A DNA stretch of 64,000 nucleotides from the IMG/VR virus record IMGVR_UViG_3300032397_000003, positions 32,001 through 96,000 of that record; one strand, given 5' to 3'. The notes under the pieces are model-generated. The model was not told where the DNA came from. It was given only the letters and a program-made list of their open reading frames with translations, and ran no database searches. The stretch comes from a virus. The translations under genes were made by a program, and so were the position numbers. Shown here one piece after another: positions 1 through 64,000 of this stretch (position 1 is its first letter; each line of letters starts with the position of its first letter).

Positions 1-152
1 TCTTGAGTTTCCCCCATTACATCCGCTACTGTTTTTGTAATTCTTAAAATCTTACATTCAGTACCAAGTAATGTTTTAATATTAAAATCATTTAATTTTC
101 TTAAAACCGGACTGAGTTTCTCACTCAGAGAATCCACAATAGAATATGCCAT
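1..152 (-). CDS. Partial ORF running off the window start (MAYSIVDSLSEKLSPVLRK...), probable virion-operon protein
   Basis: ATG at 152-150, open to the window edge, directly downstream of ORF 155-436. Confidence 0.55.
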   Translation of the reverse strand, partial: MAYSIVDSLSEKLSPVLRKLNDFNIKTLLGTECKILRITKTVADVMGETQ

Positions 153-154
153 CT

Positions 155-436
155 TTATATCCTATTTATTAAGGCTAGGTGTAAACTATTTTTAAAATCT
201 TTTTTTACTATATCATTAGCCGATCCTTGACCGAAATTATCAATAACATCCAAAATATTATACTGCTTCAATGGGCCTAATTTAATAGTTCTAACTTTTT
301 TAGCCCACTTAGCATTATCCTTATCTGAGTTTATTTTCATAAACTCTTCAAATATATCATTTATTATTTTAGCATTAACATCTGATTTAGGATCCACTAC
401 TGTCATTACTTCTTTATATCTTTGATATCTTTTCAT
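155..436 (-). CDS. Hypothetical protein with MKRY-type N-terminal leader
   Basis: Starts MKRYQRYKE; overlaps stop of upstream gene. Confidence 0.7.
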   Translation of the reverse strand: MKRYQRYKEVMTVVDPKSDVNAKIINDIFEEFMKINSDKDNAKWAKKVRTIKLGPLKQYNILDVIDNFGQGSANDIVKKDFKNSLHLALINRI

Positions 437-1482
437 TATGCCCCCGTTGTAAAAGTTAAACTATAATCATCTTCTAAATTTATTCCATCACAGGATTTAG
501 CTGAAGTATTTATTAGTATATTATATTCAGTTAAAGATGTTAAATTACTTCTAGGATTTATAGTAAGAATTTTTGAAGCTATATCAAAACTCATATCTGC
601 ATCAATATAAGGAACCATATCTAAATTACTATAAACACTATCTTCGTTCATAGCAACATTAAAAGTTAAAACTATATTTGTGCTTCTTGCAACACCTGTA
701 GCATTATTTACAATATTAGAAGTAATAGTTGGTATAGAAGGGGAATGTGCAGTATCCAATAAAATATTCTGTTCTAGATTTTTTTGATTTTCTAGTTGTG
801 ATAAACGGAGTATTATGTCATCCACGTGATATACAATCTTAGGAATATTTATACCCCCAGTGGTATCTTGAGTGGGACTATTTTGCATATTAAGAACTAT
901 ATATGAGCACTTGACGTCAACAGTATGGGTAACCGGGTAGAGTTTTCCAACTGCAAACTGAGATTCTATATCGAAGGCTAGCTGTCCTCTTTCTGTTGTA
1001 TAATTTAAATCTATAACCATAGAACATAATACACCATTTAAAGTAACTGGCACATCTAGTCTTGTTAAACAAGATTCGTCTGCCGCAAATAGAGTCATTC
1101 CCCTCCAGAAGTCATATGGAGTAGTAAAGAAGGTTGTTAGTGGTATCGTAAGTAGCATAGGAATAAAGGAAACATAAGCACCAACTAATTCACTATAGAA
1201 ATTACCATTTACTTGATAGTGGCTACGATAATCGAGCGGGGCGTCGTCCGAAATATTGTACGCTGTGAACGGAAACTTTCCATTACTTGTTTTAAAGGCA
1301 TCTATTGATCTTCTGATAGAATTAGCATCATCAGAAGTATCGGCTAGAATTATTCTTTTTCTAGCCTCTACCGGGGTTTCATTAGGATATACCATTTGAG
1401 AAAAATATAATATAACCCTCTCTAATACAGCTTGAACTGCATAAGGATAGTTTACCGAAGAGGAATAATAACGTTCTGACAT
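436..1482 (-). CDS. Putative virion (neck/tail completion-like) protein with C-terminal Ig-like Big_5/SbsA domain
   Basis: C-terminal NNATGVARSTNIVLTFNVAMN...LTINP...L...TEY...FTT is the Big_5 pattern; the structural role is inferred from context. Confidence 0.6.
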   Translation of the reverse strand: MSERYYSSSVNYPYAVQAVLERVILYFSQMVYPNETPVEARKRIILADTSDDANSIRRSIDAFKTSNGKFPFTAYNISDDAPLDYRSHYQVNGNFYSELVGAYVSFIPMLLTIPLTTFFTTPYDFWRGMTLFAADESCLTRLDVPVTLNGVLCSMVIDLNYTTERGQLAFDIESQFAVGKLYPVTHTVDVKCSYIVLNMQNSPTQDTTGGINIPKIVYHVDDIILRLSQLENQKNLEQNILLDTAHSPSIPTITSNIVNNATGVARSTNIVLTFNVAMNEDSVYSNLDMVPYIDADMSFDIASKILTINPRSNLTSLTEYNILINTSAKSCDGINLEDDYSLTFTTGA

Positions 1483-2193
1483 TTATACTAACCTCAAATC
1501 ATATCTAACAGGATCATTTATATATTGTACAATATATTTCCTAAATTTTAAAAAAGCATTCCTATTATGCTTATTCATTTCATTTATATAAAAAGTAATA
1601 TGTAATGATTGACTTCTTGCAAAATTGCCTGATTTTAACATTTCCATAATATTATTATTACTATATCCTGAATATCTTAAACTTTCTATATACATATAAG
1701 CATAAGCCATAATCTCTTGTGGATTTTTCATATATTCAATATCTATATCATTATCTATTGATGAGCCTTCAAAATTATAAAAATTTATTTTATCTCCAGC
1801 TCTAACATAATATTGTCCACGATGAACTAATTCATGTGATAGTAGTATAATTAATTCTTTTTCAAATTGATTAAAAACATCAAGATTATCTTTAGATGTA
1901 TAAAAATAAAAATCATCTGTTAGATAGATAATTATATTATCTTTATTTATAACTCCTTCCACTACTCCTTTATTTACTTTCATTGAATCTATAATAACAA
2001 ACTGTATTTTATAGGTATAAAACTTTTCATTAAATAACTGAAGTGCATCACCTTTAAAAAAAATTAAAGTCCTTTTTAATTGCTTTAATTCATCTTTTAA
2101 AATATCTAAATATTTATCTACATGAACAACTGCTTCATTAAATCTTCCTAGTTGATGATAATAAGGATCAAATTTTCTTTTATACCTTTTCAT
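1483..2193 (-). CDS. HEXXH zincin-like protein with MKRYKR leader
   Basis: LSHELVH plus downstream NPQEIMAYA glutamate motif. Confidence 0.6.
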   Translation of the reverse strand: MKRYKRKFDPYYHQLGRFNEAVVHVDKYLDILKDELKQLKRTLIFFKGDALQLFNEKFYTYKIQFVIIDSMKVNKGVVEGVINKDNIIIYLTDDFYFYTSKDNLDVFNQFEKELIILLSHELVHRGQYYVRAGDKINFYNFEGSSIDNDIDIEYMKNPQEIMAYAYMYIESLRYSGYSNNNIMEMLKSGNFARSQSLHITFYINEMNKHNRNAFLKFRKYIVQYINDPVRYDLRLV

Positions 2194-2571
2194 TTATACT
2201 GCATCCTGTTGTTTTTGATTCTTCTCATTCTCGTCTTCGTCATCTAATCCAATTGTAACTGGTTTAGCTTTAGGACCATCTTCTGGTTTTTGTGAAGAGG
2301 CAAATCCCGTACTGAGGATATCTTCATTTATAAGCTCCTCATCAAGAAGTGAATCTAAGAATTCTTGAAAATTAGCCTCTTTACTTTCTATAAATTTTTC
2401 AGCACAAAGTTTATTGTTTTCACAAAGTATATCAAACATCATTTCTTTTATGAAATCTAAATTTGATTCTTGTCCTAGAAACTTTGCCTCTCTCTTACAA
2501 TCTAAATATGTTTTATTTATTAGGGAGGCTTTACATCCCCATTCATATAAACAATGTGCTAATAAATTCAT
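2194..2571 (-). CDS. Hypothetical protein with acidic tail
   Basis: ORF track; tightly packed operon. Confidence 0.6.
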   Translation of the reverse strand: MNLLAHCLYEWGCKASLINKTYLDCKREAKFLGQESNLDFIKEMMFDILCENNKLCAEKFIESKEANFQEFLDSLLDEELINEDILSTGFASSQKPEDGPKAKPVTIGLDDEDENEKNQKQQDAV

Positions 2572-2579
2572 GTTATCAC

Positions 2580-3068
2580 CTATCTTTTAAGGATATCGAA
2601 TAAACTTTTCCTTGTAGAATCCTGTTCAACCTTTATTTCATCTTGAATCACTTCATCTTGAATAACTTCTTTTTCAACTTCAGGTTCTTTGGTAGATTCT
2701 ACTCCTGATTGTTTTTCTAATATCTCTTTCACTAAAAAAGCATTACTTCTATTAGTTGTAATTATTGCATAATCTCTACATATCTCACATATCTCCACTC
2801 TACTCATAATAAATAATTGAGCTTTAGTATATATAGGCATATTATCTATATTAGGAACTGATTTATAAAGCACTTCATTAGAATCGTAATTCTTTCTTTC
2901 ATAATCAACTAATCCGGATTTATTAGCATCTGTTTTTATAAAAGGAACAAGCTTCTCTGCTACATTAGGATAGGATATCCAATCCTTTGTTAAATTTATA
3001 CCTGCTATCTGCATTGTATATTCTTTTACTGAATCTGTTAATCTATACTGGTGTACTATTCTAGCCAT
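2580..3068 (-). CDS. Hypothetical protein, first gene of the minus-strand operon
   Basis: AAGGAG RBS and TACTAAT motif (3096-3102) upstream. Confidence 0.65.
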   Translation of the reverse strand: MARIVHQYRLTDSVKEYTMQIAGINLTKDWISYPNVAEKLVPFIKTDANKSGLVDYERKNYDSNEVLYKSVPNIDNMPIYTKAQLFIMSRVEICEICRDYAIITTNRSNAFLVKEILEKQSGVESTKEPEVEKEVIQDEVIQDEIKVEQDSTRKSLFDILKR

Positions 3069-3123
3069 GTGATACTCCTTTACTTTTCATTTTTTATTAG
3101 TAAGAAAACTTTTAATTATTGTT

Positions 3124-4161
3124 TTATTGAATAAAACATTCTGTTATACTCCATACATCATGCCCTTCCTCATCATCTATATCAATAGAATCACCTTCAT
3201 TATACTTTAAAGGTATAGAATCTTTAAAATATAATATTAAGCCAGCCTCATGTTCTTTACATCTAATTAAATTTTTAATTCTTTGCTTTAAAATATTATC
3301 TACAAAAATAAATATTCTTCTATCATAATCTTCATCCCATTCTATAATAGTACCTTTATATACAGAATAACCAAATTTATATACAGTATCCTTAGTTCTA
3401 TCCAAATATATTTTATAAGAAATATTTTTATAATAAATTTGATTAGATTGATAAGGATTATTATTAACAATAATTAAGTAAGAATTTACATCATAATCCC
3501 AAATCCATTTAAAATCTTCTTTAGTGTTTTCCTTAGTTTTATACTTATCCCTAAGAAATACTATATAACTATATTGTTTATCTGATTTAACTTGATTAGT
3601 TAAAATATCATTTATATCATTTATTTTTGGTTCTTTAACTTCTTTTTTTATATCATTAATTATATCAAATCCTTTTGTAATAGTTTTATAATCCACTAAA
3701 CTATTTTTATATAATAAATTCTTTTTATCTACTTCACTTCTATTTATATCTATGGTGGGACAATTAGGAAAAAGAAAATATTCACTATCTTTATATGAGT
3801 AAACCTCTGTTATTTTCCAACTATCTTTTTGAACAGATATATATTGATCTACTGTATATTTAGAGGGTATATTATCTTTAAATAATATCCTTATTTCACC
3901 TTTATTTTGAAAAATACAATATACATTAAAATGTATGGAACTGCTTAAAGAATTTGAGCATGCTAGTAACCTAGTATCGTAATCTTTATCCCATATAACA
4001 ATAATATTTCTATATCTATTAAAAGAAAATCCATAAGGATAATTATCATCAGATAATACTTCTACCTTCTCTTTCTTATAAATAACATAATTATCTTGTA
4101 TTTGATCTTGAGATTTTTCCTTCCAATTTTTAACCAATTGGTTATATTTTTCAATATTCAT
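3124..4161 (-). CDS. Hypothetical protein with internal domain duplication
   Basis: WDKDYDTR...FKDNIPSKY...DSWKITE recurs as WDEDYDRR...FKDSIPLKY...DVWSITE. Confidence 0.7.
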   Translation of the reverse strand: MNIEKYNQLVKNWKEKSQDQIQDNYVIYKKEKVEVLSDDNYPYGFSFNRYRNIIVIWDKDYDTRLLACSNSLSSSIHFNVYCIFQNKGEIRILFKDNIPSKYTVDQYISVQKDSWKITEVYSYKDSEYFLFPNCPTIDINRSEVDKKNLLYKNSLVDYKTITKGFDIINDIKKEVKEPKINDINDILTNQVKSDKQYSYIVFLRDKYKTKENTKEDFKWIWDYDVNSYLIIVNNNPYQSNQIYYKNISYKIYLDRTKDTVYKFGYSVYKGTIIEWDEDYDRRIFIFVDNILKQRIKNLIRCKEHEAGLILYFKDSIPLKYNEGDSIDIDDEEGHDVWSITECFIQ

Positions 4162-4260
4162 TTTTCCTCTCCTTTTGTTATAGTTATTTTATCTCTTCCT
4201 ATTTGGAAAATTTTATTTTTTTTAAAACTGTAATTTTTATGGTATTTTTTAGTAATTACT

Positions 4261-6126
4261 TTACCCAACATCAGTCATATATACCTCATCTATCCGTAAT
4301 TCATCGATATAATCATAAATTCTATTTAAAAATATCTGATATAATAAGTAATTGTTTTTTGTTATAGTATTCTTAATTAAATTAAGTAAGGTATTTAATA
4401 TAAAATAAGATACTTTATTCATAGATACAAGAATAGTATTATTTATATTCATAGTAAGATAAAATAATCTACAAGAATTATTTTGAGGTAATACTGAACT
4501 ATATTTCCATCCTCTATCACAATATATAAATTGTTTAAATACACTACTATATTTAAGAATATTATTTATAATACCAAATACATCTCTTTCTTTTAATTCA
4601 GGGTAATGGTCTTTAAGTCTATCTGCATATTTAATTGAATATTGCATACCTTTTAAATATTTTAAAGATTTCCCTTCATAAACTTCTTTTGGATTTATAC
4701 AATTATAATACATACTTCCTAACATTTCAAGAAATATAATAGATATATCTTTTTTATTTCTATCTGATATTTTTAAACCACTCTTAGAAATTATAGTATT
4801 TAATATTTGATTGTTTAAAACAGTTTCTTTTATGTTATTTGGAATAAGATATATATTAGATATAAATGCTATTTCCTTATACTCATTAGAATATCCATTA
4901 GGTATTTGTCTACATGTATTATACATATCGGTAACTATTGATAGTAATTCCGAGTCACTCCAATTAGCTAAATCTCTAGATCCATTTTTACAAACTTTTA
5001 TAGCGTTGAAAATTTCAAAAATAGACCATCCACTAAATTTTCCTGCTGATATAATATCACACATACCTTCATGTCTATACTCTGCTGTTAAGTCTATAAT
5101 TTTAGATTCATTCTTTAAATGTAGAGTTCTATCATTTAAAAATTGATTGTAATCAGTTCTTCTAGCAGAACCTTTACTTTTTCTTTTATATAAAGAACTG
5201 GCTATATTTTTTTTACCACCCTCTTTAATTATTGAAAGGTTTATAATATTATTTATTTCGGGGGGTGATTCTAATTTTGGAATTGATATAGAAGTTCTAT
5301 TCCTTCTAGCATAATCCCTTGCTTCGGTGGGAGTTAAAATTTCACCTGTTTCAGATATAGTTTCATATTGATAGGAATGAGGAAATCTCATTCTTACTGG
5401 TAATTCAAACTTTGTATTATTTTCTTTATTAAAATTATTCAACCAAGATTTTTTTTCTTCCCATGTATATATAGAATCTAATTTTATATATATATGATGT
5501 CCTCCTTCCGGACACACTTCTTCAAGAACAGGTTTACAATTATAATTTTTTAAGTAGTTCTTTAACTTAGTTACTACCTCATCTGTTTTTACAATATTTC
5601 CATCATGACAATCTATATCTAATACAAGCATATTAGAATTTTCTTTAATAGAGGAGCCAACTGTATTAGAGGCTTGTTTTAATGTTTTAACATATTCAGG
5701 AGAGGCAATATTATTTTTAACTCTAGGATTTTTTGTTTCTAAAGGATAGACATGAGAAAGAATATGGTCTTTAATCTCACACATTTTTCTTACTCTAAAT
5801 GATTTCTTTAAATATATATCATAAACATTTGTTTCATACCATCCAGCAGTAGTAGTAATCCAATTAAAAATTTTTAGGGGTTTAGTGGTTAAAGGATTAT
5901 TTTCTGATCCTATTGCTTTAAGATTTACATAACTTAAGATATATTCTTTTTCTAAATCATAACCTAAAAATTCAAAATGATCATAAAGATCATTTATTTC
6001 TTTTTGTTTAAAATGTTTATTCTTTAGTTTCCTTTTAAATTCATTATCTTTTATTTTATTGGATAAAAATTGATTAGGTCTTTTTTCATTAGTTTCTAAT
6101 GTTAAAGTTGAAAAGTCTTTTATCAT
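4261..6126 (-). CDS. AEP-family primase-polymerase / Rep-like protein
   Basis: LVLDIDCH (motif I DxD), GGHHIYI (motif II), downstream RMRFP. Confidence 0.7.
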   Translation of the reverse strand: MIKDFSTLTLETNEKRPNQFLSNKIKDNEFKRKLKNKHFKQKEINDLYDHFEFLGYDLEKEYILSYVNLKAIGSENNPLTTKPLKIFNWITTTAGWYETNVYDIYLKKSFRVRKMCEIKDHILSHVYPLETKNPRVKNNIASPEYVKTLKQASNTVGSSIKENSNMLVLDIDCHDGNIVKTDEVVTKLKNYLKNYNCKPVLEEVCPEGGHHIYIKLDSIYTWEEKKSWLNNFNKENNTKFELPVRMRFPHSYQYETISETGEILTPTEARDYARRNRTSISIPKLESPPEINNIINLSIIKEGGKKNIASSLYKRKSKGSARRTDYNQFLNDRTLHLKNESKIIDLTAEYRHEGMCDIISAGKFSGWSIFEIFNAIKVCKNGSRDLANWSDSELLSIVTDMYNTCRQIPNGYSNEYKEIAFISNIYLIPNNIKETVLNNQILNTIISKSGLKISDRNKKDISIIFLEMLGSMYYNCINPKEVYEGKSLKYLKGMQYSIKYADRLKDHYPELKERDVFGIINNILKYSSVFKQFIYCDRGWKYSSVLPQNNSCRLFYLTMNINNTILVSMNKVSYFILNTLLNLIKNTITKNNYLLYQIFLNRIYDYIDELRIDEVYMTDVG

Positions 6127-6127
6127 A

Positions 6128-6472
6128 TTATTTTACACCACTAAAACAGTATAGAGCTTTTTTAAGTTTTAAGGTAATAGATTCTTTTACATCAGTTGGA
6201 CCTTGTACTAGGATGGTTCCTGTTTTATAGAAGTTAATATTTCCTTTTCTAAATACCAATTGAGTGAATTTATTATCCTCACTTATTCTCCATGTACCTA
6301 TTAACTTTTGTTCTAATATAAAAGGTTTTAAATCATCTATGTTTCCATAAAATAATAACTCTTGATCTTCTAAAGAGGGAGTTGGTATTCCTTCAAGCTC
6401 TAAAATTAAATCTGCGATTTCATTAAGATTCATTTTAGAAATTTTTAATATTATTTCTGTTTTTCTGTCCAT
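6128..6472 (-). CDS. Small protein with TBP-like (RNase HIII N-terminal/DUF3378-like) C-terminus
   Basis: INFYKTGTILVQG; GGAGG RBS. Confidence 0.45.
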   Translation of the reverse strand: MDRKTEIILKISKMNLNEIADLILELEGIPTPSLEDQELLFYGNIDDLKPFILEQKLIGTWRISEDNKFTQLVFRKGNINFYKTGTILVQGPTDVKESITLKLKKALYCFSGVK

Positions 6473-6474
6473 AA

Positions 6475-6673
6475 GAAAACCCTCCTGTTTTATTCAGAGG
6501 GCTTTCATTAAAAGCTTTATCTAATATAGTCTCATTGTTAAACTCATCAAGTAGCTCTGGAAGGAACTTGTTTTACTACAATGAAACTAAATATTCATTA
6601 AATTAGTAAGACTGTATAAATTATGCTTTCCAGAGCATTTTGCTACATGAATTTACAGAGAAATATTCCTCTG
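6475..6673. ncRNA. Structured intergenic element: RBS-sequestering hairpin plus long nested stem-loop
   Basis: Inverted repeats 6475-6484/6497-6506, 6554-6564/6626-6636, 6570-6578/6604-6612, 6580-6585/6594-6599, 6656-6660/6669-6673. Confidence 0.45.
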
Positions 6674-6716
6674 AGTATTGTTATTATTTATTAGTAAGAA
6701 AATTTTTAATAATATT

Positions 6717-6992
6717 TTAAATTTTTTGTTTTAAATCTTCTATAATTTCTGCTTTTAACATTCCATCTACATTTCTATAAATTTCTATACCTTTTAGAAT
6801 ATAGTATGATATATCTGGATTATTAAAACATAGTTCGATTACATCTTTTTTAGCATAATCATAATTAAGATATATTTTTTTATTTGCTCTCCAATTTTTT
6901 TTAATTGTATCTCCAATATGAATAGTCCAAAATTCTCTAGCCCCTATCTTAGAACTTTTAAGAGCAAGTGGATCACTATGCAATTCCTTCAT
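6717..6992 (-). CDS. Hypothetical protein
   Basis: ORF with RBS and TACTAAT at 7008-7014. Confidence 0.6.
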   Translation of the reverse strand: MKELHSDPLALKSSKIGAREFWTIHIGDTIKKNWRANKKIYLNYDYAKKDVIELCFNNPDISYYILKGIEIYRNVDGMLKAEIIEDLKQKI

Positions 6993-7094
6993 ATAATATC
7001 CTTATTTATTAGTATAGACTATAAAAAGTGAAATGTATTTTTTATGTACATTTCACCTTATTTAATTATTATTTCATAACTTTTTTATAAAAAT

Positions 7095-7427
7095 TTAAAT
7101 TTTTTCCTCTTTTTTATAATTAAATACAAGTTTATCAGCAGGAATAATACCTTTAAGCATTATCATCATCTGATTCTCAGGTAGGTCCTCTCTTTCTGTT
7201 CTTAATACAGATTCTTCTTTATTAAGAATAAATCCAAACAATAGACATAATCTAAAAGCATTGATTTTATCATTTATAGGTAGATTCAATTCAGTAAAGA
7301 AATTATCTAAATCCCGATAATACAAAAAGTTCATGAATTTTTTAGTTTCTTCTTGTATAGCTTGCATCTGTAAATTAGCTTCTTTTTCTGTTGATACTTG
7401 TAGACGATTTCTTTGTTTTCTTTTCAA
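7095..7427 (-). CDS. Hypothetical protein (TTG start)
   Basis: AAGGAG RBS upstream. Confidence 0.6.
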   Translation of the reverse strand: MKRKQRNRLQVSTEKEANLQMQAIQEETKKFMNFLYYRDLDNFFTELNLPINDKINAFRLCLLFGFILNKEESVLRTEREDLPENQMMIMLKGIIPADKLVFNYKKEEKI

Positions 7428-7616
7428 AGTTAAAACTCCTTTATTTAATAATTATCTATTCTATTAGATTATAAATTAGTAATCTATTTAATTTGCCCTT
7501 TGACATTAGTATTGAAATTTGAGAATAAATAGAATACACATTTTCATTTCTAATTGTTTTATATTTGACTATTCTCATTTATTCACTCCTTATCTAAATT
7601 TCTATTCCTTGTAATT

Positions 7617-7686
7617 ATAATATATAGAAATATTTATTAAAATTAAAATTTATTTTTTAATTTATTCATTATTTTCTATATATTAT
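7617..7686. promoter_or_regulatory. Back-to-back divergent class-A promoters (TTTAATT-N11-TTCTATATATTAT) at the strand switch
   Basis: Minus copy 7617-7647, plus copy 7656-7686. Confidence 0.8.
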
Positions 7687-7719
7687 TAGAGAAGGGAAAT
7701 TAAAATAGGAGAAAATAGT

Positions 7720-8895
7720 ATGGAACTATTAGAATTACACCAATATGTAAATAAGTTAAAAGAAGGATCATTTGAAGGTTGGTCAGAAGATGAAAGGCTT
7801 GCATATCTGACAGCTTGTATTTCTATTGAAAGGAAGATTGAAGAATTAACCAAGGAAAGTAGTATTAAATTTTTAAAAGAAATGATAAAAGAGGAGAAAT
7901 AAAATGGATAATTTAGAGGATCGTTTTATAAAAGAAACTGGACAAGATGTATTTATATCAAATTCCTATAATGAAGATTATTATAGTGCTAATTATGTTG
8001 AATGGTTAGAAAATTTAAACGATAACGATACTGATAATGTCTTTATTCAAGAAGTCTATAAAGCACTAGGATGGCAAGGTGGTACTATTCATCAAGTAGT
8101 TAAAGAAATTGAAAGATTAAAGAGTTGTGAAAGTAGTTATAAAGCAATATCAAGATAAGGAGAATTAAAATGAGTGATAAATATTTTAAAGATAAAGCAG
8201 AAGAGTGTTTTAATGAAATTTTAGGTAACTTTAATGATAAAGGTAGTAAATTATATACTTCAGAAATAGAACATATAATTTACATGGCTTTAAAAGAAGT
8301 AGCAAGAGATCAAAGATATGCTTGTATAGAAGAGATAACTATAAATTGTATAAGTAATAATTTACCAGAAAATTTTCAATATCGTAAAGTTAAAGGTTTA
8401 TTACATAATGCTGAAATAAAAGATAAGGAAATTAACACTGTCTCAGAACTTCATAAATGTATTGGTTGTGGTAAAACTGGAGAAGATGTTACATTTGGAC
8501 CTGATCCATATAGTGAGGATGTAAATGGGGATAGTACTACTGTTTGGGAGTGTACTAATTGTAGAAATATAAGTGCTAGTGATATATAAGGAGAAAGTAT
8601 GAAAAGAAATTATTGGCCACTATTTATATTGTTCACAATCATTGGGTCTGTAGCAATATATTATATGCTTAAAAGTCCTGAATTACAAATATTAGGATTT
8701 AATATGTTTTTCTCTTGGTTTTTAGTTAATGCCTTTGGAGGAATATACTTTAGTAGTCTACCTAGAGATGAAAATTCTATTATCTCATATTATTATGTGA
8801 CCAAATGTATTTATTGTGATAGTGTTATTATAGATTCAAATATCTGCACTGGTTGTGGAAGTGAAATTTTTTATGAAGAGAGTTACAAATGTTAA
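7720..8895 (+). CDS. Cluster of four small hypothetical genes (7720-7902, 7904-8158, 8170-8589, 8599-8895); the last two have Cys-rich zinc-finger-like C-termini and the last has TM segments
   Basis: Each has an AGGAG RBS; CxxC pairs. Confidence 0.65.
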
Positions 8896-11015
8896 CAGAA
8901 GAGCAGAAGTTAATAGTACAAAACGATGATCAACATATCCTTTGTGTAGCCAATGCGGGAACTGGAAAGACATTTACGGTAATAGAAAAGTTAGATCACC
9001 TTATAAATAAACAAAATATCCTTCCTGAGAGAATATTACTCACTTCTTTTTCAAGAGTTGCAAGTAATGAACTATATGAGAAAGCTTTAAAGAAAGTAGG
9101 TATACAGAAAGCAGATAAGATTATGATTGGAACACTTCATGCAATTTGTTATAAAGTAGTTTTAGAGAATTTGGATAAATGTAATCTTAAAGCTATAAAT
9201 ATAGTTAATGAAAGTTATCTTTCAGCTATTGCTTTTAATAAACACCCTGATATCTTTAAAGCTAGAAAGGAAGCTGTAAAAGTCACTTCCATGTATAGAA
9301 GAGAGCTATTATTAGGAAAAGAACAAAGACCAGACAGAATGGGATTAGCTGAGTTTAATGCTATTAAAGAAGCTCAAACAATTATGGAAGCGGATAATAA
9401 AATATTGTTTGATGATTTAATGATTAAGACAGTGCAATTATTTAATAAGTATCCTGAGATAAATAAAACATGGACTGATAAGTTTGATATAATAATATGT
9501 GATGAGGTACAGGATACAAATTTAATTCAATGGACTATAATTGATTTACTTAGAACATTTGAAACAAGAACAATGATGGTTGGAGATGCAAAGCAAAACA
9601 TATATGCCTTTAGGGGATGTCAGCATGGATATATGACACAACATAGGACTAGAAATAATTCAAAAGTATTTACTCTATCTGAAACATTTAGATTTGGACA
9701 AAACTTTGCTAATCTTTCAAATAGAATTATTGAGAATTTAGAATTAGATTCTATTTATAAAAAAGAAACAGTTACAAATGTTGATTGTACAAATGAACCT
9801 GAGTTTCATGCTTTATCCACTGAGAGTCAAGTTCAATTTATATTTGAAGATATAGTAAAGAAACAAGCAAGTGGTATATCTTATAAAGATTTTAATATTG
9901 TTTATCGCTACAATAAAGAATCACTTCCTTTTATGAAGAAGTTTATAGAAGAAAGAATTCCTTTTGAAACTAAGTCAGGGGATATATTTGAAAGAGCGGA
10001 ATTAAAATTTGTACTTAGAAGTTATGGACTTCTTGTAGATTTTAGAATATCAGATTGTATAGAACTTTTTGGAATGTTTCCTAATTTTATAGGTGACAAA
10101 ACTTTGACAAAAGTTTATAATGATTGTCCTACAAAAGGTTCAGTAATTGAACTACTAGACTTTGCAGTAAGATTTGATATTGAAGGAGTTGGATTTAAAA
10201 AGAAACAATCATTATCAGAAATGAAAGCAAGATTTAATGCTCTTAATAGATATATACATTCTGAAGTAAAAGATAGACCACAGTTTATTGATATAGCAAA
10301 TATTATGAATATGGATGAGACTAAGTTTATGTTGAAAGAGTCTGAGGAGAATGAAAATCCATCAGAAGATAGATATGCTTTTTTAGATTTTTTTCAAGAA
10401 AATTATAATAAATCAGAATGTAAAAATCCTCTTGATTGGTTTACTGAAGTTTCTTTAAATGGGCACAAAGTAAAAGAAAAGGTTAATGATAAAGTTCAAC
10501 TTAAAACTATTCATGGATGTAAAGGACAGTCATTACCAATTGTTTATCTTGTAGCTAATAGAATTTGTGATCCTATGTTTATCAATAATGAAGAGGATAT
10601 TGAAAATGAAAAGTATGTTCTTTACGTTTCGACATCTAGATCGGAGAAATACTTAGGAATATTTATCTCTAATCCAAAACAATTTAGATTTAATTTTATA
10701 TTTCCAGAAAATTGGGTTAAAAAGTATCTTCAAAATGAAGATGATAAGATTGAAAATGTAAATGGTTTTAATATTGCAGAATCTATTCTAAATACATTAA
10801 AAAATAATTATAAGATTAAGAAAAAAAGTTATAAGTCTGTAATAAATGAAAAATGTATTCCGGTAAGTAATACAGAAAGAGCAATTCAATTTTCACAAAA
10901 AGGTGAAAATATATGGCTTCCGATTAGTTTACTTGGATATGATGATAATAGATTTTTTCTTGAAGATTGGGTTATAACTAAAAATAAATATGGAAAGTAT
11001 GTTGAAAAATACTAA
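8889..11015 (+). CDS. uvrD: UvrD/PcrA SF1 helicase
   Basis: AGTGKT, GTLHA, DEVQD, VGDAKQNIYAFRG, TIHGCKG, YVSTSR. Confidence 0.93.
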   Translation: MLTEEQKLIVQNDDQHILCVANAGTGKTFTVIEKLDHLINKQNILPERILLTSFSRVASNELYEKALKKVGIQKADKIMIGTLHAICYKVVLENLDKCNLKAINIVNESYLSAIAFNKHPDIFKARKEAVKVTSMYRRELLLGKEQRPDRMGLAEFNAIKEAQTIMEADNKILFDDLMIKTVQLFNKYPEINKTWTDKFDIIICDEVQDTNLIQWTIIDLLRTFETRTMMVGDAKQNIYAFRGCQHGYMTQHRTRNNSKVFTLSETFRFGQNFANLSNRIIENLELDSIYKKETVTNVDCTNEPEFHALSTESQVQFIFEDIVKKQASGISYKDFNIVYRYNKESLPFMKKFIEERIPFETKSGDIFERAELKFVLRSYGLLVDFRISDCIELFGMFPNFIGDKTLTKVYNDCPTKGSVIELLDFAVRFDIEGVGFKKKQSLSEMKARFNALNRYIHSEVKDRPQFIDIANIMNMDETKFMLKESEENENPSEDRYAFLDFFQENYNKSECKNPLDWFTEVSLNGHKVKEKVNDKVQLKTIHGCKGQSLPIVYLVANRICDPMFINNEEDIENEKYVLYVSTSRSEKYLGIFISNPKQFRFNFIFPENWVKKYLQNEDDKIENVNGFNIAESILNTLKNNYKIKKKSYKSVINEKCIPVSNTERAIQFSQKGENIWLPISLLGYDDNRFFLEDWVITKNKYGKYVEKY

Positions 11016-11179
11016 TAAATAGTTGATTTTTATATACATTATAAGTTAATGGGGGGGGGTATGGTATGTAACCGTGAAAGGTTATGAGAAAAATCAGTCT
11101 ATACTAATTAAAAAGTTACAAGGGTAACAAACAAAAATTTAAGTCACTTATATGTGGCAAACAAAGGAAGAGGTATCAA

Positions 11180-12709
11180 ATGTCAACAGAGAATCAATCA
11201 CCAGCAGTAGATGTATTTGCACAAGCTCTCGCAAAAAGAAATCAACAAAAAACAGAACAGGAAGAAGCTAAAAACAATCAAGGGTCTTATGAGTATGAAC
11301 AAGTGGAAACAGTTGGTCTAGTCAGAGATAAAGAGATTGTTGGTAGAATTATGGGTGCTCCTGTAGAAGTAAGAACATTACCTACAGACTGTAAACTTAT
11401 TCTTCAATCAAGTATAGTAAAAGCTGATAAAAAAGGTTATGTTAAAATTACTTGGCCTATGATTGAGAAAAAAGGAAAAAATGTACCTGATCCAGAATGG
11501 ATTGTATCAAAACTTTATGATACAGTATTTAAAAAGAAATGGGTAAAGTTCTCAGAAGGTATTCTAAAAGATGCTGATGGAAAAGTTTATCCTGCTGATC
11601 ATAAAACAGCAAGACAGAAAGATGGCATGTATGTTTATGATCATGCTCGTACAAAGATTTACGAAGAAATGGATGGCAATACAAAAGTAGGTGATCTTTA
11701 TCCTCCTAAGTTTGCCCCAGGTCAAAGAGTAATTTGTAATTGGATTGATAGACATGATTCATGGTGTAAAGATAACAAACATTCAAAGGTACTTACAGCA
11801 TCAAAGAAACCTTATGAGAAAATAGCAACAGATGGGACTAAAACAACTATCTATTTTTCTGATACAGGAATTCCTGGTGGATTGTATGATAAGATTTTTG
11901 AATACTCTCAAGCTGTTGGAACTATGGATAATGATCTTGTAATTACAAAGATTGAAAAAGATTATAAAGTATTTGATAGTACAGATACAAAGTTTATTAC
12001 TCCTGAATCAGCAAAACTTGGAGTAAAGACAAAAATATCAGAGGAAGAAAAATCTTATGCTCTTTATGATCTTGATAAATTGTATGCAGTATCTTCTTAT
12101 TCAAAGATTAAAAAACATCTATCACCTTTATTTAAACTTTGTGATGCAGAACTCAATACAAATTTCATGACTGAGCTTGAAGAACTTTGTAAAATAGAAG
12201 AAGCAGAAAGAAAAGCTAAAAAAGATGAAGTAAGTGTTTATTATATCAATCCTGAATCAGGGGCTTATGGTATTACTACAACTGAAGATTTACATGAGTT
12301 AATAGAATCAGATGAAAATGTAATGGAAGTAACAAAAGAACAGCATGACCAATTTGTTGCTCAAGAGTCCAAACTAAATCCTGAAGTTGCTACAACTCAA
12401 CTAGTTGATGCTACTCCAGAAGAACCTAAAGTACAAACAGCTTCAAGAAGAGGGGCTTCAGTAGAAACTTCTAAAGTAACTGAAGATCAGTGTAAAGCTA
12501 ATTTTCCAAATTGGGAAAAACTTTCAGATGAAGACAAAAAATTTATGTTTGAATTTATTGTTAAGTTTGATGGTAATGTTCCTGTATATAAGGACAATAC
12601 TCCACTTGGTTGTGCTGATGAGACATGTGTATTTCCAGGAACTGATAGAATGACTATTGTACCCGTGGAAGTTCATACTTGTCCAGTATGTGGAAGATTT
12701 TTAGAGTAG
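11180..12709 (+). CDS. Large hypothetical protein, possible ssDNA-binding protein, with C-terminal CPVCG zinc ribbon
   Basis: TACTAAT promoter, replication context, acidic low-complexity region; SSB role is a guess. Confidence 0.4.
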   Translation: MSTENQSPAVDVFAQALAKRNQQKTEQEEAKNNQGSYEYEQVETVGLVRDKEIVGRIMGAPVEVRTLPTDCKLILQSSIVKADKKGYVKITWPMIEKKGKNVPDPEWIVSKLYDTVFKKKWVKFSEGILKDADGKVYPADHKTARQKDGMYVYDHARTKIYEEMDGNTKVGDLYPPKFAPGQRVICNWIDRHDSWCKDNKHSKVLTASKKPYEKIATDGTKTTIYFSDTGIPGGLYDKIFEYSQAVGTMDNDLVITKIEKDYKVFDSTDTKFITPESAKLGVKTKISEEEKSYALYDLDKLYAVSSYSKIKKHLSPLFKLCDAELNTNFMTELEELCKIEEAERKAKKDEVSVYYINPESGAYGITTTEDLHELIESDENVMEVTKEQHDQFVAQESKLNPEVATTQLVDATPEEPKVQTASRRGASVETSKVTEDQCKANFPNWEKLSDEDKKFMFEFIVKFDGNVPVYKDNTPLGCADETCVFPGTDRMTIVPVEVHTCPVCGRFLE

Positions 12710-12729
12710 ATTAAATTTTGTTTTATATC

Positions 12730-12763
12730 AAAATATCTATCTTGAAATATAGATAGATATTTT
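12730..12763 (+). terminator. Hairpin, probable intrinsic terminator
   Basis: AAAATATCTATCT-8 nt-AGATAGATATTTT just after the gene. Confidence 0.65.
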
Positions 12764-12835
12764 TAATAAAGCAGAATTTTTCTATATATTATAAAAATAA
12801 GGAGCTACTTATCTTTATAATTTAGGGGTTAAAAA

Positions 12836-13015
12836 ATGATATTAAAAACATGCCAAGAATGGCAAGAAGAATCAGATGTAATAGTTTATGATCCAGATGG
12901 ATGGGATAAAAAGAATTATGACTATTCATGGTTTGAAGAGAAGATATCTTTAGTAGAATTTGAAAAGAGATTTATTAAAAGTATATGTAAGAGGAAGAAT
13001 GACAGAACTATATAA
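12836..13015 (+). CDS. Small phage protein with DPDGWD motif, 59 aa, absent from the ORF track
   Basis: MILKTCQEWQEESDVIVYDPDGWDKKNY...; class-A promoter at 12780. Confidence 0.6.
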   Translation: MILKTCQEWQEESDVIVYDPDGWDKKNYDYSWFEEKISLVEFEKRFIKSICKRKNDRTI

Positions 13016-13562
13016 ACTCAAAATACTAACTGAAGATGAATTTATAGAAAAATGTAGATCAGGTAAGTGTCTTAGACAAACCATCAAATCAAAACAATGT
13101 GAGAAAGAAACAAAACAAATTCAATGTTATAAAAAATATGTTTTAAAAAAAGAAAAAGATTGGAAGAAAGACCATGAAGAGAAGGATTATGAATGGGAGT
13201 CTCTCAAAGAAACTATAAAATTAAGGGACATGAGTTGTTTATTTGTAAAAATAGCTACTGTTCAAGAATTGAGTATCTTGGAGAAAAAAGAAGGGTGGTG
13301 GCTTCAAAAATTTATAGACGGGGCACATTTGATTTCCCGTGCAGAAGCCCCATCTCAAATTTACAATGTTAATAATGTTATTTTATTAAATAGATATATA
13401 CATTCTTGTTTAGATCAATTTATAAACCCTTTAACAGGGGAGTCTATGGGTATAGAAGGGAAAGCACAATGGATTACAAGAATAATGCAAGAAAATAAAT
13501 TATGGGATTCAAATTATGATTATTGGAATTTTAGACAAGATTTGCTTGGTATTACTAATTAA
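12960..13562 (+). CDS. HNH-like nuclease (NinG/Ref-like); likely start ATG 12999
   Basis: LRDMSC...DGAHLISR...YNVNNVILLNRYIHSCLD. Confidence 0.55.
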   Translation: MKRDLLKVYVRGRMTELYKLKILTEDEFIEKCRSGKCLRQTIKSKQCEKETKQIQCYKKYVLKKEKDWKKDHEEKDYEWESLKETIKLRDMSCLFVKIATVQELSILEKKEGWWLQKFIDGAHLISRAEAPSQIYNVNNVILLNRYIHSCLDQFINPLTGESMGIEGKAQWITRIMQENKLWDSNYDYWNFRQDLLGITN

Positions 13563-13644
13563 AATCTTGGATAGGTTTTGCAGGAATGTGGTCAAGTGAA
13601 TATACTTATGATGACTTTTATAAAGAAATAACAGGAGAAGGGAA

Positions 13645-14773
13645 ATGAATGAACAACTAAAGAAAATATTAGATAAGAAACCTCCAACATTTGAGGAATT
13701 TCTTGATCCTAAAAATGGGTATATTACTGAAGATTTGTATAATCATTTAGTTAAAAAAGAACAACCAACAATGATTACAATTACTTTAGCAGAATATAAT
13801 ATGTTAAATGAAAGAGATTTCTGGCTCAATTGTTTAGAGAACGCAGGAGTAGATAATTGGGAAGGATTTGATTTAGCTTGTGATTTAAGAGATGAATATT
13901 TAAATGAGTAAAGAATTATTATTTGTACAATGTGAATTAAAGAGAAGACATGAAGATTTAGAGTTAGCTATAAAAAATTATAAAGGAGAAAAATTAAATG
14001 AATCAAATGATGATTGATAGTGTAATTGAAGAAATAAAATTAGATTTAGATTTTAGTGCTGCTGGGAGTAAAAGTTTTAGAAATCATGTACTTTGGGTTT
14101 TACCTAACTTTTTTAAAAATATTGATAATTTTCCTTCAGATAATTTAATATTAAGTTCACATTCAAAACTTTCAGCATTATTTTTTAATTATTGTTTATT
14201 TGATAATATTCCAGGTAGGAGATTACATTATCCTCAATTTTTAATTTTAGAATTATTTCAAGGTATTTCTAATAATACTTTTAATTTTAAAGAGCTTGCA
14301 AAATTACAGGAGAATATTTTAAAAAGAGCTACCTATCCGCATAGTATCTGCATAGATGGTGAAGGTACTGTTAAGGATAATGAAGTGTGGTTAGAGAATA
14401 AAAATAAAAAATTTAAAGTTATAAAATTTATAAATTTATAAAAGGAGATATATTAAAAATGGTTAATCAAGTTTTGGTAGATGAATTAGTTAGTGATATA
14501 CAATCAGGTAAAAAAGATTTACGAGAATGTATAGAAGATTATGAAAGACAGTTAGATGAAGAAGATGGAACTTTTGCTATACAGTTAATAAGGGAACAGG
14601 AAATTTCTTATGAAGCTGAAATAGAATCTTTAGAAGATGATATAAGTTCTTTAGAAGAAAGATTAGATAGTAAAAATTATCTTATAGAAGAATTAAGAGT
14701 CACTATAAGTAATCAAGAAAAAGAAATATATAGGTTAGAACTTATTATAAAAGATTTTGGTGATAGTAGATGA
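13645..14773 (+). CDS. Three hypothetical genes (13645-13911, 13998-14441, 14459-14773 coiled-coil)
   Basis: ORF track, RBSs; LENAGVDNWEG motif in the first. Confidence 0.6.
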
Positions 14774-14949
14774 AACAAGAAAAAGAAAAACCAGTCAAAT
14801 ATTATGAATTTTTTTGTAGTAATGAAAATTGTAATCATGAGTGGTTAAGTAAGAATGAGGATAATATTTGTCCTGAATGTAAAGGAACAATACTTGAGTT
14901 CGCAAAATTACGCTAATACTAATTAAAAAACATATAAGGAGAATAAAGA

Positions 14950-16176
14950 ATGTCATCAGTACAAGACATGGTTAAAGAAAAAATGAAGATTCTAGAAGGC
15001 GGTGCTTTAAAAGAACTTCATAAAACATTTGGAGAGAATTCCTATTATATAGGAAAGAAAACAATTCCTCAAGTACCTTTGATATGTAGCTCAGGGTCAT
15101 TGAATCTTGATGAAGCATTAGGAATTGGAGGATGGCCAGCAGGAAGAATTATTGAGATTGGTGGTCAAGAATCATCAGGTAAATCCACTCTTACTCTTAT
15201 TAACATTGCAGAGTGTCAAAGAAAAGGAATGTTATGTGCTTATGTGGATGCAGAGCAATCATTTGACCCGGGATGGGCAGCTAAATTAAATGTTGACGTG
15301 GAAAATTTACTTGTAGTACAACCTGACTATTGCGAAGAAGCTTTTAATATGTTAAGAGTTATTTTAGATTCAAGTGTAATGAGTTTAGTAGTAGTTGACT
15401 CAACTAATTCAATGATTCCTAAGAGACTTTTTGAAGGCGATCCAGGGGATTCAGGAATGGGATTAGCAGCAAGAATATTTTCGCAGGAACTTCCTATTAT
15501 TAGAACTAAATGTACAAATACAGGAACGACTGTTATATTTCTTTCGCAAGTAAGAAGTAAGATTGGGGGATATGGTAATCCGGATGTAATCGGGGTAGGA
15601 AATGCTCTTAAATTCTATTCAAGTATTCGTATTAAGACTTCTAAAGCAGAAGTAGAAAAAACTGATGAAGAAGGACAAGAAAAAGTTGATGTAAATATGT
15701 CTATCTTTAAAAACAAAGTTGGTATTCCATTTAAGAAAGCATCTTTTACTCTTAATACAGGTAAGGATGGTGAGTATGGAATAGATACTATGAAAGAGCT
15801 TATAGAGTATGCTATTAGATATGAGATGGTTAAGAAAGCAGGTTCATGGTTTTCTTATATGCCAGTAGGAGGAGCTGAAGAAAAGCTTGGACAAGGTATG
15901 CCCAATGTTAAAAAGTTCTTTAAAGAAAATCCTGTAGTATTTGAAAAAGTAAGAGGGGATATTCTACAGAAGATTCAAGATGCAAGAAATGTTGCTGTAG
16001 GAGTTACTCCAGATTCTTTCAATAGTGTTATGTCTGCTGTAGAAGATAAGCCTAAAAGAAGAAGTAAAAAAGAGGAAGCTGTTGAAGAAAAAGTATTAGA
16101 TATTAAAGAAGCTGAACTTATTCCTGATGCAGAAACTCTAGAATATATGAAAGAAGTAGGAGAAATAGATAAATAA
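14950..16176 (+). CDS. recA: RecA recombinase
   Basis: LGIGGWPAGRIIEIGGQESSGKST, VDAEQ, GNALKFYSSIR, KNKV, KAGSWFSY. Confidence 0.97.
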   Translation: MSSVQDMVKEKMKILEGGALKELHKTFGENSYYIGKKTIPQVPLICSSGSLNLDEALGIGGWPAGRIIEIGGQESSGKSTLTLINIAECQRKGMLCAYVDAEQSFDPGWAAKLNVDVENLLVVQPDYCEEAFNMLRVILDSSVMSLVVVDSTNSMIPKRLFEGDPGDSGMGLAARIFSQELPIIRTKCTNTGTTVIFLSQVRSKIGGYGNPDVIGVGNALKFYSSIRIKTSKAEVEKTDEEGQEKVDVNMSIFKNKVGIPFKKASFTLNTGKDGEYGIDTMKELIEYAIRYEMVKKAGSWFSYMPVGGAEEKLGQGMPNVKKFFKENPVVFEKVRGDILQKIQDARNVAVGVTPDSFNSVMSAVEDKPKRRSKKEEAVEEKVLDIKEAELIPDAETLEYMKEVGEIDK

Positions 16177-16268
16177 AGTTTAATTTTATCGAAAAATTCT
16201 ATATATTATAAGTAGATAGTAAGATTAAACTTTTACTGTCTACTAAATATTTTAACTAAGGAGAAATT

Positions 16269-17921
16269 ATGAAAAAAATTGAGAAATTAACAAAAAAGCA
16301 AGAAGCACAATTAGAAGTTTATAGAGATAAGTGGCTTGCTATAGGTTTATCTACAGAGCAACCTTCTTTTGAAAGAACAAAAGAAATAATAGATAATGTT
16401 TATATTCATTTATTAGAAAAACCTATTGTTCCTGTAGTAGTACTTGATAATCCTTATGATACATGGGTAGCAGTTTGTATACATGCTTCAGAAAGGAATC
16501 AAGTTGGGAATCAAGTTAGGAATCAAGTTTGGAATCAAGTTGAGAATCAAGTTAGGAATCAAGTTGGGAATCAAGTTAGGAATCAAGTTTGGAATCAAGT
16601 TGAGAATCAAGTTAGGAATCAAGTTGGGAATCAAGTTTGGAATCAAGTTGAGAATCAAGTTTGGAATCAAGTTGAGAATCAAGTTGAGAATCAAGTTTGG
16701 AATCAAGTTGAGAATCAAGTTGGGAATCAAGTTGAGAATCAAGTTTGGAATCAAGTTGATAATCAAGTTAGGAATCAAGTTTGGAATCAAGTTGAGAATC
16801 AAGTTGAGAATCAAGTTGAGAATCAAGTTAGGAATCAAGTTGAGAATCAAGTTGAGAATCAAGTTAGGAATCAAGTTGAGAATCAAGTTTGGAATCAAGT
16901 TAGGAATCAAGTTGGGAATCAAGTTGAGAATCAAGTTGGGAATCAAGTTGAGAATCAAGTTAGGAATCAAGTTGAGAATCAAGTTTGGAATCAAGTTAGG
17001 AATCAAGTTGAGAATCAAGTTTGGAATCAAGTTAGGAATCAAGTTGAGAATCAAGTTGAGAATCAAGTTTGGAATCAAGTTGAGAATCAAGTTGGGGATC
17101 AAGTTGAGAATCAAGTTGAGAATCAAGTTTGGAATCAAGTTTGGAATCAAGTTGGGAATCAAGTTAGGAATCAAGTTGAGAATCAAGTTGAGAATCAAGT
17201 TGAGAATCAAGTTTGGAATCAAGTTTGGAATCAAGTTGAGAATCAAGTTAGGAATCAAGTTAGAGATCAGAAAAATTTATTAAATTTTGTCTATCCATAT
17301 TTAGATGGAAATTTAATGTCAGGATATTTTTCTTTTTATGATTTCTGTTTAAATGAATTAAAAGTAGATTTAGATATTAAATTTAAAAATATCTTTAATG
17401 TTTATAAAGATACTTCCGAATTATCTTTAATTTATCCTTTTGATGATATCTGTTTTGTTTGTTCTAAACCAATAGAGATTTATTTTAACGAAAACAAAGT
17501 ATTACATAATTCTAATGGGGCAAGTATTAAATATAAAAATGGATTTGAATTATATCATCTTAATGGAGTTAAAGTAACAAAGGAAATTGTAAAAATTAAA
17601 CCAGAAAAAATTACTGTTAATATGATTTTACAAGAACAGAACGTAGAAGTAAGGAGAGAGCTTCTGAGAAAACTTGGTATAGATAATTTTATTAAAAAAC
17701 TTAAAACTAAACCAATTGATACCCCAGAAGATAAAGTATATGAACTTTATAAATTTAAGATCGGAAATGATATAGACGCTACGTATCTTAAAATGTTAAA
17801 TCCCTCTTTAAAAGATACTTATCATTTTGAAGGGGTAGCTAATAGTTGTAAAACAGTAGAGGAAGCACTTGCATGGAGAGATTCAGAAGATGTATATATT
17901 AAACCAATAGAATTGACATAG
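16269..17921 (+). CDS. DUF6745-like protein containing 64 NQVx tetrapeptide repeats
   Basis: Post-repeat FYDF...KPIEI...LHNSNGASIKY.NG..LY.LNGV...NVEVRR pattern. Confidence 0.75.
   Translation: MKKIEKLTKKQEAQLEVYRDKWLAIGLSTEQPSFERTKEIIDNVYIHLLEKPIVPVVVLDNPYDTWVAVCIHASERNQVGNQVRNQVWNQVENQVRNQVGNQVRNQVWNQVENQVRNQVGNQVWNQVENQVWNQVENQVENQVWNQVENQVGNQVENQVWNQVDNQVRNQVWNQVENQVENQVENQVRNQVENQVENQVRNQVENQVWNQVRNQVGNQVENQVGNQVENQVRNQVENQVWNQVRNQVENQVWNQVRNQVENQVENQVWNQVENQVGDQVENQVENQVWNQVWNQVGNQVRNQVENQVENQVENQVWNQVWNQVENQVRNQVRDQKNLLNFVYPYLDGNLMSGYFSFYDFCLNELKVDLDIKFKNIFNVYKDTSELSLIYPFDDICFVCSKPIEIYFNENKVLHNSNGASIKYKNGFELYHLNGVKVTKEIVKIKPEKITVNMILQEQNVEVRRELLRKLGIDNFIKKLKTKPIDTPEDKVYELYKFKIGNDIDATYLKMLNPSLKDTYHFEGVANSCKTVEEALAWRDSEDVYIKPIELT
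16497..17264 (+). repeat. Tandem array of 64 x 12 bp AATCAAGTT-NNN (NNN = GAG/AGG/TGG/GGG, once GAT, once AGA)
   Basis: Directly visible; one unit begins GATC (DQV). Confidence 0.98.
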
Positions 17922-17933
17922 GAGAAAATTAAA

Positions 17934-18248
17934 ATGAAGAAATTTCAACAAGGGGATTTAATTCTAAAAGAGAGCAAAGTTTCTAAAAAAGAATATGGTA
18001 AAAAACTTAATCATTTGATATTACAACAATCAGATGTAAGTAATCATAAACATCAAATAACAAATGGAACCGCTATACTTTATTCTACACAAAGAGCAGA
18101 TGAATTTTATTTAGAGGTGACTTCAGAGAAAGCTGTATTAGCTCATGAAGAACATACCTCCGTAAACATCCCTAAAGGAAAATATTTTATTTATGGAGTA
18201 AGAGAATTTGATCCATTTGAAGATGTAATAAGAAGAGTAAGAGATTAA
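17934..18248 (+). CDS. Small His-rich partner protein (QGD...HxH...HEEH...REFDP)
   Basis: FQQGDLIL, NHKH, LAHEEH, IPKGKY, REFDPF. Confidence 0.7.
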   Translation: MKKFQQGDLILKESKVSKKEYGKKLNHLILQQSDVSNHKHQITNGTAILYSTQRADEFYLEVTSEKAVLAHEEHTSVNIPKGKYFIYGVREFDPFEDVIRRVRD

Positions 18249-18271
18249 AAATGTAATTAAGGAGAAATAAA

Positions 18272-19556
18272 ATGGAAAGATCATGGAATAATGAATTTAA
18301 AGAGATACAACAAAGTTATGAGTTTGGATATCAAAAAATTAAAGTAATAGAGGATATTAACTATATGGATTCTAATTATAGTGATATTACTTGGTTAGAA
18401 GGATGGGAAAGAAATTATGTTGAGGAGAAAGTACAAGAGTTATTAGAAGAGTATAAAAGATTTAATACTTATCCTAAAGTGTATTATAAAATATGGATGA
18501 GACCTATAGGTCTAGTATTTGTAAAAGATGTAGAATAAGGAGAAATACAAATGAATAGTTTACTTCAATCAATAGAAGCAGAAAATAGTTTTTCTAAATT
18601 AGATCATAAGATAGATGTATGGTTAAAAGATCATCCTTTATCATCTAAAATACAAGACAGTGTACAAATAGCAAAAGAAGATATTGTATCATTTAATAAA
18701 ATGTTTTATGAGAGGTTATTTATATGAATCTTGAAAGAAGAGAAAAATTCAAACAGATTAAACAGATTGATAGATTAGGTAGAACACTAAAGGGGGATGA
18801 ACTTCTTATTACTTTATCCAATGGTAAACAAATAAGAACTTTTGGTGATATTGAATGTTTAACTGTAGATAGATTTGGAGATGAAGAACCAATTAAAGCA
18901 AGTCTACTAACTACAGAATTAGCAATTAAGATAGAACAGTTTAGTAATCAATTATAGGAGAAGTAGATGAGTTCTATTTTTTATTTCACTAAGTTTCAAA
19001 AATTTAAATATATCATTAGATATAAATTATCTAAAAGATATAAATTAAAATGTGATTTAGCTCAAAAGTTATTAGATAACCAAATTAAATATTTAAAATC
19101 TATAGATAAAAATAGGGTAATATCTCCAAGTAATATTCTATCTCTTATTGATTTTTCTTATTCAAAAAATATATGGAAAGATATTATTCAAAATCCTAAA
19201 TCAGATGACTTATACTATATAAATATGGAGAAATATAAATGATAGTTCAAAACATAGACATAAAAGGTAATAATTATGAGAGTATGGATACCGTTCCAGA
19301 ACCACTATCCACTTATATATCTTGGATATATCCTGAAATTTATGATCCTATTGATAAATCATATATTGAATTATCTTTAATACATACTAGGGCAGCTGAC
19401 AGTATAAGAATAAATTATGACTCTACAAGAGATGGTTGGGTAATTAAACAAGCGTCTGTTTTTGAATTTAATTGTGATGATAAAGTTTGTGATCAAGATT
19501 GGAAAGAAGTTGCTTTTATAGAAGCATGGGCAAGGGAGACTAAAAAAGATGATTAA
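18272..19556 (+). CDS. Small hypothetical genes (18272-18538, 18724-18957, 18967-19242, 19239-19556)
   Basis: ORF track, RBSs. Confidence 0.6.
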
Positions 19557-21705
19557 AAAATTGTATATTCGGGATTTCAGAAACATCAAAGAATTAATTA
19601 TAGAACCATCTGAGTATGTTAATCTTATATCAGGTAATAATGGGGAAGGTAAATCTTCTATTCTCTACGCTATTGAATATTGTCTTACAGATAATCTTAA
19701 TGAAAAGATTTCAGAGTATGTAAGATGGGGGTGTGATAAGTTTTTTCTTGAAATGACTTTTGATCATTCAGGTAGTGAATATGTAATTAAAATTGAAGGT
19801 GATAAAACAGCTAAGAAGGAATTAAAAGTTGATGGTAATACTTATAAAAATTCTGAAGCTACAAAAAAGTTAGCTGAAATAATTGATCCTAATATTATCA
19901 GATATTCTTCTATAAGTGAACAGGGCAAGACAGCACAGATATTATTTGATACTCCCGCTAATAGACTTAAAAAACTTAAAGAGATTTTAGGTATAGACAA
20001 GATATCAGAACTATGTCAAGATTTAAAAGAGGATATAGATAAAAAACAAATTGAAATAAATCTTCATGATAAAGAGATGAAAGTTTTAGAAGATAAGACT
20101 TATAACTTTATTACTGTTGAAAAATTACCTAATATAGAAGATATAAAATCTAAGTTTGATATACTTGAAAAAGATAAAAAGAATTATGATCTACAATCAG
20201 TAATATATGAGACATATTTAAAAGATAAAAAATTATATGAAGATTCAATTATAAATTTGAATACATATGATAAAGAGACTAAACAGTTTAAAGATAAAAT
20301 AGTTGAATTAGAATCTTCTCAAAAAACATATGAAGATAATACCTCTGTGGATGATTTAAATGAAAAAATAATTAACTTAGAAAAAGAACAAATTCAAATT
20401 CAAAATGAAAGAGATGCTTATCAAAGAATAAGTTTAAAAATACAATCTTTAAGAAGTTCAATTTTATCAGAAAGTAATGAATTGCTTTTATATCCTTTGA
20501 GAAGATTATCCACTTGTAAATATACAAATGAAGATTTGTTAATTGTAGAGGATTTATTAACCAAAGATAAAATAAATATAGCATCAGTAAAAAAATCTTT
20601 ACAGTTAGCAAAAGAAGGTAAATGTCCAACTTGCGGGCAAGATTATATAGTTAATGCTGATGAATTAAAAGTAATGATAAATGCTTTACAATTTACTATA
20701 TTAGATAATGAAGAGAAAATAAAAGAAATAAAAAAAGAAATAGAAGATTACAATAAATCTTTTAATGAACAAGAAAAAATTAAAATAAGAAGACAAAACT
20801 GTCAAAATAAAATAGATGATTGTCAATCTGAATTGGATGGGTTACTTAATGGATTTATTGAAAGGGACTTGAATGAACCTCAAGTAGATTATAGAAATAC
20901 AATAAGTAGTTTACAAAAAAAGATTAAAGACCATAATGCTGTTAATCTTTTTAATGTTAATATATCTAATGAAGTAAGAGACTTCAAAAATAAGATAGAA
21001 ACAAATATTAAATTAAGTGAACAATTTAGAAAGGTATTACTTCCGGTTGAAGTAAATGAACCAGAAATGTATGATCATGTGGAGTATGAATTCTTAAAAA
21101 GTGAAATACTTATTTATGATGCAAGGTTAAAGGATCAAGAAAAACTAATTGCTCATAATGAGAAAATAGAGGAAGAAAAAGAATCGGATAAATTAAAAAT
21201 AAAATCTTTAATTTCATTTATAGATTCTATATCTTATAAAGTGGGGATACTAAAAGAATCAAGACAGATTCTTGATAAAGATTTTAGTGCTTGGTTAATA
21301 GATCAAGGTGCTGAGTATCTAAAAGAGAAAATGAATGAATTTTTTAGTAATGCATATGGCAAGTACGAAATTACATTTTCTCAGGATAAGAATAGTATTG
21401 ATTTTTTCTATTCAGATGGTGATAATATTTCACCTTGTTCAATGGCTAGTGGACATGAACAAAAAGTTTTAGCAGTAGGATTTCGTATCGCTTTATCTTC
21501 ATTAAATAATATAGGTCTTATGATGTTGGATGAGGTAGATTCCGATGGAAGTGGGGAGAGGTCACTTCAACTTTATGAAGCTATACTAAGTAATATGAGT
21601 GGAACACAATTCTTTGCTATAAGCCATTCAGAAGAAACTAAAGAAATGTTATTACAGCAACATGGGAGTAAGGAATTTAATGTTGTAAATGGAATGATAA
21701 ATTAA
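19549..21705 (+). CDS. sbcC: SbcC/Rad50-like SMC ATPase
   Basis: GNNGEGKSS Walker A, coiled coil with CPTC zinc hook, ASGHEQ signature, LDEVD Walker B. Confidence 0.92.
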   Translation: MIKKLYIRDFRNIKELIIEPSEYVNLISGNNGEGKSSILYAIEYCLTDNLNEKISEYVRWGCDKFFLEMTFDHSGSEYVIKIEGDKTAKKELKVDGNTYKNSEATKKLAEIIDPNIIRYSSISEQGKTAQILFDTPANRLKKLKEILGIDKISELCQDLKEDIDKKQIEINLHDKEMKVLEDKTYNFITVEKLPNIEDIKSKFDILEKDKKNYDLQSVIYETYLKDKKLYEDSIINLNTYDKETKQFKDKIVELESSQKTYEDNTSVDDLNEKIINLEKEQIQIQNERDAYQRISLKIQSLRSSILSESNELLLYPLRRLSTCKYTNEDLLIVEDLLTKDKINIASVKKSLQLAKEGKCPTCGQDYIVNADELKVMINALQFTILDNEEKIKEIKKEIEDYNKSFNEQEKIKIRRQNCQNKIDDCQSELDGLLNGFIERDLNEPQVDYRNTISSLQKKIKDHNAVNLFNVNISNEVRDFKNKIETNIKLSEQFRKVLLPVEVNEPEMYDHVEYEFLKSEILIYDARLKDQEKLIAHNEKIEEEKESDKLKIKSLISFIDSISYKVGILKESRQILDKDFSAWLIDQGAEYLKEKMNEFFSNAYGKYEITFSQDKNSIDFFYSDGDNISPCSMASGHEQKVLAVGFRIALSSLNNIGLMMLDEVDSDGSGERSLQLYEAILSNMSGTQFFAISHSEETKEMLLQQHGSKEFNVVNGMIN

Positions 21706-21712
21706 AAGGAGA

Positions 21713-22475
21713 ATGATAATGTCAATGTCAAATAGAAAAATTTCAGATTTAATTAAAGAGTTACAAGATGCTTTAGAAAAACACGGTAATTTAGATTTAG
21801 TTTCATCTAGTTACGATGAAGGTAATTCATACGATTTAATTTATTATGATACTACATTAGGATTTTTTGAAGTAGATGATGAAAATATATTTATTCCTGA
21901 AGAATCTTTTAATTGTTATGAGGATGAATATGAAGAGGGTGATTTAAAAATTAATGCTATTTGTATAAATTAAAAGGAGAATATAATGCGAGAGGAACAC
22001 AAATACTTTATAAGTTATCATATGATAAGCAACAATCTATTTATGAATGATGAGATAGTAGTACCTTGTATAGAAAGCATGGAAGATATTGATAAGATAC
22101 AAAAGAAATTAAAAGAAACGTGTGGTGAAGAATGTATAATAATTAACTATCGGATGTTCTGATATGAGTTTTAATGCAGAAGATTTACCTATATGTAGAG
22201 AAGTGGTAACAGGACATACATTAAGAATTAAAGATATAGATACAGATATTCAACAAGGAGATTTAATGCAAATTATTTCCCCAAAATCTATGTATCATAA
22301 ATGGATAGTAATTTTTGACCGAGTAGACACTAATTGGGGTTGTTCTGTTTCGTTTAAATTTAAAAGAGAAGATGGTACCATTAGTTTTGAACATATTTGT
22401 CCAGAACATCTTTACCTAACATGGACAGATTTTAAGTTTAAAAAATTAAATTCTTTAGAGGACGCAGAAAAGTAG
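21713..22475 (+). CDS. Small hypothetical genes (21713-21973, 22164-22475)
   Basis: ORF track. Confidence 0.55.
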
Positions 22476-22516
22476 TTTATACTAATTAAACAAAATAAAA
22501 AAGGAGAATCAGAGTA

Positions 22517-23605
22517 ATGTCAATCAAATTAAAAAAAGAACAATTAGGCTTCATGGAGAAATATGCACTTTGTGTGGACACCAAAATGGCGGTACATGAG
22601 AAATTTCAAATATCCTGTAAAGATAATAAACTTACATTTTCACAAAAAAGTAATGTAGGATATCTAATTACTGAATTAGATTATATATCACCTGATCAGG
22701 GTAGTGTTGTATTTGATACAGTAACATTCGTATCTCTTATAAAATCTATTCCGGATCATACTGAAATAACTATTACAGAAAAGGGAATAGAATTTCTTAA
22801 AAATTCTTACGATATAGTAAACACTGATATGGAACTTGGTGATGTTGATGAGTTTATCAAAACTACAACAGAAACAAATGAAAAATTTAATTTAAAAGAT
22901 ATTGAATTATTTTCAAAGATTAAAGAATACTCAAGTGGTGATAATCTTGATACTGTTTCTTATCAAAGTAATTATTTTGCAACTTCTAATAGAAGTTATG
23001 TAACAGCCCTAGTAAAAGTAAAAGATTTCGTATTGAAAGATGATTTTAATTTTTCTCTTGATACTTTTATGTTGTTGACTACGTTTAAAGTAAAAGAAAT
23101 AGAGATAGTAAAGACAGATGACTTTTACTTTTTTAAACTTGATGGTACATTTGTATTTATACCAAAGAAGGATTATATTCTTCCTAATATGTTTCAAGAT
23201 GGAATTAAAGAGATGTATGAACATCCTTATAAGTTTACAGTACTTAAATCAAGTATCAAAGAAACACTGAATAGGATGAAGATTGTTGCAAGAAATAATA
23301 AAGAAGGTAGAATTTATCTTGAAGTAACTCCTACAACTTTAAATATTAAAAATACAGATACTCAGTTTGCACAAGAAGATATAAAAATGGAATCAGTAGA
23401 CAAAGAAATAGAATCCATAGTTATTCCAGTAGCAGTAAATTATCTCTCATCAGTAATTGATAAATGTGATGGTCAGTTTATTACTTTTTATTGTAGACCA
23501 GATATTGTAGATTCTATAACAGGGGATGTAGATGAGGCTGTATCAATGAAAGTAGAAGATGAAACTAAAAATTATTTTTATATTTTAAATCTATTGGAGA
23601 AATAA
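22517..23605 (+). CDS. dnaN: DNA polymerase III beta-type sliding clamp
   Basis: 362 aa; ATSNR, LPNM, AQEDI, VNYLSSVI, YILN terminal pattern; dnaX present at the window end. Confidence 0.7.
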   Translation: MSIKLKKEQLGFMEKYALCVDTKMAVHEKFQISCKDNKLTFSQKSNVGYLITELDYISPDQGSVVFDTVTFVSLIKSIPDHTEITITEKGIEFLKNSYDIVNTDMELGDVDEFIKTTTETNEKFNLKDIELFSKIKEYSSGDNLDTVSYQSNYFATSNRSYVTALVKVKDFVLKDDFNFSLDTFMLLTTFKVKEIEIVKTDDFYFFKLDGTFVFIPKKDYILPNMFQDGIKEMYEHPYKFTVLKSSIKETLNRMKIVARNNKEGRIYLEVTPTTLNIKNTDTQFAQEDIKMESVDKEIESIVIPVAVNYLSSVIDKCDGQFITFYCRPDIVDSITGDVDEAVSMKVEDETKNYFYILNLLEK

Positions 23606-23635
23606 TAGAGAAATGAATTTCAAGGAGGAAGTAAG

Positions 23636-24436
23636 ATGAAGGTTAATAGTTGGTTAGAAAATGAACAATTCATTTCAAAAATAAAATTTCATGACAAGTA
23701 CTATCTTGAGACTCTGTGTTTCAAGATAGCAGCTTTTCTAAAGAACGTTCCTGTGCCTGTATGCTCCACATGGGACGCTTCACATCAAAGTATATATTTT
23801 TCAATAGGAGATAATAAGCATTATCTTACTTTAGATACAAACATTTCTTATTATGATTTTGTAACTCTTATTGATAAGTGGACAAGAAATTTTTATCCTC
23901 AGTATAAAGTAGAAGTAGATACTGAGATAGAATATACTGACGAGGAGATTATGGAGTTGGTTAAAACAGGAGTAAATCTTAATGATGCCATCTTAATGAG
24001 AAAACCTTATTCATATATTGAAACAGGAATCATTGAAAAGATTTATATTAAGAGAGATGAATTTATATTTAATAAAGATGGAGAAAGAGAAATAAGGATG
24101 TCAGGTACGGGAGTTTCTAATGCCCTACCTCTTTCAAAATTTATGGAAGGTATAAGACAAATATCTAATGATGTAGAGAAGAAACAATATATAGAAGATA
24201 ATAGTAGAGTTGTACAGATTCTTAAGGATAGTAATAAAGAGATTATAATCAACTATAGCGGGAAGCAGCTCATAAATTTTTTCAGCATTAACTTCTCAGA
24301 TAATAAAAATGCCCCTCTAAATCAAATTGATGAGTTCCAATATCAGTGGGGAAATTTTAGAGTAATATTTGAGAGTAAGATTCTAAGAGATGATTGTTTA
24401 GCAGTGTATGCCAAGAAAGTAAGTAAGGAGAAGTGA
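23636..24436 (+). CDS. Hypothetical protein
   Basis: 266-aa ORF, GGAGG RBS. Confidence 0.65.
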   Translation: MKVNSWLENEQFISKIKFHDKYYLETLCFKIAAFLKNVPVPVCSTWDASHQSIYFSIGDNKHYLTLDTNISYYDFVTLIDKWTRNFYPQYKVEVDTEIEYTDEEIMELVKTGVNLNDAILMRKPYSYIETGIIEKIYIKRDEFIFNKDGEREIRMSGTGVSNALPLSKFMEGIRQISNDVEKKQYIEDNSRVVQILKDSNKEIIINYSGKQLINFFSINFSDNKNAPLNQIDEFQYQWGNFRVIFESKILRDDCLAVYAKKVSKEK

Positions 24437-24641
24437 TATGGGATTATTTGGATTTATAAAAGATATAGTTTTACTCCCGGTAGATGTTGTATTAGATGTA
24501 ACAATGGTTACTCCAATTGGTAGAATAGTATCAGATTCAAATAAAGAAACTCCTTTTGGAACTATTGATAGATTAGGATCTTTGGTTAAAAATTTGGATG
24601 AAACAAAAGATTGAAAGTTATCATTACTATAGGAGAAAGTC

Positions 24642-26504
24642 TTGTATTTAATTACATATGAAAAGAATAATTTTTACATCAACCCTACTTTTGAAGAGTT
24701 TGTAGATAGAGATGAGTTTGAATCAGTTGTTGTTTATCTACAACAACTTTTTCTTTACTTTGATCAGTCTACAAAAAAGTACAAGATAGCCACTGATAGA
24801 ATAGATGAAATTATCATGTGGTTAGAAAAGGATGGGCAGAAATATGAAATTTCAAATGCTTGTGCTGAACAACTTATAGTCATACAAAACGAATATAAGA
24901 AGAGAGAGGTTAAATTTTTTAGAGATGGAAAATTTGATCCCTCTGTATTAAATGAAGGGGTGGTTCCTTTTAATTATCAACTTGACTCAATCAATTGGAG
25001 TCTTAAAAGATCAAGGGTGCTTGACAGTCACGATGCAGGATTAGGAAAGACAATTATAAATATTTGTGTGTTCTCTACTCTTTATAAACAAGGTTTAATA
25101 GATGGTATTATTATAATCGTTCCTATTGGAATGGGCTTTCACTGGCAATGTCAAATATTAGAATTTGTAAATCAATTCCAAGATTCTGATATACAGATAA
25201 TTGATAATCAGTTAAAGATTCAACCATTTGAAAAATTTAAAGATAAGAAAATTTTAATTATAAGACAAGATTTATTAGCGGATACAATAGCTTCTTATAA
25301 TAAAGGGTTTACTCAAAAGAGTGAAGGTAAAAGAAAGTCATTAAAAAATCTTAAATGGAAAACTGCTGATTATGTTGATATAAAGAAACTATGGAAAAAA
25401 GAAAATATATTTCTTTTAGTTGACGAAGCCCATGGAATGAAACATAGTAGCTCCATTAAAACAAAAGCACTTCATTCTATTAAAAAGTATTTTGATTATA
25501 GATATTTACTCACAGCTACTCCAGCAATAAATGGTATGGAAGATTTATATTCTAATTTATCTTTCCTTGATCAGGGTATAATTCCGATGGGTGAACAAGC
25601 ATTTAAAATTTGGATATCAAATAGTCTGGGTAATAAATGGGACAAGTATGCAATAAATTCTTATAATACAGAAAATGTTCAAAAGTTAATGCAGTCTTAC
25701 CAACAGGTGTTTATACAAAAACGGAAAGAAGATATTCCTGAGATTAAAACTAAAAAAATATTTAATAGAATTGAAATACCCTTAACTACAATACAAAAAA
25801 GAATTTATGAATTAGTGGTTGAAGAGGAGTTAAGTATTCTACAACAAGAATATGAGGAAATTTCTTGGAGAGTGTTATTACAAAAACTTCATTTACTTTT
25901 AGAAGTTTTTGATAATCCAGAACTTCTTAAAAAAAGAACATATAGTAGTGAAGAGTTGATGAATTTAGTATCTAAATGGAAAATGGTTAATGATAATAAA
26001 TTTATAGCTTTAAAAAGTAGGGTAGAGGATATTATAGAGAATCAAAACTCTAAGGTAATAATTTATGACATACACCCGCAGACAATAGATTCATTAGCAG
26101 AACAATTTAAATCCTATAATCCACTTGTTATACATGGGGGATTGAAAGTGAAGGATATAAATATTGATAGAAAAGAAAAACAAGATTTATTTAATTTTGA
26201 TAAAAAACATAAACTAATGATTTTATCTATGTATACAAGTAGCCAAGGAATTAACTTACAACATGGTGGGAATCATATTTTATTTAATACCTTGAGCTGG
26301 GATGCAACACTTTTTGAACAAGCCCAGAATAGAACCGATAGAGCCACTTCAAAGAAAGACTCTTTAATTGAATTGTTCTACTATCCAAGAACACTTGATT
26401 CATTGCGTCTTAATAATAATCTAAATAGGATAGAATTGAATAGTAAAATGGATAAGAATTTAACCCAGCAAGATTTACAAAGATTGCTGCAGGGAGAAAT
26501 ATAA
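24642..26504 (+). CDS. SNF2-family SF2 helicase
   Basis: DAGLGKT, DEAH, LTATP, QGINLQ, QAQNRTDR. Confidence 0.9.
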   Translation: MYLITYEKNNFYINPTFEEFVDRDEFESVVVYLQQLFLYFDQSTKKYKIATDRIDEIIMWLEKDGQKYEISNACAEQLIVIQNEYKKREVKFFRDGKFDPSVLNEGVVPFNYQLDSINWSLKRSRVLDSHDAGLGKTIINICVFSTLYKQGLIDGIIIIVPIGMGFHWQCQILEFVNQFQDSDIQIIDNQLKIQPFEKFKDKKILIIRQDLLADTIASYNKGFTQKSEGKRKSLKNLKWKTADYVDIKKLWKKENIFLLVDEAHGMKHSSSIKTKALHSIKKYFDYRYLLTATPAINGMEDLYSNLSFLDQGIIPMGEQAFKIWISNSLGNKWDKYAINSYNTENVQKLMQSYQQVFIQKRKEDIPEIKTKKIFNRIEIPLTTIQKRIYELVVEEELSILQQEYEEISWRVLLQKLHLLLEVFDNPELLKKRTYSSEELMNLVSKWKMVNDNKFIALKSRVEDIIENQNSKVIIYDIHPQTIDSLAEQFKSYNPLVIHGGLKVKDINIDRKEKQDLFNFDKKHKLMILSMYTSSQGINLQHGGNHILFNTLSWDATLFEQAQNRTDRATSKKDSLIELFYYPRTLDSLRLNNNLNRIELNSKMDKNLTQQDLQRLLQGEI

Positions 26505-26561
26505 TTTCAGGTGATTTCTTACTAATAATAAAATACCTATATACTAAGAGGAAATTATATA

Positions 26562-27998
26562 ATGGCACTATATGAATCAAAATTTATTAGAGTTGAAGAG
26601 TCATTTTTAAAAGCAGATATACTAAAAGCCATATATCTGGCTAATAAGGTTATAAGCAGGAGAATAGGAGTAAAGATTTATACAGGAAGATTACCCATTG
26701 ATTTTATTACTTCTAAAGGAAAATTTTCAGGGCTAATGTGTCTTATTATAGGAAAGAAAATGATCAGGTACAATTGGGCTATAAATGACACTTCTTGTAC
26801 TATTACTTCTATAGATTTCTGGTTGAAAGGTATGACAGCAAGACCTACTTATAATCTTGAAACAGAAAGCCTTAATATAATTAAGTTAATAGATACAATA
26901 TCCTCAGTATTACAAAATGATATACAACCAGAGTATTCAGTAATAACAGAATCTTATAAAGGAAAAGTTACTGAAGATTTTACTCCTAAGACGGGTGGAG
27001 GGAAAAGTAAGGCTATATCAGATGCTTTAAAACAATGGGCGATTGATAAAGATGTATCAGACGATAGGCTACAGAATACAAGAATATCATATTTATATAA
27101 AGATTTTCAATTTTGGTTTCAGGAAATGGCTGGACCAGAATTTGAGAATATGTCTGAAATGACTTTTAGAAATTATATAATGAATTTTCTAAAAGATAGA
27201 GGATTAAAAAATATCTATATTCGCAATTTGATTTTACGAACAGGTAATAAAGAGAAAATAGTAGTTACAGATAAAGCCTCTGAGATAGCTTATCAAGATA
27301 TATCACATTTAGCTATGAATGTAGATGATATGAAAGAATTTATGGCAGATTCTTTAAGGGCAGTTGCAAGAGGATTCAGAACATCATTAATCATAGCAGG
27401 TAAGGCAGGATTTGGGAAAAGCTCCTTAACTGAAAAAATTCTAAAAGAAGAAGGAATGAGAGTTAAATCAGTTCAACAGATAAGAAATATAAAAGTGCTC
27501 TATAATTTATTTGCACAACATGGTGGCCCAAAAGATGTTATTTTACTGGATGATACTCCTGATACCTTTGATAAGAAATTTAGCGGTTACTTATCAGCAG
27601 CACTTGATGATAAACCTAAAAGAATAATTTCCTTTCCTAGTGAAATGGGGAAAGATATGCAGGATTTAAAAAAGTTTCAACCAGAACTTCTATATCAGGG
27701 TAAAATTGTAATCTTGACAAATAAAACCAAAAAAGAAATACCTACTTATTTAAAAAGTAGAAGTATTACTATAGAAGTTCAGGCTGACGTAAGTGCGATG
27801 AGCGATGACATCCGGAAAAATCTCCTAAATGTTTTACCCCAGGTTCCTATGGAGTCTAAATTGGAAGTTTTAGACTTTATTGAAAAATTAGGTAAACATA
27901 TTTCTTCCATAGATTATAGAACTTTTATGTTAGCCGTAGTTTTCAAATCAGCTGGATCACCCGATTGGAAAAAAAGAGTGTATGCGTTGCTTAAATAG
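26562..27998 (+). CDS. Protein with C-terminal AAA-type P-loop ATPase
   Basis: GKAGFGKS, ILLDD, ILTN, LKSRS. Confidence 0.75.
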   Translation: MALYESKFIRVEESFLKADILKAIYLANKVISRRIGVKIYTGRLPIDFITSKGKFSGLMCLIIGKKMIRYNWAINDTSCTITSIDFWLKGMTARPTYNLETESLNIIKLIDTISSVLQNDIQPEYSVITESYKGKVTEDFTPKTGGGKSKAISDALKQWAIDKDVSDDRLQNTRISYLYKDFQFWFQEMAGPEFENMSEMTFRNYIMNFLKDRGLKNIYIRNLILRTGNKEKIVVTDKASEIAYQDISHLAMNVDDMKEFMADSLRAVARGFRTSLIIAGKAGFGKSSLTEKILKEEGMRVKSVQQIRNIKVLYNLFAQHGGPKDVILLDDTPDTFDKKFSGYLSAALDDKPKRIISFPSEMGKDMQDLKKFQPELLYQGKIVILTNKTKKEIPTYLKSRSITIEVQADVSAMSDDIRKNLLNVLPQVPMESKLEVLDFIEKLGKHISSIDYRTFMLAVVFKSAGSPDWKKRVYALLK

Positions 27999-28136
27999 CT
28001 TATTTAAATCTTAGATAGATTTTGTCGAAGAGAATAAATACAAAATTCAATGGTATATTGATAATTACGAAAGATTAGAAGAAGAGTATTATATAAATAG
28101 ATTGGCTACTAATAAATAAAATTAAAGGAGAAGCCA

Positions 28137-29117
28137 TTGCATAATTTATTAGAGGAATTTAAAGGAAAAGATATATTTATGATTTCACACCAAGATCTGG
28201 ATGGTGTAGGAGCTATAATAGTTTATAAATATTATGTGGAACCCTATGCAAATAAATCATATATTTTTTCGGGTGGTCACGACGAGATAGATACCCTAGA
28301 ATTAGATGTATTCAACGAGTACAATTTAATTTTATTTACAGACATAGCACCAACAGAAGAATTATATAATGTTTTAATTAAATTAGGAAAAGAAGTTAAA
28401 GTGTTTGATCACCATCAATCATCGTACAATACATTATTGAATGTTATCAAGGAAGAAAATTATTATTATTCTACTGAAAAATGTGGTACTAAAATTTTCT
28501 TTGATGAATTAACTAAAGGAAGAAGAACAACTAAATGTGTACATCAATTTTGTGAGTTGGTGGACACGTACGACAGATGGCAAGAGTGTTCCGCTTTATG
28601 GAAGGATGGCAAAGCATTACATAATATCTTATGGGGCAGTGTCAATTGGTCTGCTACAAATAATTTAGATAAATATGAAAAATTTATTATAAACCAACTT
28701 GAGAAAATGCAGAAAGGTAAAAACTTTTATCTTACCGCTTATGAAAATAAATTAGCTCTCGCTGCTGAAGATAAAGAAAGAGAATTTTATATAAAAGCAA
28801 AAAGAGATATATCATTTCGAGTTGATAATGAAGGTAATAACTATGCATATTTTGAGTGCCCTTCCAAAACATCCCTTATTGCTAACCGCCTATTAAAGGA
28901 TTATAGTCAATTAAAATATATAGTAGGAAGAGGAACTTATGAAGATAAAGAAGGGACTTATGATAATTCTTTATCTCTTAGATCACTAGGAGAAACAGAT
29001 GTTTCTATCATTGCTGGATTACATGGTGGAGGAGGTCATCATAACAGTTCTGGTTGTTCTATAGATGATTATGAAAAATTCCTACAATTTAAATCTGGAA
29101 AAATTCATTTAATTTAG
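28137..29117 (+). CDS. DHH/DHHA1 phosphoesterase (NrnA-like)
   Basis: SHQDLDG, TD, FDHH, SLRS, GGGGH. Confidence 0.88.
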   Translation: MHNLLEEFKGKDIFMISHQDLDGVGAIIVYKYYVEPYANKSYIFSGGHDEIDTLELDVFNEYNLILFTDIAPTEELYNVLIKLGKEVKVFDHHQSSYNTLLNVIKEENYYYSTEKCGTKIFFDELTKGRRTTKCVHQFCELVDTYDRWQECSALWKDGKALHNILWGSVNWSATNNLDKYEKFIINQLEKMQKGKNFYLTAYENKLALAAEDKEREFYIKAKRDISFRVDNEGNNYAYFECPSKTSLIANRLLKDYSQLKYIVGRGTYEDKEGTYDNSLSLRSLGETDVSIIAGLHGGGGHHNSSGCSIDDYEKFLQFKSGKIHLI

Positions 29118-29177
29118 TATTTATTTTTTAATTTTGTAAGTTAATTCTATATATTATAAAAATAAGGAGAAATAAAA

Positions 29178-29549
29178 ATGGGACATTGGGGATTTGGTTA
29201 TGAGGAATCAGATACATATCTAGATATATTAGATTCTGTATTTGATCCAATAGTAAAAATAATAGAAGCGGACGAGTATTATCTTAATGAATATGTGGCT
29301 GCTTCAGGAATACTACTAGATTTATTATTAAATAGAAAATTAAGATATTCTCCTAATATGGATTTAGTTGAAACAGCAATAACTAATTTAATTGGTATTG
29401 CAAATGAAGGGGACTTATCTGATTGGAATCCTAATCAAGAAAGTAGAAAAGAGAGTATTCTTCTTTTAATTAAAGATTTAAAAAAGTTACACAAAAAGGA
29501 AAGTAGATCAACATCACTCTTCGATAAAATGATGGCAGATAATAAATGA
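29178..29549 (+). CDS. DUF4259-like protein
   Basis: MGHWGFG..ESD N-terminus. Confidence 0.5.
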   Translation: MGHWGFGYEESDTYLDILDSVFDPIVKIIEADEYYLNEYVAASGILLDLLLNRKLRYSPNMDLVETAITNLIGIANEGDLSDWNPNQESRKESILLLIKDLKKLHKKESRSTSLFDKMMADNK

Positions 29550-29983
29550 GTTTGGATGATAAGTTCTTAGGGAAGATTATTTCCTATAATCCAGACAGTG
29601 ATACACTTACTATTAAATTAAATTTCACTACGGAAGACAAAAAAGAAACTTTATTTGATTTATTTAAAAGTAATAAGATATTTTCTTTTGTTATAAGGAA
29701 AGCGTACAAAGAAACGAAGAGCACTGCACAAATTCGTACTTACTTTATGCTTCTTGGTCAAATACTTGACAAACTTGATATACCAAAAGATAAAGATGTT
29801 ATAGCTGAATTTGATAAACAGTTACTTACTACTTTATTTCCTTGTAGATTTATGGAAATTTTGGGGCAGAGCATACCCATTCCCCCGAGCAAAAGCGAGA
29901 TGTCAAAAGAAGATTTTTCTTTGCTAATTCAGAATATACTTGATACCTACAGTGCTTTAGATATTAAGATAGATAGTTATTAA
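29546..29983 (+). CDS. NinB-like protein
   Basis: KSTAQ...YF and SKSEMSKEDFSLLIQ motifs. Confidence 0.45.
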   Translation: MSLDDKFLGKIISYNPDSDTLTIKLNFTTEDKKETLFDLFKSNKIFSFVIRKAYKETKSTAQIRTYFMLLGQILDKLDIPKDKDVIAEFDKQLLTTLFPCRFMEILGQSIPIPPSKSEMSKEDFSLLIQNILDTYSALDIKIDSY

Positions 29984-30020
29984 GCTTATACTAATATAAA
30001 AAATAATTAGGAGAAGTTTA

Positions 30021-30626
30021 ATGATAAAATCAAGAATGGAAGAAATAATTGATCCAGAAGCTGTTACAACTGATGATAAAGATGAGATAGTAATTAAGCT
30101 TCCTAGACCTATTATAAATAATGATTTAATTATATCAATAGATGAAGATATTGAAGAACCCAGCAACTACAGAAAAGTATTTGAAGCTTTAAGATCAGCA
30201 AAAGAGGGTGATATAGCTTATTTAAATATAAATTCATTTGGTGGTTATATATGTACTATGGCACAATTTTTTCATTTTCTTTTAAACACCAAAGCACATA
30301 CAGTTGCAAATGTTTTTACTGCCTATTCTGCAGCAAGTGTGATTGCTTTATGTTGTGATGAGATAAATATATCACAGTTTGGATCGATAATGGTACACAG
30401 CATGAGCACAGGAACTTATGGAAAAATTTCCGACGTGGAAGGTTATTCTAAATTTGCTTTGAAACAAGATAAGGACATTGCGGATACTGTTTATCAAGGA
30501 TTCCTTACCAAAGCAGAAATTATAGAAACAAATAAAGGGAAAGAATTTTGGATGAATAAAAAAGAATGTGATTCAAGATTAAAAAATTATAAAACAGTAA
30601 AACAGAGATTTTTAAATAAAAAATAA
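30021..30626 (+). CDS. ClpP-like serine protease
   Basis: INSFGG, YSAAS, IMVH, EFWM. Confidence 0.8.
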   Translation: MIKSRMEEIIDPEAVTTDDKDEIVIKLPRPIINNDLIISIDEDIEEPSNYRKVFEALRSAKEGDIAYLNINSFGGYICTMAQFFHFLLNTKAHTVANVFTAYSAASVIALCCDEINISQFGSIMVHSMSTGTYGKISDVEGYSKFALKQDKDIADTVYQGFLTKAEIIETNKGKEFWMNKKECDSRLKNYKTVKQRFLNKK

Positions 30627-30857
30627 TAAAGAGGCTACAATGAAAGTATCTAAAGTGATAGAAAATTTGGAATATCTTAAAACAACTTATGGGGACTTAG
30701 AACTAGATATTTATCTAGAAGAGGATGAGGATGGTGAAATTCAATTAGACAATTTATTTTTTGCTACTGACTTGAATACTCTTACTATTCAAAATATTCC
30801 TTTTTAATTTTTAATATTTTTTCTATATATTATAAATAAATTCAGAAGGAAAAAGAA

Positions 30858-31592
30858 ATGCTTACATATGTTACTCAAGACGGTGACACTTTTGCTTATC
30901 ACTCAGAAGATTCATTGAGAGAGCAAAGAAAATTAAAATATGATTTGCACCTTGCTCAAAGCGGAATTCCTTCATTTTATTGGAATATCAACTTTGATGA
31001 TTATCAGGGGAGTAAAACAAATAAAGAATATCTTTACATAAAAAGGTATGCAGATAATTGTCATAAAAAAGAATTTAATCATATACACTTATTTATTTAT
31101 GGACTTCATAGTACTCAGAAGTCTGCACTTGCCTATAACATAGGGAAGGAAGCTATAAGAAATGGATTGAAAGTAAAATCTATTTTAGCAGGTACTCTTA
31201 TAGATAAGTTAATGAAATTACAAGGATTTAATTTTATACAAGAAATTTATAATGAAGTTAAGGAATTGAAAGAGTGTGACTTATTGATCGTTGACGATTG
31301 TTGGGATGTGGAAAAAGCAATGCATTGGAATGGTCTCAATAAAAATTTAATTATAGGTGAGTGGGATCAATTCTTTAGAGAGGTTTTAGCCTCCAATACT
31401 AAAATAGTAACTACATCAAACTACGATAAAAATAATATAGGACAACATTTTGGTAAATCAATTTTTGAACTTATTGATCGGAATTTTTTCCAAGTACATC
31501 TTACAGAATCTATTAAAGAAAAAAGAAAATTAAATGTTGCTCAAGTATTCGCTGATATAGAAAAACAAGAAGAGGTTAAAAGGAGGAGTTAA
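30858..31592 (+). CDS. DnaC/IstB-like helicase loader ATPase with degenerate Walker A
   Basis: SGIP...FDDY, GLHSTQKS, LLIVDD, TTSN. Confidence 0.75.
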   Translation: MLTYVTQDGDTFAYHSEDSLREQRKLKYDLHLAQSGIPSFYWNINFDDYQGSKTNKEYLYIKRYADNCHKKEFNHIHLFIYGLHSTQKSALAYNIGKEAIRNGLKVKSILAGTLIDKLMKLQGFNFIQEIYNEVKELKECDLLIVDDCWDVEKAMHWNGLNKNLIIGEWDQFFREVLASNTKIVTTSNYDKNNIGQHFGKSIFELIDRNFFQVHLTESIKEKRKLNVAQVFADIEKQEEVKRRS

Positions 31593-31760
31593 TATTGGAT
31601 ATTTATGAAAAGAAGTATACTGAATTAAAAGAAGAATTTGATATTAAATATGGTAATAAACAAGTTCAACCTTTTGAGGCAGTGGATTTAAAAATACAAT
31701 TTCTTGTAGATAAGCTTGTAGAAGTTTTAGTAGAAATAGATAAATTAAAAAGGTGAATAT

Positions 31761-32303
31761 ATGAACAATTTAAAAATCAAAACATTGTATCCATTTTCAG
31801 CTACATGGTTAGATTATCCAGATGCAGAAAGTTATGCTGTATATGTAAGTTCAATAGGATGTAATTTAAATTGTGGAGGATGTCATAATCAGATATTACA
31901 TGACTACAAAGCAGATGAAAAAAATGAATTTATAAAAACAAAAACATTTACTCTAAAAGAATTTCAAAGTGAACTACTAGATGTATGCTATAGGAATAAA
32001 ACTAATAAAGTTGTATTAGGTGGAGCAGATTTTCTATACAGAGAAAATATAGACTTTACAAGACAGTTTATAAAAAGTTATGGTAATGTATATAAGATAT
32101 GTTTATATACGGGGTATACTGCTGATCAGGTAAAAGCTAAAGATATTAAAGGATTTACATTTTTAAAGTGTGGAGCATATACGGAGAAGTTCAAACAAGA
32201 ACCAATAAAGACAGATAACTATATTCAACTAGCATCAACCAATCAGGAAATATATGATTCAAGATTTAATTGCCTATCCAGAAATGGAAGGATGCAGTTT
32301 TAA
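31761..32303 (+). CDS. nrdG: Anaerobic RNR activating radical-SAM enzyme
   Basis: GCNLNCGGCHN, LYTGY, STNQ; adjacent to nrdD. Confidence 0.88.
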   Translation: MNNLKIKTLYPFSATWLDYPDAESYAVYVSSIGCNLNCGGCHNQILHDYKADEKNEFIKTKTFTLKEFQSELLDVCYRNKTNKVVLGGADFLYRENIDFTRQFIKSYGNVYKICLYTGYTADQVKAKDIKGFTFLKCGAYTEKFKQEPIKTDNYIQLASTNQEIYDSRFNCLSRNGRMQF

Positions 32304-32330
32304 TTAAAATAATAAATGAGGAAGTAATAA

Positions 32331-34349
32331 ATGTTTGAAAAATCAAGCATCAATCAGGCTGTTAATAGCGTCTACAAAACTCTTCAAAATCAGCTTATAA
32401 AAACATATGGGATTGAAGTAGAAGAGAGTGAAATAATTACAGATCAGATTCTTAAAGTACATGGTATGAGTAAAGAAGATTTTTCTGTTATAGATAAAAT
32501 AGAAAAGTTGATTTCAAATAAATTAAATGATGAATCAATTGACGATAATAGTAACAAAAATGAAAAAACTATAAAAGGGATAATGAAGGAGTCAATTGCT
32601 CCATTTGAAAAGATGACTGGATATAGATTTCTTTATAGAAAGATGGCAGAAATTTATGGAAAGAAAGAGGCTAAGCATCTTACATCTCTTATGTATGACT
32701 TTACTCTTGGATTATCCGATTCTACAAATATACTTGTACCGTATTGTTGGGCATTTGATGCTAGTAAACTTGTTACTCTTGGTAAACCCTTTGGACAGTT
32801 ACCTTCAAGTCCTACAAAAAGATTTGAATCATATACTTCATTATTAAATGAAGTAATACACCAGATGTCAAACCACGCTGCTGGAGCAATTGCTATAGGA
32901 ACTTTCTTTTTAGATATAGCTCATTTACTTTTAATGAAAGAGGGTAAGTGCTTAGAAGATTTGAAAGAACCTAAATATAGAAAAGTTATAATTAACCAGT
33001 ATCAAAAAGTTGTGCATGGTTTTAATTCTCTAAGTAGAAGTGGGGGAACAGAATCCCCCTTTACAAATATATCTTTATTCGATAGAGAGAAATTAAACAA
33101 ACTGGTTGTGGAAGAATACTCTTGGTATTATATGAATGAGGATGGAACATTCCCTATTGACTTAAATGATGTAATAGAATTTATTATGGAACTTCAGATT
33201 ATCTTTATGGAATTTTTTGATAAAGGTGATCCAATGAATGATGGAATGCCTTACAGATTTCCTGTTGCTACCCTCAATATATCAAAGAAGAAAGATAAAG
33301 ATGATAAATGGGTTATAGAAGATAAACATTTTCTTAAACAAGCCTGTAAGAAAGATATTTATAGATATAACATATTTGTAAGTGAGGGGAATAAAATAGC
33401 AAGTTGCTGTAGGCTTCTGAGCTGCCTAGATATGATTGATTTAGCATCACAAGCAAATAGTTTTGGCGCAGGAGGTTCTATTTCACTAGGGAGTCATAGA
33501 GTAATAACAATTAACTTTTCTAGACTTGCTTTAATATCCAAAACACCTGAAGAATTTTTAGAACTTATTAAGTTACATACAAATAATTGTAAAAAAATTC
33601 TAAAGTCTCATAAACAACTTTTACAGGATTCAAAAAAATCACATCAGTTTATTCAAATAGGTTGGATGCAATTAGAAAGAATGTTTTCAACATTAGGAAT
33701 TATGGGTTATATAGAAGCGCAAGATATTATGAAATCTAAATTTAAAGAATTAAAGAATGTTGATTATATGAAAGTATTCTTAGATTATTTTAATAATGAA
33801 GTTAACTCAAATAATGAAAATTTTATGGGGTGCCAATTCAATGTGGAGCAAATTCCAGGAGAGTCAATGTCACACAGATTACCAAGAGTTGACAAACTTA
33901 TCTTTGGAGAAAAGAGTGTTCCTTATGATATCTATGCAAATCAATTTGTATCACTAACTGATCAAAATCATACTTTATGGGAAAAGATGGAAATAGATGG
34001 TAAATATCTTACCGGACTTACCGGGGGTGGAATTTCACATATCAATACAGGTGAACATATTACAGCAAAACAAGCTGAGAGGATTATTAACTATGCAGTA
34101 GAGTGCAATTGTGAGCACTTCGCCATAACAGGAACATTCTGTCAGTGTGAAGATGGACATGTACTTATAGGGAATAGGGAGACTTGTGCCAAATGCGGAA
34201 AACCCATAAAAAGAAAAATTGCTAGGGTTGTTGGATTTTTTGTTCCTGTGGATGATATGAGCACTTATAAAAAAATATATGATCATGACAGAAGAAAAGA
34301 ATTTACAAATGGAGATTTTGATTATGATAATATTCAGAAAGTTCAGTGA
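32331..34349 (+). CDS. nrdD: Class III anaerobic ribonucleotide reductase
   Basis: PYC, ESPFTN, ASCCRL, EQIPGES, GGGISH, CxxC, RVVGF glycyl-radical motif. Confidence 0.93.
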   Translation: MFEKSSINQAVNSVYKTLQNQLIKTYGIEVEESEIITDQILKVHGMSKEDFSVIDKIEKLISNKLNDESIDDNSNKNEKTIKGIMKESIAPFEKMTGYRFLYRKMAEIYGKKEAKHLTSLMYDFTLGLSDSTNILVPYCWAFDASKLVTLGKPFGQLPSSPTKRFESYTSLLNEVIHQMSNHAAGAIAIGTFFLDIAHLLLMKEGKCLEDLKEPKYRKVIINQYQKVVHGFNSLSRSGGTESPFTNISLFDREKLNKLVVEEYSWYYMNEDGTFPIDLNDVIEFIMELQIIFMEFFDKGDPMNDGMPYRFPVATLNISKKKDKDDKWVIEDKHFLKQACKKDIYRYNIFVSEGNKIASCCRLLSCLDMIDLASQANSFGAGGSISLGSHRVITINFSRLALISKTPEEFLELIKLHTNNCKKILKSHKQLLQDSKKSHQFIQIGWMQLERMFSTLGIMGYIEAQDIMKSKFKELKNVDYMKVFLDYFNNEVNSNNENFMGCQFNVEQIPGESMSHRLPRVDKLIFGEKSVPYDIYANQFVSLTDQNHTLWEKMEIDGKYLTGLTGGGISHINTGEHITAKQAERIINYAVECNCEHFAITGTFCQCEDGHVLIGNRETCAKCGKPIKRKIARVVGFFVPVDDMSTYKKIYDHDRRKEFTNGDFDYDNIQKVQ

Positions 34350-34607
34350 TATTAAATTCTCAGATATACTAATAATTATACAGGAATTGATAAGTAGATG
34401 CAAAAAGAATTAAAAGGTAAAATAGTAAAAGTTTATATTGATCCAGAAACAAAAAGAGAGTATGAAGGGGATGGTAGAATAGAAAGGGTTATAAAACAAT
34501 TCACAGATGATTTATTTTATTGTGATATTAGTTTTCCCGATGATTATTTTTCTACCACTATTGATGTAAATGATGTACTTTACTAAAATAAAAAAGGAGT
34601 TAAGAAA

Positions 34608-35210
34608 ATGGACAATAGTTTGTTACATAATTTTATAGAAAATTATATGGCTGATCATAATCTTCCAATGGATGAAATTACTTTAGTTGGAATTAGAGAT
34701 TCAAAAGATCAGGATAAAGATGCTATCAATGATCAACTTGGATTTATTACTAAAACAGAATTGTTTCTTTGTAAAGGTACAACAGAACCCGGAGTATATT
34801 GGGTAAAGGATAAAGTAGAAAGAAATAAACAAGGTACTTTTCATTTGAACGAAGGATTTCATGAAGCTATTTGGAGTATAGGAATTCATAAAGGATATGA
34901 AGCACTTACAAATCAATATCCTCAATGTAAACCAACTAAAGGTTGGAGAGATGTCAATTATGATTTTACTAAAGATGCTAAAGATGTTCAAGTGTGTGAT
35001 TATTTTGGAATAAATTTTCATAGAATGCATCCTATATCAATAGTAGATAAGGTAGGGAAATACTCCGCTGGATGCCAAGTAGTACAGGATGCTAAAAATT
35101 TAAAATATATTTTAGATACAATAAAAAATACTCAGATGTATAAAGGAACATCTAAGAAAACTGTATTTAATTATTTATTGTTCACTATTGATCAATTACC
35201 AAAAATTTAG
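34608..35210 (+). CDS. Putative peptidoglycan hydrolase/endolysin (YkuD-like His/Cys motif)
   Basis: LVGIR, GTTEPG, GINFH...SAGCQV. Confidence 0.55.
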   Translation: MDNSLLHNFIENYMADHNLPMDEITLVGIRDSKDQDKDAINDQLGFITKTELFLCKGTTEPGVYWVKDKVERNKQGTFHLNEGFHEAIWSIGIHKGYEALTNQYPQCKPTKGWRDVNYDFTKDAKDVQVCDYFGINFHRMHPISIVDKVGKYSAGCQVVQDAKNLKYILDTIKNTQMYKGTSKKTVFNYLLFTIDQLPKI

Positions 35211-35216
35211 TTCACA

Positions 35217-35263
35217 TGTGGATATGGATACAAATATTATTCCCCCTCTGTATTCTATCCACA
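35217..35263 (+). terminator. Hairpin after the putative endolysin
   Basis: TGTGGATA...TATCCACA inverted repeat with inner GGATACA/TGTATTC. Confidence 0.5.
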
Positions 35264-35368
35264 ATAATTTATATAATTTTTTCTCAATTTGATATAAATA
35301 ATTTTTAATTATTGACATTTTTTCTATATATTATACTTGTAAGATAAATTTAAATAAGGATATCAAAT

Positions 35369-35725
35369 ATGAATATATCAGTAACTGGTTCACGTTCTAT
35401 CGAAAATTATAACTGGTTTAAATTAGAATTAGAATCTATCATAAAAGAATATAATGAAATTACTTTTATATCTGGGGGAGCGAGAGGTATTGATTCTTTT
35501 ATTAAAAAATATTGCATAGATAATAATTTTAAAATAAATGAAATTCTACCTGATTGGGATAAATTTGGTAAATCCGCTGGGATTATTAGAAACAAAAAAA
35601 TTATAGAAGATTCTGATTTTAATATAATTTTTTGGGATGGAAAAAGTAAAGGCTCAAAGTTTAATATTGATTATTGTATTAAAAATAATAAGAAACACAA
35701 GGTAATTATATATGAAAAGATATAA
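35369..35725 (+). CDS. SLOG-family (YspA/DUF2493-like) protein
   Basis: VTGSR, ISGGARGID, PDW..GKSAG..RN, FWDGKSKGS. Confidence 0.85.
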   Translation: MNISVTGSRSIENYNWFKLELESIIKEYNEITFISGGARGIDSFIKKYCIDNNFKINEILPDWDKFGKSAGIIRNKKIIEDSDFNIIFWDGKSKGSKFNIDYCIKNNKKHKVIIYEKI

Positions 35726-36431
35726 AAGAAATTTAGATGAAGGTTTATCTATAATAGATGATAAACTAGTTTTTGATTATTCTAATGATTCTGGACTTAG
35801 AGTAGCTTTAGGAACTAAACAGTTTAAATTTAAACCCTATAAAACTAAAGTGGATGATTATTCTATAATATCTTTATATCAAGTAACATCAGAGGATAAA
35901 GTTATTTTAAGAACATTAAAAAATGAAACATCTATTCAAGTAGATAAAAAAGACTTAGATTATTTTGCAAATCGTAGTGCTTTATATGCTTTTCAACAAA
36001 TCCCAGAAGAAATTGATATAATATTATTTAGTGAAAACAGTTACTATTTATTTGATAGTTTTATTAAAAAGTTAGAATCTAGGTTCTCTTCAAAAGTTAT
36101 TGCTATATCTCAAAGTATTTATAAAACAACTACAGATAATTTAAAAATTAAAGACGATGCGCCCATTAAGTATTTAAAGGATTTACAAATACTTTTAACT
36201 TCATTAAAAAAGAAAGATACTATTAAATTGAGAAATGATATTCCTTTAAAATTTAGAAAGTATTTTACAGGATTTATTTCTATAAGAAATGGTGTTCAAT
36301 TTGAAAATAAAAATATTCTAATTGTAGATGATATATTAACTACTGGAAGTACGTTTTTAGAATTATTTGAAGTTTTAAAAATAAGAGGTGCATCTAATAT
36401 TTATGGATTAACTTTATTTAAATTTAGGTAA
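35712..36431 (+). CDS. Type I phosphoribosyltransferase-domain protein with MKRYKR leader
   Basis: PRPP loop ILIVDDILTTGST. Confidence 0.8.
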   Translation: MKRYKRNLDEGLSIIDDKLVFDYSNDSGLRVALGTKQFKFKPYKTKVDDYSIISLYQVTSEDKVILRTLKNETSIQVDKKDLDYFANRSALYAFQQIPEEIDIILFSENSYYLFDSFIKKLESRFSSKVIAISQSIYKTTTDNLKIKDDAPIKYLKDLQILLTSLKKKDTIKLRNDIPLKFRKYFTGFISIRNGVQFENKNILIVDDILTTGSTFLELFEVLKIRGASNIYGLTLFKFR

Positions 36432-36504
36432 AAAATATTTAATTTTATCGAAAATTTCTATATATTATAGGTATAGAAAAGAAAAATAACTAAGGAGAAA
36501 TAAT

Positions 36505-37295
36505 ATGTCAGTAGAATTAAAAGTTTTATCAGAAAAGGAAATTGGTCTTGAACTTGTAAGATTAAACTCTATTATAAAAGAGTTGGAAGATACCTATACT
36601 ACTTATATAGGAGAATTAAAATCAAGGGGATTGAAGGAAGCATTATACTTTCCTGATTTTGAAATGAAAGTATCTCCTACAGATGGTAAAGCATCTTCTG
36701 ATTATGATGTTGTAGAGATTCATAATGAGATGGCGAAAGAAGGAATGAATATTCTAATGCAGTTTCCAAAGATTGTAAAGATCAATAAGAAACAGGCAGA
36801 AGAACTTGAACCAGTAGAAGTAAGAAATACTGTTCTTTCAATACTTTTAAAAAATGTAAAAGTAACTCCTGGTACCCCAAGTATTAGTGTTTCTAAAATG
36901 AATCTTAAAGAACAAAAAGAACACCCGAAAGAGGTAATTTAATGCAAAGGAAAAAGAAAGGATTTAGTATTGAATTGTATACGAAACATGATACTGAAGA
37001 GTATGTAATTTATTTTGAAGAAAAATGTTATCCGAGGAGTAAAAAGGAAATTGTATTTTGTTACATTCAAGATTCTTTTTTAGATGATTTTACTTTTAAA
37101 GGTAAAGCTGTATGTCATAAGGATGATACCTACAGTTTGTCTACTGGAAGAGATATTGCTTTTCATAGAGCTTTAGAAAAAAGAGATGAGTATTATAGAA
37201 AAATGCAACTTCGTATTTCTAAAGTTATAAATGATGCTATGAAACATAATGTAAGTATTGAGAAGACATTTAACGCTTTCAATAGAAAAAACTAA
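36505..37295 (+). CDS. Two hypothetical genes (36505-36942, 36942-37295)
   Basis: Class-A promoter at 36456, RBS. Confidence 0.65.
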
Positions 37296-37301
37296 TAAAC
37301 A

Positions 37302-37379
37302 GGGAGGGTGCTGGAAGGTGGTTAGACAGCGTCCGATACAAAGGATGGAGTATTATTGGTTCGAATCCAATCCCTCCCA
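37302..37379 (+). tRNA. Atypical tRNA with 8-nt anticodon loop GATACAAA (ACA after the U; Cys-like or undetermined)
   Basis: Acceptor GGGAGGG/CCCTCCC, T-arm ATTGG-TTCGAAT-CCAAT, D-arm CTG...CAG, anticodon stem CGTCC/GGATG. Confidence 0.7.
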
Positions 37380-37402
37380 AATCAAAATAATAAAGAGGTA
37401 AT

Positions 37403-37615
37403 ATGGCTATTACAAACAAAGCAGGTGAAAAAGTATCAGCACAAAGTTACGCCAAAGAAATTCTTAAGGAGTATTTAGATAATTTCAAACTTGAATCAAC
37501 AGAAAAATTTTCAGAACTCAAAAGAACAGAACCAATGAAAGTGCAAGCATTTGTAGATAAGCTTAAAATAAGAATTGATAAGATTCTTATGGAAAAAGTT
37601 AAGGAGAATAAATAA
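37403..37615 (+). CDS. Small hypothetical protein between the tRNAs
   Basis: GAGG RBS. Confidence 0.65.
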   Translation: MAITNKAGEKVSAQSYAKEILKEYLDNFKLESTEKFSELKRTEPMKVQAFVDKLKIRIDKILMEKVKENK

Positions 37616-37620
37616 TAGAT

Positions 37621-37696
37621 CGCGGGACAAACAGTATTAGTGCTGTAACGGTTTCATAAGTCGTAATTGGTGAAGGTGCAGTTCCTTCTCCCGCTA
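37621..37696 (+). tRNA. tRNA with CAT anticodon (Met/fMet-like), degenerate D and T loops
   Basis: Acceptor CGCGGGA/TCCCGCT with 1:72 mismatch, ACGGT-TTCATAA-GTCGT, GAAGG-TGCAGTT-CCTTC. Confidence 0.7.
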
Positions 37697-37718
37697 ATTT
37701 TAAAAATAGGAGAATTAA

Positions 37719-38150
37719 ATGCTTGAGATAAAAATTAAATATCATGTAGAAGATTTAGTTAAGCTAGAAAAGATAGACAAAGGAGATTGGATAGATTTAA
37801 GAGCTTCAAGGGATTATAATTTATTTAAAGGTAATTTTGAACTAATTGATCTTGGGGTATCCATTAAAATACCCAAAGGATATGAAGCTCATCTTGTACC
37901 AAGAAGTTCTACTTTAAAAAACTTTGGAGTAATTCAGTCGAATAGTATGGGTATAATTGATGAAAGCTATTCAGGTGAGAATGATCGCTGGATGATGCCA
38001 GTAGAAGTAAAAAGAGATACTATAATTAAAAAAAATGATAGGGTATGTCAGTTTAGAATTATAGAAAAGATGCCTGAAGTTACTTTTGTTGAAGTAGATA
38101 ACATGGAAGATGAATCAAGAGGTGGTTTTGGATCAACAGGTACTAACTAA
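37719..38150 (+). CDS. dut: Trimeric dUTPase
   Basis: [30 protein letters not shown]. Confidence 0.95.
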
Positions 38151-38306
38151 ATGGAGAATGGAATGGAACTATCAGATAAAGAAGCTAATAAGATTTATTG
38201 GGAAGATAAACATGAAAAGTGTAAACAATGTACAAATAAATGTAAACAAAGTTCAAAAGTAATTCAAATAATATGTCCAAGATTTGAAAAGAAAGGAGAA
38301 TAATAA

Positions 38307-38723
38307 TTGCAAGAATATAAAATTATAAAACAAGTTCTACTTGATTATGTAGATGAAGAAACAATATTTTATGAAGAAGAGGAAAATTGTTTTTATTTTC
38401 TTTTTGGGGTATTAGGAGAATATGATGAAGTATGGTCGATATCTTTTGACTTGACTTTACTACCAACTTCAAGGGAAATGTTAATAGCATGTAATCTTAT
38501 TATAGATTTAATGAACCGTCAAATTATGTGCCAGATGGATAGTCCCTTCTATTCTATATTTACCTCAGATGGTGTATGTAAAGATTTACTATGGGATTCT
38601 GATATATACAAAGAAATGCAAGAATCTAAAGAGAATTATGAAGTAGTAAAAGAAAGACTAACTAAAAAAATATTAGATGTTATATCAGAAGAGGTTAAAC
38701 CTGATATATCAAATGCTCATTAA
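38307..38723 (+). CDS. Hypothetical protein
   Basis: ORF track, RBS. Confidence 0.55.
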   Translation: MQEYKIIKQVLLDYVDEETIFYEEEENCFYFLFGVLGEYDEVWSISFDLTLLPTSREMLIACNLIIDLMNRQIMCQMDSPFYSIFTSDGVCKDLLWDSDIYKEMQESKENYEVVKERLTKKILDVISEEVKPDISNAH

Positions 38724-38734
38724 GGATAAGAATT

Positions 38735-39016
38735 ATGGAAGAAAATACTCAAGCAAAAATAGATAGACTTATGTTTAACTTTGGAGAATTTCTAAAGGAG
38801 AAAAATAGAAGATATGGAGATGCTGCAATTTCCCCTATTCAAATATTTTCTAAGACAGAAGCGGATAATCAAATATGTTCTCGTATAGATGATAAGCTAA
38901 ATAGAATTAAAAATGCTTCTGAAATAAAGAAAAACGATTTGAGCGATCTTTTTGGATACTGCGCCCTTTTACTTATTCAAAAAGATTGGATAACATTTGA
39001 GGAGTTTTTAGATTGA
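38735..39016 (+). CDS. Nucleotide-modification-associated domain 1 (Nmad1/DUF1599-like) protein
   Basis: KNRRYGD...RIDDKLNRI...DLFGY. Confidence 0.65.
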   Translation: MEENTQAKIDRLMFNFGEFLKEKNRRYGDAAISPIQIFSKTEADNQICSRIDDKLNRIKNASEIKKNDLSDLFGYCALLLIQKDWITFEEFLD

Positions 39017-39687
39017 TTAAAATAATAAATATCACAAATAACCCTCTTTCTCTAATGGGAGAGGTTGCTTCAACTTGTTGGGGTAGTAAAGGATCAAAAC
39101 AAATCGGAATAGATTGTATAACAAGTGGACATCATAGAGTAATGGAATATCCAGATATGACTATTGAGATATCTGGATACAGTGCTAGAATGATTCGTGA
39201 GCTGTATACTCATATAGTTGGGACTACGAGGTTACAAGAATCAACAAGATATATTGATTGTGAAAATTTTGGATATTATCTACCAGATTCAATATTAAAC
39301 TATAAAGATAATGGTACTGCAAATAATCCTTTAACCATATATAATGGACTTATGAAAGTTATAAGAGAAAGCTACAAAGAACTTATTGATTATGGAATTC
39401 CAAAACAGGATGTAGCAAATATTCTTCCTCTTGGTATGCATAGCAAAATCGTACTCAAAATCAATTTAAGAGCGTTACTTCATATGGCTGAACTGAGACT
39501 ATGTAAAAGAGCATTACCAGAATTTCAAGATTTTATGAATGAACTTTTTCATATATTAAAGCGTGTAGATTCTGAATGGGATTATATAATGTTCAATTAT
39601 TATAAACCTAAGTGTGAAGTGATTGGTTATTGCATAGAAAAAAATAGTTGTGGAATTATACCAATGAAAGAGGATATAATAAGTTGA
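39013..39687 (+). CDS. thyX: FAD-dependent thymidylate synthase
   Basis: GH.RVME, RELYTH...LQESTRY, LPLG, INLRAL, LRLCKRA. Confidence 0.85.
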   Translation: MIKIINITNNPLSLMGEVASTCWGSKGSKQIGIDCITSGHHRVMEYPDMTIEISGYSARMIRELYTHIVGTTRLQESTRYIDCENFGYYLPDSILNYKDNGTANNPLTIYNGLMKVIRESYKELIDYGIPKQDVANILPLGMHSKIVLKINLRALLHMAELRLCKRALPEFQDFMNELFHILKRVDSEWDYIMFNYYKPKCEVIGYCIEKNSCGIIPMKEDIIS

Positions 39688-41357
39688 TAATAAATGACAA
39701 TATATTTACAGTTTTACCAACGATAGAGGAGTGTTCACAGAATCTAATATTTTCTGACCCGCCTTATAATCTTTCATCTAAATGGAAATTACAAAATGAT
39801 AGAGTAGTCCTTGATGGTAAAGGTCGAGACTTTATGAATAAATGGGATGGGCTTTCTGATATAGATTTAGAAACTATGTTTGAAGAATTTTATAGAATTC
39901 TTAAACATGGTGGATTTTGTTGTATGTGGTCACTTTCAAGACAGCACTTGCCCTTCTTATATTATAGTAATAAAGCAGGATTTGAAAACTTACAATCTAT
40001 TTCATCTTATTTTATTTCATCTTTTCCTAAAGCTATGGATTTAAGTAAAATGTTAGATAAACATTATGGAGAAGAAAGAGAAGTTATAGGTAAAAGATTT
40101 AATGGTAAAGGTTCTGATAGTAACAGTGGTATTTATGCTATGAATAATGGTGATAGCCAACTAACAAAAGATATAGATATAGCATCTAGTCATCTAGCTA
40201 AAAAATATGATGGTTATAAATCTTCAATTTGTCCCTTGAAGGAAGTTTCGGAAACTCTTCTTGTATTTAGGAAACCTTTTAAGTATAAGTCAATCATTAC
40301 TGATATTGTAGCGAAAGAAGAAAATAATGAAACTGATATACATGGAGTTGGAATAAATATAGATGGGAATAGAGTGGGGTTTACGAGTAATGATGATTCA
40401 AGGGTAGACAAAAATTATAACCATAAAGCAAAAGCGGGATTAGAATTTGAAAAAGATAATTATAAAGGAGAAGAACAAACTTTATATTCTCAAAATGGAA
40501 GATACCCTTCAAATTTATATCTTATAGATGGATTTAATTATGCACCAGAACAGATAAAAGAAATACTTACAAATAAACAATTTAACATATTAGAAAATAT
40601 AGGGATAGATATAGAACCTCTTCAATATATGTTAGAAGAAAAACAGATAGAATATGTATGTAACTATCTCGATAAGTTTGAAATAAGTAAAGTGCTAGAT
40701 GAACAAAGTGGTATTTTACGAAGTGGTTCTATGGAGGATACTAGTGGATATAGTTCATTTTATTTTAGAGAAGTTGAAAATAGAGATAGGACTACTATAC
40801 ATGCTAATCATTATGAAGGGTGTTCACGAATTTTACATAAGTGTAAATACGAATTGAATGAATTTAATATTTTTAACTATACTACTAAGGTTTCAAGTTT
40901 TGAGAGAAATGCAGGGTGTGACAAGTTAGATGATTTAAAAATAGAACAATCCAATGCTAATGTTATAGGATTAAAAAATAATATTAATACTTCTTCTGGA
41001 AAAGAAAGATTAGTTAAAGAGTTTGTAAAAAATAATCATCCGACACTAAAAAACATGAATTTACAGTACAAGCTTATGAATTTATTTCTATGTCCCAAAG
41101 AAGATATAAAAGATTTTAAAATACTTATCCCTTTTTGTGGTGTTCAATCTGAATATATTCCGGCTATAGCTTTAGGAATACTAGAAGAAAATATAACAGG
41201 TATAGAAATATCAAAAAAGTATTGTGAAATAGGCGATGCAAGAAAAGAATATTGGATTAAACATAATTTTTATTTTAAAGAAGATAAAAAAGAAAAAGAA
41301 GAACTAAAGAATGAAGCTATAAAGAAAGATTCTGGTTTAAATAAAAAATTATTTTAA
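39648..41357 (+). CDS. Amino (N6A/N4C) DNA methyltransferase, beta class, large insertion; likely start TTG 39684
   Basis: SDPPY, FPKAMD, GRYPSN, NHPTLK, divergent PFCG motif I. Confidence 0.8.
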   Translation: MWNYTNERGYNKLIINDNIFTVLPTIEECSQNLIFSDPPYNLSSKWKLQNDRVVLDGKGRDFMNKWDGLSDIDLETMFEEFYRILKHGGFCCMWSLSRQHLPFLYYSNKAGFENLQSISSYFISSFPKAMDLSKMLDKHYGEEREVIGKRFNGKGSDSNSGIYAMNNGDSQLTKDIDIASSHLAKKYDGYKSSICPLKEVSETLLVFRKPFKYKSIITDIVAKEENNETDIHGVGINIDGNRVGFTSNDDSRVDKNYNHKAKAGLEFEKDNYKGEEQTLYSQNGRYPSNLYLIDGFNYAPEQIKEILTNKQFNILENIGIDIEPLQYMLEEKQIEYVCNYLDKFEISKVLDEQSGILRSGSMEDTSGYSSFYFREVENRDRTTIHANHYEGCSRILHKCKYELNEFNIFNYTTKVSSFERNAGCDKLDDLKIEQSNANVIGLKNNINTSSGKERLVKEFVKNNHPTLKNMNLQYKLMNLFLCPKEDIKDFKILIPFCGVQSEYIPAIALGILEENITGIEISKKYCEIGDARKEYWIKHNFYFKEDKKEKEELKNEAIKKDSGLNKKLF

Positions 41358-41404
41358 TTTTGGTTAAATTTTCTATATATTATAAATAATAAAACTAAGG
41401 AGAA

Positions 41405-41898
41405 ATGAATTTGAATACACAAGAATACACCGGAACAGATATTATTGATAGTCTTCGTTTTTACTATATGCTAAGTACCTATCTCATCTCAAGAGAGAAT
41501 ACTGAATATGAATCATCTCAGAGTCTTAATTCATTTATTCGAGAATGTTTATCTAAAATTGATAATAAAACATTTAGTCATTATACTGAAGTAGCTTATA
41601 CTACCCTTCCAGCTGAGTTCTTATCTTTTATGGAAATATCCTCAAAAGGTGATAGAGACCAAGTAATGTTCAAGGAAGTTAAAGTTATATGATTTTAAAG
41701 GAGCAAGAAAAATTTGTTAGAAAATTTAATAAGTTATTAAAGAGTAGTGAAAAAAATATTATATCTATAAGTATAGATAAAGATCAATATACTATTAAAT
41801 TTATAAATGGACAAATTTTTAAATTTAAGTTTTATTTGCCTATAGACATGATACCTTTTATACCCATACATAAAACTTACAAAAAATTATTATTTTAG
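41405..41898 (+). CDS. Two small hypothetical genes (41405-41692, 41689-41898)
   Basis: Class-A promoter at 41371. Confidence 0.6.
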
Positions 41899-41907
41899 GA
41901 TTATACA

Positions 41908-44520
41908 ATGACAGAATCTTTTCTAAAGAAAAGGGATAAGTGTGATTCTTGTCCACTTGAGATAGATATAAAAAAAGGTACTTTTATAAGAGCATCTAAA
42001 AAAAATGAAATTCAAGTTAAAAGTGATTTACAAGATTATTCTAATGTAGATTATCTTTTTCTTACTGATTGTATAGAGCAAGATAAAGATTTAGATAAAC
42101 TATATAATCTAATAAAAGTTAAAGGCATTAAAAACTTTGCTATTACATCTGCAATAGGGTGTAGAACAATAAGTTATGAAGTATCTACTCCTTTATATTC
42201 AACTTATAATTATTGTAAATCATTTGATATTAAAAAATTCAATCCAAAAGTTGTATTTACATTTGGTAAAGCAATTTATTATTTTACAAGAGGATCAGTA
42301 TTTTCCTCTTGGAGAGATTTTAGAGAATTTGTATTTAATGAAACATATTTTTATCCTCATATAAAAGAAGAATGGAAAGGTAGAATTTATCCTTGTTCAT
42401 TTATTCATGACTTATTTCAATTTGATACTTTTGAACATTTACATTTTACTAAGAATCTTGGGTTTGCTCAATTACATATTAACAATTATGTAAATGAAAA
42501 ATTTATTATGCCTGATTATAAAATAGAAAAAGTTTCCGATCTATCCTTATTTATAGATGAGCATAGAGATGAAAAGAAAGGGGCTTTTGATACAGAAACA
42601 AATAGTCTTAATGTATTTGTAGATGACTTTAAAATGGGGTGTATGCAGTGTTCCTTTGATGGAGTTAATGCTTATTATATACCATCATCTACAATAACAA
42701 ATAAAAGAAAACTTTCTATATGGCTTAATAATATATTTCAGATTTGGGCAAATGGGAAGTACGATTGCAAAGTATTGAATAGAAGTGGTATAAAAGGTTA
42801 TCATGTCGATGAAGATATACCCCTTATATTCCATATTATGAATACTGAAAGAGATTCAAATTCAATCAAAGTTCTATCTTGGTTCATTGGTTTTGGTGGA
42901 TATGAAGATGAACTTGATGAATATAAAAAGAAACACAAAATTAAAAACTATTTAGATATACCTGAAAATATAATGATAAATTATTCAGGATTAGATGCTA
43001 TAGTTACTTATAGATTGGATGAATTTTTACATAAATATTTAGTTCCAAGACAACAAGAAACATATAATTTATATAGAAATGATATAATACCGGTAATACC
43101 TGTATTCCAAGAAATAGAGGAGAATGGATTACTGGTTGATAAAGAGTATATAAAAAATTATCATAATGAATTAATGATTAAAAAAGAAATTGTTGAAAAA
43201 GAAATTTATGAATTAGCGGGTAAAAAATTTAATATAGGTTCTAATGATGAATTAGGTTTATTATTAAAAGAATCTGGTTTACCGAATTATGGTGTAACTA
43301 AAAAAGGTTTATATCAAACTAATGAGGAGATTTTATTAAAATGGAAAAAAGATGGTTTTAAAATAGTTGAAAAAATTCTAGAGTATAGGAAGATAACAAA
43401 ATTAGACTCCACTTATATAGGTAATAAAGACGAGGAAGCTGAATTTAATTTCTTCGATAATTCAAAGAAAGAAAAGGAAAGCGTAGGCTTATATCAATAT
43501 ATAATGTCAGATAATAAGGTGCATGGAAATATCATGCCGGCACTGACTGACTCAATCAGATCGTTATCGTTTCAGCCCAACCTACAAAATTTTCCGAAAA
43601 GGGGGGATGAAGGTAAAGCTTTTAGAAAAGTATTTATAGCTCCAGAAGATTATTATTTTTGTGAAGCAGACTATGCAGGATTTCAATTAAGACTTATGGG
43701 TATATATTCTAAAGATGAAACTATGATAGATGCTTTTATAAATCAGGGAGGAGATTTGCACTCCGTAACGGGATGCGAGGTATTTTCTCAAGGTACTGAA
43801 TTATCTTATTTTATGGAGCATAAAAAAGAGGATCCATACAAGACAGCAAGATTTAATGGGAAAGTTGTAAATCTATCTTTTGTTTTTATGGTTAGTCCAT
43901 TCTCTTTTCAAAATTCTATCAGAGAAGAATGGACACCTGAACAAATAGATGATTACATTAAAAAGAATAAATTAGAAATAATTAAAGACAGCAAAACAGG
44001 ATTTCAAAATAAAAATCTTACTATAGCCACTGATATACATAAAAAGTTTTTTATTAAGTATCCTAAACTACCTGAATATGCGGCTAATATGCAAAAGTTT
44101 GCAAGAGAAAATGGTTATGTAGATTGTCCTATATTTCCTGGATTAAGACGACATATACCTGAACTACTAAAACAAGGAAGTAATCTTAATAAAGAAAAAA
44201 TGTCACATTATTCAAATCTTAATAATATAACAGTGAATACTGGGGCACAGGGTGGAGAGGCTTTAATTATATATAGAGCTTTGATAAAAATACATAAAAA
44301 GATTAAAGAACTAAATCTTAAAAGTATGCTAGTTGGGTGCGTGCATGACTCAATTGTGCTGTACATACATAAAACTGAAACAGAGCAAATGTATTATATA
44401 CTAAAAGAAAGTATGGAAGTATTTGATTATAGTATTCCCATATTAGCTGAAGTTGAATATGGGGATATTTGGGGATTTGGTACTGAGGTAGATAAAAATA
44501 ATATTGGAGAATTCAAATGA
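41908..44520 (+). CDS. polA: Family A DNA polymerase with 3'-5' exonuclease and degenerate N-terminal UDG-like domain
   Basis: FDTET, NGKYD, YSGLDA, PNLQN, ADYAGFQLR, DLHS, VHDSI. Confidence 0.93.
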   Translation: MTESFLKKRDKCDSCPLEIDIKKGTFIRASKKNEIQVKSDLQDYSNVDYLFLTDCIEQDKDLDKLYNLIKVKGIKNFAITSAIGCRTISYEVSTPLYSTYNYCKSFDIKKFNPKVVFTFGKAIYYFTRGSVFSSWRDFREFVFNETYFYPHIKEEWKGRIYPCSFIHDLFQFDTFEHLHFTKNLGFAQLHINNYVNEKFIMPDYKIEKVSDLSLFIDEHRDEKKGAFDTETNSLNVFVDDFKMGCMQCSFDGVNAYYIPSSTITNKRKLSIWLNNIFQIWANGKYDCKVLNRSGIKGYHVDEDIPLIFHIMNTERDSNSIKVLSWFIGFGGYEDELDEYKKKHKIKNYLDIPENIMINYSGLDAIVTYRLDEFLHKYLVPRQQETYNLYRNDIIPVIPVFQEIEENGLLVDKEYIKNYHNELMIKKEIVEKEIYELAGKKFNIGSNDELGLLLKESGLPNYGVTKKGLYQTNEEILLKWKKDGFKIVEKILEYRKITKLDSTYIGNKDEEAEFNFFDNSKKEKESVGLYQYIMSDNKVHGNIMPALTDSIRSLSFQPNLQNFPKRGDEGKAFRKVFIAPEDYYFCEADYAGFQLRLMGIYSKDETMIDAFINQGGDLHSVTGCEVFSQGTELSYFMEHKKEDPYKTARFNGKVVNLSFVFMVSPFSFQNSIREEWTPEQIDDYIKKNKLEIIKDSKTGFQNKNLTIATDIHKKFFIKYPKLPEYAANMQKFARENGYVDCPIFPGLRRHIPELLKQGSNLNKEKMSHYSNLNNITVNTGAQGGEALIIYRALIKIHKKIKELNLKSMLVGCVHDSIVLYIHKTETEQMYYILKESMEVFDYSIPILAEVEYGDIWGFGTEVDKNNIGEFK

Positions 44521-44777
44521 ATGATTTTTTAAAAAGAAAACCACTGCATAATAGAAATGAAGAATGGAAAGAACACTGGCAAGACATGCCTGAATTTATA
44601 TGTAATGATTTAGGTCCACATTCTCAAATTATAATTTCATTTAAAACTAAAGAGGATAGAAAAGCTTTTTCTAAACTTATAAATCAACCAATATCAGAGA
44701 GAACAAAATCTTTATGGTATCCTAAAGAAGACATTGATTTTGTAGAACATTTGAGGTATGTCGATGATAAAAAATAA
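44517..44777 (+). CDS. Small WxDMPEF protein coupled to the glycosyltransferase
   Basis: HWQDMPEF...TKSLWYP; overlaps both neighbours. Confidence 0.65.
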   Translation: MNDFLKRKPLHNRNEEWKEHWQDMPEFICNDLGPHSQIIISFKTKEDRKAFSKLINQPISERTKSLWYPKEDIDFVEHLRYVDDKK

Positions 44778-45651
44778 GCCTCAATTCCCTATATACCTAC
44801 CATCTAAAGGAAGACATGATATAAAAGGTTATACAAGTGATAATCTCAGTGAAATGGAAATACCTCATTATATTGTTATAGAAGAACAACAGTATGATCT
44901 ATACTATGAGAATCATAAGGATAATAAATTTGTTACTCTACTTATTCTTGATAAAAAATATCAAGATGAATATAACACTTTTGATGATTTAGGTAGTACC
45001 AAAAGCAAAGGACCAGGTGCGGCTAGAAATTTTGCATGGGATCATTCTATTAAAATGGGATTTGATTGGCATTGGGTAATGGATGATAATATTATGTCAT
45101 TTAAAATCTTTAATAATAATAGACAGATTAAAACTACATCCGGTGTAATGTTTAAAGCTATGGAAGATTTTTGTTTAAGATATAAGAATATAGGAATGGC
45201 TGGTCCTCAGTATTATATGTTTGTACCAAGAAAAGCTATATTACCTCCTTATGTAACTAATACTCGTATATACTCGTGTAATCTCATTAGGAATGATGTT
45301 CCATATAGATGGAGAGGTCGTTATAATGAAGATACAGATTTATCTTTATGTATGTTAAAAGATGGATGGTGTACAGTTCAATTTAATGCATTTCTGCAAG
45401 AAAAACTTACAACTCAAGTGCTTGGTGGCGGTAATACAGAAGCTTTCTATGCACATGAGGGTACTCTTCCTAAATCTCAAATGTTAAAAGATATGCATCC
45501 AGATGTAACAGAGGTAGTGTGGAAATTTAATAGATGGCATCATTATGTAGATTATGGTCCATTTAAGAAAGTTAAACTTATTTTTAAAGATGATTATATA
45601 GTTAAAGAGGGTATAAATAATTATGGTATGGCATTAAAACAAGTTAAATAA
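44758..45651 (+). CDS. GT-A glycosyltransferase of the TET/JBP-associated (TAGT/GREB1-like) DNA-modification type
   Basis: PSKGR, AARNF, WVMDDNI, YSCNL, RYNEDTD, GGNT. Confidence 0.75.
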   Translation: MSMIKNKPQFPIYLPSKGRHDIKGYTSDNLSEMEIPHYIVIEEQQYDLYYENHKDNKFVTLLILDKKYQDEYNTFDDLGSTKSKGPGAARNFAWDHSIKMGFDWHWVMDDNIMSFKIFNNNRQIKTTSGVMFKAMEDFCLRYKNIGMAGPQYYMFVPRKAILPPYVTNTRIYSCNLIRNDVPYRWRGRYNEDTDLSLCMLKDGWCTVQFNAFLQEKLTTQVLGGGNTEAFYAHEGTLPKSQMLKDMHPDVTEVVWKFNRWHHYVDYGPFKKVKLIFKDDYIVKEGINNYGMALKQVK

Positions 45652-45759
45652 TTATCATTTTTACTAATACATAAAAATAATTTAATTTTAATGATTATTT
45701 CTATATATTATAGTTAAAGTTATGGATCAAATAGATATTAAACTAGTTGGAGATAAATT

Positions 45760-45984
45760 TTGAAAAAGAAGGAACCAAAGTCTTCAAGAAATACTAAGAA
45801 TCAAAAGTTATTATCACCAAAAGAATCTAAAGAACAGGTTCAAATTGAAAAAGAGGAAATTATTCAAGTTGAACTTAAAAGAAGTTATAATTGTAAATGT
45901 GGTTGTAAAGTAATTCTTGAGGGAGAAACATATAAAAGAAAAGTGAAAGATGGTTTTGAACTTTGTAGTGGCTGTTCTAAATAA
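45760..45984 (+). CDS. Small Cys-rich hypothetical protein
   Basis: Class-A promoter at 45699; CKCGC...CSGC. Confidence 0.5.
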   Translation: MKKKEPKSSRNTKNQKLLSPKESKEQVQIEKEEIIQVELKRSYNCKCGCKVILEGETYKRKVKDGFELCSGCSK

Positions 45985-46173
45985 TTTTTAAAAAATAATA
46001 AAAAGTTGTTTACATTTTTTTACATACATTGCCAGAAAGATACACCCTCTTTAGAGGTGTGTATGAATGGCAAAAATAATGAATTTTTTTGATAAAAATA
46101 AAAAAAGTAGTGTACTTTTCTATAATATTGTAATATATTATATATGATAATACTAATAAACAAGAGGTTTAAC

Positions 46174-46344
46174 ATGGAATATGAAAAGATAATATTTAAT
46201 TTTCCAAAGCAATATAAAAGAAAACTTGAAAAAATAGTTTCTATGGGGAATGTAGAAAATGAAAAAAGCACAACTTTAAGTGGGTTAATTTCTGAAACTT
46301 TAATTAGGGAATTTGATTTAGAAAATGAAAAAACATCATTATAA
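46174..46344 (+). CDS. Small ribbon-helix-helix-like protein inside the IS (ORF track start 46144)
   Basis: GAGG RBS before ATG 46174; KIIFNFP...LSGLISETL strand-helix-helix pattern. Confidence 0.5.
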   Translation: MEYEKIIFNFPKQYKRKLEKIVSMGNVENEKSTTLSGLISETLIREFDLENEKTSL

Positions 46345-46723
46345 ATCTGATTGTAATTATCATCTTATTATATGTCCTAAATATAGACATAAGGTATTGC
46401 ATGATGAAGTCAAGAATTTTTTAAAGAATAAATTTAAAGAAATTTGTATTAATTATGATTATGAATTATTAGATTTTTCAATAGAAATAGACCATATTCA
46501 CTTTGCATTAAAATTACAACCAACGTATTCTATTGGTTCTGTTGTTAGAAATTTAAAATCAATAACTGGATATTATTTGTTTAAGGAATTTCCAGAATTA
46601 AGAAAGAAATATTTTTGGAATAGCGGATTTTGGACTCATGGTTATTTTGTTTCGACTGTCGGTCGAGTTTCAAAAGAAAAAATTATGGAATACATTAAGT
46701 CACAAGAAAATTATGATAACTAA
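46325..46723 (+). CDS. tnpA: Y1 HUH transposase TnpA
   Basis: YHLIICPKYR, DHIH, LKSIT, FWTHGYFVSTVG, YIKSQ. Confidence 0.95.
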   Translation: MKKHHYKSDCNYHLIICPKYRHKVLHDEVKNFLKNKFKEICINYDYELLDFSIEIDHIHFALKLQPTYSIGSVVRNLKSITGYYLFKEFPELRKKYFWNSGFWTHGYFVSTVGRVSKEKIMEYIKSQENYDN

Positions 46724-47957
46724 AAATCAACAAATAAAATATTCTCTTTCCGCTACAGGAGAAAAAAGAAAAACTCAAACTTGTAAAGTTTATGAATTAA
46801 AGCTTTGTGAAAACAAACTTAATAAAATACAAATTGATTTTTTGCATAGGATTTTCCTTGAGGCAAAATGGATATATAATGATATTTTAAGCTTTAATGA
46901 TTTAAAAAACTATGATTGCAAAAAGAAAGAATTAGAAATCCTAAATAAAGAGAAAGAAAAGGAAATAAGAGAATTAAAAGTTTTAGGTAGTCAAATTAAA
47001 CAAGAACTATTACAAAGAACCTGGGGCTCTATTAAATCTCTTTCTACTAAAAAGAAAAAGGGCAAAACAAAGCAAGTAGGTAGACTTAAATTTAAAAGTC
47101 AAATAAATTCAATTCCTTTAAAACAATATGGAATTACATATAAGTTTCAGAAAGGTAATTTAAAAATACAAAACTGTAAATCATTGTTTCAAATTAAAGG
47201 ATTAAAACAAATTCCTGAGAATGCTGAATTTGCAAATGCTAATTTAATTAGAAAACCTTCAGGCTATTATCTTAAAGTAACTTGCTTTCTTCCAATTGAA
47301 AGTAAAAATATAAGTAAAGAAATAGTTGGTATTGATTTTGGAATTAAAGATGATTTGGTTTTAAGCAATGGAATTAAATTTCAAACTAAATTTCCAACAT
47401 CTTTTCAAATTAAAAGAGAGCAAAGAAAATTATCTAAAAAGAAAAAAGGTAGTCATAATTATTGGAAACAAAAAAATAAAGTTGCATTAGCTTATGAAAA
47501 ACAGAATAATAAAAAACAAGATACAAAAAATAAAATCATAAGTTATTTAAAAAATAATTATTCTCATATAGCAATTCAAAATGAAAATATAAAAGGATGG
47601 CACGCAGGATTATTTGGAAAACAAGTACAACAATCAATTTTAGGTGGTATAATTTCGGAATTGAAGAAACTTCCGCAGACACATATTGTTGATAGATTTT
47701 TTCCAAGTACAAAACTTTGTCCTGAATGTGGTCAATTAAATATTTTAACATTAGCAGATAGAATGTACAATTGTTCTTGTGGTTATTCTCAGGATAGAGA
47801 TATTCATAGTGCAAAAAATATTCTTTTAGAAACAATACCTATGGAATATAGGAATTTTAAGCCTGTGGAGTTTAATACCTCTGCGATAGATTATTTAAAG
47901 TCTTTCGTAAGTGTGAACTATGAAGCAGGAAGATACAACTCTTTAGAGTTGTGTTAG
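46713..47957 (+). CDS. tnpB: TnpB RNA-guided nuclease (ORF track start 46638)
   Basis: GIDFG RuvC-I, IAIQNENI RuvC-II, PSTKLCPECG...CSCG, DRDIHSAKNI RuvC-III. Confidence 0.92.
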   Translation: MITKNQQIKYSLSATGEKRKTQTCKVYELKLCENKLNKIQIDFLHRIFLEAKWIYNDILSFNDLKNYDCKKKELEILNKEKEKEIRELKVLGSQIKQELLQRTWGSIKSLSTKKKKGKTKQVGRLKFKSQINSIPLKQYGITYKFQKGNLKIQNCKSLFQIKGLKQIPENAEFANANLIRKPSGYYLKVTCFLPIESKNISKEIVGIDFGIKDDLVLSNGIKFQTKFPTSFQIKREQRKLSKKKKGSHNYWKQKNKVALAYEKQNNKKQDTKNKIISYLKNNYSHIAIQNENIKGWHAGLFGKQVQQSILGGIISELKKLPQTHIVDRFFPSTKLCPECGQLNILTLADRMYNCSCGYSQDRDIHSAKNILLETIPMEYRNFKPVEFNTSAIDYLKSFVSVNYEAGRYNSLELC

Positions 47958-47994
47958 TTCACTAATAGAAATAATATAAAATTGAGGTAAATAA

Positions 47995-48551
47995 ATGAAA
48001 AGATATGCACCATTTAAGTTTAAAGAAGCAAATAAAAAAGATTTAAATGAACTTATAGGAGAACTTAAAGCTCAATATGGATCATTCAAGGATGTAAAGA
48101 AAGATAAAGACTTTAAAAAACTTTCAGATGGGGATCAAGAGTATGTACTTGATGAATTAAAAGCAGAAGGGACTTTTAAGGACTAATAATGATGGTAGAA
48201 AGATATAAACAATTTTTTGAAGATTCTAAGTATATAGATTTCTCTAAAGATAGGGATTATATAGAATTATTAGGTAATCTTAAAGGAAAAGATTATTCTA
48301 TCACTATGCAATGGAGTGGTCCAAAACAAGGGTTTAATGTTGAATGTTCTATAGTTACATCTCAAGGAAGTGAATTTATATACGGTAAAAATTCTAATAT
48401 ACATGGTGGGAGTGTAGAGCAAACTTTAACACCCATCTTTATAAATATATTTAAAATATCCGTTCCTAAAATAGAAAATGGTGGATCTGGATTAGATGTT
48501 AATCATATGATTGAAACATTGATTAAAAAATATAAATTTAAAGTGAAATAA
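47995..48551 (+). CDS. Two small proteins with RY-type leaders (47995-48186 MKRYAPFKFKEA; 48189-48551 MMVERYKQFFED)
   Basis: ORF track; downstream of the IS-interrupted TACTAAT motif. Confidence 0.65.
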
Positions 48552-48626
48552 TTTTTAATTCTCATCTAATTTTCTATATATTATAAAGGTAGATAAGAAA
48601 AAATAATTTAAACTAGGGGTTCTATA

Positions 48627-49427
48627 GTGAACATAATAAAATTAACAAAAGAGGAGATTAAAAAGTCAGCTCCAGCAGTATATGCAACTCAACCAAAGAA
48701 GTCTATGACAGATAGATATTCTTTTGTATCAACAGACAAAATAATTACAGGATTTAATCAAGCAGGTTGGGAAGTTACAAAAGCTTTTCAAAGTAAAACT
48801 AAGAAAGACGATATAGCAGAAAGAAAGCATGTAGTAAGATTATCTAATCCTGATTTTCAACCAATGATGAAAGAGGTAGGCTCACTTACACCAGAGATAA
48901 TTTTAATCAATTCCCACAACGGTACCTCGGCAGTGCGCATAGAACTGGGATTATTTAGACTCGTTTGCGGTAACGGATTAGTGATTGCCAACAGCAGATT
49001 TGCACAAGTAAAAAGAAGACACTTTGGAATAGATCAAGATGAAATATTCCAAGTAATATATGATGCTACAAATGAGTTTCAAGACGTTTGGGGAAAAATA
49101 GACGAGTATAAGTCTATTAAACTTACAAATGGACAAAGACTTGATTTTGCTTCTAAAGTAATAGAGGAAAATTGGGGAACAAGCTCAGTAATAACTCCAG
49201 ATGCTTTATTACTACCAAGGAGAACAGAAGATAAAAATGATGATCTTTTCTCTGTAATGAACGTTGTTCAGGAGAATGTTATCAAAGGAGGAGCTAACTA
49301 TTTACACCCTCATAGAAATACATTAAGAAGAACAAAAGCAATTAAAAATGCTGATAGGGATATAAAAGTAAATGCTCTTCTGTGGCAAATGATAGAATCT
49401 TTTAGATTATCAAAAAAATTCAGATAA
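48627..49427 (+). CDS. DUF932/DUF945-family protein
   Basis: NSHNGTS...GLFRLVCGNG, RRTED...LF...NVVQENVIKGG. Confidence 0.85.
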   Translation: MNIIKLTKEEIKKSAPAVYATQPKKSMTDRYSFVSTDKIITGFNQAGWEVTKAFQSKTKKDDIAERKHVVRLSNPDFQPMMKEVGSLTPEIILINSHNGTSAVRIELGLFRLVCGNGLVIANSRFAQVKRRHFGIDQDEIFQVIYDATNEFQDVWGKIDEYKSIKLTNGQRLDFASKVIEENWGTSSVITPDALLLPRRTEDKNDDLFSVMNVVQENVIKGGANYLHPHRNTLRRTKAIKNADRDIKVNALLWQMIESFRLSKKFR

Positions 49428-49497
49428 CAGTTTAATTATCGATAAATTATCTATATATTATATGTATAGATAATTTGATATTTCAAGGAGATTTAAA

Positions 49498-50076
49498 ATG
49501 GTAAAAAGGTATAAAAGAATAGAATCACAATTTATGGAAACTTTTGTTAGAGATTTATGGAAGTCTTTAATAAATTTGTCAAATATCTTAAAAAAACTAG
49601 ATATAAATTTTACAGTGATTGGGGGAGCTGCTAGAAATCAATATGGAGCAATAAAAATCACGGAGGATATAGATATACTTGTTGATATAAAGGATAAGGA
49701 TAAGATGTTACATCTTCCTATTGGTTTTATAAGAGAACTTTCTAATGGAAGAGGTAAAGTATATACTTTACATGATCCTAAAACTAAGATAGAAGTAATA
49801 TATACTGGGGAGGAAGCTGGAAGAGAGGGTAGTGATGTACCATATATAAATCCTAAAAAGATTTCAAATAATATTAAAAATATTCCCTTTTTAACTTTAG
49901 AAAACTTAATAAGATATAAACTTGCCTCTGGTCTTTATGGTAAAGGTAGGCTAAAGGATTTTGCTGATATCCAGTTTCTGATCGAAATGAATGATCTTGA
50001 AAGAAATTATGCAGATTCTTTTAGAAAGGATTTAAAAAATAAATATATTGAAATATGGATTGACACAATGGAATAG
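49498..50076 (+). CDS. Pol-beta-superfamily nucleotidyltransferase (DUF6036/AbiEii-like) with MVKRYKR leader
   Basis: VIGGAA...TEDIDIL...LENLIRYKL...RLKDFAD. Confidence 0.75.
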   Translation: MVKRYKRIESQFMETFVRDLWKSLINLSNILKKLDINFTVIGGAARNQYGAIKITEDIDILVDIKDKDKMLHLPIGFIRELSNGRGKVYTLHDPKTKIEVIYTGEEAGREGSDVPYINPKKISNNIKNIPFLTLENLIRYKLASGLYGKGRLKDFADIQFLIEMNDLERNYADSFRKDLKNKYIEIWIDTME

Positions 50077-50126
50077 AATATTTCCTACTACTGTAGGTTA
50101 ATATAATTAAAAATTAGGAGACTTAA

Positions 50127-50306
50127 ATGTCAAAACCTCAAACAGTTACTCTAAAGAAAAATGAGCAAAAAGCGGTTCTGCGAGAATGGAAGACAACAAA
50201 GAATGCGAGAAAGATTGCAGAAAAACTTGGACTTCCAAGGCACCATGTGATGTATTTCATGGAAATGCAGAATCTTTGTTCATTTTCCGAGAGCAGTTAC
50301 AGGTAA
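50127..50306 (+). CDS. Small HTH protein, 59 aa, absent from the ORF track
   Basis: AGGAG RBS; NARKIAEKLGLPRHHV. Confidence 0.6.
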   Translation: MSKPQTVTLKKNEQKAVLREWKTTKNARKIAEKLGLPRHHVMYFMEMQNLCSFSESSYR

Positions 50307-50327
50307 GTTTTAAAATTTTTACTTTAT

Positions 50328-50363
50328 AAAATCTCTTGGTACTTTATACCGCCAAGAGATTTT
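50328..50363 (+). terminator. Intrinsic terminator
   Basis: AAAATCTCTTGG...CCAAGAGATTTT. Confidence 0.7.
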
Positions 50364-50391
50364 TGTATGAATTATTACAGAGGAATAAATT

Positions 50392-51387
50392 ATGATTGAA
50401 ACAGAAACTATAGAAGAAATAGAAATTTTAAATATTGAACCAGAATCGGAAACTAAAAAAACAGAAAATCGTGGCAAACCTATAGTATGTAAGTATTGCA
50501 AACATACATTTAAGATTGCTGATATTGAACTGAAACAACAATGGCAGAATAATAATTGTCATTGTCCACGATGTAATGAAGAGTGGGCTGTACTCCCACC
50601 AACTGAAAGGAAACTAAAATATCTACAAGCTGATTATTTGAATAATAGATGTGAAGAAACCATTGTACCTTTTATAAGATTACTTGATATATATTGTCAG
50701 TCGATTATTAAAAAAACATATAAGATATATTTAACTTATGAAGGATCGCTTGAGTATTATAGTTATAATGCAGTTACAGCTTTAATCGAAGAATATTTGT
50801 CAAGAGAAGATTTTAGGATAGATATTTCTTTTGGTGGGTATATGATATGGAAAATTAAACAGGCTATTTTCCACCCCTCGGAATTAGAATCTGTTCATGT
50901 ATCTCTTGACTTTGAATTTGAAGATGGGAATAACTTACATCAAATGATTCCTTGTGATAAAGGTGTACTAGACAAAATAGAGAATGAACAGTACAACAAT
51001 AGTCTATATAATAAAATAATAGGTATTATAGAGGGTGTTGAAGAATACTGTAAAAATTCATATGAAGATTATATAAGAACTATTTCTATAAATTTATATT
51101 TTAAAGAAGGGGAGACTGCATTTGATAAATTATTTCAGGCTTTTGGGCGAGAAGGAAAAATGATAGCAATGCAAACTATAGATTTACTCCGTAAAGAGCT
51201 TTGTTGTGGCGCTGAATTGGCTAGCAATGAATTACATAATTTAATTACAATAGATAGTAAGGCTGATAGTAAAGTTAAGAAATCAAAATATTCTAATCTA
51301 GATAAAATGAAAAAATTAACTGCAAAAATTATACCTGATTTGAAAATTAAAGGACAAGGGATTAAATATTTTTGTGAAGAATCATAA
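50392..51387 (+). CDS. Candidate phage sigma-70-like factor with N-terminal zinc ribbon
   Basis: CKYC...CPRC; SFGGYMIWKIKQAI resembles region 2.3-2.4; VSLD resembles region 3.2. Confidence 0.5.
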   Translation: MIETETIEEIEILNIEPESETKKTENRGKPIVCKYCKHTFKIADIELKQQWQNNNCHCPRCNEEWAVLPPTERKLKYLQADYLNNRCEETIVPFIRLLDIYCQSIIKKTYKIYLTYEGSLEYYSYNAVTALIEEYLSREDFRIDISFGGYMIWKIKQAIFHPSELESVHVSLDFEFEDGNNLHQMIPCDKGVLDKIENEQYNNSLYNKIIGIIEGVEEYCKNSYEDYIRTISINLYFKEGETAFDKLFQAFGREGKMIAMQTIDLLRKELCCGAELASNELHNLITIDSKADSKVKKSKYSNLDKMKKLTAKIIPDLKIKGQGIKYFCEES

Positions 51388-51421
51388 ATATCTAATCCAC
51401 TACTAATATAAAAAATCAGTA

Positions 51422-51928
51422 GTGGATAAAAGGTATTATATGCAAGCATTTTTACGACAGACCTTGGAAAATTATTTTTCTCAAGAGGACACATTAAATC
51501 ATCAAATATTTAATGAACTATCTTTATATATTTACTCATTAGATCACAGGATGAATGATTTGTTCATGCTTGCCAAAATTCTTGATCAAGAAAGCCTACA
51601 AAGACTGATTGCATATTATGATGGGGACATATTAAGACTCCCTTCAAGAGAAGCATATAAGACAAGTGTACTAACTGCATTATGTTTTTGGTTAAAAGTA
51701 TTTAAAGGTTATACATGGCAGGATATAAAAGATTATTTAGATATACCAGATACTCACAAAGATTTATTAAGTTCAATAAGCATAGGAGGAAAGATAAATA
51801 AAATCAAAGATACATTAGGTGCTGATATAGTTGAGATGTTAGGAACTATTGAAGAAAAAGATTTTGTAGATTTTTATAACGCATTAAACAGTAAAAAAGA
51901 GGAAGCAAACAATGACAGATCAGAATAA
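51422..51928 (+). CDS. Possible Mor-like transcription regulator
   Basis: LAKILDQESLQRLIAYYDGDILRLP resembles the Mor GG..IYIP segment. Confidence 0.4.
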   Translation: MDKRYYMQAFLRQTLENYFSQEDTLNHQIFNELSLYIYSLDHRMNDLFMLAKILDQESLQRLIAYYDGDILRLPSREAYKTSVLTALCFWLKVFKGYTWQDIKDYLDIPDTHKDLLSSISIGGKINKIKDTLGADIVEMLGTIEEKDFVDFYNALNSKKEEANNDRSE

Positions 51929-52379
51929 TTTAATTTCAAAAATAGAAAACATAACATCCGAAGTGGAATCAAATTCTATTGTAGATAGAAATAAAATAAA
52001 AGAAGAATCTTTTAAAAATCTAATGGGGTTTTTAAATGGTTATATAAAGAGATCAGCAAGTAAGTCTAACCTAAAAGAAAAAGTAGAACAAATGTTATTT
52101 GATAAATTAGAATCAGAAGAAGAAGATGTTCCTTATGGAGTACTTATAAAATTAATTGAAGTACTTTCTAAATCTGAAACAGATGCTTCTCTTCCTATAT
52201 TAAGAATCATTGAGTCAGCTACAAAAGTTGATAAAGAATTAGAAGCTCCTCCTGTTAATCAACCAGGATTTATAGAAGGCTCATCTGTAACTACTGAAGA
52301 TATAAAAGGATTTAAACAATTATTAGAGCTTGTAAATGGTTTAAAGAGTTCTGAATTTACTGAAGGAGAAAAAGTGTGA
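51912..52379 (+). CDS. Hypothetical protein
   Basis: ORF track. Confidence 0.6.
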   Translation: MTDQNNLISKIENITSEVESNSIVDRNKIKEESFKNLMGFLNGYIKRSASKSNLKEKVEQMLFDKLESEEEDVPYGVLIKLIEVLSKSETDASLPILRIIESATKVDKELEAPPVNQPGFIEGSSVTTEDIKGFKQLLELVNGLKSSEFTEGEKV

Positions 52380-53323
52380 AGTACTCATCAATTATAATTG
52401 ATATGAATAATGCCTATTGGCGTTCTGTCGCATCTTGTATTAAAAAAATAGTTGAACAAGAAAATGAAGATGCTTTCTATTCTATAACTATACAGGACTC
52501 ACTTGAAAGAATAAAACAAATAAGAGATACTTATGGTAATCAGGAAACTTCTGTTTATATTCTTCATGATAATCCTTTCTCTAAAATAAATGAAAGAGAG
52601 ATGATCGATTCATCATATAAACATGCGAGAAAGAATAAAAATATTCCACAAGTATTTTACAAATCTCTTGAAAAACTTTTAGAGATATTAAAATCTTATG
52701 ATAATAATTTTTATATTATATCACATCCTAAGTGTGAAGCCGACGACTTGGTACTTCCTGTATTACAGGATATTAAAGGATCAACCTTACTTGTAAGTGC
52801 TGATCTTGATTGGGCAAGGAGTATTGAAGATAATGGTGATCAAAAAATTCATTGGTTTAACTATTTAAAAGTTTATGATGTAGAAAATTTTACCACTGAA
52901 TATGGTTTTAATCCTTCCGGTAATGGAGTAAAAATATATAAAGCAATACATGGAGATAAGAGTGATTGTGTAGAAAACGCTGTTCCTTATTTACCTAAAG
53001 CAGTATTGTATTCTATAGTAAATAATTATGATAGTATATATGATCTACTTGCTAATATGTGGAAGGATGATACTATACCTAAACAATGGAAACTTAAAAT
53101 TCAAGAAGCTCAGGTACAACTTAAAATAAATTATCAACTTGTAGATTTTTTAAATCTTGATTTAGGATTTGATGATATAGCTTATAAATGTATAGAGGAT
53201 AAAGAAAAATTACGCTCATGGTTTTTATTGCTTGATATCCCCCTTCCAAATAATTTAAGGGATTCAAGAGATTCACATAATTTTTTAGAAAGGAAAAAGT
53301 ATAAAAGAACTCTGAGTATTTAA
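52376..53323 (+). CDS. 5'-3' exonuclease / flap endonuclease (T4 RNase H-like)
   Basis: IDMNN, YKHAR, EADD, SADLD, GDKSD. Confidence 0.88.
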   Translation: MKYSSIIIDMNNAYWRSVASCIKKIVEQENEDAFYSITIQDSLERIKQIRDTYGNQETSVYILHDNPFSKINEREMIDSSYKHARKNKNIPQVFYKSLEKLLEILKSYDNNFYIISHPKCEADDLVLPVLQDIKGSTLLVSADLDWARSIEDNGDQKIHWFNYLKVYDVENFTTEYGFNPSGNGVKIYKAIHGDKSDCVENAVPYLPKAVLYSIVNNYDSIYDLLANMWKDDTIPKQWKLKIQEAQVQLKINYQLVDFLNLDLGFDDIAYKCIEDKEKLRSWFLLLDIPLPNNLRDSRDSHNFLERKKYKRTLSI

Positions 53324-53366
53324 TTTTTTAAAAATTTCTATATATTATAATAGTTAAGGAGAAATT

Positions 53367-54134
53367 ATGTCAAATATTTTATTATACCATAATGATTGTC
53401 TACAAGAAATGAAAAATATATCAGATAAATCTATCGATATGATTCTGTGCGATTTACCTTATGGGACAACAGCGTGTAAGTGGGATGTAATAATTCCATT
53501 TGAACCGTTATGGAAAGAGTATAAAAGAATTATAAAAGATCGGGGATGTATTGTATTATTCGGTAGTGAACCTTTTTCAAGTTATTTGAGAATGAGTAAT
53601 ATAAAGAATTATAAGTATGATTGGATTTGGAATAAGAATAAGGGAAGTAATATTATGTTGGCAAAGAAACAACCATTGAAAATACACGAAAATATAATTG
53701 TGTTTAATTGTTCAAATTATTTTCCACAAAAAACAAGTGTTATAGGAAAAATACGAGATCAAAGAAAAGAGAAGGAAAAAATAAATCGTATAGATGGAGC
53801 GGTAACTCCGAAAGGGCCAATTAAATATTCAACGGATTATGATCCATCAAAGAAATATCCTGTATCAATCCAGTATTTTTCAAATCACAGAGAGAAAGAA
53901 TATGTACTGCACCCCACTCAAAAACCCGTAGCACTTTTAGAATACCTGATAAAAACATACACCCTTGAAAATGAAACCGTTCTTGATAATTGCATGGGTT
54001 CAGGCAGTACGGGAGTAGCTTGCGTAAATACAAATAGAAATTTTATCGGAATAGAAAAAGATGAAATATATTTTGGTGTAGCTCAAAAAAGAATAGAAGA
54101 TACATTAAAAGCAGAAAAACGAAGATTATTTTAA
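53367..54134 (+). CDS. Amino DNA methyltransferase (N6A/N4C, beta class)
   Basis: DLPYG, HPTQKP, LDNCMGSGSTG. Confidence 0.93.
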   Translation: MSNILLYHNDCLQEMKNISDKSIDMILCDLPYGTTACKWDVIIPFEPLWKEYKRIIKDRGCIVLFGSEPFSSYLRMSNIKNYKYDWIWNKNKGSNIMLAKKQPLKIHENIIVFNCSNYFPQKTSVIGKIRDQRKEKEKINRIDGAVTPKGPIKYSTDYDPSKKYPVSIQYFSNHREKEYVLHPTQKPVALLEYLIKTYTLENETVLDNCMGSGSTGVACVNTNRNFIGIEKDEIYFGVAQKRIEDTLKAEKRRLF

Positions 54135-54148
54135 ATTAAGGAGAAATT

Positions 54149-55531
54149 ATGTCGGAGTTTGAAAAATTTATCCCTTCCGTGGAAGAGGATGAAAAATATG
54201 TATTACATTATATTTTAAAAAATCCAAAAGAACATTTTATAATAGATAAAGAAGATTTTATTTCAAACAATGGAAAGAAAGTTTATAATACTTTCTTTGA
54301 TTGTTTTAATAATTTAGGTATACAAACATTTGATAGAAGAGTTATACAAAAGAATTGTCCTTCTATAGATATTGAATATCTTAATAGTATTTTTGATAAA
54401 CAGAATCAAGATTTAAATCTTATAAAATCTTGTATTAAAAATATTAAAGATTATAAAGTAAAACTTCATATAGGTGAGACCGTAGAAAAATTCCTTGTAT
54501 CTACTACATCTAAAGGAGAGTTGAATTATGATACTATAAGAGGATTAGCTGATGGTATATTATATAATTCTATAAAACTAGATGATGATAAAACTGTTAG
54601 AACTTTTGAAGATTTATGTGACACCTATGAGGAGACTTTAGAGAAAAGAGAAAATGGTTTAAATAAAAGAACATATGGTTTTAATGTTATAGATAAGATG
54701 CTTATGAGACCAGCAGCTGCTGGAGAGATGACCACAGTATTTGGTATGAAAGGATCAGGAAAATCACTTCTTGTAAAGTGTATGGAAAATGTTTTAGTCA
54801 ATAAAGGTGTATGTGTTATATCAGTAAATCTTGAAATGGTAGAGGAAAGTAATATGGATAGATTGATGTCTATGGAAACTAATCTTTCACTTGAAGAACT
54901 TCTATCTGATAATAAATCAGAGGAGACAAAACAAATTATAAAAGATAATATAGAAACAAAAAGAAAAAGAAAAAACTATGCTTATTATGCAGAACCAATA
55001 ATGACTCTAAGTGACTTAGATGCATTCATATACAAGTGCAAACAGAAGTTCAAAGAAGCAGGAGTTTTACCTGAAGATGGTTATTGTGTACTTACAACAG
55101 ATTTAACAGAACAGATTGAGGAACTGTCAGGTAAGGCAGGAACAGAATTAAAACCCGGAGTGAATAGATTATTACAAATAACAAAGAAACATAATATTCA
55201 TACTATATGTACACTACAATCAAATGAAAATATTTTTAGATCCGGAAAATCTTTTGCCTCCCCTGAGGCTTGTGATAGTTTTACTTTACAACCGGAAGCG
55301 GTGGAAGGTGGTAGTGTCTACGCTGCTCGTAGTAGGATTGTAATGGCAATAAATAGACCACTAACTTTAAAGAGACGCTTCTTTCCGGCGAGAGAGGAGG
55401 AGTGGAATTTGGAGACGGACATCGTATTTTGTAGTATCGTGAAGCAGAACGATTCCCAATACCTCTCAAGGACGCCGTTCATCTTTGGGGGATCATCATT
55501 CAGATTGTTCCCTTATAAGAAGACAGACTAA
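54149..55531 (+). CDS. dnaB: DnaB-like replicative helicase
   Basis: GMKGSGKS, NLEM, KQND, SF4 layout. Confidence 0.8.
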   Translation: MSEFEKFIPSVEEDEKYVLHYILKNPKEHFIIDKEDFISNNGKKVYNTFFDCFNNLGIQTFDRRVIQKNCPSIDIEYLNSIFDKQNQDLNLIKSCIKNIKDYKVKLHIGETVEKFLVSTTSKGELNYDTIRGLADGILYNSIKLDDDKTVRTFEDLCDTYEETLEKRENGLNKRTYGFNVIDKMLMRPAAAGEMTTVFGMKGSGKSLLVKCMENVLVNKGVCVISVNLEMVEESNMDRLMSMETNLSLEELLSDNKSEETKQIIKDNIETKRKRKNYAYYAEPIMTLSDLDAFIYKCKQKFKEAGVLPEDGYCVLTTDLTEQIEELSGKAGTELKPGVNRLLQITKKHNIHTICTLQSNENIFRSGKSFASPEACDSFTLQPEAVEGGSVYAARSRIVMAINRPLTLKRRFFPAREEEWNLETDIVFCSIVKQNDSQYLSRTPFIFGGSSFRLFPYKKTD

Positions 55532-55710
55532 TACTAATTAGAAAATAGGGGGAGTATAATGGATAAGGATTATTACTGTAATAAAAGATGTATAAGAATA
55601 GATTCAGATTTTGAGATATGTAAGGATTGTACTAAAAGAAAGTTGTCTGGATTTGAAGACATACAAATGTGTAAAGAGTTTAATATAACCTATATCAGTG
55701 AGGATAAAGA

Positions 55711-56502
55711 ATGTCAGTAGCGTGTAATTTCAAGTGTGAGAAGTGTAATCAAATATTCGAGGTACATAAAGAAACGGCAACAGAAAACTTCGGGAGTTCT
55801 AGTAAATGTCCTTATTGTGGAGCGATTGAAACTTATAGAGTTTGGGGAATAGCGGATTTCTCCGTATCAGGAGGGATGTTGGGTAATAGTCTAAATGGTT
55901 ATGACTCGAATATAACCTACCATCCTTCAAACTATGGTAGATTTAAAGGAACTAAAATAAGAGGTATTAAATGATTATTTTTAAAGACTTGCCAAAAATA
56001 TCTGAAAAATTATTAGATGAACTTAAAGTAGGTGATATATTAAAACGTAAATCAGATGGTTGTTTTTATGAATTAAATAATATTACTGAGCATTCTGAAA
56101 CTCATAATTTTGTTTATAGTTTTTACGGATTTGCTGTTAAGATGTCTAAAAATCTTAAAGTTCATTTTGAAACAAATAACAGTTTATTTTTAGTTCACTA
56201 GAAATATAACAGAAATTTTTTAATTATAACGAAAAATTCTATATATTATAGATATAGAAATAATTTAAATAAGGATAATAGGGATAACAATGGTAATACA
56301 ATTAGATAGATTAAATTGTTTAGTTTGTGACAATAAATTAGAAATGATATCTTTAGATGGTAAGTGTTTTCCTAAAGGAACTATATATTTGCAATCTGTA
56401 AAAATTCCTTTAGAGAATACTCCTCTAAGATATCATAGTTTCTTTTGTGATAAATGTGAGAGTATAACTAAATGCTTAACAATAGTATCTGAAGATAATT
56501 AA
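55711..56502 (+). CDS. Small genes: FmdB-like zinc ribbon (55711-55974) and hypotheticals (55971-56201, 56290-56502)
   Basis: CEKC...CPYCG; ORF track. Confidence 0.6.
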
Positions 56503-56621
56503 GGAGAAATAAAAATGAAAGAAGTTACGGCTTTAAGTATTGGAATAATGGTAGGTGTGATAGATTGTTTATTTATTATTTATTTGATTGCTAAAGTATC
56601 TTTTCTACATGTGTTAATTAT

Positions 56622-57011
56622 ATGAGTTACAAAAGATTAGTCTTAAACAGAATTAAAACGCCTGATGGCACCCTACTTACTTCATATCATCAACATGATT
56701 ATGTAACGTATGTTGATGATAATGGATTAGAATATATGGTAGATGGGGGTTCTTTTTATGCAAGAAGAAATGTTCATGATGATTTTCCTTATGAAGAACT
56801 TTCTATCTATGAATGTGCCCCGTTTGAAATAATTAGAAAGGTCCTATCTTGGGGAACAAGAGGACAAAAAGTAGATAAGCCTCTTATATGGATTGTACTA
56901 GAGGATATGGAAACAGATCATATTGAAAAATGTTTAGAAATTCCTAACATTGATAAGATGTATAAAGATTTCTTTGAGAAAGAATTAAAGTATAGGGGTA
57001 TGGTTAGGTGA
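56622..57011 (+). CDS. Phage hypothetical protein (HDYV...VDGG motif)
   Basis: SYHQHDYV, MVDGG..Y, WGTRG. Confidence 0.65.
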   Translation: MSYKRLVLNRIKTPDGTLLTSYHQHDYVTYVDDNGLEYMVDGGSFYARRNVHDDFPYEELSIYECAPFEIIRKVLSWGTRGQKVDKPLIWIVLEDMETDHIEKCLEIPNIDKMYKDFFEKELKYRGMVR

Positions 57012-57493
57012 GACAGAATGTTGATGTGTATAAAGAAATGAGGGTAGATGATGAGAGAAGATTCTACCCTTCTTATTATCCAGTTGCAAAACATGAACCA
57101 TTGAATAGTAATTTTACAATACTAGAGAGTCCAGAAGATATTGGATATGGTTTGATAAGTTTAGTTTCTTTTGAACCCACTGATTTAATTGCTCAATGTA
57201 TGGGAGTTGCTATTGATTTTCAAACTTTACATTCTTTAGAGCACAAAGAAAATATTTTTTACCATGATCCATTCTTTAGTGGGTATCTCCTTCATTCATG
57301 TCAACCAAATGCAAAATTAGATATGTCTAATTTTACTTTACACGCTGTAGAGCATATATCTGCTTTTTCATTGATTACAATTGATTATAATGCTACAGAG
57401 AAAAAATTATATCAAGGTTTCGATTGTCTGTGTGGACATGATTGTTGTAAAGGATGGATTGGGGGGTATTCTTATAAGGAGGAAAGTAGATGA
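57008..57493 (+). CDS. SET-domain methyltransferase with post-SET motif
   Basis: GYGL, LHSCQPN, ITIDY, FDCLCGHDCCKG. Confidence 0.8.
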   Translation: MRQNVDVYKEMRVDDERRFYPSYYPVAKHEPLNSNFTILESPEDIGYGLISLVSFEPTDLIAQCMGVAIDFQTLHSLEHKENIFYHDPFFSGYLLHSCQPNAKLDMSNFTLHAVEHISAFSLITIDYNATEKKLYQGFDCLCGHDCCKGWIGGYSYKEESR

Positions 57494-57752
57494 TAAATGG
57501 AATAGCAATAATTGTAAGTATACTTGCAATGGCTATATGTGCTTTGAAGGGTAATGATACTCTTGTAATAATGAATGGCTTCTTGCTTATCTTTAATGTG
57601 ATATTATTAGTTATGAGGGATAAATAATATTTCAAATTTAAATTTAATTTTTAATGGAATTTCTATATATTGTAAGTATAAAAATAATTTAGGGTTGTAG
57701 CACAAGTAAATTGTTGTGACAACAATAAACCAATATATTAAAGGAGGTAAAA

Positions 57753-58223
57753 ATGCAATATCTAAAGAGTCACATGGATCAAAAATGTCGTCCTTATGCA
57801 TCTAAAGCTATAAGGGAAGGTTGTAATATATTAGAAATAGATTTACAAATGGCACAAGGAGAAATAGTTTTAGGACATAATTTTAGACCTCCATTAAAGA
57901 TGCTTTTTGACTGTACTCTTGATGAATATCTACATAGAATAGCAGAATCACATCCTGGAGTAAAAGTAATAGTTCAATTAGATATTAAAGAAATATGTAT
58001 TACTTCTAAGGGTATGAAAAACTTTTCTAAAAAATTGGCAGATCAACTTATTCCATATTTTAATGGCAACATTGAAATAATTGTTTCAGCTAATTCGGGT
58101 TTTAATCGTTTAAAAACTCTTGAATATGTAAGGTCATATCTAAATACTTCTGGTTGGCCAGCCCCTATATGGTACGAATGGAGAGAAGGAAAGGATATTA
58201 AAACGGTTGATTTATGGAGATGA
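57753..58223 (+). CDS. PLC-like/GDPD-like phosphodiesterase (Aim6-like N-terminal half)
   Basis: SHMD...RP...GCNILEIDL...LGH, QLDIK. Confidence 0.55.
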   Translation: MQYLKSHMDQKCRPYASKAIREGCNILEIDLQMAQGEIVLGHNFRPPLKMLFDCTLDEYLHRIAESHPGVKVIVQLDIKEICITSKGMKNFSKKLADQLIPYFNGNIEIIVSANSGFNRLKTLEYVRSYLNTSGWPAPIWYEWREGKDIKTVDLWR

Positions 58224-58368
58224 AACGTGAAGACTATAGTAAGGCATTTGATAGATATCGGATAGTCCTTGCACAGCATAAGATACATGGTAGAGATAAG
58301 ATTATAGGCTTAATGTTTTATGGATATTCTGAAGAGGTGTCAAAAAAAATCATAGAAAAATGGAATGA

Positions 58369-60039
58369 GTGTTACTCAGGGGGGAGTCTATGAACAAAGC
58401 AAGAAATAACTTTTATAATATTTTTATAAAACCAAAAGAATTAACAAGTGAAGATTTAGTGAATATTCATAATTATATATCTGAACTTGAAGCAGATAAA
58501 GCGGAGTTAATAGAATTTGTGGAGGAGATTCAAAATAGTTTTTCTATTTATACATATGACGAATTTAAGGATTGGAATGATAGAGTAAACAAATTCAAGG
58601 AGGAAAGATGAAATGTGAAGATTGTAATTGTTTCTATCATAGAAGACAAAAGGAGAAAGAAATGGAAAAACAAAAGTTTCAGTTTGAGAGTGTTGAAGCA
58701 TTTCAAATATATGATAATCAAATAAATAGCAGTACATATAATGAAAGATTAAAACGAGCTATTCAGTATGGTTACATCCGCAAATCAGAACTTGAAACAC
58801 TGGTTGAGGAAGCGGAAGAGATTTATGATGAAGCGTTTGATGATAAAAGTACAAAATATACAGCATTGGAAATGAAGCAATATCACGCAATTCAAGCCTT
58901 AAAAAAAGATCATCCGGAGTTTAAGAAATGATAACTGAATGTAAAAACTGTGTACTACAAAGAAACTTTGAATGCCCTCAGTATTTGGGAGAAGCTGTTG
59001 GATGGCGATGGTTCACAAGAACAGATGATTCTTGGAAAGATTGTTATAAGAATTATTTAGCTAAGAAAGAATTAGATTAAAATTTAGGAGAAGTAAAATG
59101 AAAAAATACATAGCAATAGTAATAATATTAGCGATATCAATAGGAATCAATATATGGTTCTTTGCGGGTAAAGGGATTCAGATTTATAATTATACCAGAA
59201 ATATAAATCATCAGGAACAATATCAACAGCAATGGCAGGGGATGCTATCTATCAATCAGTTTATGACTCAGGGAAATACTCTCGAGTGGAAACTTGTTAA
59301 ATGCTTGTTAGAAGATGTACCTGCAGAACTAAATAAATTGCACCCAATATCTAGTCTATATTGTAAGATTACTCTACATTCTAATTCAGCATGGGTTGAT
59401 CTAATTTATCCAGATATTTTTACTAAAACAAAAGATGTAGAGGTTAAGAAATAAATGTTTTACGAAGGTGATGAAGTTAGAACTTGTTCTAAAGTCACTC
59501 AGAAGACTAAAGATATTCTAGTTGCTAATGGTATTAAACCCGGACAGAAAGGAATAGTTATATCTGAAGTAACCATAGTAACTGTTAATTTCGGTGGTAA
59601 AATAGTAACCTTAGATGAAAATGCTATAGAGTCTATTCTTGAGTATAAACCTAATAATAACTTTGATCTAGATGATTTAAAAGGATTATTTGGAATGAAA
59701 TAATAAGGAGGAAGAATGAATAAAAAATATTTAATAGTAATACTATCTTTAATTATGTTTTCAATAATTCTTGGTTTATGTATAGCGTTTTATACGCACG
59801 ATAAAATAAATAAATTTGAAGCAAAACTTAAAGAAACTTATTCTGAAGTAGTATATATTAAAAATAGTCAATTTATAGTCTCAGATAAAAAAGGAGATAT
59901 TCATTTAATAAATATGTCAGGTAAAACTCAAATCTTACTTTCTCTACAGGACATCGAAAGTGGATTAAATAGAGATTTCACTCTAAAGGATATTAGTAAA
60001 CCAGATTTAAAATTAAAGCATAATTTTACTAATAAATAA
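58369..60039 (+). CDS. Small hypothetical genes (58369-58611, 58608-58931, 59098-59454 TM, 59455-59703, 59716-60039 TM)
   Basis: ORF track, RBSs, N-terminal hydrophobic helices. Confidence 0.6.
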
Positions 60040-60053
60040 TAAAGAGGGTAAAG

Positions 60054-60860
60054 ATGAAAAAATGGTTATGGATTTTTAGTGGATTACTGTTATGCTATAC
60101 TGTATTATGTATTAGTCTTGCTAATAAGGGATTTGGAGCAGAATATGAAGAAAGTGTAACTAAATATAAAGATAACTATTTTTTGTTTGGTGATAAAGAA
60201 GCTCAAACAAAAGTACAGGTTTCGGTAAAATATAATATTCTTTATCCTTCTGAAACAGGATTTAATTTAGGATATACCCAAACAAGTAACTGGATTGTTT
60301 ATAGTGGAAGAGATACCTTTTATACAATGTATCAACCGGAAGCATTTTTTAATTTTGAATCAGGTAAAAATATATTTAAAGATTATATTATTCCTTATGT
60401 GGATTATATTCAAGTATCTCCTATATGTCATAATAGTACTGGAGTAGAAGGGGATAATCATAGAAGTATAAATATATATTATGCACAAGTACAAGCATCG
60501 ATTGGTGATGTATATAACTTTGGATTAAATCTAAAAGGTTTTGGTTATTATACAATAGCAGATAAAAATAAAGATATAAGAGACTACAAAGGATACTACG
60601 AGGCAAAGTTATTTTTTAAGTTAAAAAGTAAAACAGTTGAATACTTAGATAAAGAAGAATTAGCATTTTCATTTGGTGGTTATGATAAATCGGATTATGA
60701 TCATACAAGAAAAGGTTGGTTTTGTATAGAGGCTAGATTTAGAATCATAACAACGTATGTACAACCAAAACTATTTTGCCAATTTTATCGGGGGTATAAT
60801 GAGTTCATGGTCCAGTACAACAAAAAAACAAACTCTGTTCGTGTAGGTTTAGTATTTTAA
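60054..60860 (+). CDS. pldA: Outer-membrane phospholipase A (OMPLA/PldA-like)
   Basis: Signal peptide, KVQVSVKY, GYTQ, YQPE, catalytic HNSTG, GYNE...YN, terminal Phe. Confidence 0.8.
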   Translation: MKKWLWIFSGLLLCYTVLCISLANKGFGAEYEESVTKYKDNYFLFGDKEAQTKVQVSVKYNILYPSETGFNLGYTQTSNWIVYSGRDTFYTMYQPEAFFNFESGKNIFKDYIIPYVDYIQVSPICHNSTGVEGDNHRSINIYYAQVQASIGDVYNFGLNLKGFGYYTIADKNKDIRDYKGYYEAKLFFKLKSKTVEYLDKEELAFSFGGYDKSDYDHTRKGWFCIEARFRIITTYVQPKLFCQFYRGYNEFMVQYNKKTNSVRVGLVF

Positions 60861-60873
60861 AGAGGTAGATTAA

Positions 60874-61290
60874 ATGGTAGTTAAAGAAAAGAAAACAATA
60901 CTCAATCTAGGCTATGCACAATTATGGACAGCAGCTACGGTGATAGCGGGATTACTTGGTACTCTTTATGCAGCTGGAATAAAAACAGAAACAGAAATTA
61001 AGAAATTTGAGTTGATGAAACAAGCTCAGAAGTATGAAGATCAAATAGCTGAAATAAAAACAATTTCAAGAGAATTTGAAGCAGATGCAATTTTCTTTAA
61101 AAGCCAATATATAAAAACTCATGCAAGATTGAGTGTATGTATGAAAGAGGACATTTCAAAATATCCATTAGAAAAATTAACTTCTCCATTTTTAGCTAAA
61201 GTAAAAACCTCTTCCACAGAAGAAACCTCGGTTAAGTTTAACGAGAAAGAAATTATTCCTGTCCTGAAGTTACAGAGGAAAAAGAAATAA
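60874..61290 (+). CDS. Single-TM coiled-coil protein
   Basis: N-terminal hydrophobic helix followed by heptad-like region. Confidence 0.6.
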   Translation: MVVKEKKTILNLGYAQLWTAATVIAGLLGTLYAAGIKTETEIKKFELMKQAQKYEDQIAEIKTISREFEADAIFFKSQYIKTHARLSVCMKEDISKYPLEKLTSPFLAKVKTSSTEETSVKFNEKEIIPVLKLQRKKK

Positions 61291-61324
61291 CCTACTAATT
61301 ATCTAAAATAGTTGGGGGTTATAT

Positions 61325-61819
61325 ATGAGTAGGATATTTATAGGAGTGGATAATGGGGTCTCAGGAAGTGTGGGAATTATCTCCGATGAAGAGGTATTAT
61401 TTTTTCTAACCCCAGTTAAACTTTGTACCAACTATCAAAAGAAAGCAAAGCAGTTAAATAGAATAGATTTTCCCGCTTTAATAGAAATATTTAAAAATTA
61501 TCAAGAATTAGATGTAAAGGCTATACTGGAAAGACCGATGGTCAATCCCACAAGATTTGAAGCTACAGCATCAGCACTTAGAGCATTTGAAGCTACTCTT
61601 ATTGTATTAGAAGAATTAAATATTTCTCATGAATTTGTAGATAGTAAACAATGGCAAAAAGAAATGCTTCCAAGTGGATTGAAAGGATCAGAGCAACAAA
61701 AGAAAGCTTCTATGGATGTTGCTTGTAGAATGTTTCCTCAATTCAAAGAAGATATTATTAAACATAAAGATGGGGATGGTCTTCTTATTGCTGAATGGGC
61801 TAGAAGGAATAATCTATGA
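61325..61819 (+). CDS. RuvC-like Holliday junction resolvase
   Basis: IGVDNG, ILERP, WQK, DGDGLLIA. Confidence 0.8.
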   Translation: MSRIFIGVDNGVSGSVGIISDEEVLFFLTPVKLCTNYQKKAKQLNRIDFPALIEIFKNYQELDVKAILERPMVNPTRFEATASALRAFEATLIVLEELNISHEFVDSKQWQKEMLPSGLKGSEQQKKASMDVACRMFPQFKEDIIKHKDGDGLLIAEWARRNNL

Positions 61820-62287
61820 GTCACCTTTACGAAACAAGCACTAAAGAAAAATTAGAATTATTTTGTGAGATAAGAAATATTATACGCGATTGTATTGGTG
61901 ATTGTGGAAATAACAATTTAATTGTTTTTAAAATAATGATGTTATTAGATGAAAAGACACTAGAGAAAGATATCAGATTAAGAAGAGCTTTAGACCAAAT
62001 TAACCACTCTAGTAATTAAAGGGGAAAGTATGTTCCAGTATAAAGTAGATGTATCAAAAGGAGAATCTGAAATAGTACAGTTACATGCATTCACTCTTGG
62101 ATATTTCTGGGAGTTTGATCAATGTAAACAAAATGATAGAAACTTCCCTTGTCATTTACATTCCCACTATTTATACTTTAACAAGAATGGTGAAATCTGG
62201 TTTTCAGATGATTTACGTTACTTCAGAAATGAAAGAGAACATATGCTTATAACCCCCAGTGATTTTTTGCAATTAAATAAAAAATAA
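61816..62287 (+). CDS. Two small hypothetical genes (61816-62019, 62030-62287)
   Basis: ORF track. Confidence 0.55.
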
Positions 62288-62356
62288 TTTTTAATTCTTT
62301 TTAAAAATTCTATATATTATAAGTAGAAAAGAAAAATTTAAATAAGGATTAAAATA

Positions 62357-62986
62357 ATGAGAAAATTTCTAATACTATGGTTTATAATTCTACTGGTTGT
62401 AAAGTGTTCAAATGAAAAATCAATAACAATAGATCCTCTTATAAATGCTTATAAAGTAGATAATGTTAAACTAGATAAAAGTATTATTAAAGATAGTTTA
62501 AATCATTTTTTACATAAGTATAATAGAAAATGGAGTCAAGAGAATAAACAGAAATGTATAGATGCTTTATACTATGGACAACAAGAATTTGATATAGATT
62601 ACAAGATAGTAATGTCTTTAATTTCTATCGAGAGTCAATATAGAATAGTAGTTACAGGAAAGAATATAAGAAGAGGAAAAGTCAAATCTATCGATTATGG
62701 GCTAACTCAACAGAACTCTAAATATATAAAACAGAGATATAAATCAACAGAGGAGTATCTCAATAAGTATAAAATAAAATATACTAATTCAAACTTTGAT
62801 ATTGGAAAGAATATCTTCTCCTGTTATATGTTATTAAGAGATACAAATGAATATGGTTCTTTGATTATGTTTAGAGACTATATAGCAAGTTATAATGTTG
62901 GTATAAGAGGTGTTAGACAAGAACATACTCAGAAAATAGCTGATAAATATTTTAATAAATTTATGAAGGAGCTTTTAAGCATATGA
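62357..62986 (+). CDS. Lytic transglycosylase (SLT) with signal peptide or lipoprotein signal
   Basis: IESQY, DYGLTQ, ASYNVG; MRKFLILWFIILLVVKC. Confidence 0.8.
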   Translation: MRKFLILWFIILLVVKCSNEKSITIDPLINAYKVDNVKLDKSIIKDSLNHFLHKYNRKWSQENKQKCIDALYYGQQEFDIDYKIVMSLISIESQYRIVVTGKNIRRGKVKSIDYGLTQQNSKYIKQRYKSTEEYLNKYKIKYTNSNFDIGKNIFSCYMLLRDTNEYGSLIMFRDYIASYNVGIRGVRQEHTQKIADKYFNKFMKELLSI

Positions 62987-63101
62987 TAACACTACTTGTT
63001 ATAATCGCATTGATTACTACCCTACTTATAATTCACAATTGCAAAAACGATTTTTAATTCTGATAGATATTTCTATATATTACAAAAAAGGAGAATAATA
63101 A

Positions 63102-64000
63102 ATGAGTAATGATAATACCCTACTTTACAATAAGTATAGACCGAATAAACTTTCAGACGTAGTTGGACATAGTGCTACTGTAAAAGATTTACAGAAAAGA
63201 TCAAAAGAAGGTAATCTTCCTAGAGTAATATTTTTATCAGGTATTACTGGAACAGGTAAAACAACTCTACAAAGAATTATTGCTAAAAATATTCTTTGTC
63301 TTAATAAAGATAAAGAAGGGAATAGCTGTAATGTATGTGAGATTTGTTCTTCTATTATAGAGGAGAAGATAACAAATTATTATTTTGAGATTAACTGCTC
63401 TAATGTTAACATAGATGAGTCAAGACAGATAGCTGAGAATGCATCAGTTAAATCTTTTTCAAATGCTAAAGCAAAAGTATTCGTTCTCGATGAAGCACAG
63501 GAACTTAAAAAATCACAAGCTGCTATGAACAATCTTTTAAAACCAATAGAGAAAGATTATAAAAATGTTTATTTTATATTTGGTGCCATGGACGATAAAT
63601 CTGTACCAAAGGCAATCGTTGGTAGGTGTACAACTTATAAACTCAAACCACATAATATGGAAGACATTGCTACAAAACTCGCTGATATTTGTCAGAAGGA
63701 ATCCGTTATATTAGATACAGAAGAAAAAGCTAATGTACTTCTTACTATATCTGAGAATAGTGGTGGAAGTTTAAGACAAGCAATTAGTTATTTAGAGAGG
63801 GTTATATATTCAGAACTATGGACAACTAAACAAGCAATAGAAGAACTTGGTATAGTATCTTCCAGCGAGCTTAATCTAAAGATCAATGCTCTGTTTAAAG
63901 GTAAGCCAGAAGCATTTGATATTACGTATAATGAAGAACTCCTCACTTCAATAAGATATATGTTTAGTACTATGTACAAGAAGTTATCTGGTATAGAAGT
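63102..64000 (+). CDS. dnaX: DNA polymerase III gamma/tau-like clamp loader, partial, absent from the ORF track
   Basis: LYNKYRP...VVGH, GITGTGKTT, C..C.VCEIC, VLDEAQ, LLKPIE, GSLRQA. Confidence 0.92.
   Translation, partial: MSNDNTLLYNKYRPNKLSDVVGHSATVKDLQKRSKEGNLPRVIFLSGITGTGKTTLQRIIAKNILCLNKDKEGNSCNVCEICSSIIEEKITNYYFEINCSNVNIDESRQIAENASVKSFSNAKAKVFVLDEAQELKKSQAAMNNLLKPIEKDYKNVYFIFGAMDDKSVPKAIVGRCTTYKLKPHNMEDIATKLADICQKESVILDTEEKANVLLTISENSGGSLRQAISYLERVIYSELWTTKQAIEELGIVSSSELNLKINALFKGKPEAFDITYNEELLTSIRYMFSTMYKKLSGIE

Follow-up and report, generated by a model that had tools for sequence, protein, structure and literature searches.

A basic N-terminal leader shared by otherwise unrelated proteins of an uncultured phage: a candidate T4-type capsid-targeting propeptide

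Tagged genes in the window and their promoters

The window, a stretch of 64,000 nucleotides, is positions 32001-96000 of the 155,573-bp genome of an uncultured phage (IMGVR_UViG_3300032397_000003). Six of its dispersed open reading frames encode proteins that begin alike, all of them present with the starts that the original prediction gave them, and a GGAG-like ribosome site precedes most of them by 6-10 nt. Positions below are those of the window unless given as genome coordinates, and a slash marks a predicted cut. On the minus strand, 155-436 encodes 93 aa beginning MKRYQRYKE/V (leader codons 410-436), with the late-type promoter motif TACTAATA 75 nt upstream at 511-518 on the same strand; its paralogue at genome coordinates 138286-138573 (E 2e-9) is tagged too. 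A further minus-strand copy of the late motif, at 3095-3102, heads an operon with this gene and 1483-2193, also on the minus strand, whose 236-aa product is a gluzincin-like HExxH protein (HELVH at residue 120). Its start, MKRYKRKFD-P...RFNE/A, is the one leader with Asp in place of the expected Glu, and a second site follows 11 residues on. The tagged paralogue at genome coordinates 29644-30354 (E 1e-10) keeps HETIH, and the orthologue in one related locus, L029, starts MRKYRRIFE/AL..LNE/A and so offers two candidate cut sites.

On the plus strand, the late motif at 26520-26527 stands ahead of 26562-27998, a probable divergent tagged gene of 478 aa whose weaker leader reads MALYESKFIRVEE followed by S. 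Support for this candidate has grown, since its orthologue in another related locus, L030 (7290-8777), starts MKHYKK..SIFKE and lies within a tagged array upstream of the protease gene there; a variant similar to its leader, MKLYESAFSR, occurs on the orthologue of another tagged gene. The plus-strand gene 35712-36431 (239 aa, MKRYKRNLDE/G) carries a phosphoribosyltransferase (PRTase) domain, matched by PF00156 at 27.2 bits, just above the cut-off of 26.3. Upstream of it and of 35369-35725 is the class-A (early/middle-type) promoter motif TCTATATATTATA (35323-35335, plus strand). The leader is kept in close homologues of the PRTase (MKRYSRQSE, MRKYKRQIE); a homologue at 47% identity starts MKTFDDYLE and one at 44% is without the first ~25 residues.

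The remaining three are also on the plus strand. The 63-aa product of 47995-48186 begins MKRYAPFKFKE/A, and 27 nt upstream of the gene, at 47960-47967 on the same strand, is CACTAATA, a one-base variant of the late motif; the orthologue in the related locus L031 (MKKYQRYEEKE) belongs to the array that precedes the protease gene of that locus. In the 120-aa product of 48189-48551, M-MVERYKQFFE/D, the leader is offset by one or two residues. The third, 49498-50076 (192 aa, MVKRYKRIE/SQFME/T), has a class-A motif upstream at 49450-49462 (plus strand) and encodes a weakly AbiEii-like nucleotidyltransferase (PF08843, E 0.002, below cut-off); KKYQKFDFKSSFME is kept in its L031 orthologue. The caveat originally attached to 35712 and 49498, that class-A TCTATATATTATA rather than late TACTAATA precedes them (for 35712 by way of 35369), is correct. 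The cargo labels all hold, if weakly for the PRTase, at 27.2 bits, and for the nucleotidyltransferase below its cut-off.

A peptide signal on unrelated proteins

M-x-R-Y opens 20 of the 241 proteins called on the full genome, where the RY frequency of the proteome predicts 0.38 (P = 5e-28), and Phi-x-E lies within residues 5-14 in 19 of these 20 but in 47 of the 213 untagged ones (P = 7e-11). The commonest four N-terminal tetrapeptides are MKRY, MERY, MKKY and MNRY. The full leader, M-x-R-Y-x-x-Phi-x-E over ~10 residues, is on ~28 otherwise unrelated proteins, so that the six first listed were rightly named but too few; 1000 shuffles of residues 2-20 gave 1.94 +/- 1.35 (maximum 8) against the 28, and internal Met sites showed the pattern in 4 of 823 cases. 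In 11 related loci, 107 of the 388 ORFs that surround the protease gene carry it, with Glu at Tyr+6 in 51 and Tyr+5 in 22, and the motif search proposed for the whole genome and its relatives thus found strong enrichment. The arrays of the relatives are larger than those of this phage (consensus MKRYKS[IL][FL]KE), and the same leader arrays recur in further metagenome contigs. These relatives are all uncultured; no cultured relative of the phage was found.

Might the shared start be a signal in nucleic acid, a translation enhancer or the boundary of a recombination cassette that shuffles genes, instead of a peptide signal? The leader codons are A-rich (AAA AGA TAT AAA) and array gene content is indeed shuffled among relatives. 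However, the Arg codons (AGA/AGG/CGC) and Tyr codons (TAT/TAC) of the leader vary as they do genome-wide, residue 2 can be K, E, N or S, the distance of the Phi-x-E half from Tyr is variable, and orthologues keep both ends of the peptide motif through substitutions and through indels in between. Because its codons vary synonymously, the leader acts at the peptide level, and a nucleic-acid signal is exceedingly improbable.

Tandem arrays are typical of duplication, and three paralogous pairs are still detectable among the 28 proteins (3 of 378 tagged pairs are alike beyond the leader), as would fit a single very old paralogous family whose bodies diverged and whose N-terminus is the best-conserved remnant. 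Such a descent is nonetheless very unlikely. The tagged proteins range from 58 to 683 aa; their bodies carry unrelated Pfam domains (PRTase, the DUF2204 nucleotidyltransferase, DUF4160 and DUF5661); and of the tagged pairs in seven related loci, as many as 171 in a single locus, none was similar once the first 14 residues were removed. For one tagged nucleotidyltransferase, phage-type homologues (217-224 aa) have leader variants, homologues of 150-196 aa start at the catalytic core without a leader, and bacterial MAGs hold relatives of one short form. The expectation that cellular homologues lack the leader is borne out in this case, and these leaderless bacterial homologues of the core argue that the fold existed before the leader was attached to it. 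Met just after the predicted cut (4 of 27 cases, two of the four being paralogues, versus a background of 1.9%; P = 0.002) likewise suggests that leaders were grafted ahead of existing starts.

A T4-type head module beside the tagged arrays

[quoted passage not shown] The CTS reads MKTYQEFIAE; for targeting its important residues are 4 and 7, for processing 8 and 10. The consensus layout of the present clade, with Tyr4, hydrophobic residues at 7-8 and Glu10, is the same, and in both phages the tag is N-terminal, ~10 residues long and on otherwise unrelated proteins.

The phage also has a candidate for the cutting enzyme. In a 683-aa protein (genome coordinates 152440-154491), a serine protease of the gp21 type is joined to a coiled-coil and to a scaffold tract that is extremely acidic. 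This protein has no direct Pfam match, and the family call rests on profile comparison and homologues: hhalign pairs residues 1-200 with T4 gp21 across 170 columns (probability 95%, E 3e-8), PF03420 is matched by 8 of 61 homologues with no other family recurring, and the ESM Atlas returns the same Peptidase_S77 (gp21) family. His97 and Ser148 do not vary among homologues, and Asp177 hardly does. Judged by its sequence, then, this is a prohead protease of the T4 gp21 family (Peptidase_S77), whose members cut after Glu. Its LLIE18-21 is invariant and aligns with the LLIE of T4 gp21, a stretch (LIE-9) that a review names as a likely autocleavage site. The portal matches PF07230, the T4-type portal, above cut-off; the best PDB matches of the capsid protein model are P1, phage S6 and T4 gp23, its N-terminal region aligns with the gp23 propeptide, and [LM]-x-E77 is invariant across 14 capsid orthologues.

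Many tagged genes are grouped in one array that immediately precedes the protease gene, and since the genome has a terminal repeat of 127 bp, the tagged genes of its left and right ends make a single array leading into the protease-scaffold and capsid genes, which the tagged late-operon arrays adjoin. The late motif is also found ahead of the genes for sheath, tube, baseplate, portal, capsid and terminase. It is the nearest upstream promoter of 16 tagged genes, class A being nearest for 6; the untagged genes divide 95 late to 104 class A (P = 0.04). The six behind the early/middle-type motif, 35712 and 49498 included, count against a capsid-targeting reading. They would fit a leader addressed to some partner outside the capsid, as would a distant relative, L038, whose different shared N-terminus is without a Glu site. 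That partner could be a RiPP-like modifying enzyme, a chaperone, or a host protease for which the leader acts as an N-degron that times degradation. We consider such a partner improbable. The protease-scaffold and capsid genes are the only ones consistently beside the arrays, orthologues of the dispersed class-A-driven genes sit inside head-proximal arrays of relatives, the leader closes with the motif that one expects for the gp21 family, and its length and key positions match the T4 CTS.

A probable clade-specific version of the T4 tag

We favour, at a probability of roughly 0.65, the reading that the leader is a lineage-specific capsid-targeting propeptide of T4 type, this clade's version of the T4 CTS. 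That it is a capsid address tag, as originally proposed, gains support from the enrichment, the gp21-family protease, the arrays and the CTS-like layout; the qualification 'analogous but different' fares less well, because the head module is T4-type and the tag is thus probably a relative of the CTS. The leader combines Tyr4 and a hydrophobic or aromatic position 7-8 with basic positions 2, 3, 5 and 6. While the prohead is being assembled, this N-terminal stretch of ~10 residues would dock the tagged proteins onto a scaffolding core formed by the 683-aa protein. After shell closure the protease would cut behind the Glu of Phi-x-E and so remove the leader; the same enzyme would also trim the capsid protein and degrade the scaffold. 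The mature cargo, ~28 proteins, would remain in the head and exit with the DNA at infection.

The tagged proteins might instead be accessories of the prohead core or scaffold, their leaders being core propeptides, that are cut up and expelled at maturation, as are T4 gp67, gp68 and gp22, and not kept in the head for injection. T4 head-protein propeptides (T4 record) likewise have 6-10 residues and end in Phi-x-E (gp67 MEGLIE, gp68 MLLIPE, gp22 MLKEQLIAE), genes 67 and 68 lie directly upstream of gene 21 as the arrays here lie upstream of the protease gene, and many tagged proteins are small (58-170 aa). Yet the T4 propeptides are without the stereotyped M-x-R-Y start, and most of the proteins bearing them are essential head parts and not a variable set. 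Array content here differs among relatives whose capsid proteins are 70-85% identical, unlike that of essential core parts; a 261-aa family (genome coordinates 17951-18736) is the only tagged one conserved across nearly all relatives; and several tagged proteins have enzyme domains, the ~28 candidates including two HExxH proteins, two nucleotidyltransferases and one PRTase. An accessory role followed by expulsion is therefore unlikely.

Beyond the S77 protease and the T4-type portal and capsid protein, the capsid-targeting reading shares with T4 a cargo set that varies between related phages. There are differences. The T4 CTS is slightly acidic, whereas this leader is strongly basic (K2, R3, K5, R/S6, K9). 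Three residues before the leader Glu there is often Phe, Tyr or Lys, where T4 sites have Leu/Ile. Long arrays of tagged genes stand directly upstream of the protease gene, and protease and scaffold are one fused protein, both unlike T4. T4 internal proteins are strongly basic, whereas the cargo proposed here, with predicted enzymes among it, is not clearly so: in its mature form its median pI is 8.3 versus 5.7 for other proteins, not a significant excess (P = 0.12). The residue three before Glu, the one Asp-for-Glu leader and this charge count against the CTS reading, as do 28 predicted kinds of cargo, far above the number known for T4, whose genome has four tagged proteins against ~28 here.

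Other phages provide looser parallels. In phiKZ, 201phi2-1 and SPN3US, propeptides of inner-head and ejection proteins are cut after Glu by gp21-like proteases, and prohead targeting by them has been inferred. Many head-internal proteins of these giant phages are processed, as proposed here, by a gp21 homologue at a short motif ending in Glu; their propeptides are mostly >100 residues with no common short tag, whereas the present one has ~10 residues, nearly identical across cargo. The first 30 residues of P1 DarB suffice to send the protein or a reporter into the capsid, again by an N-terminal signal, and in structural comparison the capsid protein of this phage matches that of P1 best. The P1 Dar proteins have no common consensus, unlike the leader here, and to our knowledge neither a leader family nor cleavage after Glu has been described for the DarB signal.

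We infer scaffold docking, cleavage at Glu, retention in the virion and ejection. Proteins that bear the tag are probably packaged and injected with the DNA, as a set of unusual size, and this cargo might, conjecturally, serve in host takeover or anti-defence.

A shared leader on otherwise unrelated proteins

All six open reading frames originally predicted to share an N-terminal leader are present, with starts as described: 155-436 and 1483-2193, both on the minus strand, 35712-36431 (a phosphoribosyltransferase), 47995-48186, 48189-48551 and 49498-50076 (AbiEii-like); coordinates are those of the window unless marked 'genome'. The window covers bases 32001-96000 of a complete viral record of 155,573 bp and 28% G+C, for which a simple gene call gives 241 proteins. 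M-x-R-Y opens 20 of these, where the rate of RY dipeptides in the rest of the proteome would predict 0.38 (P = 5e-28), and hydrophobic-x-Glu lies at residues 5-14 in 19 of the 20 compared with 47 of 213 untagged proteins (P = 7e-11). The whole-leader pattern, M-x-R-Y-x-x-Phi-x-E with Phi hydrophobic or aromatic, is found at the start of 28 proteins; when residues 2-20 are shuffled 1000 times it turns up in 1.9 +/- 1.4 (at most 8). This enrichment over shuffled N-termini bears out the original prediction, and the pattern is enriched in relatives too. At internal methionines it occurs at 4 of 823 sites, and M-x-R-Y is internal to proteins only twice, one of the two being clearly a true start. 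Given the genome-wide counts and the shuffles, the existence of the tag is established, as real, non-chance and extending far beyond the six cases first listed. Mis-calling of starts was considered and rejected, ribosome sites being present.

The tyrosine occupies position 4 in 23 of the 28 leaders and is displaced by 1-4 residues in the others. K, E, N or S stands at residue 2, and 21 leaders have F, Y, L or I at residue 7. With the (L/I)-x-E of the protease's cut motif broadened so that Phi takes in F and Y besides L, I, V and M, Phi-x-E falls within residues 5-14 in 27 of the 28, the spacing from Tyr to Glu being 5 to 10 residues; one leader has Asp at the first cut-motif site. The codons used are AGA, AGG or CGC for Arg and TAT or TAC for Tyr, in proportions that are roughly genome-wide. 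The motif acts at the peptide level, and with synonymous codons varying in this way a signal in the nucleic acid itself, a possibility that was considered and rejected, is scarcely credible.

Beyond the leader the bodies are unrelated, all-against-all BLAST of the 28 yielding three paralogous pairs and nothing else. Lengths range from 58 to 683 residues (median 144 aa) and domain matches differ from protein to protein: a DUF2204 nucleotidyltransferase, DUF5661, a DUF4160 pair, a weak match for the AbiEii-like nucleotidyltransferase and one just above the Pfam cut-off for the phosphoribosyltransferase. Derivation of the whole set from one diverged paralogous family was rejected, there being just the 3 pairs in this genome and, in relatives, no two tagged bodies of one locus that resemble each other when residues 1-14 are left out; with unrelated domains and leaderless cellular homologues in addition, such an origin is highly improbable. 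The T4 internal proteins IPI-III are small and highly basic; here the median pI of tagged proteins is 8.3 versus 5.7 for other proteins, a difference short of significance (P = 0.12), and several tagged proteins are acidic.

Homologues of a tagged nucleotidyltransferase show the leader to be an add-on. Among the 37 found, those of phage type (217-224 aa) have a variant of the leader and, after it, a conserved helical extension, and those of 150-196 aa start at the catalytic core; relatives of one short form are in bacterial MAGs (Bacteroidota, Elusimicrobia and one unclassified bacterium). Absence of the leader from cellular homologues, which the original prediction had put up for checking in the phosphoribosyltransferase and the nucleotidyltransferase, was borne out for a nucleotidyltransferase, the short forms with kin in bacterial MAGs being without it, and both this absence and the modularity of the tag are established. 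One homologue of the phosphoribosyltransferase starts MKTFDDYLE, and its contig is absent from IMG/VR. Met directly follows the predicted cut in 4 of 27 tagged proteins, two of the four being paralogues, against a background of 1.9% (P = 0.002), and in relatives the excess is not significant. The leader would seem to have been placed before a start that already existed. In the DUF4160-like pair (genome 141569-141910 and 145392-145715, within L012, a locus of this genome) the leader runs directly into Met-Ala-Asn (…LFE/MAN… and …FFE/MAN…, the slash marking the junction) and the same junction is kept in relatives, as if here too the leader had been added before the original start codon.

Two further tagged families merit description. 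The 236-aa paralogues at 1483-2193 (minus strand) and genome 29644-30354 (plus strand) keep HExxH, as HELVH and HETIH, with a conserved EIM[AS]YA downstream, and look like metalloproteases of gluzincin type; they have orthologues within the arrays of two loci in relatives (L029 and L031). A 416-aa protein (genome 136804-138054; L012:1231-2481, minus strand) has C-terminal repeats (…LTSLKNSP..VGDDF.C..NP.LKSLEGLP…); its matches are megaphage records that carry no annotation and a hypothetical protein from a Vibrio phage.

A T4-type head module with a fused protease-scaffold protein

Standard family scans gave the head genes no name, and other routes were therefore needed. Pfam and PHROGs returned nothing for the 683-, 691-, 416- and 390-aa head candidates, with no direct Pfam match for the 683-aa protein itself, and for the capsid protein only an unnamed PHROG; whole-genome HMM scans with PF03420, PF07068 and PF04586 found nothing, and nothing above chance came from PDB sequence searches with four head candidates or with a protease profile built on five sequences. 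Neither the window nor the 683-aa protein had a match in cultured phages by megablast and tblastn, and for the capsid protein there was one weak match, the 'major head protein' of a Pseudomonas phage.

The 683-aa protein (genome 152440-154491) consists of an N-terminal domain of ~200 residues, a coiled-coil and then an acidic tract reaching 80% Asp plus Glu over 60 residues, and a profile search places it in a family of 830 cluster representatives. Across 61 diverse homologues there is no variation at His97 or Ser148, and Asp177 is kept in at least 90%; the three align with the LNH, GVSS and DAV segments of the T4 prohead protease gp21, in which its catalytic His, Ser and Asp lie. Peptidase_S77 (PF03420) is matched by 8 of the 61 homologues, no other family recurring, and their profile aligns with T4 gp21 by hhalign with a probability of 95% (E 3e-8, 170 columns); the ESM Atlas, by features and structure, points to the same family. 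AlphaFold modelling of the protease domain from five sequences gave a pLDDT of 38, and the homology rests on profile comparison, by which the phage encodes a gp21-family prohead protease, a family assignment we regard as established. Residues 18-21 read LLIE, invariant in close orthologues, and line up with the initial LLIE of gp21; according to a review, this stretch of gp21 (LIE-9) is probably an autocleavage site.

The remainder of the module is in keeping. A 694-aa protein (genome 24562-26646) matches the T4 portal family PF07230 at 24.6 bits, over the cut-off, and a terminase-like Walker A motif can be read by eye in a 691-aa protein (genome 139147-141222). The capsid protein of 486 aa (genome 149907-151367; L012:14334-15794, minus strand) was modelled with a pLDDT of 73, the best matches being the capsid of P1 (E 9e-22), phage S6 and T4 gp23 (E 6e-11), and the helical first 75 residues of the phage protein give a weak alignment to the propeptide of gp23 (hhalign probability 57%). 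An [LM]-x-Glu77 and a Pro90-Glu91, both invariant in 14 orthologues, lie in a low-confidence linker of the model, and E77 and E91 are candidate maturation cut sites like Glu65 of T4 gp23. With a portal of gp20 type and a capsid protein of gp23 type, the head module is T4-type.

Promoters, arrays and relatives

The motif TACTAATA is late-type by the genes it precedes, which encode sheath, tube, baseplate, portal, capsid and terminase; TCTATATATTATA, the early/middle-type class A motif, stands upstream of genes for replication and nucleotide metabolism. For tagged genes the nearest upstream motif is late in 16 cases and class A in 6, versus 95 and 104 for untagged genes (P = 0.04, with five right-end genes left out). 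Those 5 further tagged genes at the right end are downstream of the left-end late promoter via the terminal overlap, since a 127-bp terminal repeat in the record makes the two genome ends contiguous in practice. Left-end and right-end tagged genes thereby form one minus-strand array of ~10 genes that runs straight into the genes for the protease-scaffold and capsid proteins. A caveat attached to the original prediction, that the genes at 35712 and 49498 follow class A promoters, is correct. Orthologues of 47995, 49498, the divergent 26562-27998 and the nucleotidyltransferase beside the portal gene are inside head-proximal arrays in relatives.

Checked in the sequence, a variant late motif, CACTAATA, is 27 nt upstream of tagged 47995, at the point where an IS605/TnpB-like element (46020-47990; 439-aa ORF at 46638-47957) ends. 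Between the tagged arrays the late minus-strand region includes a 2394-aa ORF (genome 8109-15293, in L007, another locus of this genome).

Close relatives, whose capsid proteins are 70-85% identical, also carry the leader, on small genes that vary from contig to contig and directly precede the protease-scaffold gene, with 5-18 instances of the start pattern per contig against 0-2 in a reversed control. At 31-39% identity of the protease there are 10-kb arrays in which nearly every gene starts MKRYKS[ILV][FL]KE, 18 and 20 such genes being present in two loci. For the locus search an alignment of 10 sequences was used, that of 61 being too diverse. Over 11 non-redundant loci 107 of 388 ORFs have the leader, the clade consensus being M-K-R-Y-K-S-[IL]-[FL]-K-E, with I/L at 7 and F/L at 8; the Glu is at Tyr+6 in 51 ORFs and at Tyr+5 in 22, and mostly S, D, E, A, N or G follows. 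Orthologues keep both ends of the leader despite substitutions and indels. Further metagenome contigs from several sample types have the same association of leader and head genes, an exact DNA pattern search for MKRYKSxxKE disclosed no contigs beyond those already found, and in three more distant loci (38-46% G+C) the leader is absent. Genomic linkage and conservation in the clade are thus established. A tag for some other partner, be it a modifying enzyme, a chaperone or a degron, is quite improbable with head genes as the only consistent neighbors.

A tagged 261-aa family with a weak SWIM zinc-finger signal (genome 17951-18736, in L007, minus strand) is present in almost every relative, leader-poor ones included; as all other tagged genes come and go, it may be a core component of the head rather than variable cargo. 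A distant low-GC relative (L038:245-6641; IMGVR_UViG_3300023278_002686) has, in place of the leader, the start MK[RKS]R[LKT]TF[VA]SNSSSSSF[VI]: it opens seven small proteins of 92-155 aa that are encoded upstream of the protease-scaffold and capsid genes, have nothing else in common by BLAST and lack a Glu cut site. This is a second kind of shared start.

Likeness to T4 capsid targeting and a possible address code

The T4 capsid targeting sequence, MKTYQEFIAE, is removed by a single gp21 cut. In the mutagenesis of Mullaney and Black (1996), as summarized in a review, targeting depends mainly on residues 4 and 7 and processing on residues 8 and 10, Asp at position 10 blocking cutting with targeting kept. 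The clade consensus is of equal length and shares Tyr4, hydrophobic residues at 7-8 and Glu10, so that the T4 targeting positions, Tyr4 and Phe7, have counterparts in the clade leader; the likeness is one of sequence only. By the T4 record its head proteins too have short N-terminal propeptides ending hydrophobic-x-Glu (gp24 MAKINELLRE, Alt MELITELFDE, gp22 MLKEQLIAE, gp67 MEGLIE and gp68 MLLIPE), and genes 67 and 68 lie just upstream of gene 21, a placement similar to that of the arrays here. The principle of targeting sequence plus gp21 is textbook knowledge for T4, and leaders of this sort on variable internal proteins are known in its close relatives. No paper mentioning an MKRYK leader was found in the literature searched. 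What is new is a basic leader of its own kind, in a T4-type clade that is distant and uncultured, on ~28 proteins per genome and in arrays of ~20 in relatives, together with enzyme cargo and the fused protease-scaffold protein.

The mechanism we think most likely is as in T4: tagged proteins would be docked by their leader on the core of the scaffold as the prohead assembles, the gp21-type protease would next cut behind the Glu, and the mature cargo would remain in the head until it leaves with the DNA. A possible binding site for the basic leader is the acidic scaffold tract, whose occurrence follows the presence of arrays only as a weak trend across about 12 loci. A bolder reading, an extension of the injection tag originally predicted and one to which we would give a probability of roughly 0.4, is that a ten-residue address code marks ~12% of this phage's genes and, in relatives, more than one in four of those next to the head module as capsid cargo. 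Some 30 injected proteins, including HExxH proteases, nucleotidyltransferases and a phosphoribosyltransferase, would be loaded by the basic leader on the poly-acidic tract of the protease-scaffold protein and cut after the Glu, and the injected arms-race proteome of the clade would be readable from sequence. It is conceivable instead that the tagged proteins are processed parts of the core, expelled rather than delivered; this is unlikely, the content of arrays varying between close relatives and several tagged proteins having enzyme domains.

If the address code works as the tag does in T4, all the proteins that the clade injects could be listed from sequence alone and, acting before any phage gene expression, they would be the first to consider for counter-defence and host takeover. 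These candidates are many, variable among close relatives and mostly of unknown function, a focused set for anti-defence discovery. Foreign proteins could be loaded into capsids in a simple way with the compact leader and a single protease-scaffold protein, and the capsid-targeting principle of T4 would prove to be old, widespread in distant T4-type phages and scalable about tenfold.

Follow-up and report, generated by a model that had tools for sequence, protein, structure and literature searches.

Bacteria and plasmids are the settings in which TnpB-assisted retention of transposons has been demonstrated, and T-even phages carry free-standing homing endonucleases (SegB, SegF and Mob) and display localized marker exclusion. 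Among the mobile elements described so far, IS608 of Helicobacter pylori (TnpA structures 2a6m and 2vjv) encodes a Y1 HUH transposase followed by tnpB, is equipped with subterminal imperfect palindromes and inserts 3' of TTAC without target duplication. Its left guide AAAG pairs with the TTAC target, which lies 19 nt from the hairpin foot (PMC3201880), and a second 4-nt guide, located 5' of the right hairpin, recognizes the right cleavage site. According to the TnpB homing model, the right flank of the element supplies the guide, the TAM is the same motif as the TnpA target, and cleavage is directed at the IS-free allele (10.1101/2023.03.14.532601; PMC13565253), as put forward for ISDra2 and Geobacillus IS605 elements (10.1101/2023.03.14.532601); ‘non-restorative homing’ into co-infecting phages figures as a theoretical case in a review (PMC13565253). 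RAGATH-18 RNAs are known TnpB guides, and the reRNA of ISFba1, an IS607 element with a serine recombinase and the TAM AGGAG, is derived from RAGATH-18 and lies outside the coding sequence (PMC11061315). In addition, Arc repressors of IS605 elements are encoded by small ORFs inside the element, beside tnpA and behind the element's promoter region, usually in divergent arrangement (bioRxiv 10.64898/2026.09.24.754181).

The window, i.e., the whole 64,000-nt stretch of DNA that was analysed, belongs to the 155,573-bp (~155 kb) genome of an uncultured phage and contains the only copy of such an element in that genome. By the organization of its genes and ends the element is an IS608-type member of the IS200/IS605 family, and it is intact in structure and probably active, residing in a T4-like, AT-rich phage. 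The element and its ends are placed as follows:

46024..47962, + strand: IS200/IS605-family element of 1939 bp, with the Arc-like ORF, tnpA and tnpB all on the + strand
46020..46023, + strand: TTAC, the left cleavage/target tetranucleotide and predicted TAM, in the flank outside the element
46029..46073, + strand: left-end structure with the outer stem TTGCCA/TGGCAA, AAAG in an internal loop and an imperfect palindrome (46040-64)
47929..47962, + strand: right end with the guide GAAG (47929-32), a hairpin (47933-54) and the cleavage tetranucleotide TCAC (47959-62)

As in IS608, the Y1 transposase gene precedes tnpB, subterminal imperfect palindromes are present at both ends, without terminal inverted repeats, and the element stands 3' of a fixed TTAC with no target duplication around it. 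The left guide AAAG (46036-46039), directly 5' of the left hairpin, and its TTAC target are identical to those of IS608 and pair exactly by its rule, and at the right end, too, the 4-nt guide that reads the cleavage site precedes the hairpin on its 5' side. However, GAAG/TCAC takes the place of GAAT/TCAA at this end, and the spacings are 16 nt (from the left TTAC to the hairpin foot) and 8 nt rather than 19 and 10. The GAAG/TCAC pair fits the guide-cleavage pairing positions of the IS608 structures. A sequence-only reading of this DNA had proposed both pairs with these letters and positions, including a second TTAC to the left of the element (46010-46013), as well as their pairing after the manner of IS608, and all of this was confirmed. 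Unlike IS608, the element has an extra Arc-like ORF, resides in a phage, contains a phage promoter-like box and encodes a TnpB with Gln at the canonical RuvC-II position.

The element boundaries were taken from an IS-free sibling contig (L024), a second complete copy (L005) and five right-end copies. At the left, the sibling is identical to the window through 46023 and different from the next base on, and the end in L005 reads TTTAC/ATAT... (the slash marking the junction), with TTTAC at the same place as the TTAC of the window. The left boundary is also supported by loose ends in two runs, which carry the flank ...TTTTAC and lie within one base of 46024; when viral contigs were searched for further left-end junctions, both by end pattern and by the Arc-like ORF, the L005 contig alone came up. 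At the right, the five other copies in viral contigs all end with ...GTTAGTTCAC and diverge from the next base; their right ends (corresponding to 47929..47962) are the same except for three substitutions in the hairpin of L007. In the window, TCAC is followed by TAATAGAAATAATATAAAATTGAGG and then by a gene with an MKRY leader that starts at 47995. The TAM assignment, TTAC, is drawn from three to four junctions. The left end is predicted to fold as single-stranded DNA with -10.4 kcal/mol (z -3.7), and its outer stem covaries, reading TCGCCC/GGGCGA in L005. The right hairpin folds as single-stranded DNA like the left one, and the two have a common core, CTCTTTAGAG, which is kept in other copies. 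The guide rule covaries as well: in mini-elements of L014, L016 and L017, the guide AAAA goes with TTAT at the same 16-nt spacing.

The genes of the element and the predicted guide RNA are:

46174..46344, + strand: 56-aa Arc-like ORF, a probable ribbon-helix-helix (RHH) protein
46325..46723, + strand: tnpA, Y1 (HUH) transposase of 132 aa (PF01797, E 1.9e-39, full length)
46713..47957, + strand: tnpB, 414 aa (PF01385, PF07282), with D208, Q289/E291 and D363 and the zinc-finger residues C336, C339, C354 and C356
47800..47962, + strand: predicted guide-RNA (omegaRNA/reRNA) scaffold, overlapping the 3' end of tnpB; its 5' limit is approximate
47862-47931, + strand: RAGATH-18-like core of the scaffold (33.4 bits, E 0.001, under the gathering score of 44.9)
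47963..47982, + strand: right flank and predicted guide TAATAGAAATAATATAAAAT, its length of 20 nt being assumed

The DHIHF motif of TnpA and the tyrosine of EYIKSQ align with the matching motifs of the solved Y1 transposases 2ec2 and 2xm3, and IS608 TnpA (2a6m) was also among the structure-sequence matches. The 56-aa ORF resembles the Arc repressors of IS605 elements (bioRxiv 10.64898/2026.09.24.754181) in that it is a small ORF inside the element, beside tnpA and behind a promoter region, and has a strand-helix-helix-like pattern in common with them. In contrast to these repressors, its sequence matches neither Arc nor RHH families, it is encoded in a co-directional arc-tnpA-tnpB arrangement, and the promoter that it would control resembles the phage late box. 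The ORF has 16 close homologues and matched nothing in Pfam (E <= 1) or PHROG; its AF2 model (pLDDT 83) yielded no match by Foldseek. The best VIA-wide structural rows contain many RHH proteins, with TraM, DinJ, PutA, NikR, Omega, CopA and RelB among the top ones, at weak Z values of 3-4.5 only, and in the atlas RHH_1 clusters at a score of 0.90 only.

For TnpB, Pfam identified OrfB_IS605 and a Cas12f1-like TNB domain, and sequence matches included the TnpB proteins of ISDra2 and ISFba1. The AF2 model (pLDDT 84) found ISFba1 TnpB as its best PDB match (8iaz; Foldseek E 4e-18), which is likewise a compact protein of ~400 aa with a zinc finger. The scaffold downstream is RAGATH-18-like, as is the source of the ISFba1 reRNA (PMC11061315), at a sub-threshold Rfam score; the match recurs in L003, L005 and L006, i.e., in four copies in total, and the predicted RNA fold has a z of -2.6. 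In contrast to ISFba1, the scaffold overlaps the end of tnpB, the transposase is a Y1 TnpA and the inferred TAM is TTAC. Transcription of the scaffold into the right flank would give a guide starting with TAATAGAAAT.

What the element replaced became apparent from contig L024, a metagenomic sibling phage that lacks the IS and is 99.7% identical. The left flank agrees in 127/127 bases and the right flank in 2428/2436, and between these two flanks the sibling has, in place of the IS, 546 bp with a DenV-like gene that encodes a 164-aa protein of the pyrimidine-dimer glycosylase family (Pyr_excise) and is absent from the IS-bearing genome. As this gene lies between the flanks, the TTAC at 46020-46023 and TAATAG at 47963 were not neighbours before; judged from this comparison, the IS stands in place of a DNA-repair-type gene and not at a simple empty site. 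Both breakpoints in L024 are located directly 3' of a TTAC. In the relatives L003 and L004, at 82% nucleotide identity, the DenV-like gene likewise stands ahead of TACTAATA and the MKRY gene; gene and box are therefore ancestral, i.e., older than the split. Relatives traced through the MKRY gene alone (L020 and L023) have other upstream genes and no box and are uninformative on the site, and no relatives were obtained through the 120-aa downstream gene.

An IS-free sibling as a target of TnpB had been postulated from the letters alone, and such a target is present in L024 letter for letter: TTAC is followed there by TAATAGAAAT..., a perfect match to the predicted guide that covers the first 44 nt of the flank (first mismatch at 48007) and falls inside the TTACTAATA box ahead of the MKRY gene. 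The expected junction of TTAC with TAATAG, and with it a TTAC-like TAM, is found at the right-hand site of the sibling. No precise excision joint (46023-47963) was found in the contigs of four runs compared with 45300-48700, and contigs drop rare variants. Neither did the listed contig matches of the same four runs include the sibling (DenV-like) or an intermediate allele; the joints listed have sides of 21-22 nt (one of 47 nt) and lie at unrelated places. None of the runs listed as containing the element was an RNA run.

The right junction also cuts a sequence that recurs in this phage. In the genome, the octamer TACTAATA is present in 44 copies against 23 expected, and for 25 of the 44 a start codon in the same orientation follows at a distance of 14-37 nt, a zone that comprises ~2.7% of positions; one of the boxes precedes a head-maturation protease gene. 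Single-base variants of TACTAATA almost never occur in this zone, with box positions 2-6 tolerating almost no change and position 1 tolerating A. T4-type late promoters (-10-like, no -35) are likewise marked by a strict octamer set a short, fixed way ahead of late genes, and a scan for sigma-70-type promoters showed no enrichment (24 found vs 22 expected). By its placement, TACTAATA is a real, strictly positioned, promoter-like box of late type. The 9-mer TTACTAATA, counted in the window alone, was not above chance (6 vs 3.6 expected, with 12/100 shuffles reaching 6); the sites listed for it in the sequence-only reading exist, and one more, at 59991 on the minus strand, had been missed. The features concerned are:

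46151..46158, + strand: TACTAATA box inside the IS, an exact copy of the phage box, 15 nt upstream of the Arc-like ORF
47960..47967, + strand: CACTAATA, a box rebuilt across the right junction (7 of 8), where the junction cuts a TACTAATA box
47995..48186, + strand: MKRY-leader gene, an ORF whose promoter-like box is cut by the IS

The idea that the element had inserted into a promoter motif could be upheld in so far as the box is real and the right junction cuts one, leaving the near-copy CACTAATA described there, the only CACTAATA in the genome ahead of a gene. However, the landing in the MKRY box looks like an incidental by-product of TTAC targeting: a TAATA start was found in 0/9 other right-end flanks, and 15/137 intergenic TTAC sites lie inside TTACTAATA. 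A preference of the IS for the box was rejected in view of the right-end flanks of the other copies, which are unrelated. The MKRY homologues in L004 and L024 have an intact TACTAATA upstream, ~27-29 nt from box to ATG. Since there is no terminator between tnpB and the MKRY gene, this gene is probably still expressed, from the 7-of-8 box or by read-through. For their transcription the genes of the IS probably depend on the late-type box of the phage that the element carries at 46151 and that is kept, beside a 9-nt indel, in L005, the only other complete copy; an IS can carry the late-type box of its resident phage. The promoter region of the IS is resembled at 74% by positions 141290-141374 of the genome, an AT-rich and uninformative match.

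Several histories and functions of the locus have to be weighed. An IS that had simply entered an ancestor reading ...TTTTTTTAC/TAATAGAAAT..., with the 546-bp DenV-like segment gained later by the sibling, would fit the perfect TTACTAATA box that results when the element is removed, as the sequence-only reading had pointed out, and also the two TTACs that bracket the sibling's segment as if it had been placed after one. We nevertheless consider it quite improbable: the same gene order extends to the distant L003/L004, the segment has no IS-like hairpins but its own promoter-like and ribosome-binding sequence, and a genome 99.7% identical would, by a second coincidence, have had to gain a gene at exactly this base. 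Similarly improbable appears a dead relic whose sole present-day consequence is the weakening of one promoter. The lack of an excision joint in the contigs of the four runs and the single copy in the genome, to which the nearest other copies are just 86-89% identical, would agree with such a relic, but none of the three ORFs is interrupted or shortened, the two ends and the two guide/cleavage pairs are undamaged, and the flanks of the IS-free sibling differ by just 0.3%, so the change is recent. Furthermore, many TnpBs with 87-91% identity occur in different contexts in the same habitat.

The function of TnpB itself can also be questioned. The canonical RuvC-II glutamate (E290 of ISFba1) aligns with Gln289, which is invariant in 116 homologues, and because Gln takes this place throughout the clade, cleavage is less certain than assumed in the sequence-only reading. 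Nuclease-dead TnpB regulators and inactive TnpBs with catalytic substitutions are documented (PMC10705468; bioRxiv 10.64898/2026.09.24.754181), and TnpB might accordingly act as an RNA-guided DNA binder like TldR or Cas12m, e.g., as a repressor at the MKRY box in IS-free genomes. Against this reading, which we regard as unlikely, D208, D363 and the four zinc-finger cysteines are invariant and Glu291, two residues after Gln289, is nearly so; a site that is rearranged but still works, such as has been suggested for other clades with altered RuvC-II, virus-specific ones among them (PMC10691335), should look like this. In addition, of the catalytic triad only the canonical Glu is missing, with another Glu close by, the protein has its full length (414 aa), and tnpB sits inside a mobile element with tnpA and both intact ends; TldR-type regulators are marked by lost RuvC catalytic residues, a truncated C-terminus and a fixed, non-mobile regulatory locus. 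Glu291 may or may not stand in for the canonical glutamate, and nuclease activity of TnpB remains uncertain; should the Gln-x-Glu site prove active, it would add a case of a TnpB active site that works in rearranged form. Finally, binding or cutting by TnpB at the other TTACTAATA promoters of the phage, resulting in global control of late genes, is hardly conceivable. All 24 genomic TTACTAATA sites have the TAM and 5 nt (TAATA) in common with the target, but the best genomic TTAC site differs from the guide at 3 of its first 12 positions and at 4 or more of 16, which speaks against the binding at other promoters suggested from the sequence. The other IS copies carry unrelated guides, and global late-promoter control therefore cannot be the function of the element.

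The explanation that we favour and regard, taken as a whole, as fairly probable combines entry of the IS at a TTAC, loss of 546 bp, excision by TnpA, homing by TnpB and a late-type box of the element's own. The IS would have entered at a TTAC, most simply that just after the DenV-like gene, and the 546 bp would have been lost later, possibly by recombination between IS copies at the two TTACs or by slippage between TTAC/ATAC repeats, a reconstruction drawn from two alleles. Precise top-strand excision by TnpA would join TTAC to TAATAG, and TnpB with its guide would cut IS-free copies, i.e., an excised sister genome or a co-infecting sibling, upon which recombinational repair from an IS-bearing genome would copy the IS back in. 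Conversion of a sibling would at the same time erase the DenV-like gene.

Homing by TnpB is a published model and not a new idea; what is new is a natural IS-free sibling with the replaced gene and a perfect guide target. As for ISDra2 and the Geobacillus IS605 elements (10.1101/2023.03.14.532601), the predicted guide is taken from the right flank, TAM and target motif coincide, and it is the IS-free allele that the guide matches, whereas the present case is a natural phage pair, known from sequence alone, in which conversion would delete a 546-bp gene. Like SegB, SegF and Mob, TnpB would be a selfish nuclease of a T4-like phage, directed at a site that its own genome lacks and a sibling has, and spreading as the break is repaired by recombination and neighbouring DNA is co-converted, but recognition would be by an RNA guide and a TAM instead of protein, and the element could also move by transposition. 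A more far-reaching view, which we hold to be rather doubtful, is that of a phage-resident IS605 lineage wired into late transcription by its own TACTAATA box, with TnpB as an RNA-guided homing endonuclease between co-infecting siblings that overwrites the DenV-like repair gene, an RNA-guided counterpart of marker exclusion by Seg and Mob in T4. In any case the locus offers a concrete natural test pair of two 99.7%-identical genomes, one with the element and one with the TAM and a perfect target. In this phage lineage, DNA has been lost at the sites that IS605 elements now occupy, and equating removal of the element with the empty site can mislead.

Among genome contigs, only a 49%-identical TnpB was found, on a 2.6-kb contig of a Babeliales MAG, which gives no host clue. 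The sole match by DNA among GenBank phages was a neighbouring glycosyltransferase gene. The phage encodes a TET-associated glycosyltransferase, a gene that suggests that its DNA may be modified, which might hinder TnpB. TnpB genes are common in phage genomes; GenBank phage records matching the TnpB of the element numbered 261.

The window covers bases 32001-96000 of a virus record of 155,573 bp with direct terminal repeats and a G+C content of 29%. The surroundings of the locus are phage-like, with a DNA polymerase ORF of family A, small ORFs and a TET-associated glycosyltransferase. The IS200/IS605-family element carries three ORFs in the same direction between 46174 and 47957, encoding a 56-aa product with no family match, the Y1 transposase TnpA (PF01797, E 1.9e-39) and TnpB (matching PF01385 and PF07282). 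The HUH motif of TnpA (DHIHF) and the tyrosine of EYIKSQ line up with the corresponding motifs in solved Y1 transposases. The relevant features are:

44758-45651, TET-associated glycosyltransferase gene (PF20691, E 8e-42), adjoining the IS locus
46024-47962, plus strand, the element
46036-39, left end, AAAG immediately 5' of an imperfect palindrome (46040-64), with TTAC 16 nt 5' of the foot of the hairpin
47929-32, right end, GAAG followed by a palindrome related to the left one (47933-54), with TCAC ending at 47962

Both palindromes are predicted to fold as single-stranded DNA, and all letters quoted in the sequence-only reading are present in the window. The right pair, GAAG/TCAC, agrees with the pairing positions of the IS608 structures. 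The left pair, AAAG/TTAC, is that of IS608, in which 4-nt guides read the cleavage sites by base pairing (PMC3201880). In mini-elements with the same hairpin (L014, L016, L017) the guide is AAAA and TTAT precedes the hairpin foot by 16 nt; thus, guide and flanking tetranucleotide change together as the rule predicts, which supports the IS608-like pairing proposed earlier. Other copies occur in viral contigs (TnpB 69-91% identical). In all copies having a right end, likeness ceases directly after ...GTTAGTTCAC, and the nine right-end flanks are mutually unrelated. The only other complete copy, on contig L005, begins with ATAT... directly after TTTAC, and the outer stem of its left end shows covariation (TTGCCA/TGGCAA to TCGCCC/GGGCGA). 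Loose contig ends in two runs placed ...TTTTAC at most 1 base from 46024. The element belongs to a known family, as a new member, and judged from its sequence it follows known rules.

An IS-free sibling, L024, turned up when the 25 bases right of the element were used to scan metagenome contigs. On its left side, 127 bases are the same as in the window as far as the C of TTAC at 46023, and on its right side 2436 bases match from 47961 with 99.67% identity (first difference at 48007). Between these flanks there is no IS; instead, 546 bp code for a 164-aa member of the pyrimidine-dimer glycosylase family (DenV-like; PF03013, E 8e-8; phrog_624, E 1e-48), so that the IS occupies the place of a gene. 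The DenV-like gene was not found by tblastn in the window's genome, and is considered ancestral because contigs L003/L004 have it at the corresponding position. In L024, TTTTTTTAC stands directly before the 546 bp, whose last bases are ...TTATTAC, and TAATAGAAAT... comes next; both breakpoints therefore follow TTAC. The sequence-only reading had expected an empty site in which the flanks join within a promoter-like motif. An IS-free allele with TTAC before the right flank indeed exists, but the 546-bp segment separates the flanks, so that the TTAC on the left and the TAATAG on the right had not been adjacent before, which speaks against simple insertion into the motif.

Among the simplest histories would be insertion at the TTAC just 3' of the DenV-like gene and subsequent loss of the 546 bp. 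This loss might have occurred by recombination of two IS copies, one at each TTAC, or by slippage between TTAC/(C)ATAC repeats. L003/L004 (2920-4255) contain a copy of this IS that is truncated at its 5' end, has TnpB only and takes the place of about 360 bp in the central part of a conserved phage gene of phrog_12094, homologous to window gene 48627-49427; this fits the gene-replacement picture. It is a second case of an element where DNA on its left was lost. In L024 (minus strand, approximately 2950-3000), the DenV-like gene has a sigma-70-like promoter made up of TTTACA, 16 nt and TATATA; since the left IS junction (46009-46023) falls within the spacer of this promoter, the window retains the -35-like half only.

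As predicted earlier for IS-free siblings, L024 has a TTAC and, right behind it, a sequence that would match the predicted guide perfectly at whatever length the RNA uses. The published TnpB model, which needs an IS-free TAM and guide match, calls for such an arrangement (10.1101/2023.03.14.532601), and so does 'non-restorative homing', a case listed in a review (PMC13565253). Since repair from a genome with the IS would depend on homology to the left of the 546 bp, it would erase the DenV-like gene. The analysis adds two naturally occurring phages, one with the IS and one without it but with a perfect target, the replacement of a gene by the IS, and the late-type box within the IS. Guide-directed binding at other promoters, also proposed earlier, is not supported, as every TTAC site of the genome shows at least 3 mismatches to the guide within its first 12 positions and the guides of other IS copies are unrelated. 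The PF20691 glycosyltransferase beside the locus suggests that cytosines of the phage DNA may be modified; the TAM contains one C, as does the strand opposite the guide target.

The predicted TnpB model is confident (pLDDT 84), with ISFba1 TnpB, whose guide is RAGATH-18 RNA, as best match. A RAGATH-18-like match at 47862-47931, below the Rfam threshold, recurs in three other copies. ISFba1 TnpB has the catalytic glutamate E290 at the RuvC-II position, whereas the window TnpB has Q289 there; the clade motif is I-Q-[DN]-E-x-I-x-x-W (46713-47957, residues 286-296), compared to I-E-D-L-N-V-K-G-M in ISFba1. Among 116 homologues examined, Q289 is invariant and E291, two residues on, nearly so, with D208, D363 and the zinc finger likewise conserved. 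TnpB clades with such changes at RuvC-II, some virus-specific, have been described and are predicted to be active (PMC10691335). With Gln in place of the canonical Glu, the window TnpB is a putative nuclease whose cleavage is less certain than the sequence-only reading assumed. Close TnpB relatives were seen on phage-sized contigs only, and a scan of one genome per species across about 185,000 species of bacteria and archaea, which detects close relatives only, yielded none. TnpB genes are common in phages, with matches in 261 GenBank phage records.

The promoter-like motif itself proved to be real. Counted over the window only, TTACTAATA occurs no more often than chance would give (6 found, 3.6 expected); the sites listed earlier are present, but a sixth (59991-59999, minus strand), within a coding region and with no gene downstream, had been missed. 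Genome-wide, TACTAATA occurs 44 times (23 expected). Twenty-seven sites are intergenic, compared to an intergenic share of 7.8% of the genome, and 25 precede a co-oriented start codon by 14-37 nt, in most cases with a ribosome-binding site in the gap; by our arithmetic this zone comprises about 2.7% of the positions in the genome. Variants with one base changed at box positions 2-6 are almost absent from the zone, and A is tolerated at position 1. The preceding base is T or A about equally, and therefore only half of the boxes contain TTAC. The motif, one copy of which precedes a head-maturation protease gene, looks like a T4-style late promoter box. A second recurring word, (T)CTATATATTATA / TTATATTATA, stands upstream of several genes that do not look late (window 45661-45720 and 48575-48600; L004 960-1000) and may be another promoter class.

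With 15 of 137 intergenic TTAC sites in TTACTAATA and 92% of the genome coding, a surviving insertion would hit a box with a chance of about 1/9, and the hit on the box looks incidental. The right junction, TCAC/TAATAG, creates CACTAATA, the near-copy described earlier and the only CACTAATA of the genome in front of a gene. L003/L004 (82% DNA identity) have an intact TACTAATA about 29 nt upstream of the start of the homologue of this downstream MKRY gene (47995-48186, plus strand). A scan of 45600-48700 found no plus-strand terminator-like site, hence none between tnpB and the MKRY gene. Within the IS, an exact TACTAATA (46151-58) lies 15 nt upstream of the first ORF and is kept in L005 beside a 9-nt indel; we calculate a chance of about 1% for its occurrence on that strand of the 110-nt spacer. 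The first ORF is positioned like the Arc repressors described for IS605 elements (bioRxiv 10.64898/2026.09.24.754181), and a fold search gave weak matches to RHH proteins (Z 3-4.5).

Hairpin-bearing units, which may be non-autonomous relatives or footprints and include the mini-elements of L014, L016 and L017 mentioned above, were located at:

L017 1480-1867, mini-element of about 340 bp with left and right hairpin
L014 12490-12537, L016 2417-2464 and L011 2290-2344, single-hairpin units of about 46-52 nt

In the single-hairpin units, a left-type 5' part is fused to the right-type tail TAGTTCAC; mini-element and units with guide AAAA have TTAT in front. In run X8, contig depth was about 95 over the left hairpin (45984-46097), compared to about 5 over the phage flanks and 20-45 over tnpB, indicating many related hairpin-bearing elements in the same sample. 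The L005 copy lies directly upstream of a 450-aa ORF (L005 1049-2401, minus strand) with repeated Cys-rich HGDFEQ...C-x-x-C units and an endonuclease-like C-terminal part, whose start, as called, falls within the IS left end.

Follow-up and report, generated by a model that had tools for sequence, protein, structure and literature searches.

An uncultured phage from sediment metagenomes encodes a genuine outer-membrane phospholipase A (OMPLA), and its role is best read as a part in the breakdown of the outer membrane at lysis. To that reading we give a little less than an even chance. The phage genome (155.6 kb, with terminal repeats) is complete, and the gene is an integral part of it. It lies in a window of 64,000 nucleotides, the whole stretch of DNA that was analysed and to which all coordinates refer (Table 1).

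Family score, fold matches and catalytic residues all identify the protein. Its score against Pfam PF02253 (PLA1) is 77.2 bits (E 2e-21; cut-off 27 bits), so the HMM check proposed in the original prediction came out in favour of OMPLA. The signal peptide, HxSxG motif and terminal Phe named there are all present as well. The protein begins MKKWLW... with a long hydrophobic signal of approximately 34 aa (N-terminal helix 2-24, then ...GFGA/EYE), which is of the signal-peptidase-I type and has no lipobox. H126-N-S128-T-G130 forms the HxSxG motif and the C-terminus reads ...VGLVF. The Pfam match covers profile positions 50-256 of 257, and its start at position 50 indicates that the N-terminal extension is missing in the phage protein. 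The predicted structure (pLDDT 82.8) has 11 long strands and, at the N-terminus, a short and broken one; as modelled, the barrel is roughly 12-stranded and antiparallel, like 1qd5/1qd6. When this model was searched against the PDB with Foldseek, ranks 1-8 were all OMPLA (E about 1e-10, from 2e-10 to 2e-9; TM 0.65-0.74) and the next match had an E above 2e-3, while the identity to the solved enzymes was only about 20%. Alignment to 1qd6 and 7ezz places H126, S128 and N140 opposite the H-D-S ... W-N motif of the E. coli and Salmonella enzymes. For E. coli we take the catalytic triad to be His142, Ser144 and Asn156, and the calcium-ligand side chain to be Ser152. The window protein (His136) and most homologs have His at the Ser152 position (Ser in P0020 and P0035), so regulation may differ in most phage copies. 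The phage OMPLA is probably an active enzyme.

PF02253 was detected in all 35 homologs (42-99% identity). In a 19-homolog alignment H126, S128, G130 and R137 are invariant, N140 and the terminal Phe each occur in at least 90% of sequences, and the cleavage sites are of the Ala-x-Ala type. The gene recurs in at least ten uncultured phage lineages (10 independent phage contexts were recovered), and in an atlas cluster of 60 PLA1 proteins 71% are viral. Deposited phage genomes hardly contain it (one weak match in 50,697 records), the family has no match in PHROGs, and our literature search found no paper describing a phage OMPLA. The family match in all homologs, the (near-)invariant catalytic residues and the recurrence in phages argue that phage OMPLA is under selection, and its distribution points to a gene that moves between unrelated phages.

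The G+C content of the gene equals that of its surroundings. OMPLA and its neighbours are contiguous on contigs of several sediment samples, and the gene is kept in all four sediment populations examined. The whole block sits inside the replication-gene region, with the resolvase and a clamp loader adjoining. This region is variable: a sibling strain has 3.5 kb of additional genes there, including a homing-endonuclease-like gene. The phage also carries metabolic genes, among them a phosphoribosyltransferase-like gene and one for an anaerobic ribonucleotide reductase. Its host must have an outer membrane into which it can assemble a beta-barrel, which supports the diderm host foreseen in the original prediction.

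Table 1. Features of the window around the OMPLA gene, with two more distant reading frames considered for lysis
Position	Strand	Feature	Basis or remark
34608..35210	+	200-aa 'endolysin-like' protein	behind TACTAATA at 34367 and a 62-aa ORF
57490..57627	+	45-aa ORF of holin-like size, two hydrophobic segments	speculative, possibly not a real gene; no PHROG match
59098..59454	+	118-aa protein, N-terminal hydrophobic segment (signal or anchor)	sequence; no Pfam/PHROG match
59455..59703	+	82-aa soluble protein	no Pfam/PHROG family match
59716..60039	+	107-aa protein, N-terminal anchor (TM at residue 3), exported domain of ~80 aa	no Pfam/PHROG match
60027..60034	+	TACTAATA promoter-like element	overlaps last codons of ORF 59716..60039; ends 19 nt before OMPLA ATG
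60054..60860	+	OMPLA homolog, 268-aa precursor	PF02253, barrel model, catalytic residues, C-terminal Phe
60874..61290	+	138-aa protein, type II: basic N-terminus, one TM (~residues 17-35), charged, probably helical C-terminal part	no Pfam/PHROG match
61325..61819	+	RuvC-like Holliday-junction resolvase, not an envelope protein	phrog_1770, E 3.9e-11; preceded by TACTAATT at 61293
62030..62287	+	85-aa protein	phrog_17589; also close to OMPLA in L020
62357..62986	+	exported SLT-family lytic transglycosylase, probable lipoprotein, 1.5 kb downstream of OMPLA	PF01464, homologs, motifs

The TM/coiled-coil neighbours and exported SLT that had been predicted around OMPLA are recognisable. The ORFs at 59098, 59716 and 60874 each have one N-terminal hydrophobic segment, and these three N-terminally anchored membrane proteins surround the gene. 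The first of them is a hot spot of variation at the population level: in two sediment runs, differences are dense at 59197-59281. The SLT protein alone scores 21.0 bits against PF01464, just below the cut-off of 21.3, but 22 of its 31 homologs match the family. Across a 17-sequence alignment E92-S93, D113, G115-L116, Q118, Y179-N180 and G182 are invariant (Glu-Ser, GLTQ and YNxG), and the profile aligns with lysozymes in the region of their catalytic Glu (E 2e-4). Its catalytic motifs thus identify the protein, at the sequence level, as an SLT lytic transglycosylase. It is probably a lipoprotein, since a conserved Cys directly follows the hydrophobic N-terminus, and it is a candidate cell-wall hydrolase for lysis.

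Two other elements of the original prediction fared less well. The putative endolysin at 34608 is the weakest item: its match to a partial endolysin PHROG (E 1e-11) speaks for it, but it also falls in phrog_3000 (unknown function) and has neither a Pfam nor a PDB sequence match. The 'envelope cluster' is not a conserved unit. Only the 107-aa protein and ORF 62030..62287 recur near OMPLA, both in one other phage (L020), and the resolvase lies within the stretch. The 107-aa homolog in L020 (48% identical) is encoded directly upstream of OMPLA and has a canonical lipobox, FLLSC; it is the sole envelope-type neighbour found beside OMPLA in another phage. No homolog of the 138-aa protein adjoins OMPLA at the other loci.

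A promoter-like element and a ribosome-binding site of its own precede OMPLA. TACTAAT is indeed found at 60027, as had been noted; its final base lies 20 nt ahead of the ATG, with AAAGAGG in between. The bare TACTAAT count does not exceed chance (70 found against ~84 expected). Genome-wide, 26 of the 44 copies of TACTAATA are followed at 8-60 nt by a start codon in the same orientation, whereas 280 permutations of its letters average 5.4%; judged by this placement, it is a real promoter-like element. TACTAATA also precedes the tail sheath gene, a baseplate wedge gene, a tape-measure-like gene, MKRY/MERY-tagged genes and the 34608 operon. Its position upstream of tail genes makes late OMPLA expression plausible, but it is found before non-structural genes too (e.g. 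a DHH phosphoesterase), so late-specificity is not proven.

A search of the genome for spanins, also proposed beforehand as a check on a spanin-independent mechanism, returned no recognisable one. Lipobox screens of the complete genome gave no lipoprotein-like ORF besides the SLT protein, the Rz, Rz1 and holin-T models match nothing in it, and the small membrane proteins hit neither a lysis nor a spanin PHROG. The ORFs at 59716 and 60874 have an i-spanin-like topology, though without an Rz-model or spanin-PHROG match and without a lipoprotein partner. OMPLA was also considered as the spanin lipoprotein itself (o- or u-spanin) and rejected, as it has no lipobox and matches no spanin model. In the window the SLT gene follows OMPLA 1.5 kb downstream, but with the resolvase intervening, and three single-TM proteins lie by OMPLA, none with a holin-family match.

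OMPLA is the only gene that this phage shares with several unrelated ones, and its sites differ among related phages, as with accessory 'moron' genes. In a close relative (L007) it occupies a different site, after nrdD, a slot taken by the 34608 protein in the window phage. In three phages (L005, L008, L025) a lysis-like cassette separates the head from the tail genes, and OMPLA is surrounded there by a lipoprotein, a cysteine peptidase of clan CA and small TM proteins; none of these surrounding proteins matches a lysis family. A papain-like cysteine peptidase adjoins OMPLA in five phages; it resembles C39-type peptidases most, rather than known endolysin folds. The lipoprotein and an N-terminally anchored protein of the three cassettes could be spanins, so 'spanin-independent' is at best a tentative description. 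If they are ordinary spanins, OMPLA would be an extra there and not a replacement.

Altogether, the lack of a recognisable spanin and the position of OMPLA among membrane proteins and a cell-wall hydrolase suggest that it may help to open the outer membrane at lysis. Its timing, latency, activation and contribution we infer as follows. The host would make the phage OMPLA, export it via Sec and insert it into the outer membrane with its own barrel-assembly machinery. Transcription from TACTAATA, as for tail genes, would let it accumulate late, probably latent as a monomer like cellular OMPLA, whose activity requires the homodimer. At lysis the envelope would be perturbed by membrane holes and by wall cutting through the exported SLT protein and/or the 34608 protein. 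Phospholipids could then reach the outer leaflet, where OMPLA would become active and hydrolyse them; the outer membrane would be weakened or dissolved and virions would escape. The membrane-tethered protein encoded directly upstream (59716..60039) may tune or trigger the enzyme. In support, cells under envelope stress can be driven to lysis by PldA that is catalytically active (PMC8508112). Moreover, no spanin could be identified in 91 of 677 phages of Gram-negative hosts, and lysis genes are scattered in T4-like phages (PMC6139136). Against a lysis role count the location of the gene in the replication-gene region, its unconserved neighbours, its changing sites in related phages, the TACTAATA copies before non-structural genes, the possible spanins of the three cassettes, a cysteine peptidase unlike known endolysins and the His at the Ser152 position.

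Compared to cellular PldA/OMPLA (PF02253; 1qd5, 1qd6, 1fw2, 7ezz), the phage protein shares family, fold, HxSxG with a downstream Asn, Sec signal, C-terminal aromatic residue and barrel of ~12 strands. It differs in being phage-encoded and compact, in the missing N-terminal extension and, in most phage copies, in the His for Ser152. A functional parallel is colicin or bacteriocin release ('quasi-lysis'), in which small lysis lipoproteins activate host OMPLA. In both cases a mobile element would use OMPLA activity to make the envelope leaky, and small lipoproteins adjoin the phage gene in L020, L005, L008 and L025. The phage, however, carries the enzyme itself instead of borrowing it from the host, and the small proteins next to it have no detected family similarity. 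Colicin plasmids' exploitation of host OMPLA would thus be paralleled directly. Mycobacteriophages use LysB, a soluble alpha/beta-hydrolase esterase acting on the mycolic-acid layer, at lysis.

The usual outer-membrane step of phage lysis is performed by spanins, such as lambda Rz/Rz1, T4 PseT.3/PseT.2 and T1 gp11 (PMC6139136). OMPLA is proposed to do likewise and remove the outer membrane in the final step of lysis, and type II membrane proteins flank its gene. OMPLA nonetheless is a beta-barrel enzyme, neither a lipoprotein nor a periplasm-spanning coiled coil, and its mode of action would be hydrolysis in place of membrane fusion. A non-spanin disruptor of the outer layers, the small cationic peptide gp28 ('disruptin') of phage phiKT, is described in two reports (bioRxiv 10.1101/515445; PMC8765421), and this cationic peptide is the only demonstrated alternative to spanins (bioRxiv 10.1101/515445). 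Like LysB, itself also a lipid-ester hydrolase, gp28 is an outer-layer agent of phages without spanins, but neither is a membrane-integral, host-assembled barrel. In PldA-dependent autolysis of Neisseria and Yersinia, a catalytically active OMPLA turns envelope stress into lysis, which a Ser-to-Ala change abolishes (PMC1087465; PMC8508112). There the enzyme is a chromosomal one of the host, acting in stationary-phase or mutant cells and not timed by a phage.

In the literature searched, an outer-membrane lysis role for OMPLA is not described for any phage. How spanin-less phages pass the outer membrane is an open question, and phage OMPLA would answer it with an enzyme. If so, laboratory strains could have their outer membrane permeabilised in a controlled way with such a host-assembled, stress-triggered lipase. 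We consider it unlikely that phage OMPLAs form a new enzymatic class of outer-membrane disruptor, another way than spanins and the phiKT peptide to complete Gram-negative lysis, and that here OMPLA replaces spanins altogether, possibly joined to the membrane-tethered proteins next to it in a unit that spans the periplasm and has the lipase at its outer-membrane end.

Among other explanations, the best placed, although we would not bet on it, is an accessory 'moron'-type envelope remodeller acting during infection. It could block superinfection, release decoy vesicles or keep progeny from re-adsorbing to debris, with the small exported neighbours as further exclusion factors (phage T4 has Imm and Sp in this capacity). 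The shifting sites of OMPLA in related phages, its being the sole gene shared with several unrelated ones, the variable region with the sibling strain's additional genes, and flanking small membrane proteins without a lysis-family match all fit this. So does the variation of 59098..59454 in populations, as is often seen in surface-conflict genes. Such a role agrees less well with a TACTAATA common to OMPLA and virion genes, or with the lysis-like block between head and tail genes in three phages; an uncontrolled outer-membrane phospholipase would, moreover, risk premature lysis during infection (PMC8508112).

It is distinctly improbable that OMPLA forms the outer-membrane half of a non-canonical spanin-like bridge, in which the type II protein at 59716 or 60874 would span the periplasm and contact the barrel, making disruption both targeted and enzymatic. 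Anchored proteins with exported domains do lie on both sides, the upstream one adjoins OMPLA in L020 as well, the lipobox screen found no lipoprotein o-spanin in the genome, and a spanin census itself raises the idea ('an OMP could act as an o-spanin'; PMC6139136). Yet the 138-aa protein is not conserved beside OMPLA, the L020 version of the 107-aa protein is a lipoprotein instead of a type II protein, and other OMPLA phages have quite different neighbours.

More doubtful still is a metabolic helper that frees host-membrane fatty acids and lysophospholipids to serve energy supply or lipid turnover in long infections in anoxic sediment. The sediment origin and the metabolic genes of the phage are compatible with it, but none of the 11 loci showed linked genes for taking up or degrading fatty acids within 5 kb of OMPLA. 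Finally, a functionless passenger recently acquired from a host, as its mobile and patchy distribution might suggest, is scarcely credible, given the intact reading frame, catalytic residues (near-)invariant in homologs down to ~43% identity, a G+C equal to that of the phage, its own promoter-like element and ribosome-binding site, and retention in four out of four sediment populations.

The original prediction recognised an OMPLA (outer-membrane phospholipase A) in the window by its signal peptide, an HxSxG motif and a terminal Phe, and database searches bear it out. The ORF starts with a hydrophobic stretch, carries HNSTG at positions 126-130, ends with Phe, and matches the Pfam PLA1 family (PF02253) with 77.2 bits against a cut-off of 27, the match beginning at profile position 50. 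Aligned with HMMER to the E. coli and Salmonella OMPLA structures, its H-N-S ... R-S-I-N coincides with H-D-S ... R-S-W-N, the motif that contains the catalytic His142, Ser144 and Asn156 of the E. coli enzyme. H126, S128, G130 and R137 are invariant in 19 homologs (43-80% identity), of which 90% or more also have N140 and the terminal Phe. The AlphaFold model built on the alignment of these homologs (pLDDT 82.8, pTM 0.73) has about twelve strands behind a signal helix. A Foldseek search of the PDB with this model gives OMPLA for each of the eight best matches (E about 1e-10, TM 0.65-0.74), and the match that follows is worse by seven orders of magnitude. The enzyme is compact. Most phage copies have His136 at the position aligned with E. 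coli Ser152, the calcium ligand there. Because Pfam score, catalytic-motif alignment, residue conservation, model and Foldseek matches all agree, the ORF is, as judged from sequence and predicted structure, a real OMPLA and probably an active one.

The window gene adds a phage member to a known enzyme family. No description of a phage-encoded OMPLA was found in the literature searched, PHROGs holds no family for it, and the segment 56001-64000 of the window has no DNA similarity among deposited phages. A single weak protein match was obtained among 50,697 deposited phage records (27% identity, in a record of 4.3 kb); of the 60 PLA1 proteins in an atlas cluster, 71% are viral.

The window corresponds to positions 32001-96000 on one contig of 155,573 bp, recorded as a virus with direct terminal repeats (IMG/VR class) and with a completeness of 100% (CheckV). 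G+C amounts to 24-31% throughout and to 29.7-29.8% in the two 2-kb bins spanning 58-62 kb. From 8.9 kb on, nearly all genes lie on the + strand and concern DNA metabolism; the tail sheath, the baseplate wedge proteins and the tape-measure-like protein are encoded outside the window. The same DNA is found again in sediment metagenomes: each of the four sediment runs examined has contigs that cover OMPLA, and in the population contigs of other samples the block from 59.7 to 63.9 kb is contiguous with OMPLA always present (a joint 61501 to 63285 was disregarded, as it occurs in one contig only, with 25 letters to one side of it). This pattern tells of presence, not of function. A search with the DNA polymerase yielded only two kin records, one of which is an uninformative 26%-complete fragment without OMPLA. 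The IS605-family TnpB of the window was considered as a host clue and dropped: its only match (49% identity) is on a 2.6-kb Babeliales MAG fragment, which is not host evidence.

Location of the features discussed in the text (window coordinates unless a contig is named)
Feature	Location	Strand	Remark
118-aa membrane protein	ORF 59098..59454		
107-aa protein	ORF 59716..60039		
OMPLA	ORF 60054..60860	+	
RuvC-like resolvase	ORF 61325		
Lytic transglycosylase (SLT)	ORF 62357..62986	+	
Clamp loader	ORF 63102		
DNA-metabolism genes	from 8.9 kb	+	helicases, UvsX-like recombinase, SbcC, sliding clamp, NrdD, DNA polymerase, methyltransferases, DnaB-like helicase, clamp loader
TACTAATA	60027	+	last base 19 nt before OMPLA ATG
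TACTAATA	34367	+	ahead of operon of 62-aa ORF and 34608
TACTAATA	26520		
TACTAATT	14917, 22480, 61293		
185-aa family member	L005 9222..9779		
185-aa family member	L008 9233..9799		
185-aa family member	L025 5432..5989		
185-aa family member	L007 10775..11338		
185-aa family member	L022 6790..7344		
L003 extra genes	L003 4587..8125		between SLT and clamp loader; all absent from the window

An exported SLT had also been proposed near OMPLA, and this assignment stands. On its own ORF 62357 scores slightly below the SLT threshold, but PF01464 is present in 22 of its 31 homologs, the Glu-Ser, GLTQ and YNxG motifs are invariant in the family, and the profile matches the catalytic-Glu region of lysozymes. 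A Cys is kept directly after the hydrophobic N-terminus (VKC, ISC, LGC and SAC, also IRC and INC), and the protein is probably a lipoprotein, like the membrane-bound lytic transglycosylases of cells. The unusual residues preceding this Cys suggest a relaxed lipobox in the host. The putative endolysin starting at 34608 fares less well: the call finds its sole support in PHROG matches, whereas neither Pfam nor a PDB sequence search gives a match. By eye, a His followed after 17 residues by Ser-x-Gly-Cys (34608..35210) is reminiscent of the YkuD-type L,D-transpeptidase active site; Pfam does not detect this family in the protein.

The word TACTAAT, to which the original prediction drew attention at 60027, is not over-represented as such (70 copies against about 84 expected), but the placement of the element TACTAATA is far from random. 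Of its 44 copies, 26 sit 8-60 nt 5' of a co-oriented start codon, against a mean of 5.4% of copies, or about 1.4 per word, for 280 permutations of its letters. The element is found ahead of the tail sheath gene, one baseplate wedge gene, one tape-measure-like gene and several genes starting with MKRY or MERY, whereas TACTAATT rather than TACTAATA stands ahead of UvsX, the sliding clamp and the resolvase. The two forms may stand for two temporal classes of genes; the division is untidy and amounts to a tendency, because TACTAATA is also located ahead of a DHH phosphoesterase gene. Since TACTAATA precedes tail genes as well as OMPLA and resembles the T4 late promoter, TATAAATA, late expression of OMPLA is plausible. 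In relatives, similar AT-rich words occur at equal distance from the OMPLA start (in the contig L020 TATTAATA), the exact motif being absent.

The best reading, which we put forward tentatively, is that of a late-made, host-assembled phospholipase helping to destroy the outer membrane. The phage OMPLA would be made late and assembled by the host; holes and cell-wall cutting would disturb the envelope first, after which OMPLA would help to destroy the outer membrane. Colicin release exploits host OMPLA in a manner comparable to the use proposed here. Active PldA turns envelope stress into lysis, and a Ser-to-Ala mutant abolishes this lysis (PMC8508112). The authors of the spanin census suggested that the part of an o-spanin could be played by an OMP (PMC6139136). 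Also, T4-like phages scatter their lysis genes (PMC6139136), so that the location of OMPLA in a replication region is not strong counter-evidence. If true, the proposed use would be a previously undescribed way of phage outer-membrane disruption.

OMPLA was recovered in ten further independent phage contexts, in each of which all genes within about 5 kb were compared; the metagenome profile scan used a narrower alignment of 8 OMPLA sequences. The contig L003 represents a variant strain of the window phage, with the same gene order plus 3.5 kb after the SLT. The extra genes start with a two-TM, holin-like ORF overlapping the SLT stop codon and further include a multi-TM ORF, a kinase/phosphatase-like gene and a GIY-YIG-like homing endonuclease gene. 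In L020 the 107-aa protein is retained immediately upstream of OMPLA (48% identity), where it carries a canonical lipobox, and so is the 85-aa ORF 62030. L007, whose replication module is syntenic (45-92% identity), is a true relative, and its OMPLA is located at another site, directly after nrdD and a 62-aa ORF, which is the slot of 34608 in the window. Eight contexts (L004, L005, L006, L008, L009, L010, L022 and L025) have essentially OMPLA alone in common with the window. Given the different site in L007 and these eight contexts, OMPLA is an accessory gene that is mobile, whereas the 'envelope cluster' of the window is largely a local arrangement. The idea of this cluster as a unit thus mostly falls, as the neighbours rarely recur, and survives for the 107-aa protein and ORF 62030 in L020. 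That OMPLA is an accessory gene for exclusion or remodelling is the strongest rival to the lytic role, though an unlikely one.

Following the recommendation of the spanin census to look for lipoproteins first (PMC6139136), lipobox screens, both strict and relaxed, were run over all start codons of the genome and leave the SLT as the sole credible lipoprotein. The Pfam models for Rz, Rz1 and T4 holin-T find nothing in the genome, and its small membrane proteins have no lysis PHROG matches. One ORF outside the window (genome 136366..136803, - strand; 145 aa, no family match) combines an N-terminal signal peptide with a C-terminal TM in a layout like that of a unimolecular spanin, but was rejected as such since its site is of the signal-peptidase-I type and it lacks a lipobox. 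The genome, for which the original prediction had proposed this search, therefore counts as 'no spanin found', which is weak evidence because such proteins are diverse and the host lipobox is apparently unusual (VKC in the SLT). The predicted TM neighbours of OMPLA are confirmed: ORFs 59098, 59716 and 60874 each have a basic N-terminus followed by one N-terminal hydrophobic segment, and none has a match in Pfam or PHROG. A spanin-like bridge of OMPLA with such flanking type II proteins, which rarely recur elsewhere, is quite improbable. Lipid scavenging is more improbable still, and a functionless passenger is hardly credible; a small share of the probability is given to none of these readings.

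In five otherwise unrelated contexts OMPLA has a member of a family of about 185 aa as its immediate neighbour, on the upstream side in L005, L008 and L025 and on the downstream side in L007 and L022. Cys47, His143 and Asp158 are invariant, and Pfam and PHROG give no match. The family is predicted to have a papain-like (clan CA) cysteine peptidase fold (model pLDDT 77), nearest to C39-type peptidase domains, staphopain and pseudomurein endoisopeptidase (Foldseek E 1.6e-3; VIA Z 9.7-8.6), whereas the scores of CHAP and NlpC/P60 hydrolases are lower (Z 6.1-6.6). The window's genome has no member of the family, the sole match there reaching 14.5 bits; the 34608 protein was tried as a member and rejected (hhalign probability 0.3%).

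L008 and L025 share the order single-TM protein (119-126 aa), peptidase, OMPLA, small hydrophobic protein (57-60 aa) and lipoprotein (84-90 aa), flanked by head genes (major head protein, E 1.5e-46) and tail-side genes; L005 has a similar block within a complete 85,750-bp genome. All three blocks show lysis-cassette architecture, and none of their components matches a lysis family. The lipoprotein and the anchored protein could be ordinary spanins. Searches of five OMPLA phage records for Phage_lysozyme and Amidase_2 gave nothing, but these blanks mean little as the same genome-level route missed the window's weak SLT.

Some minor observations concern the individual genes. In the sediment populations, differences concentrate at 59197..59281, within the 118-aa membrane protein, and, as small deletions, at 62667..62697, in one SLT loop; OMPLA varies little. 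Small ORFs of 53-55 aa resembling the C-terminal end of NrdD (CGYFRP-type motif) adjoin OMPLA in L005 (10750..10917) and L010 (9348..9509), and in L007 a full nrdD gene (6444..9671) is followed by OMPLA. The small ORFs may be a trace of OMPLA's travel origin, or a spare glycyl-radical domain. Finally, the DNA polymerase of L007 is split over two ORFs (15738..17681 and 18912..19979, about 1.2 kb between them). In the window the gene is single (870 aa), and the two parts are 78% and 92% identical to it; an intron or a homing-endonuclease insertion would be expected to give such a split.
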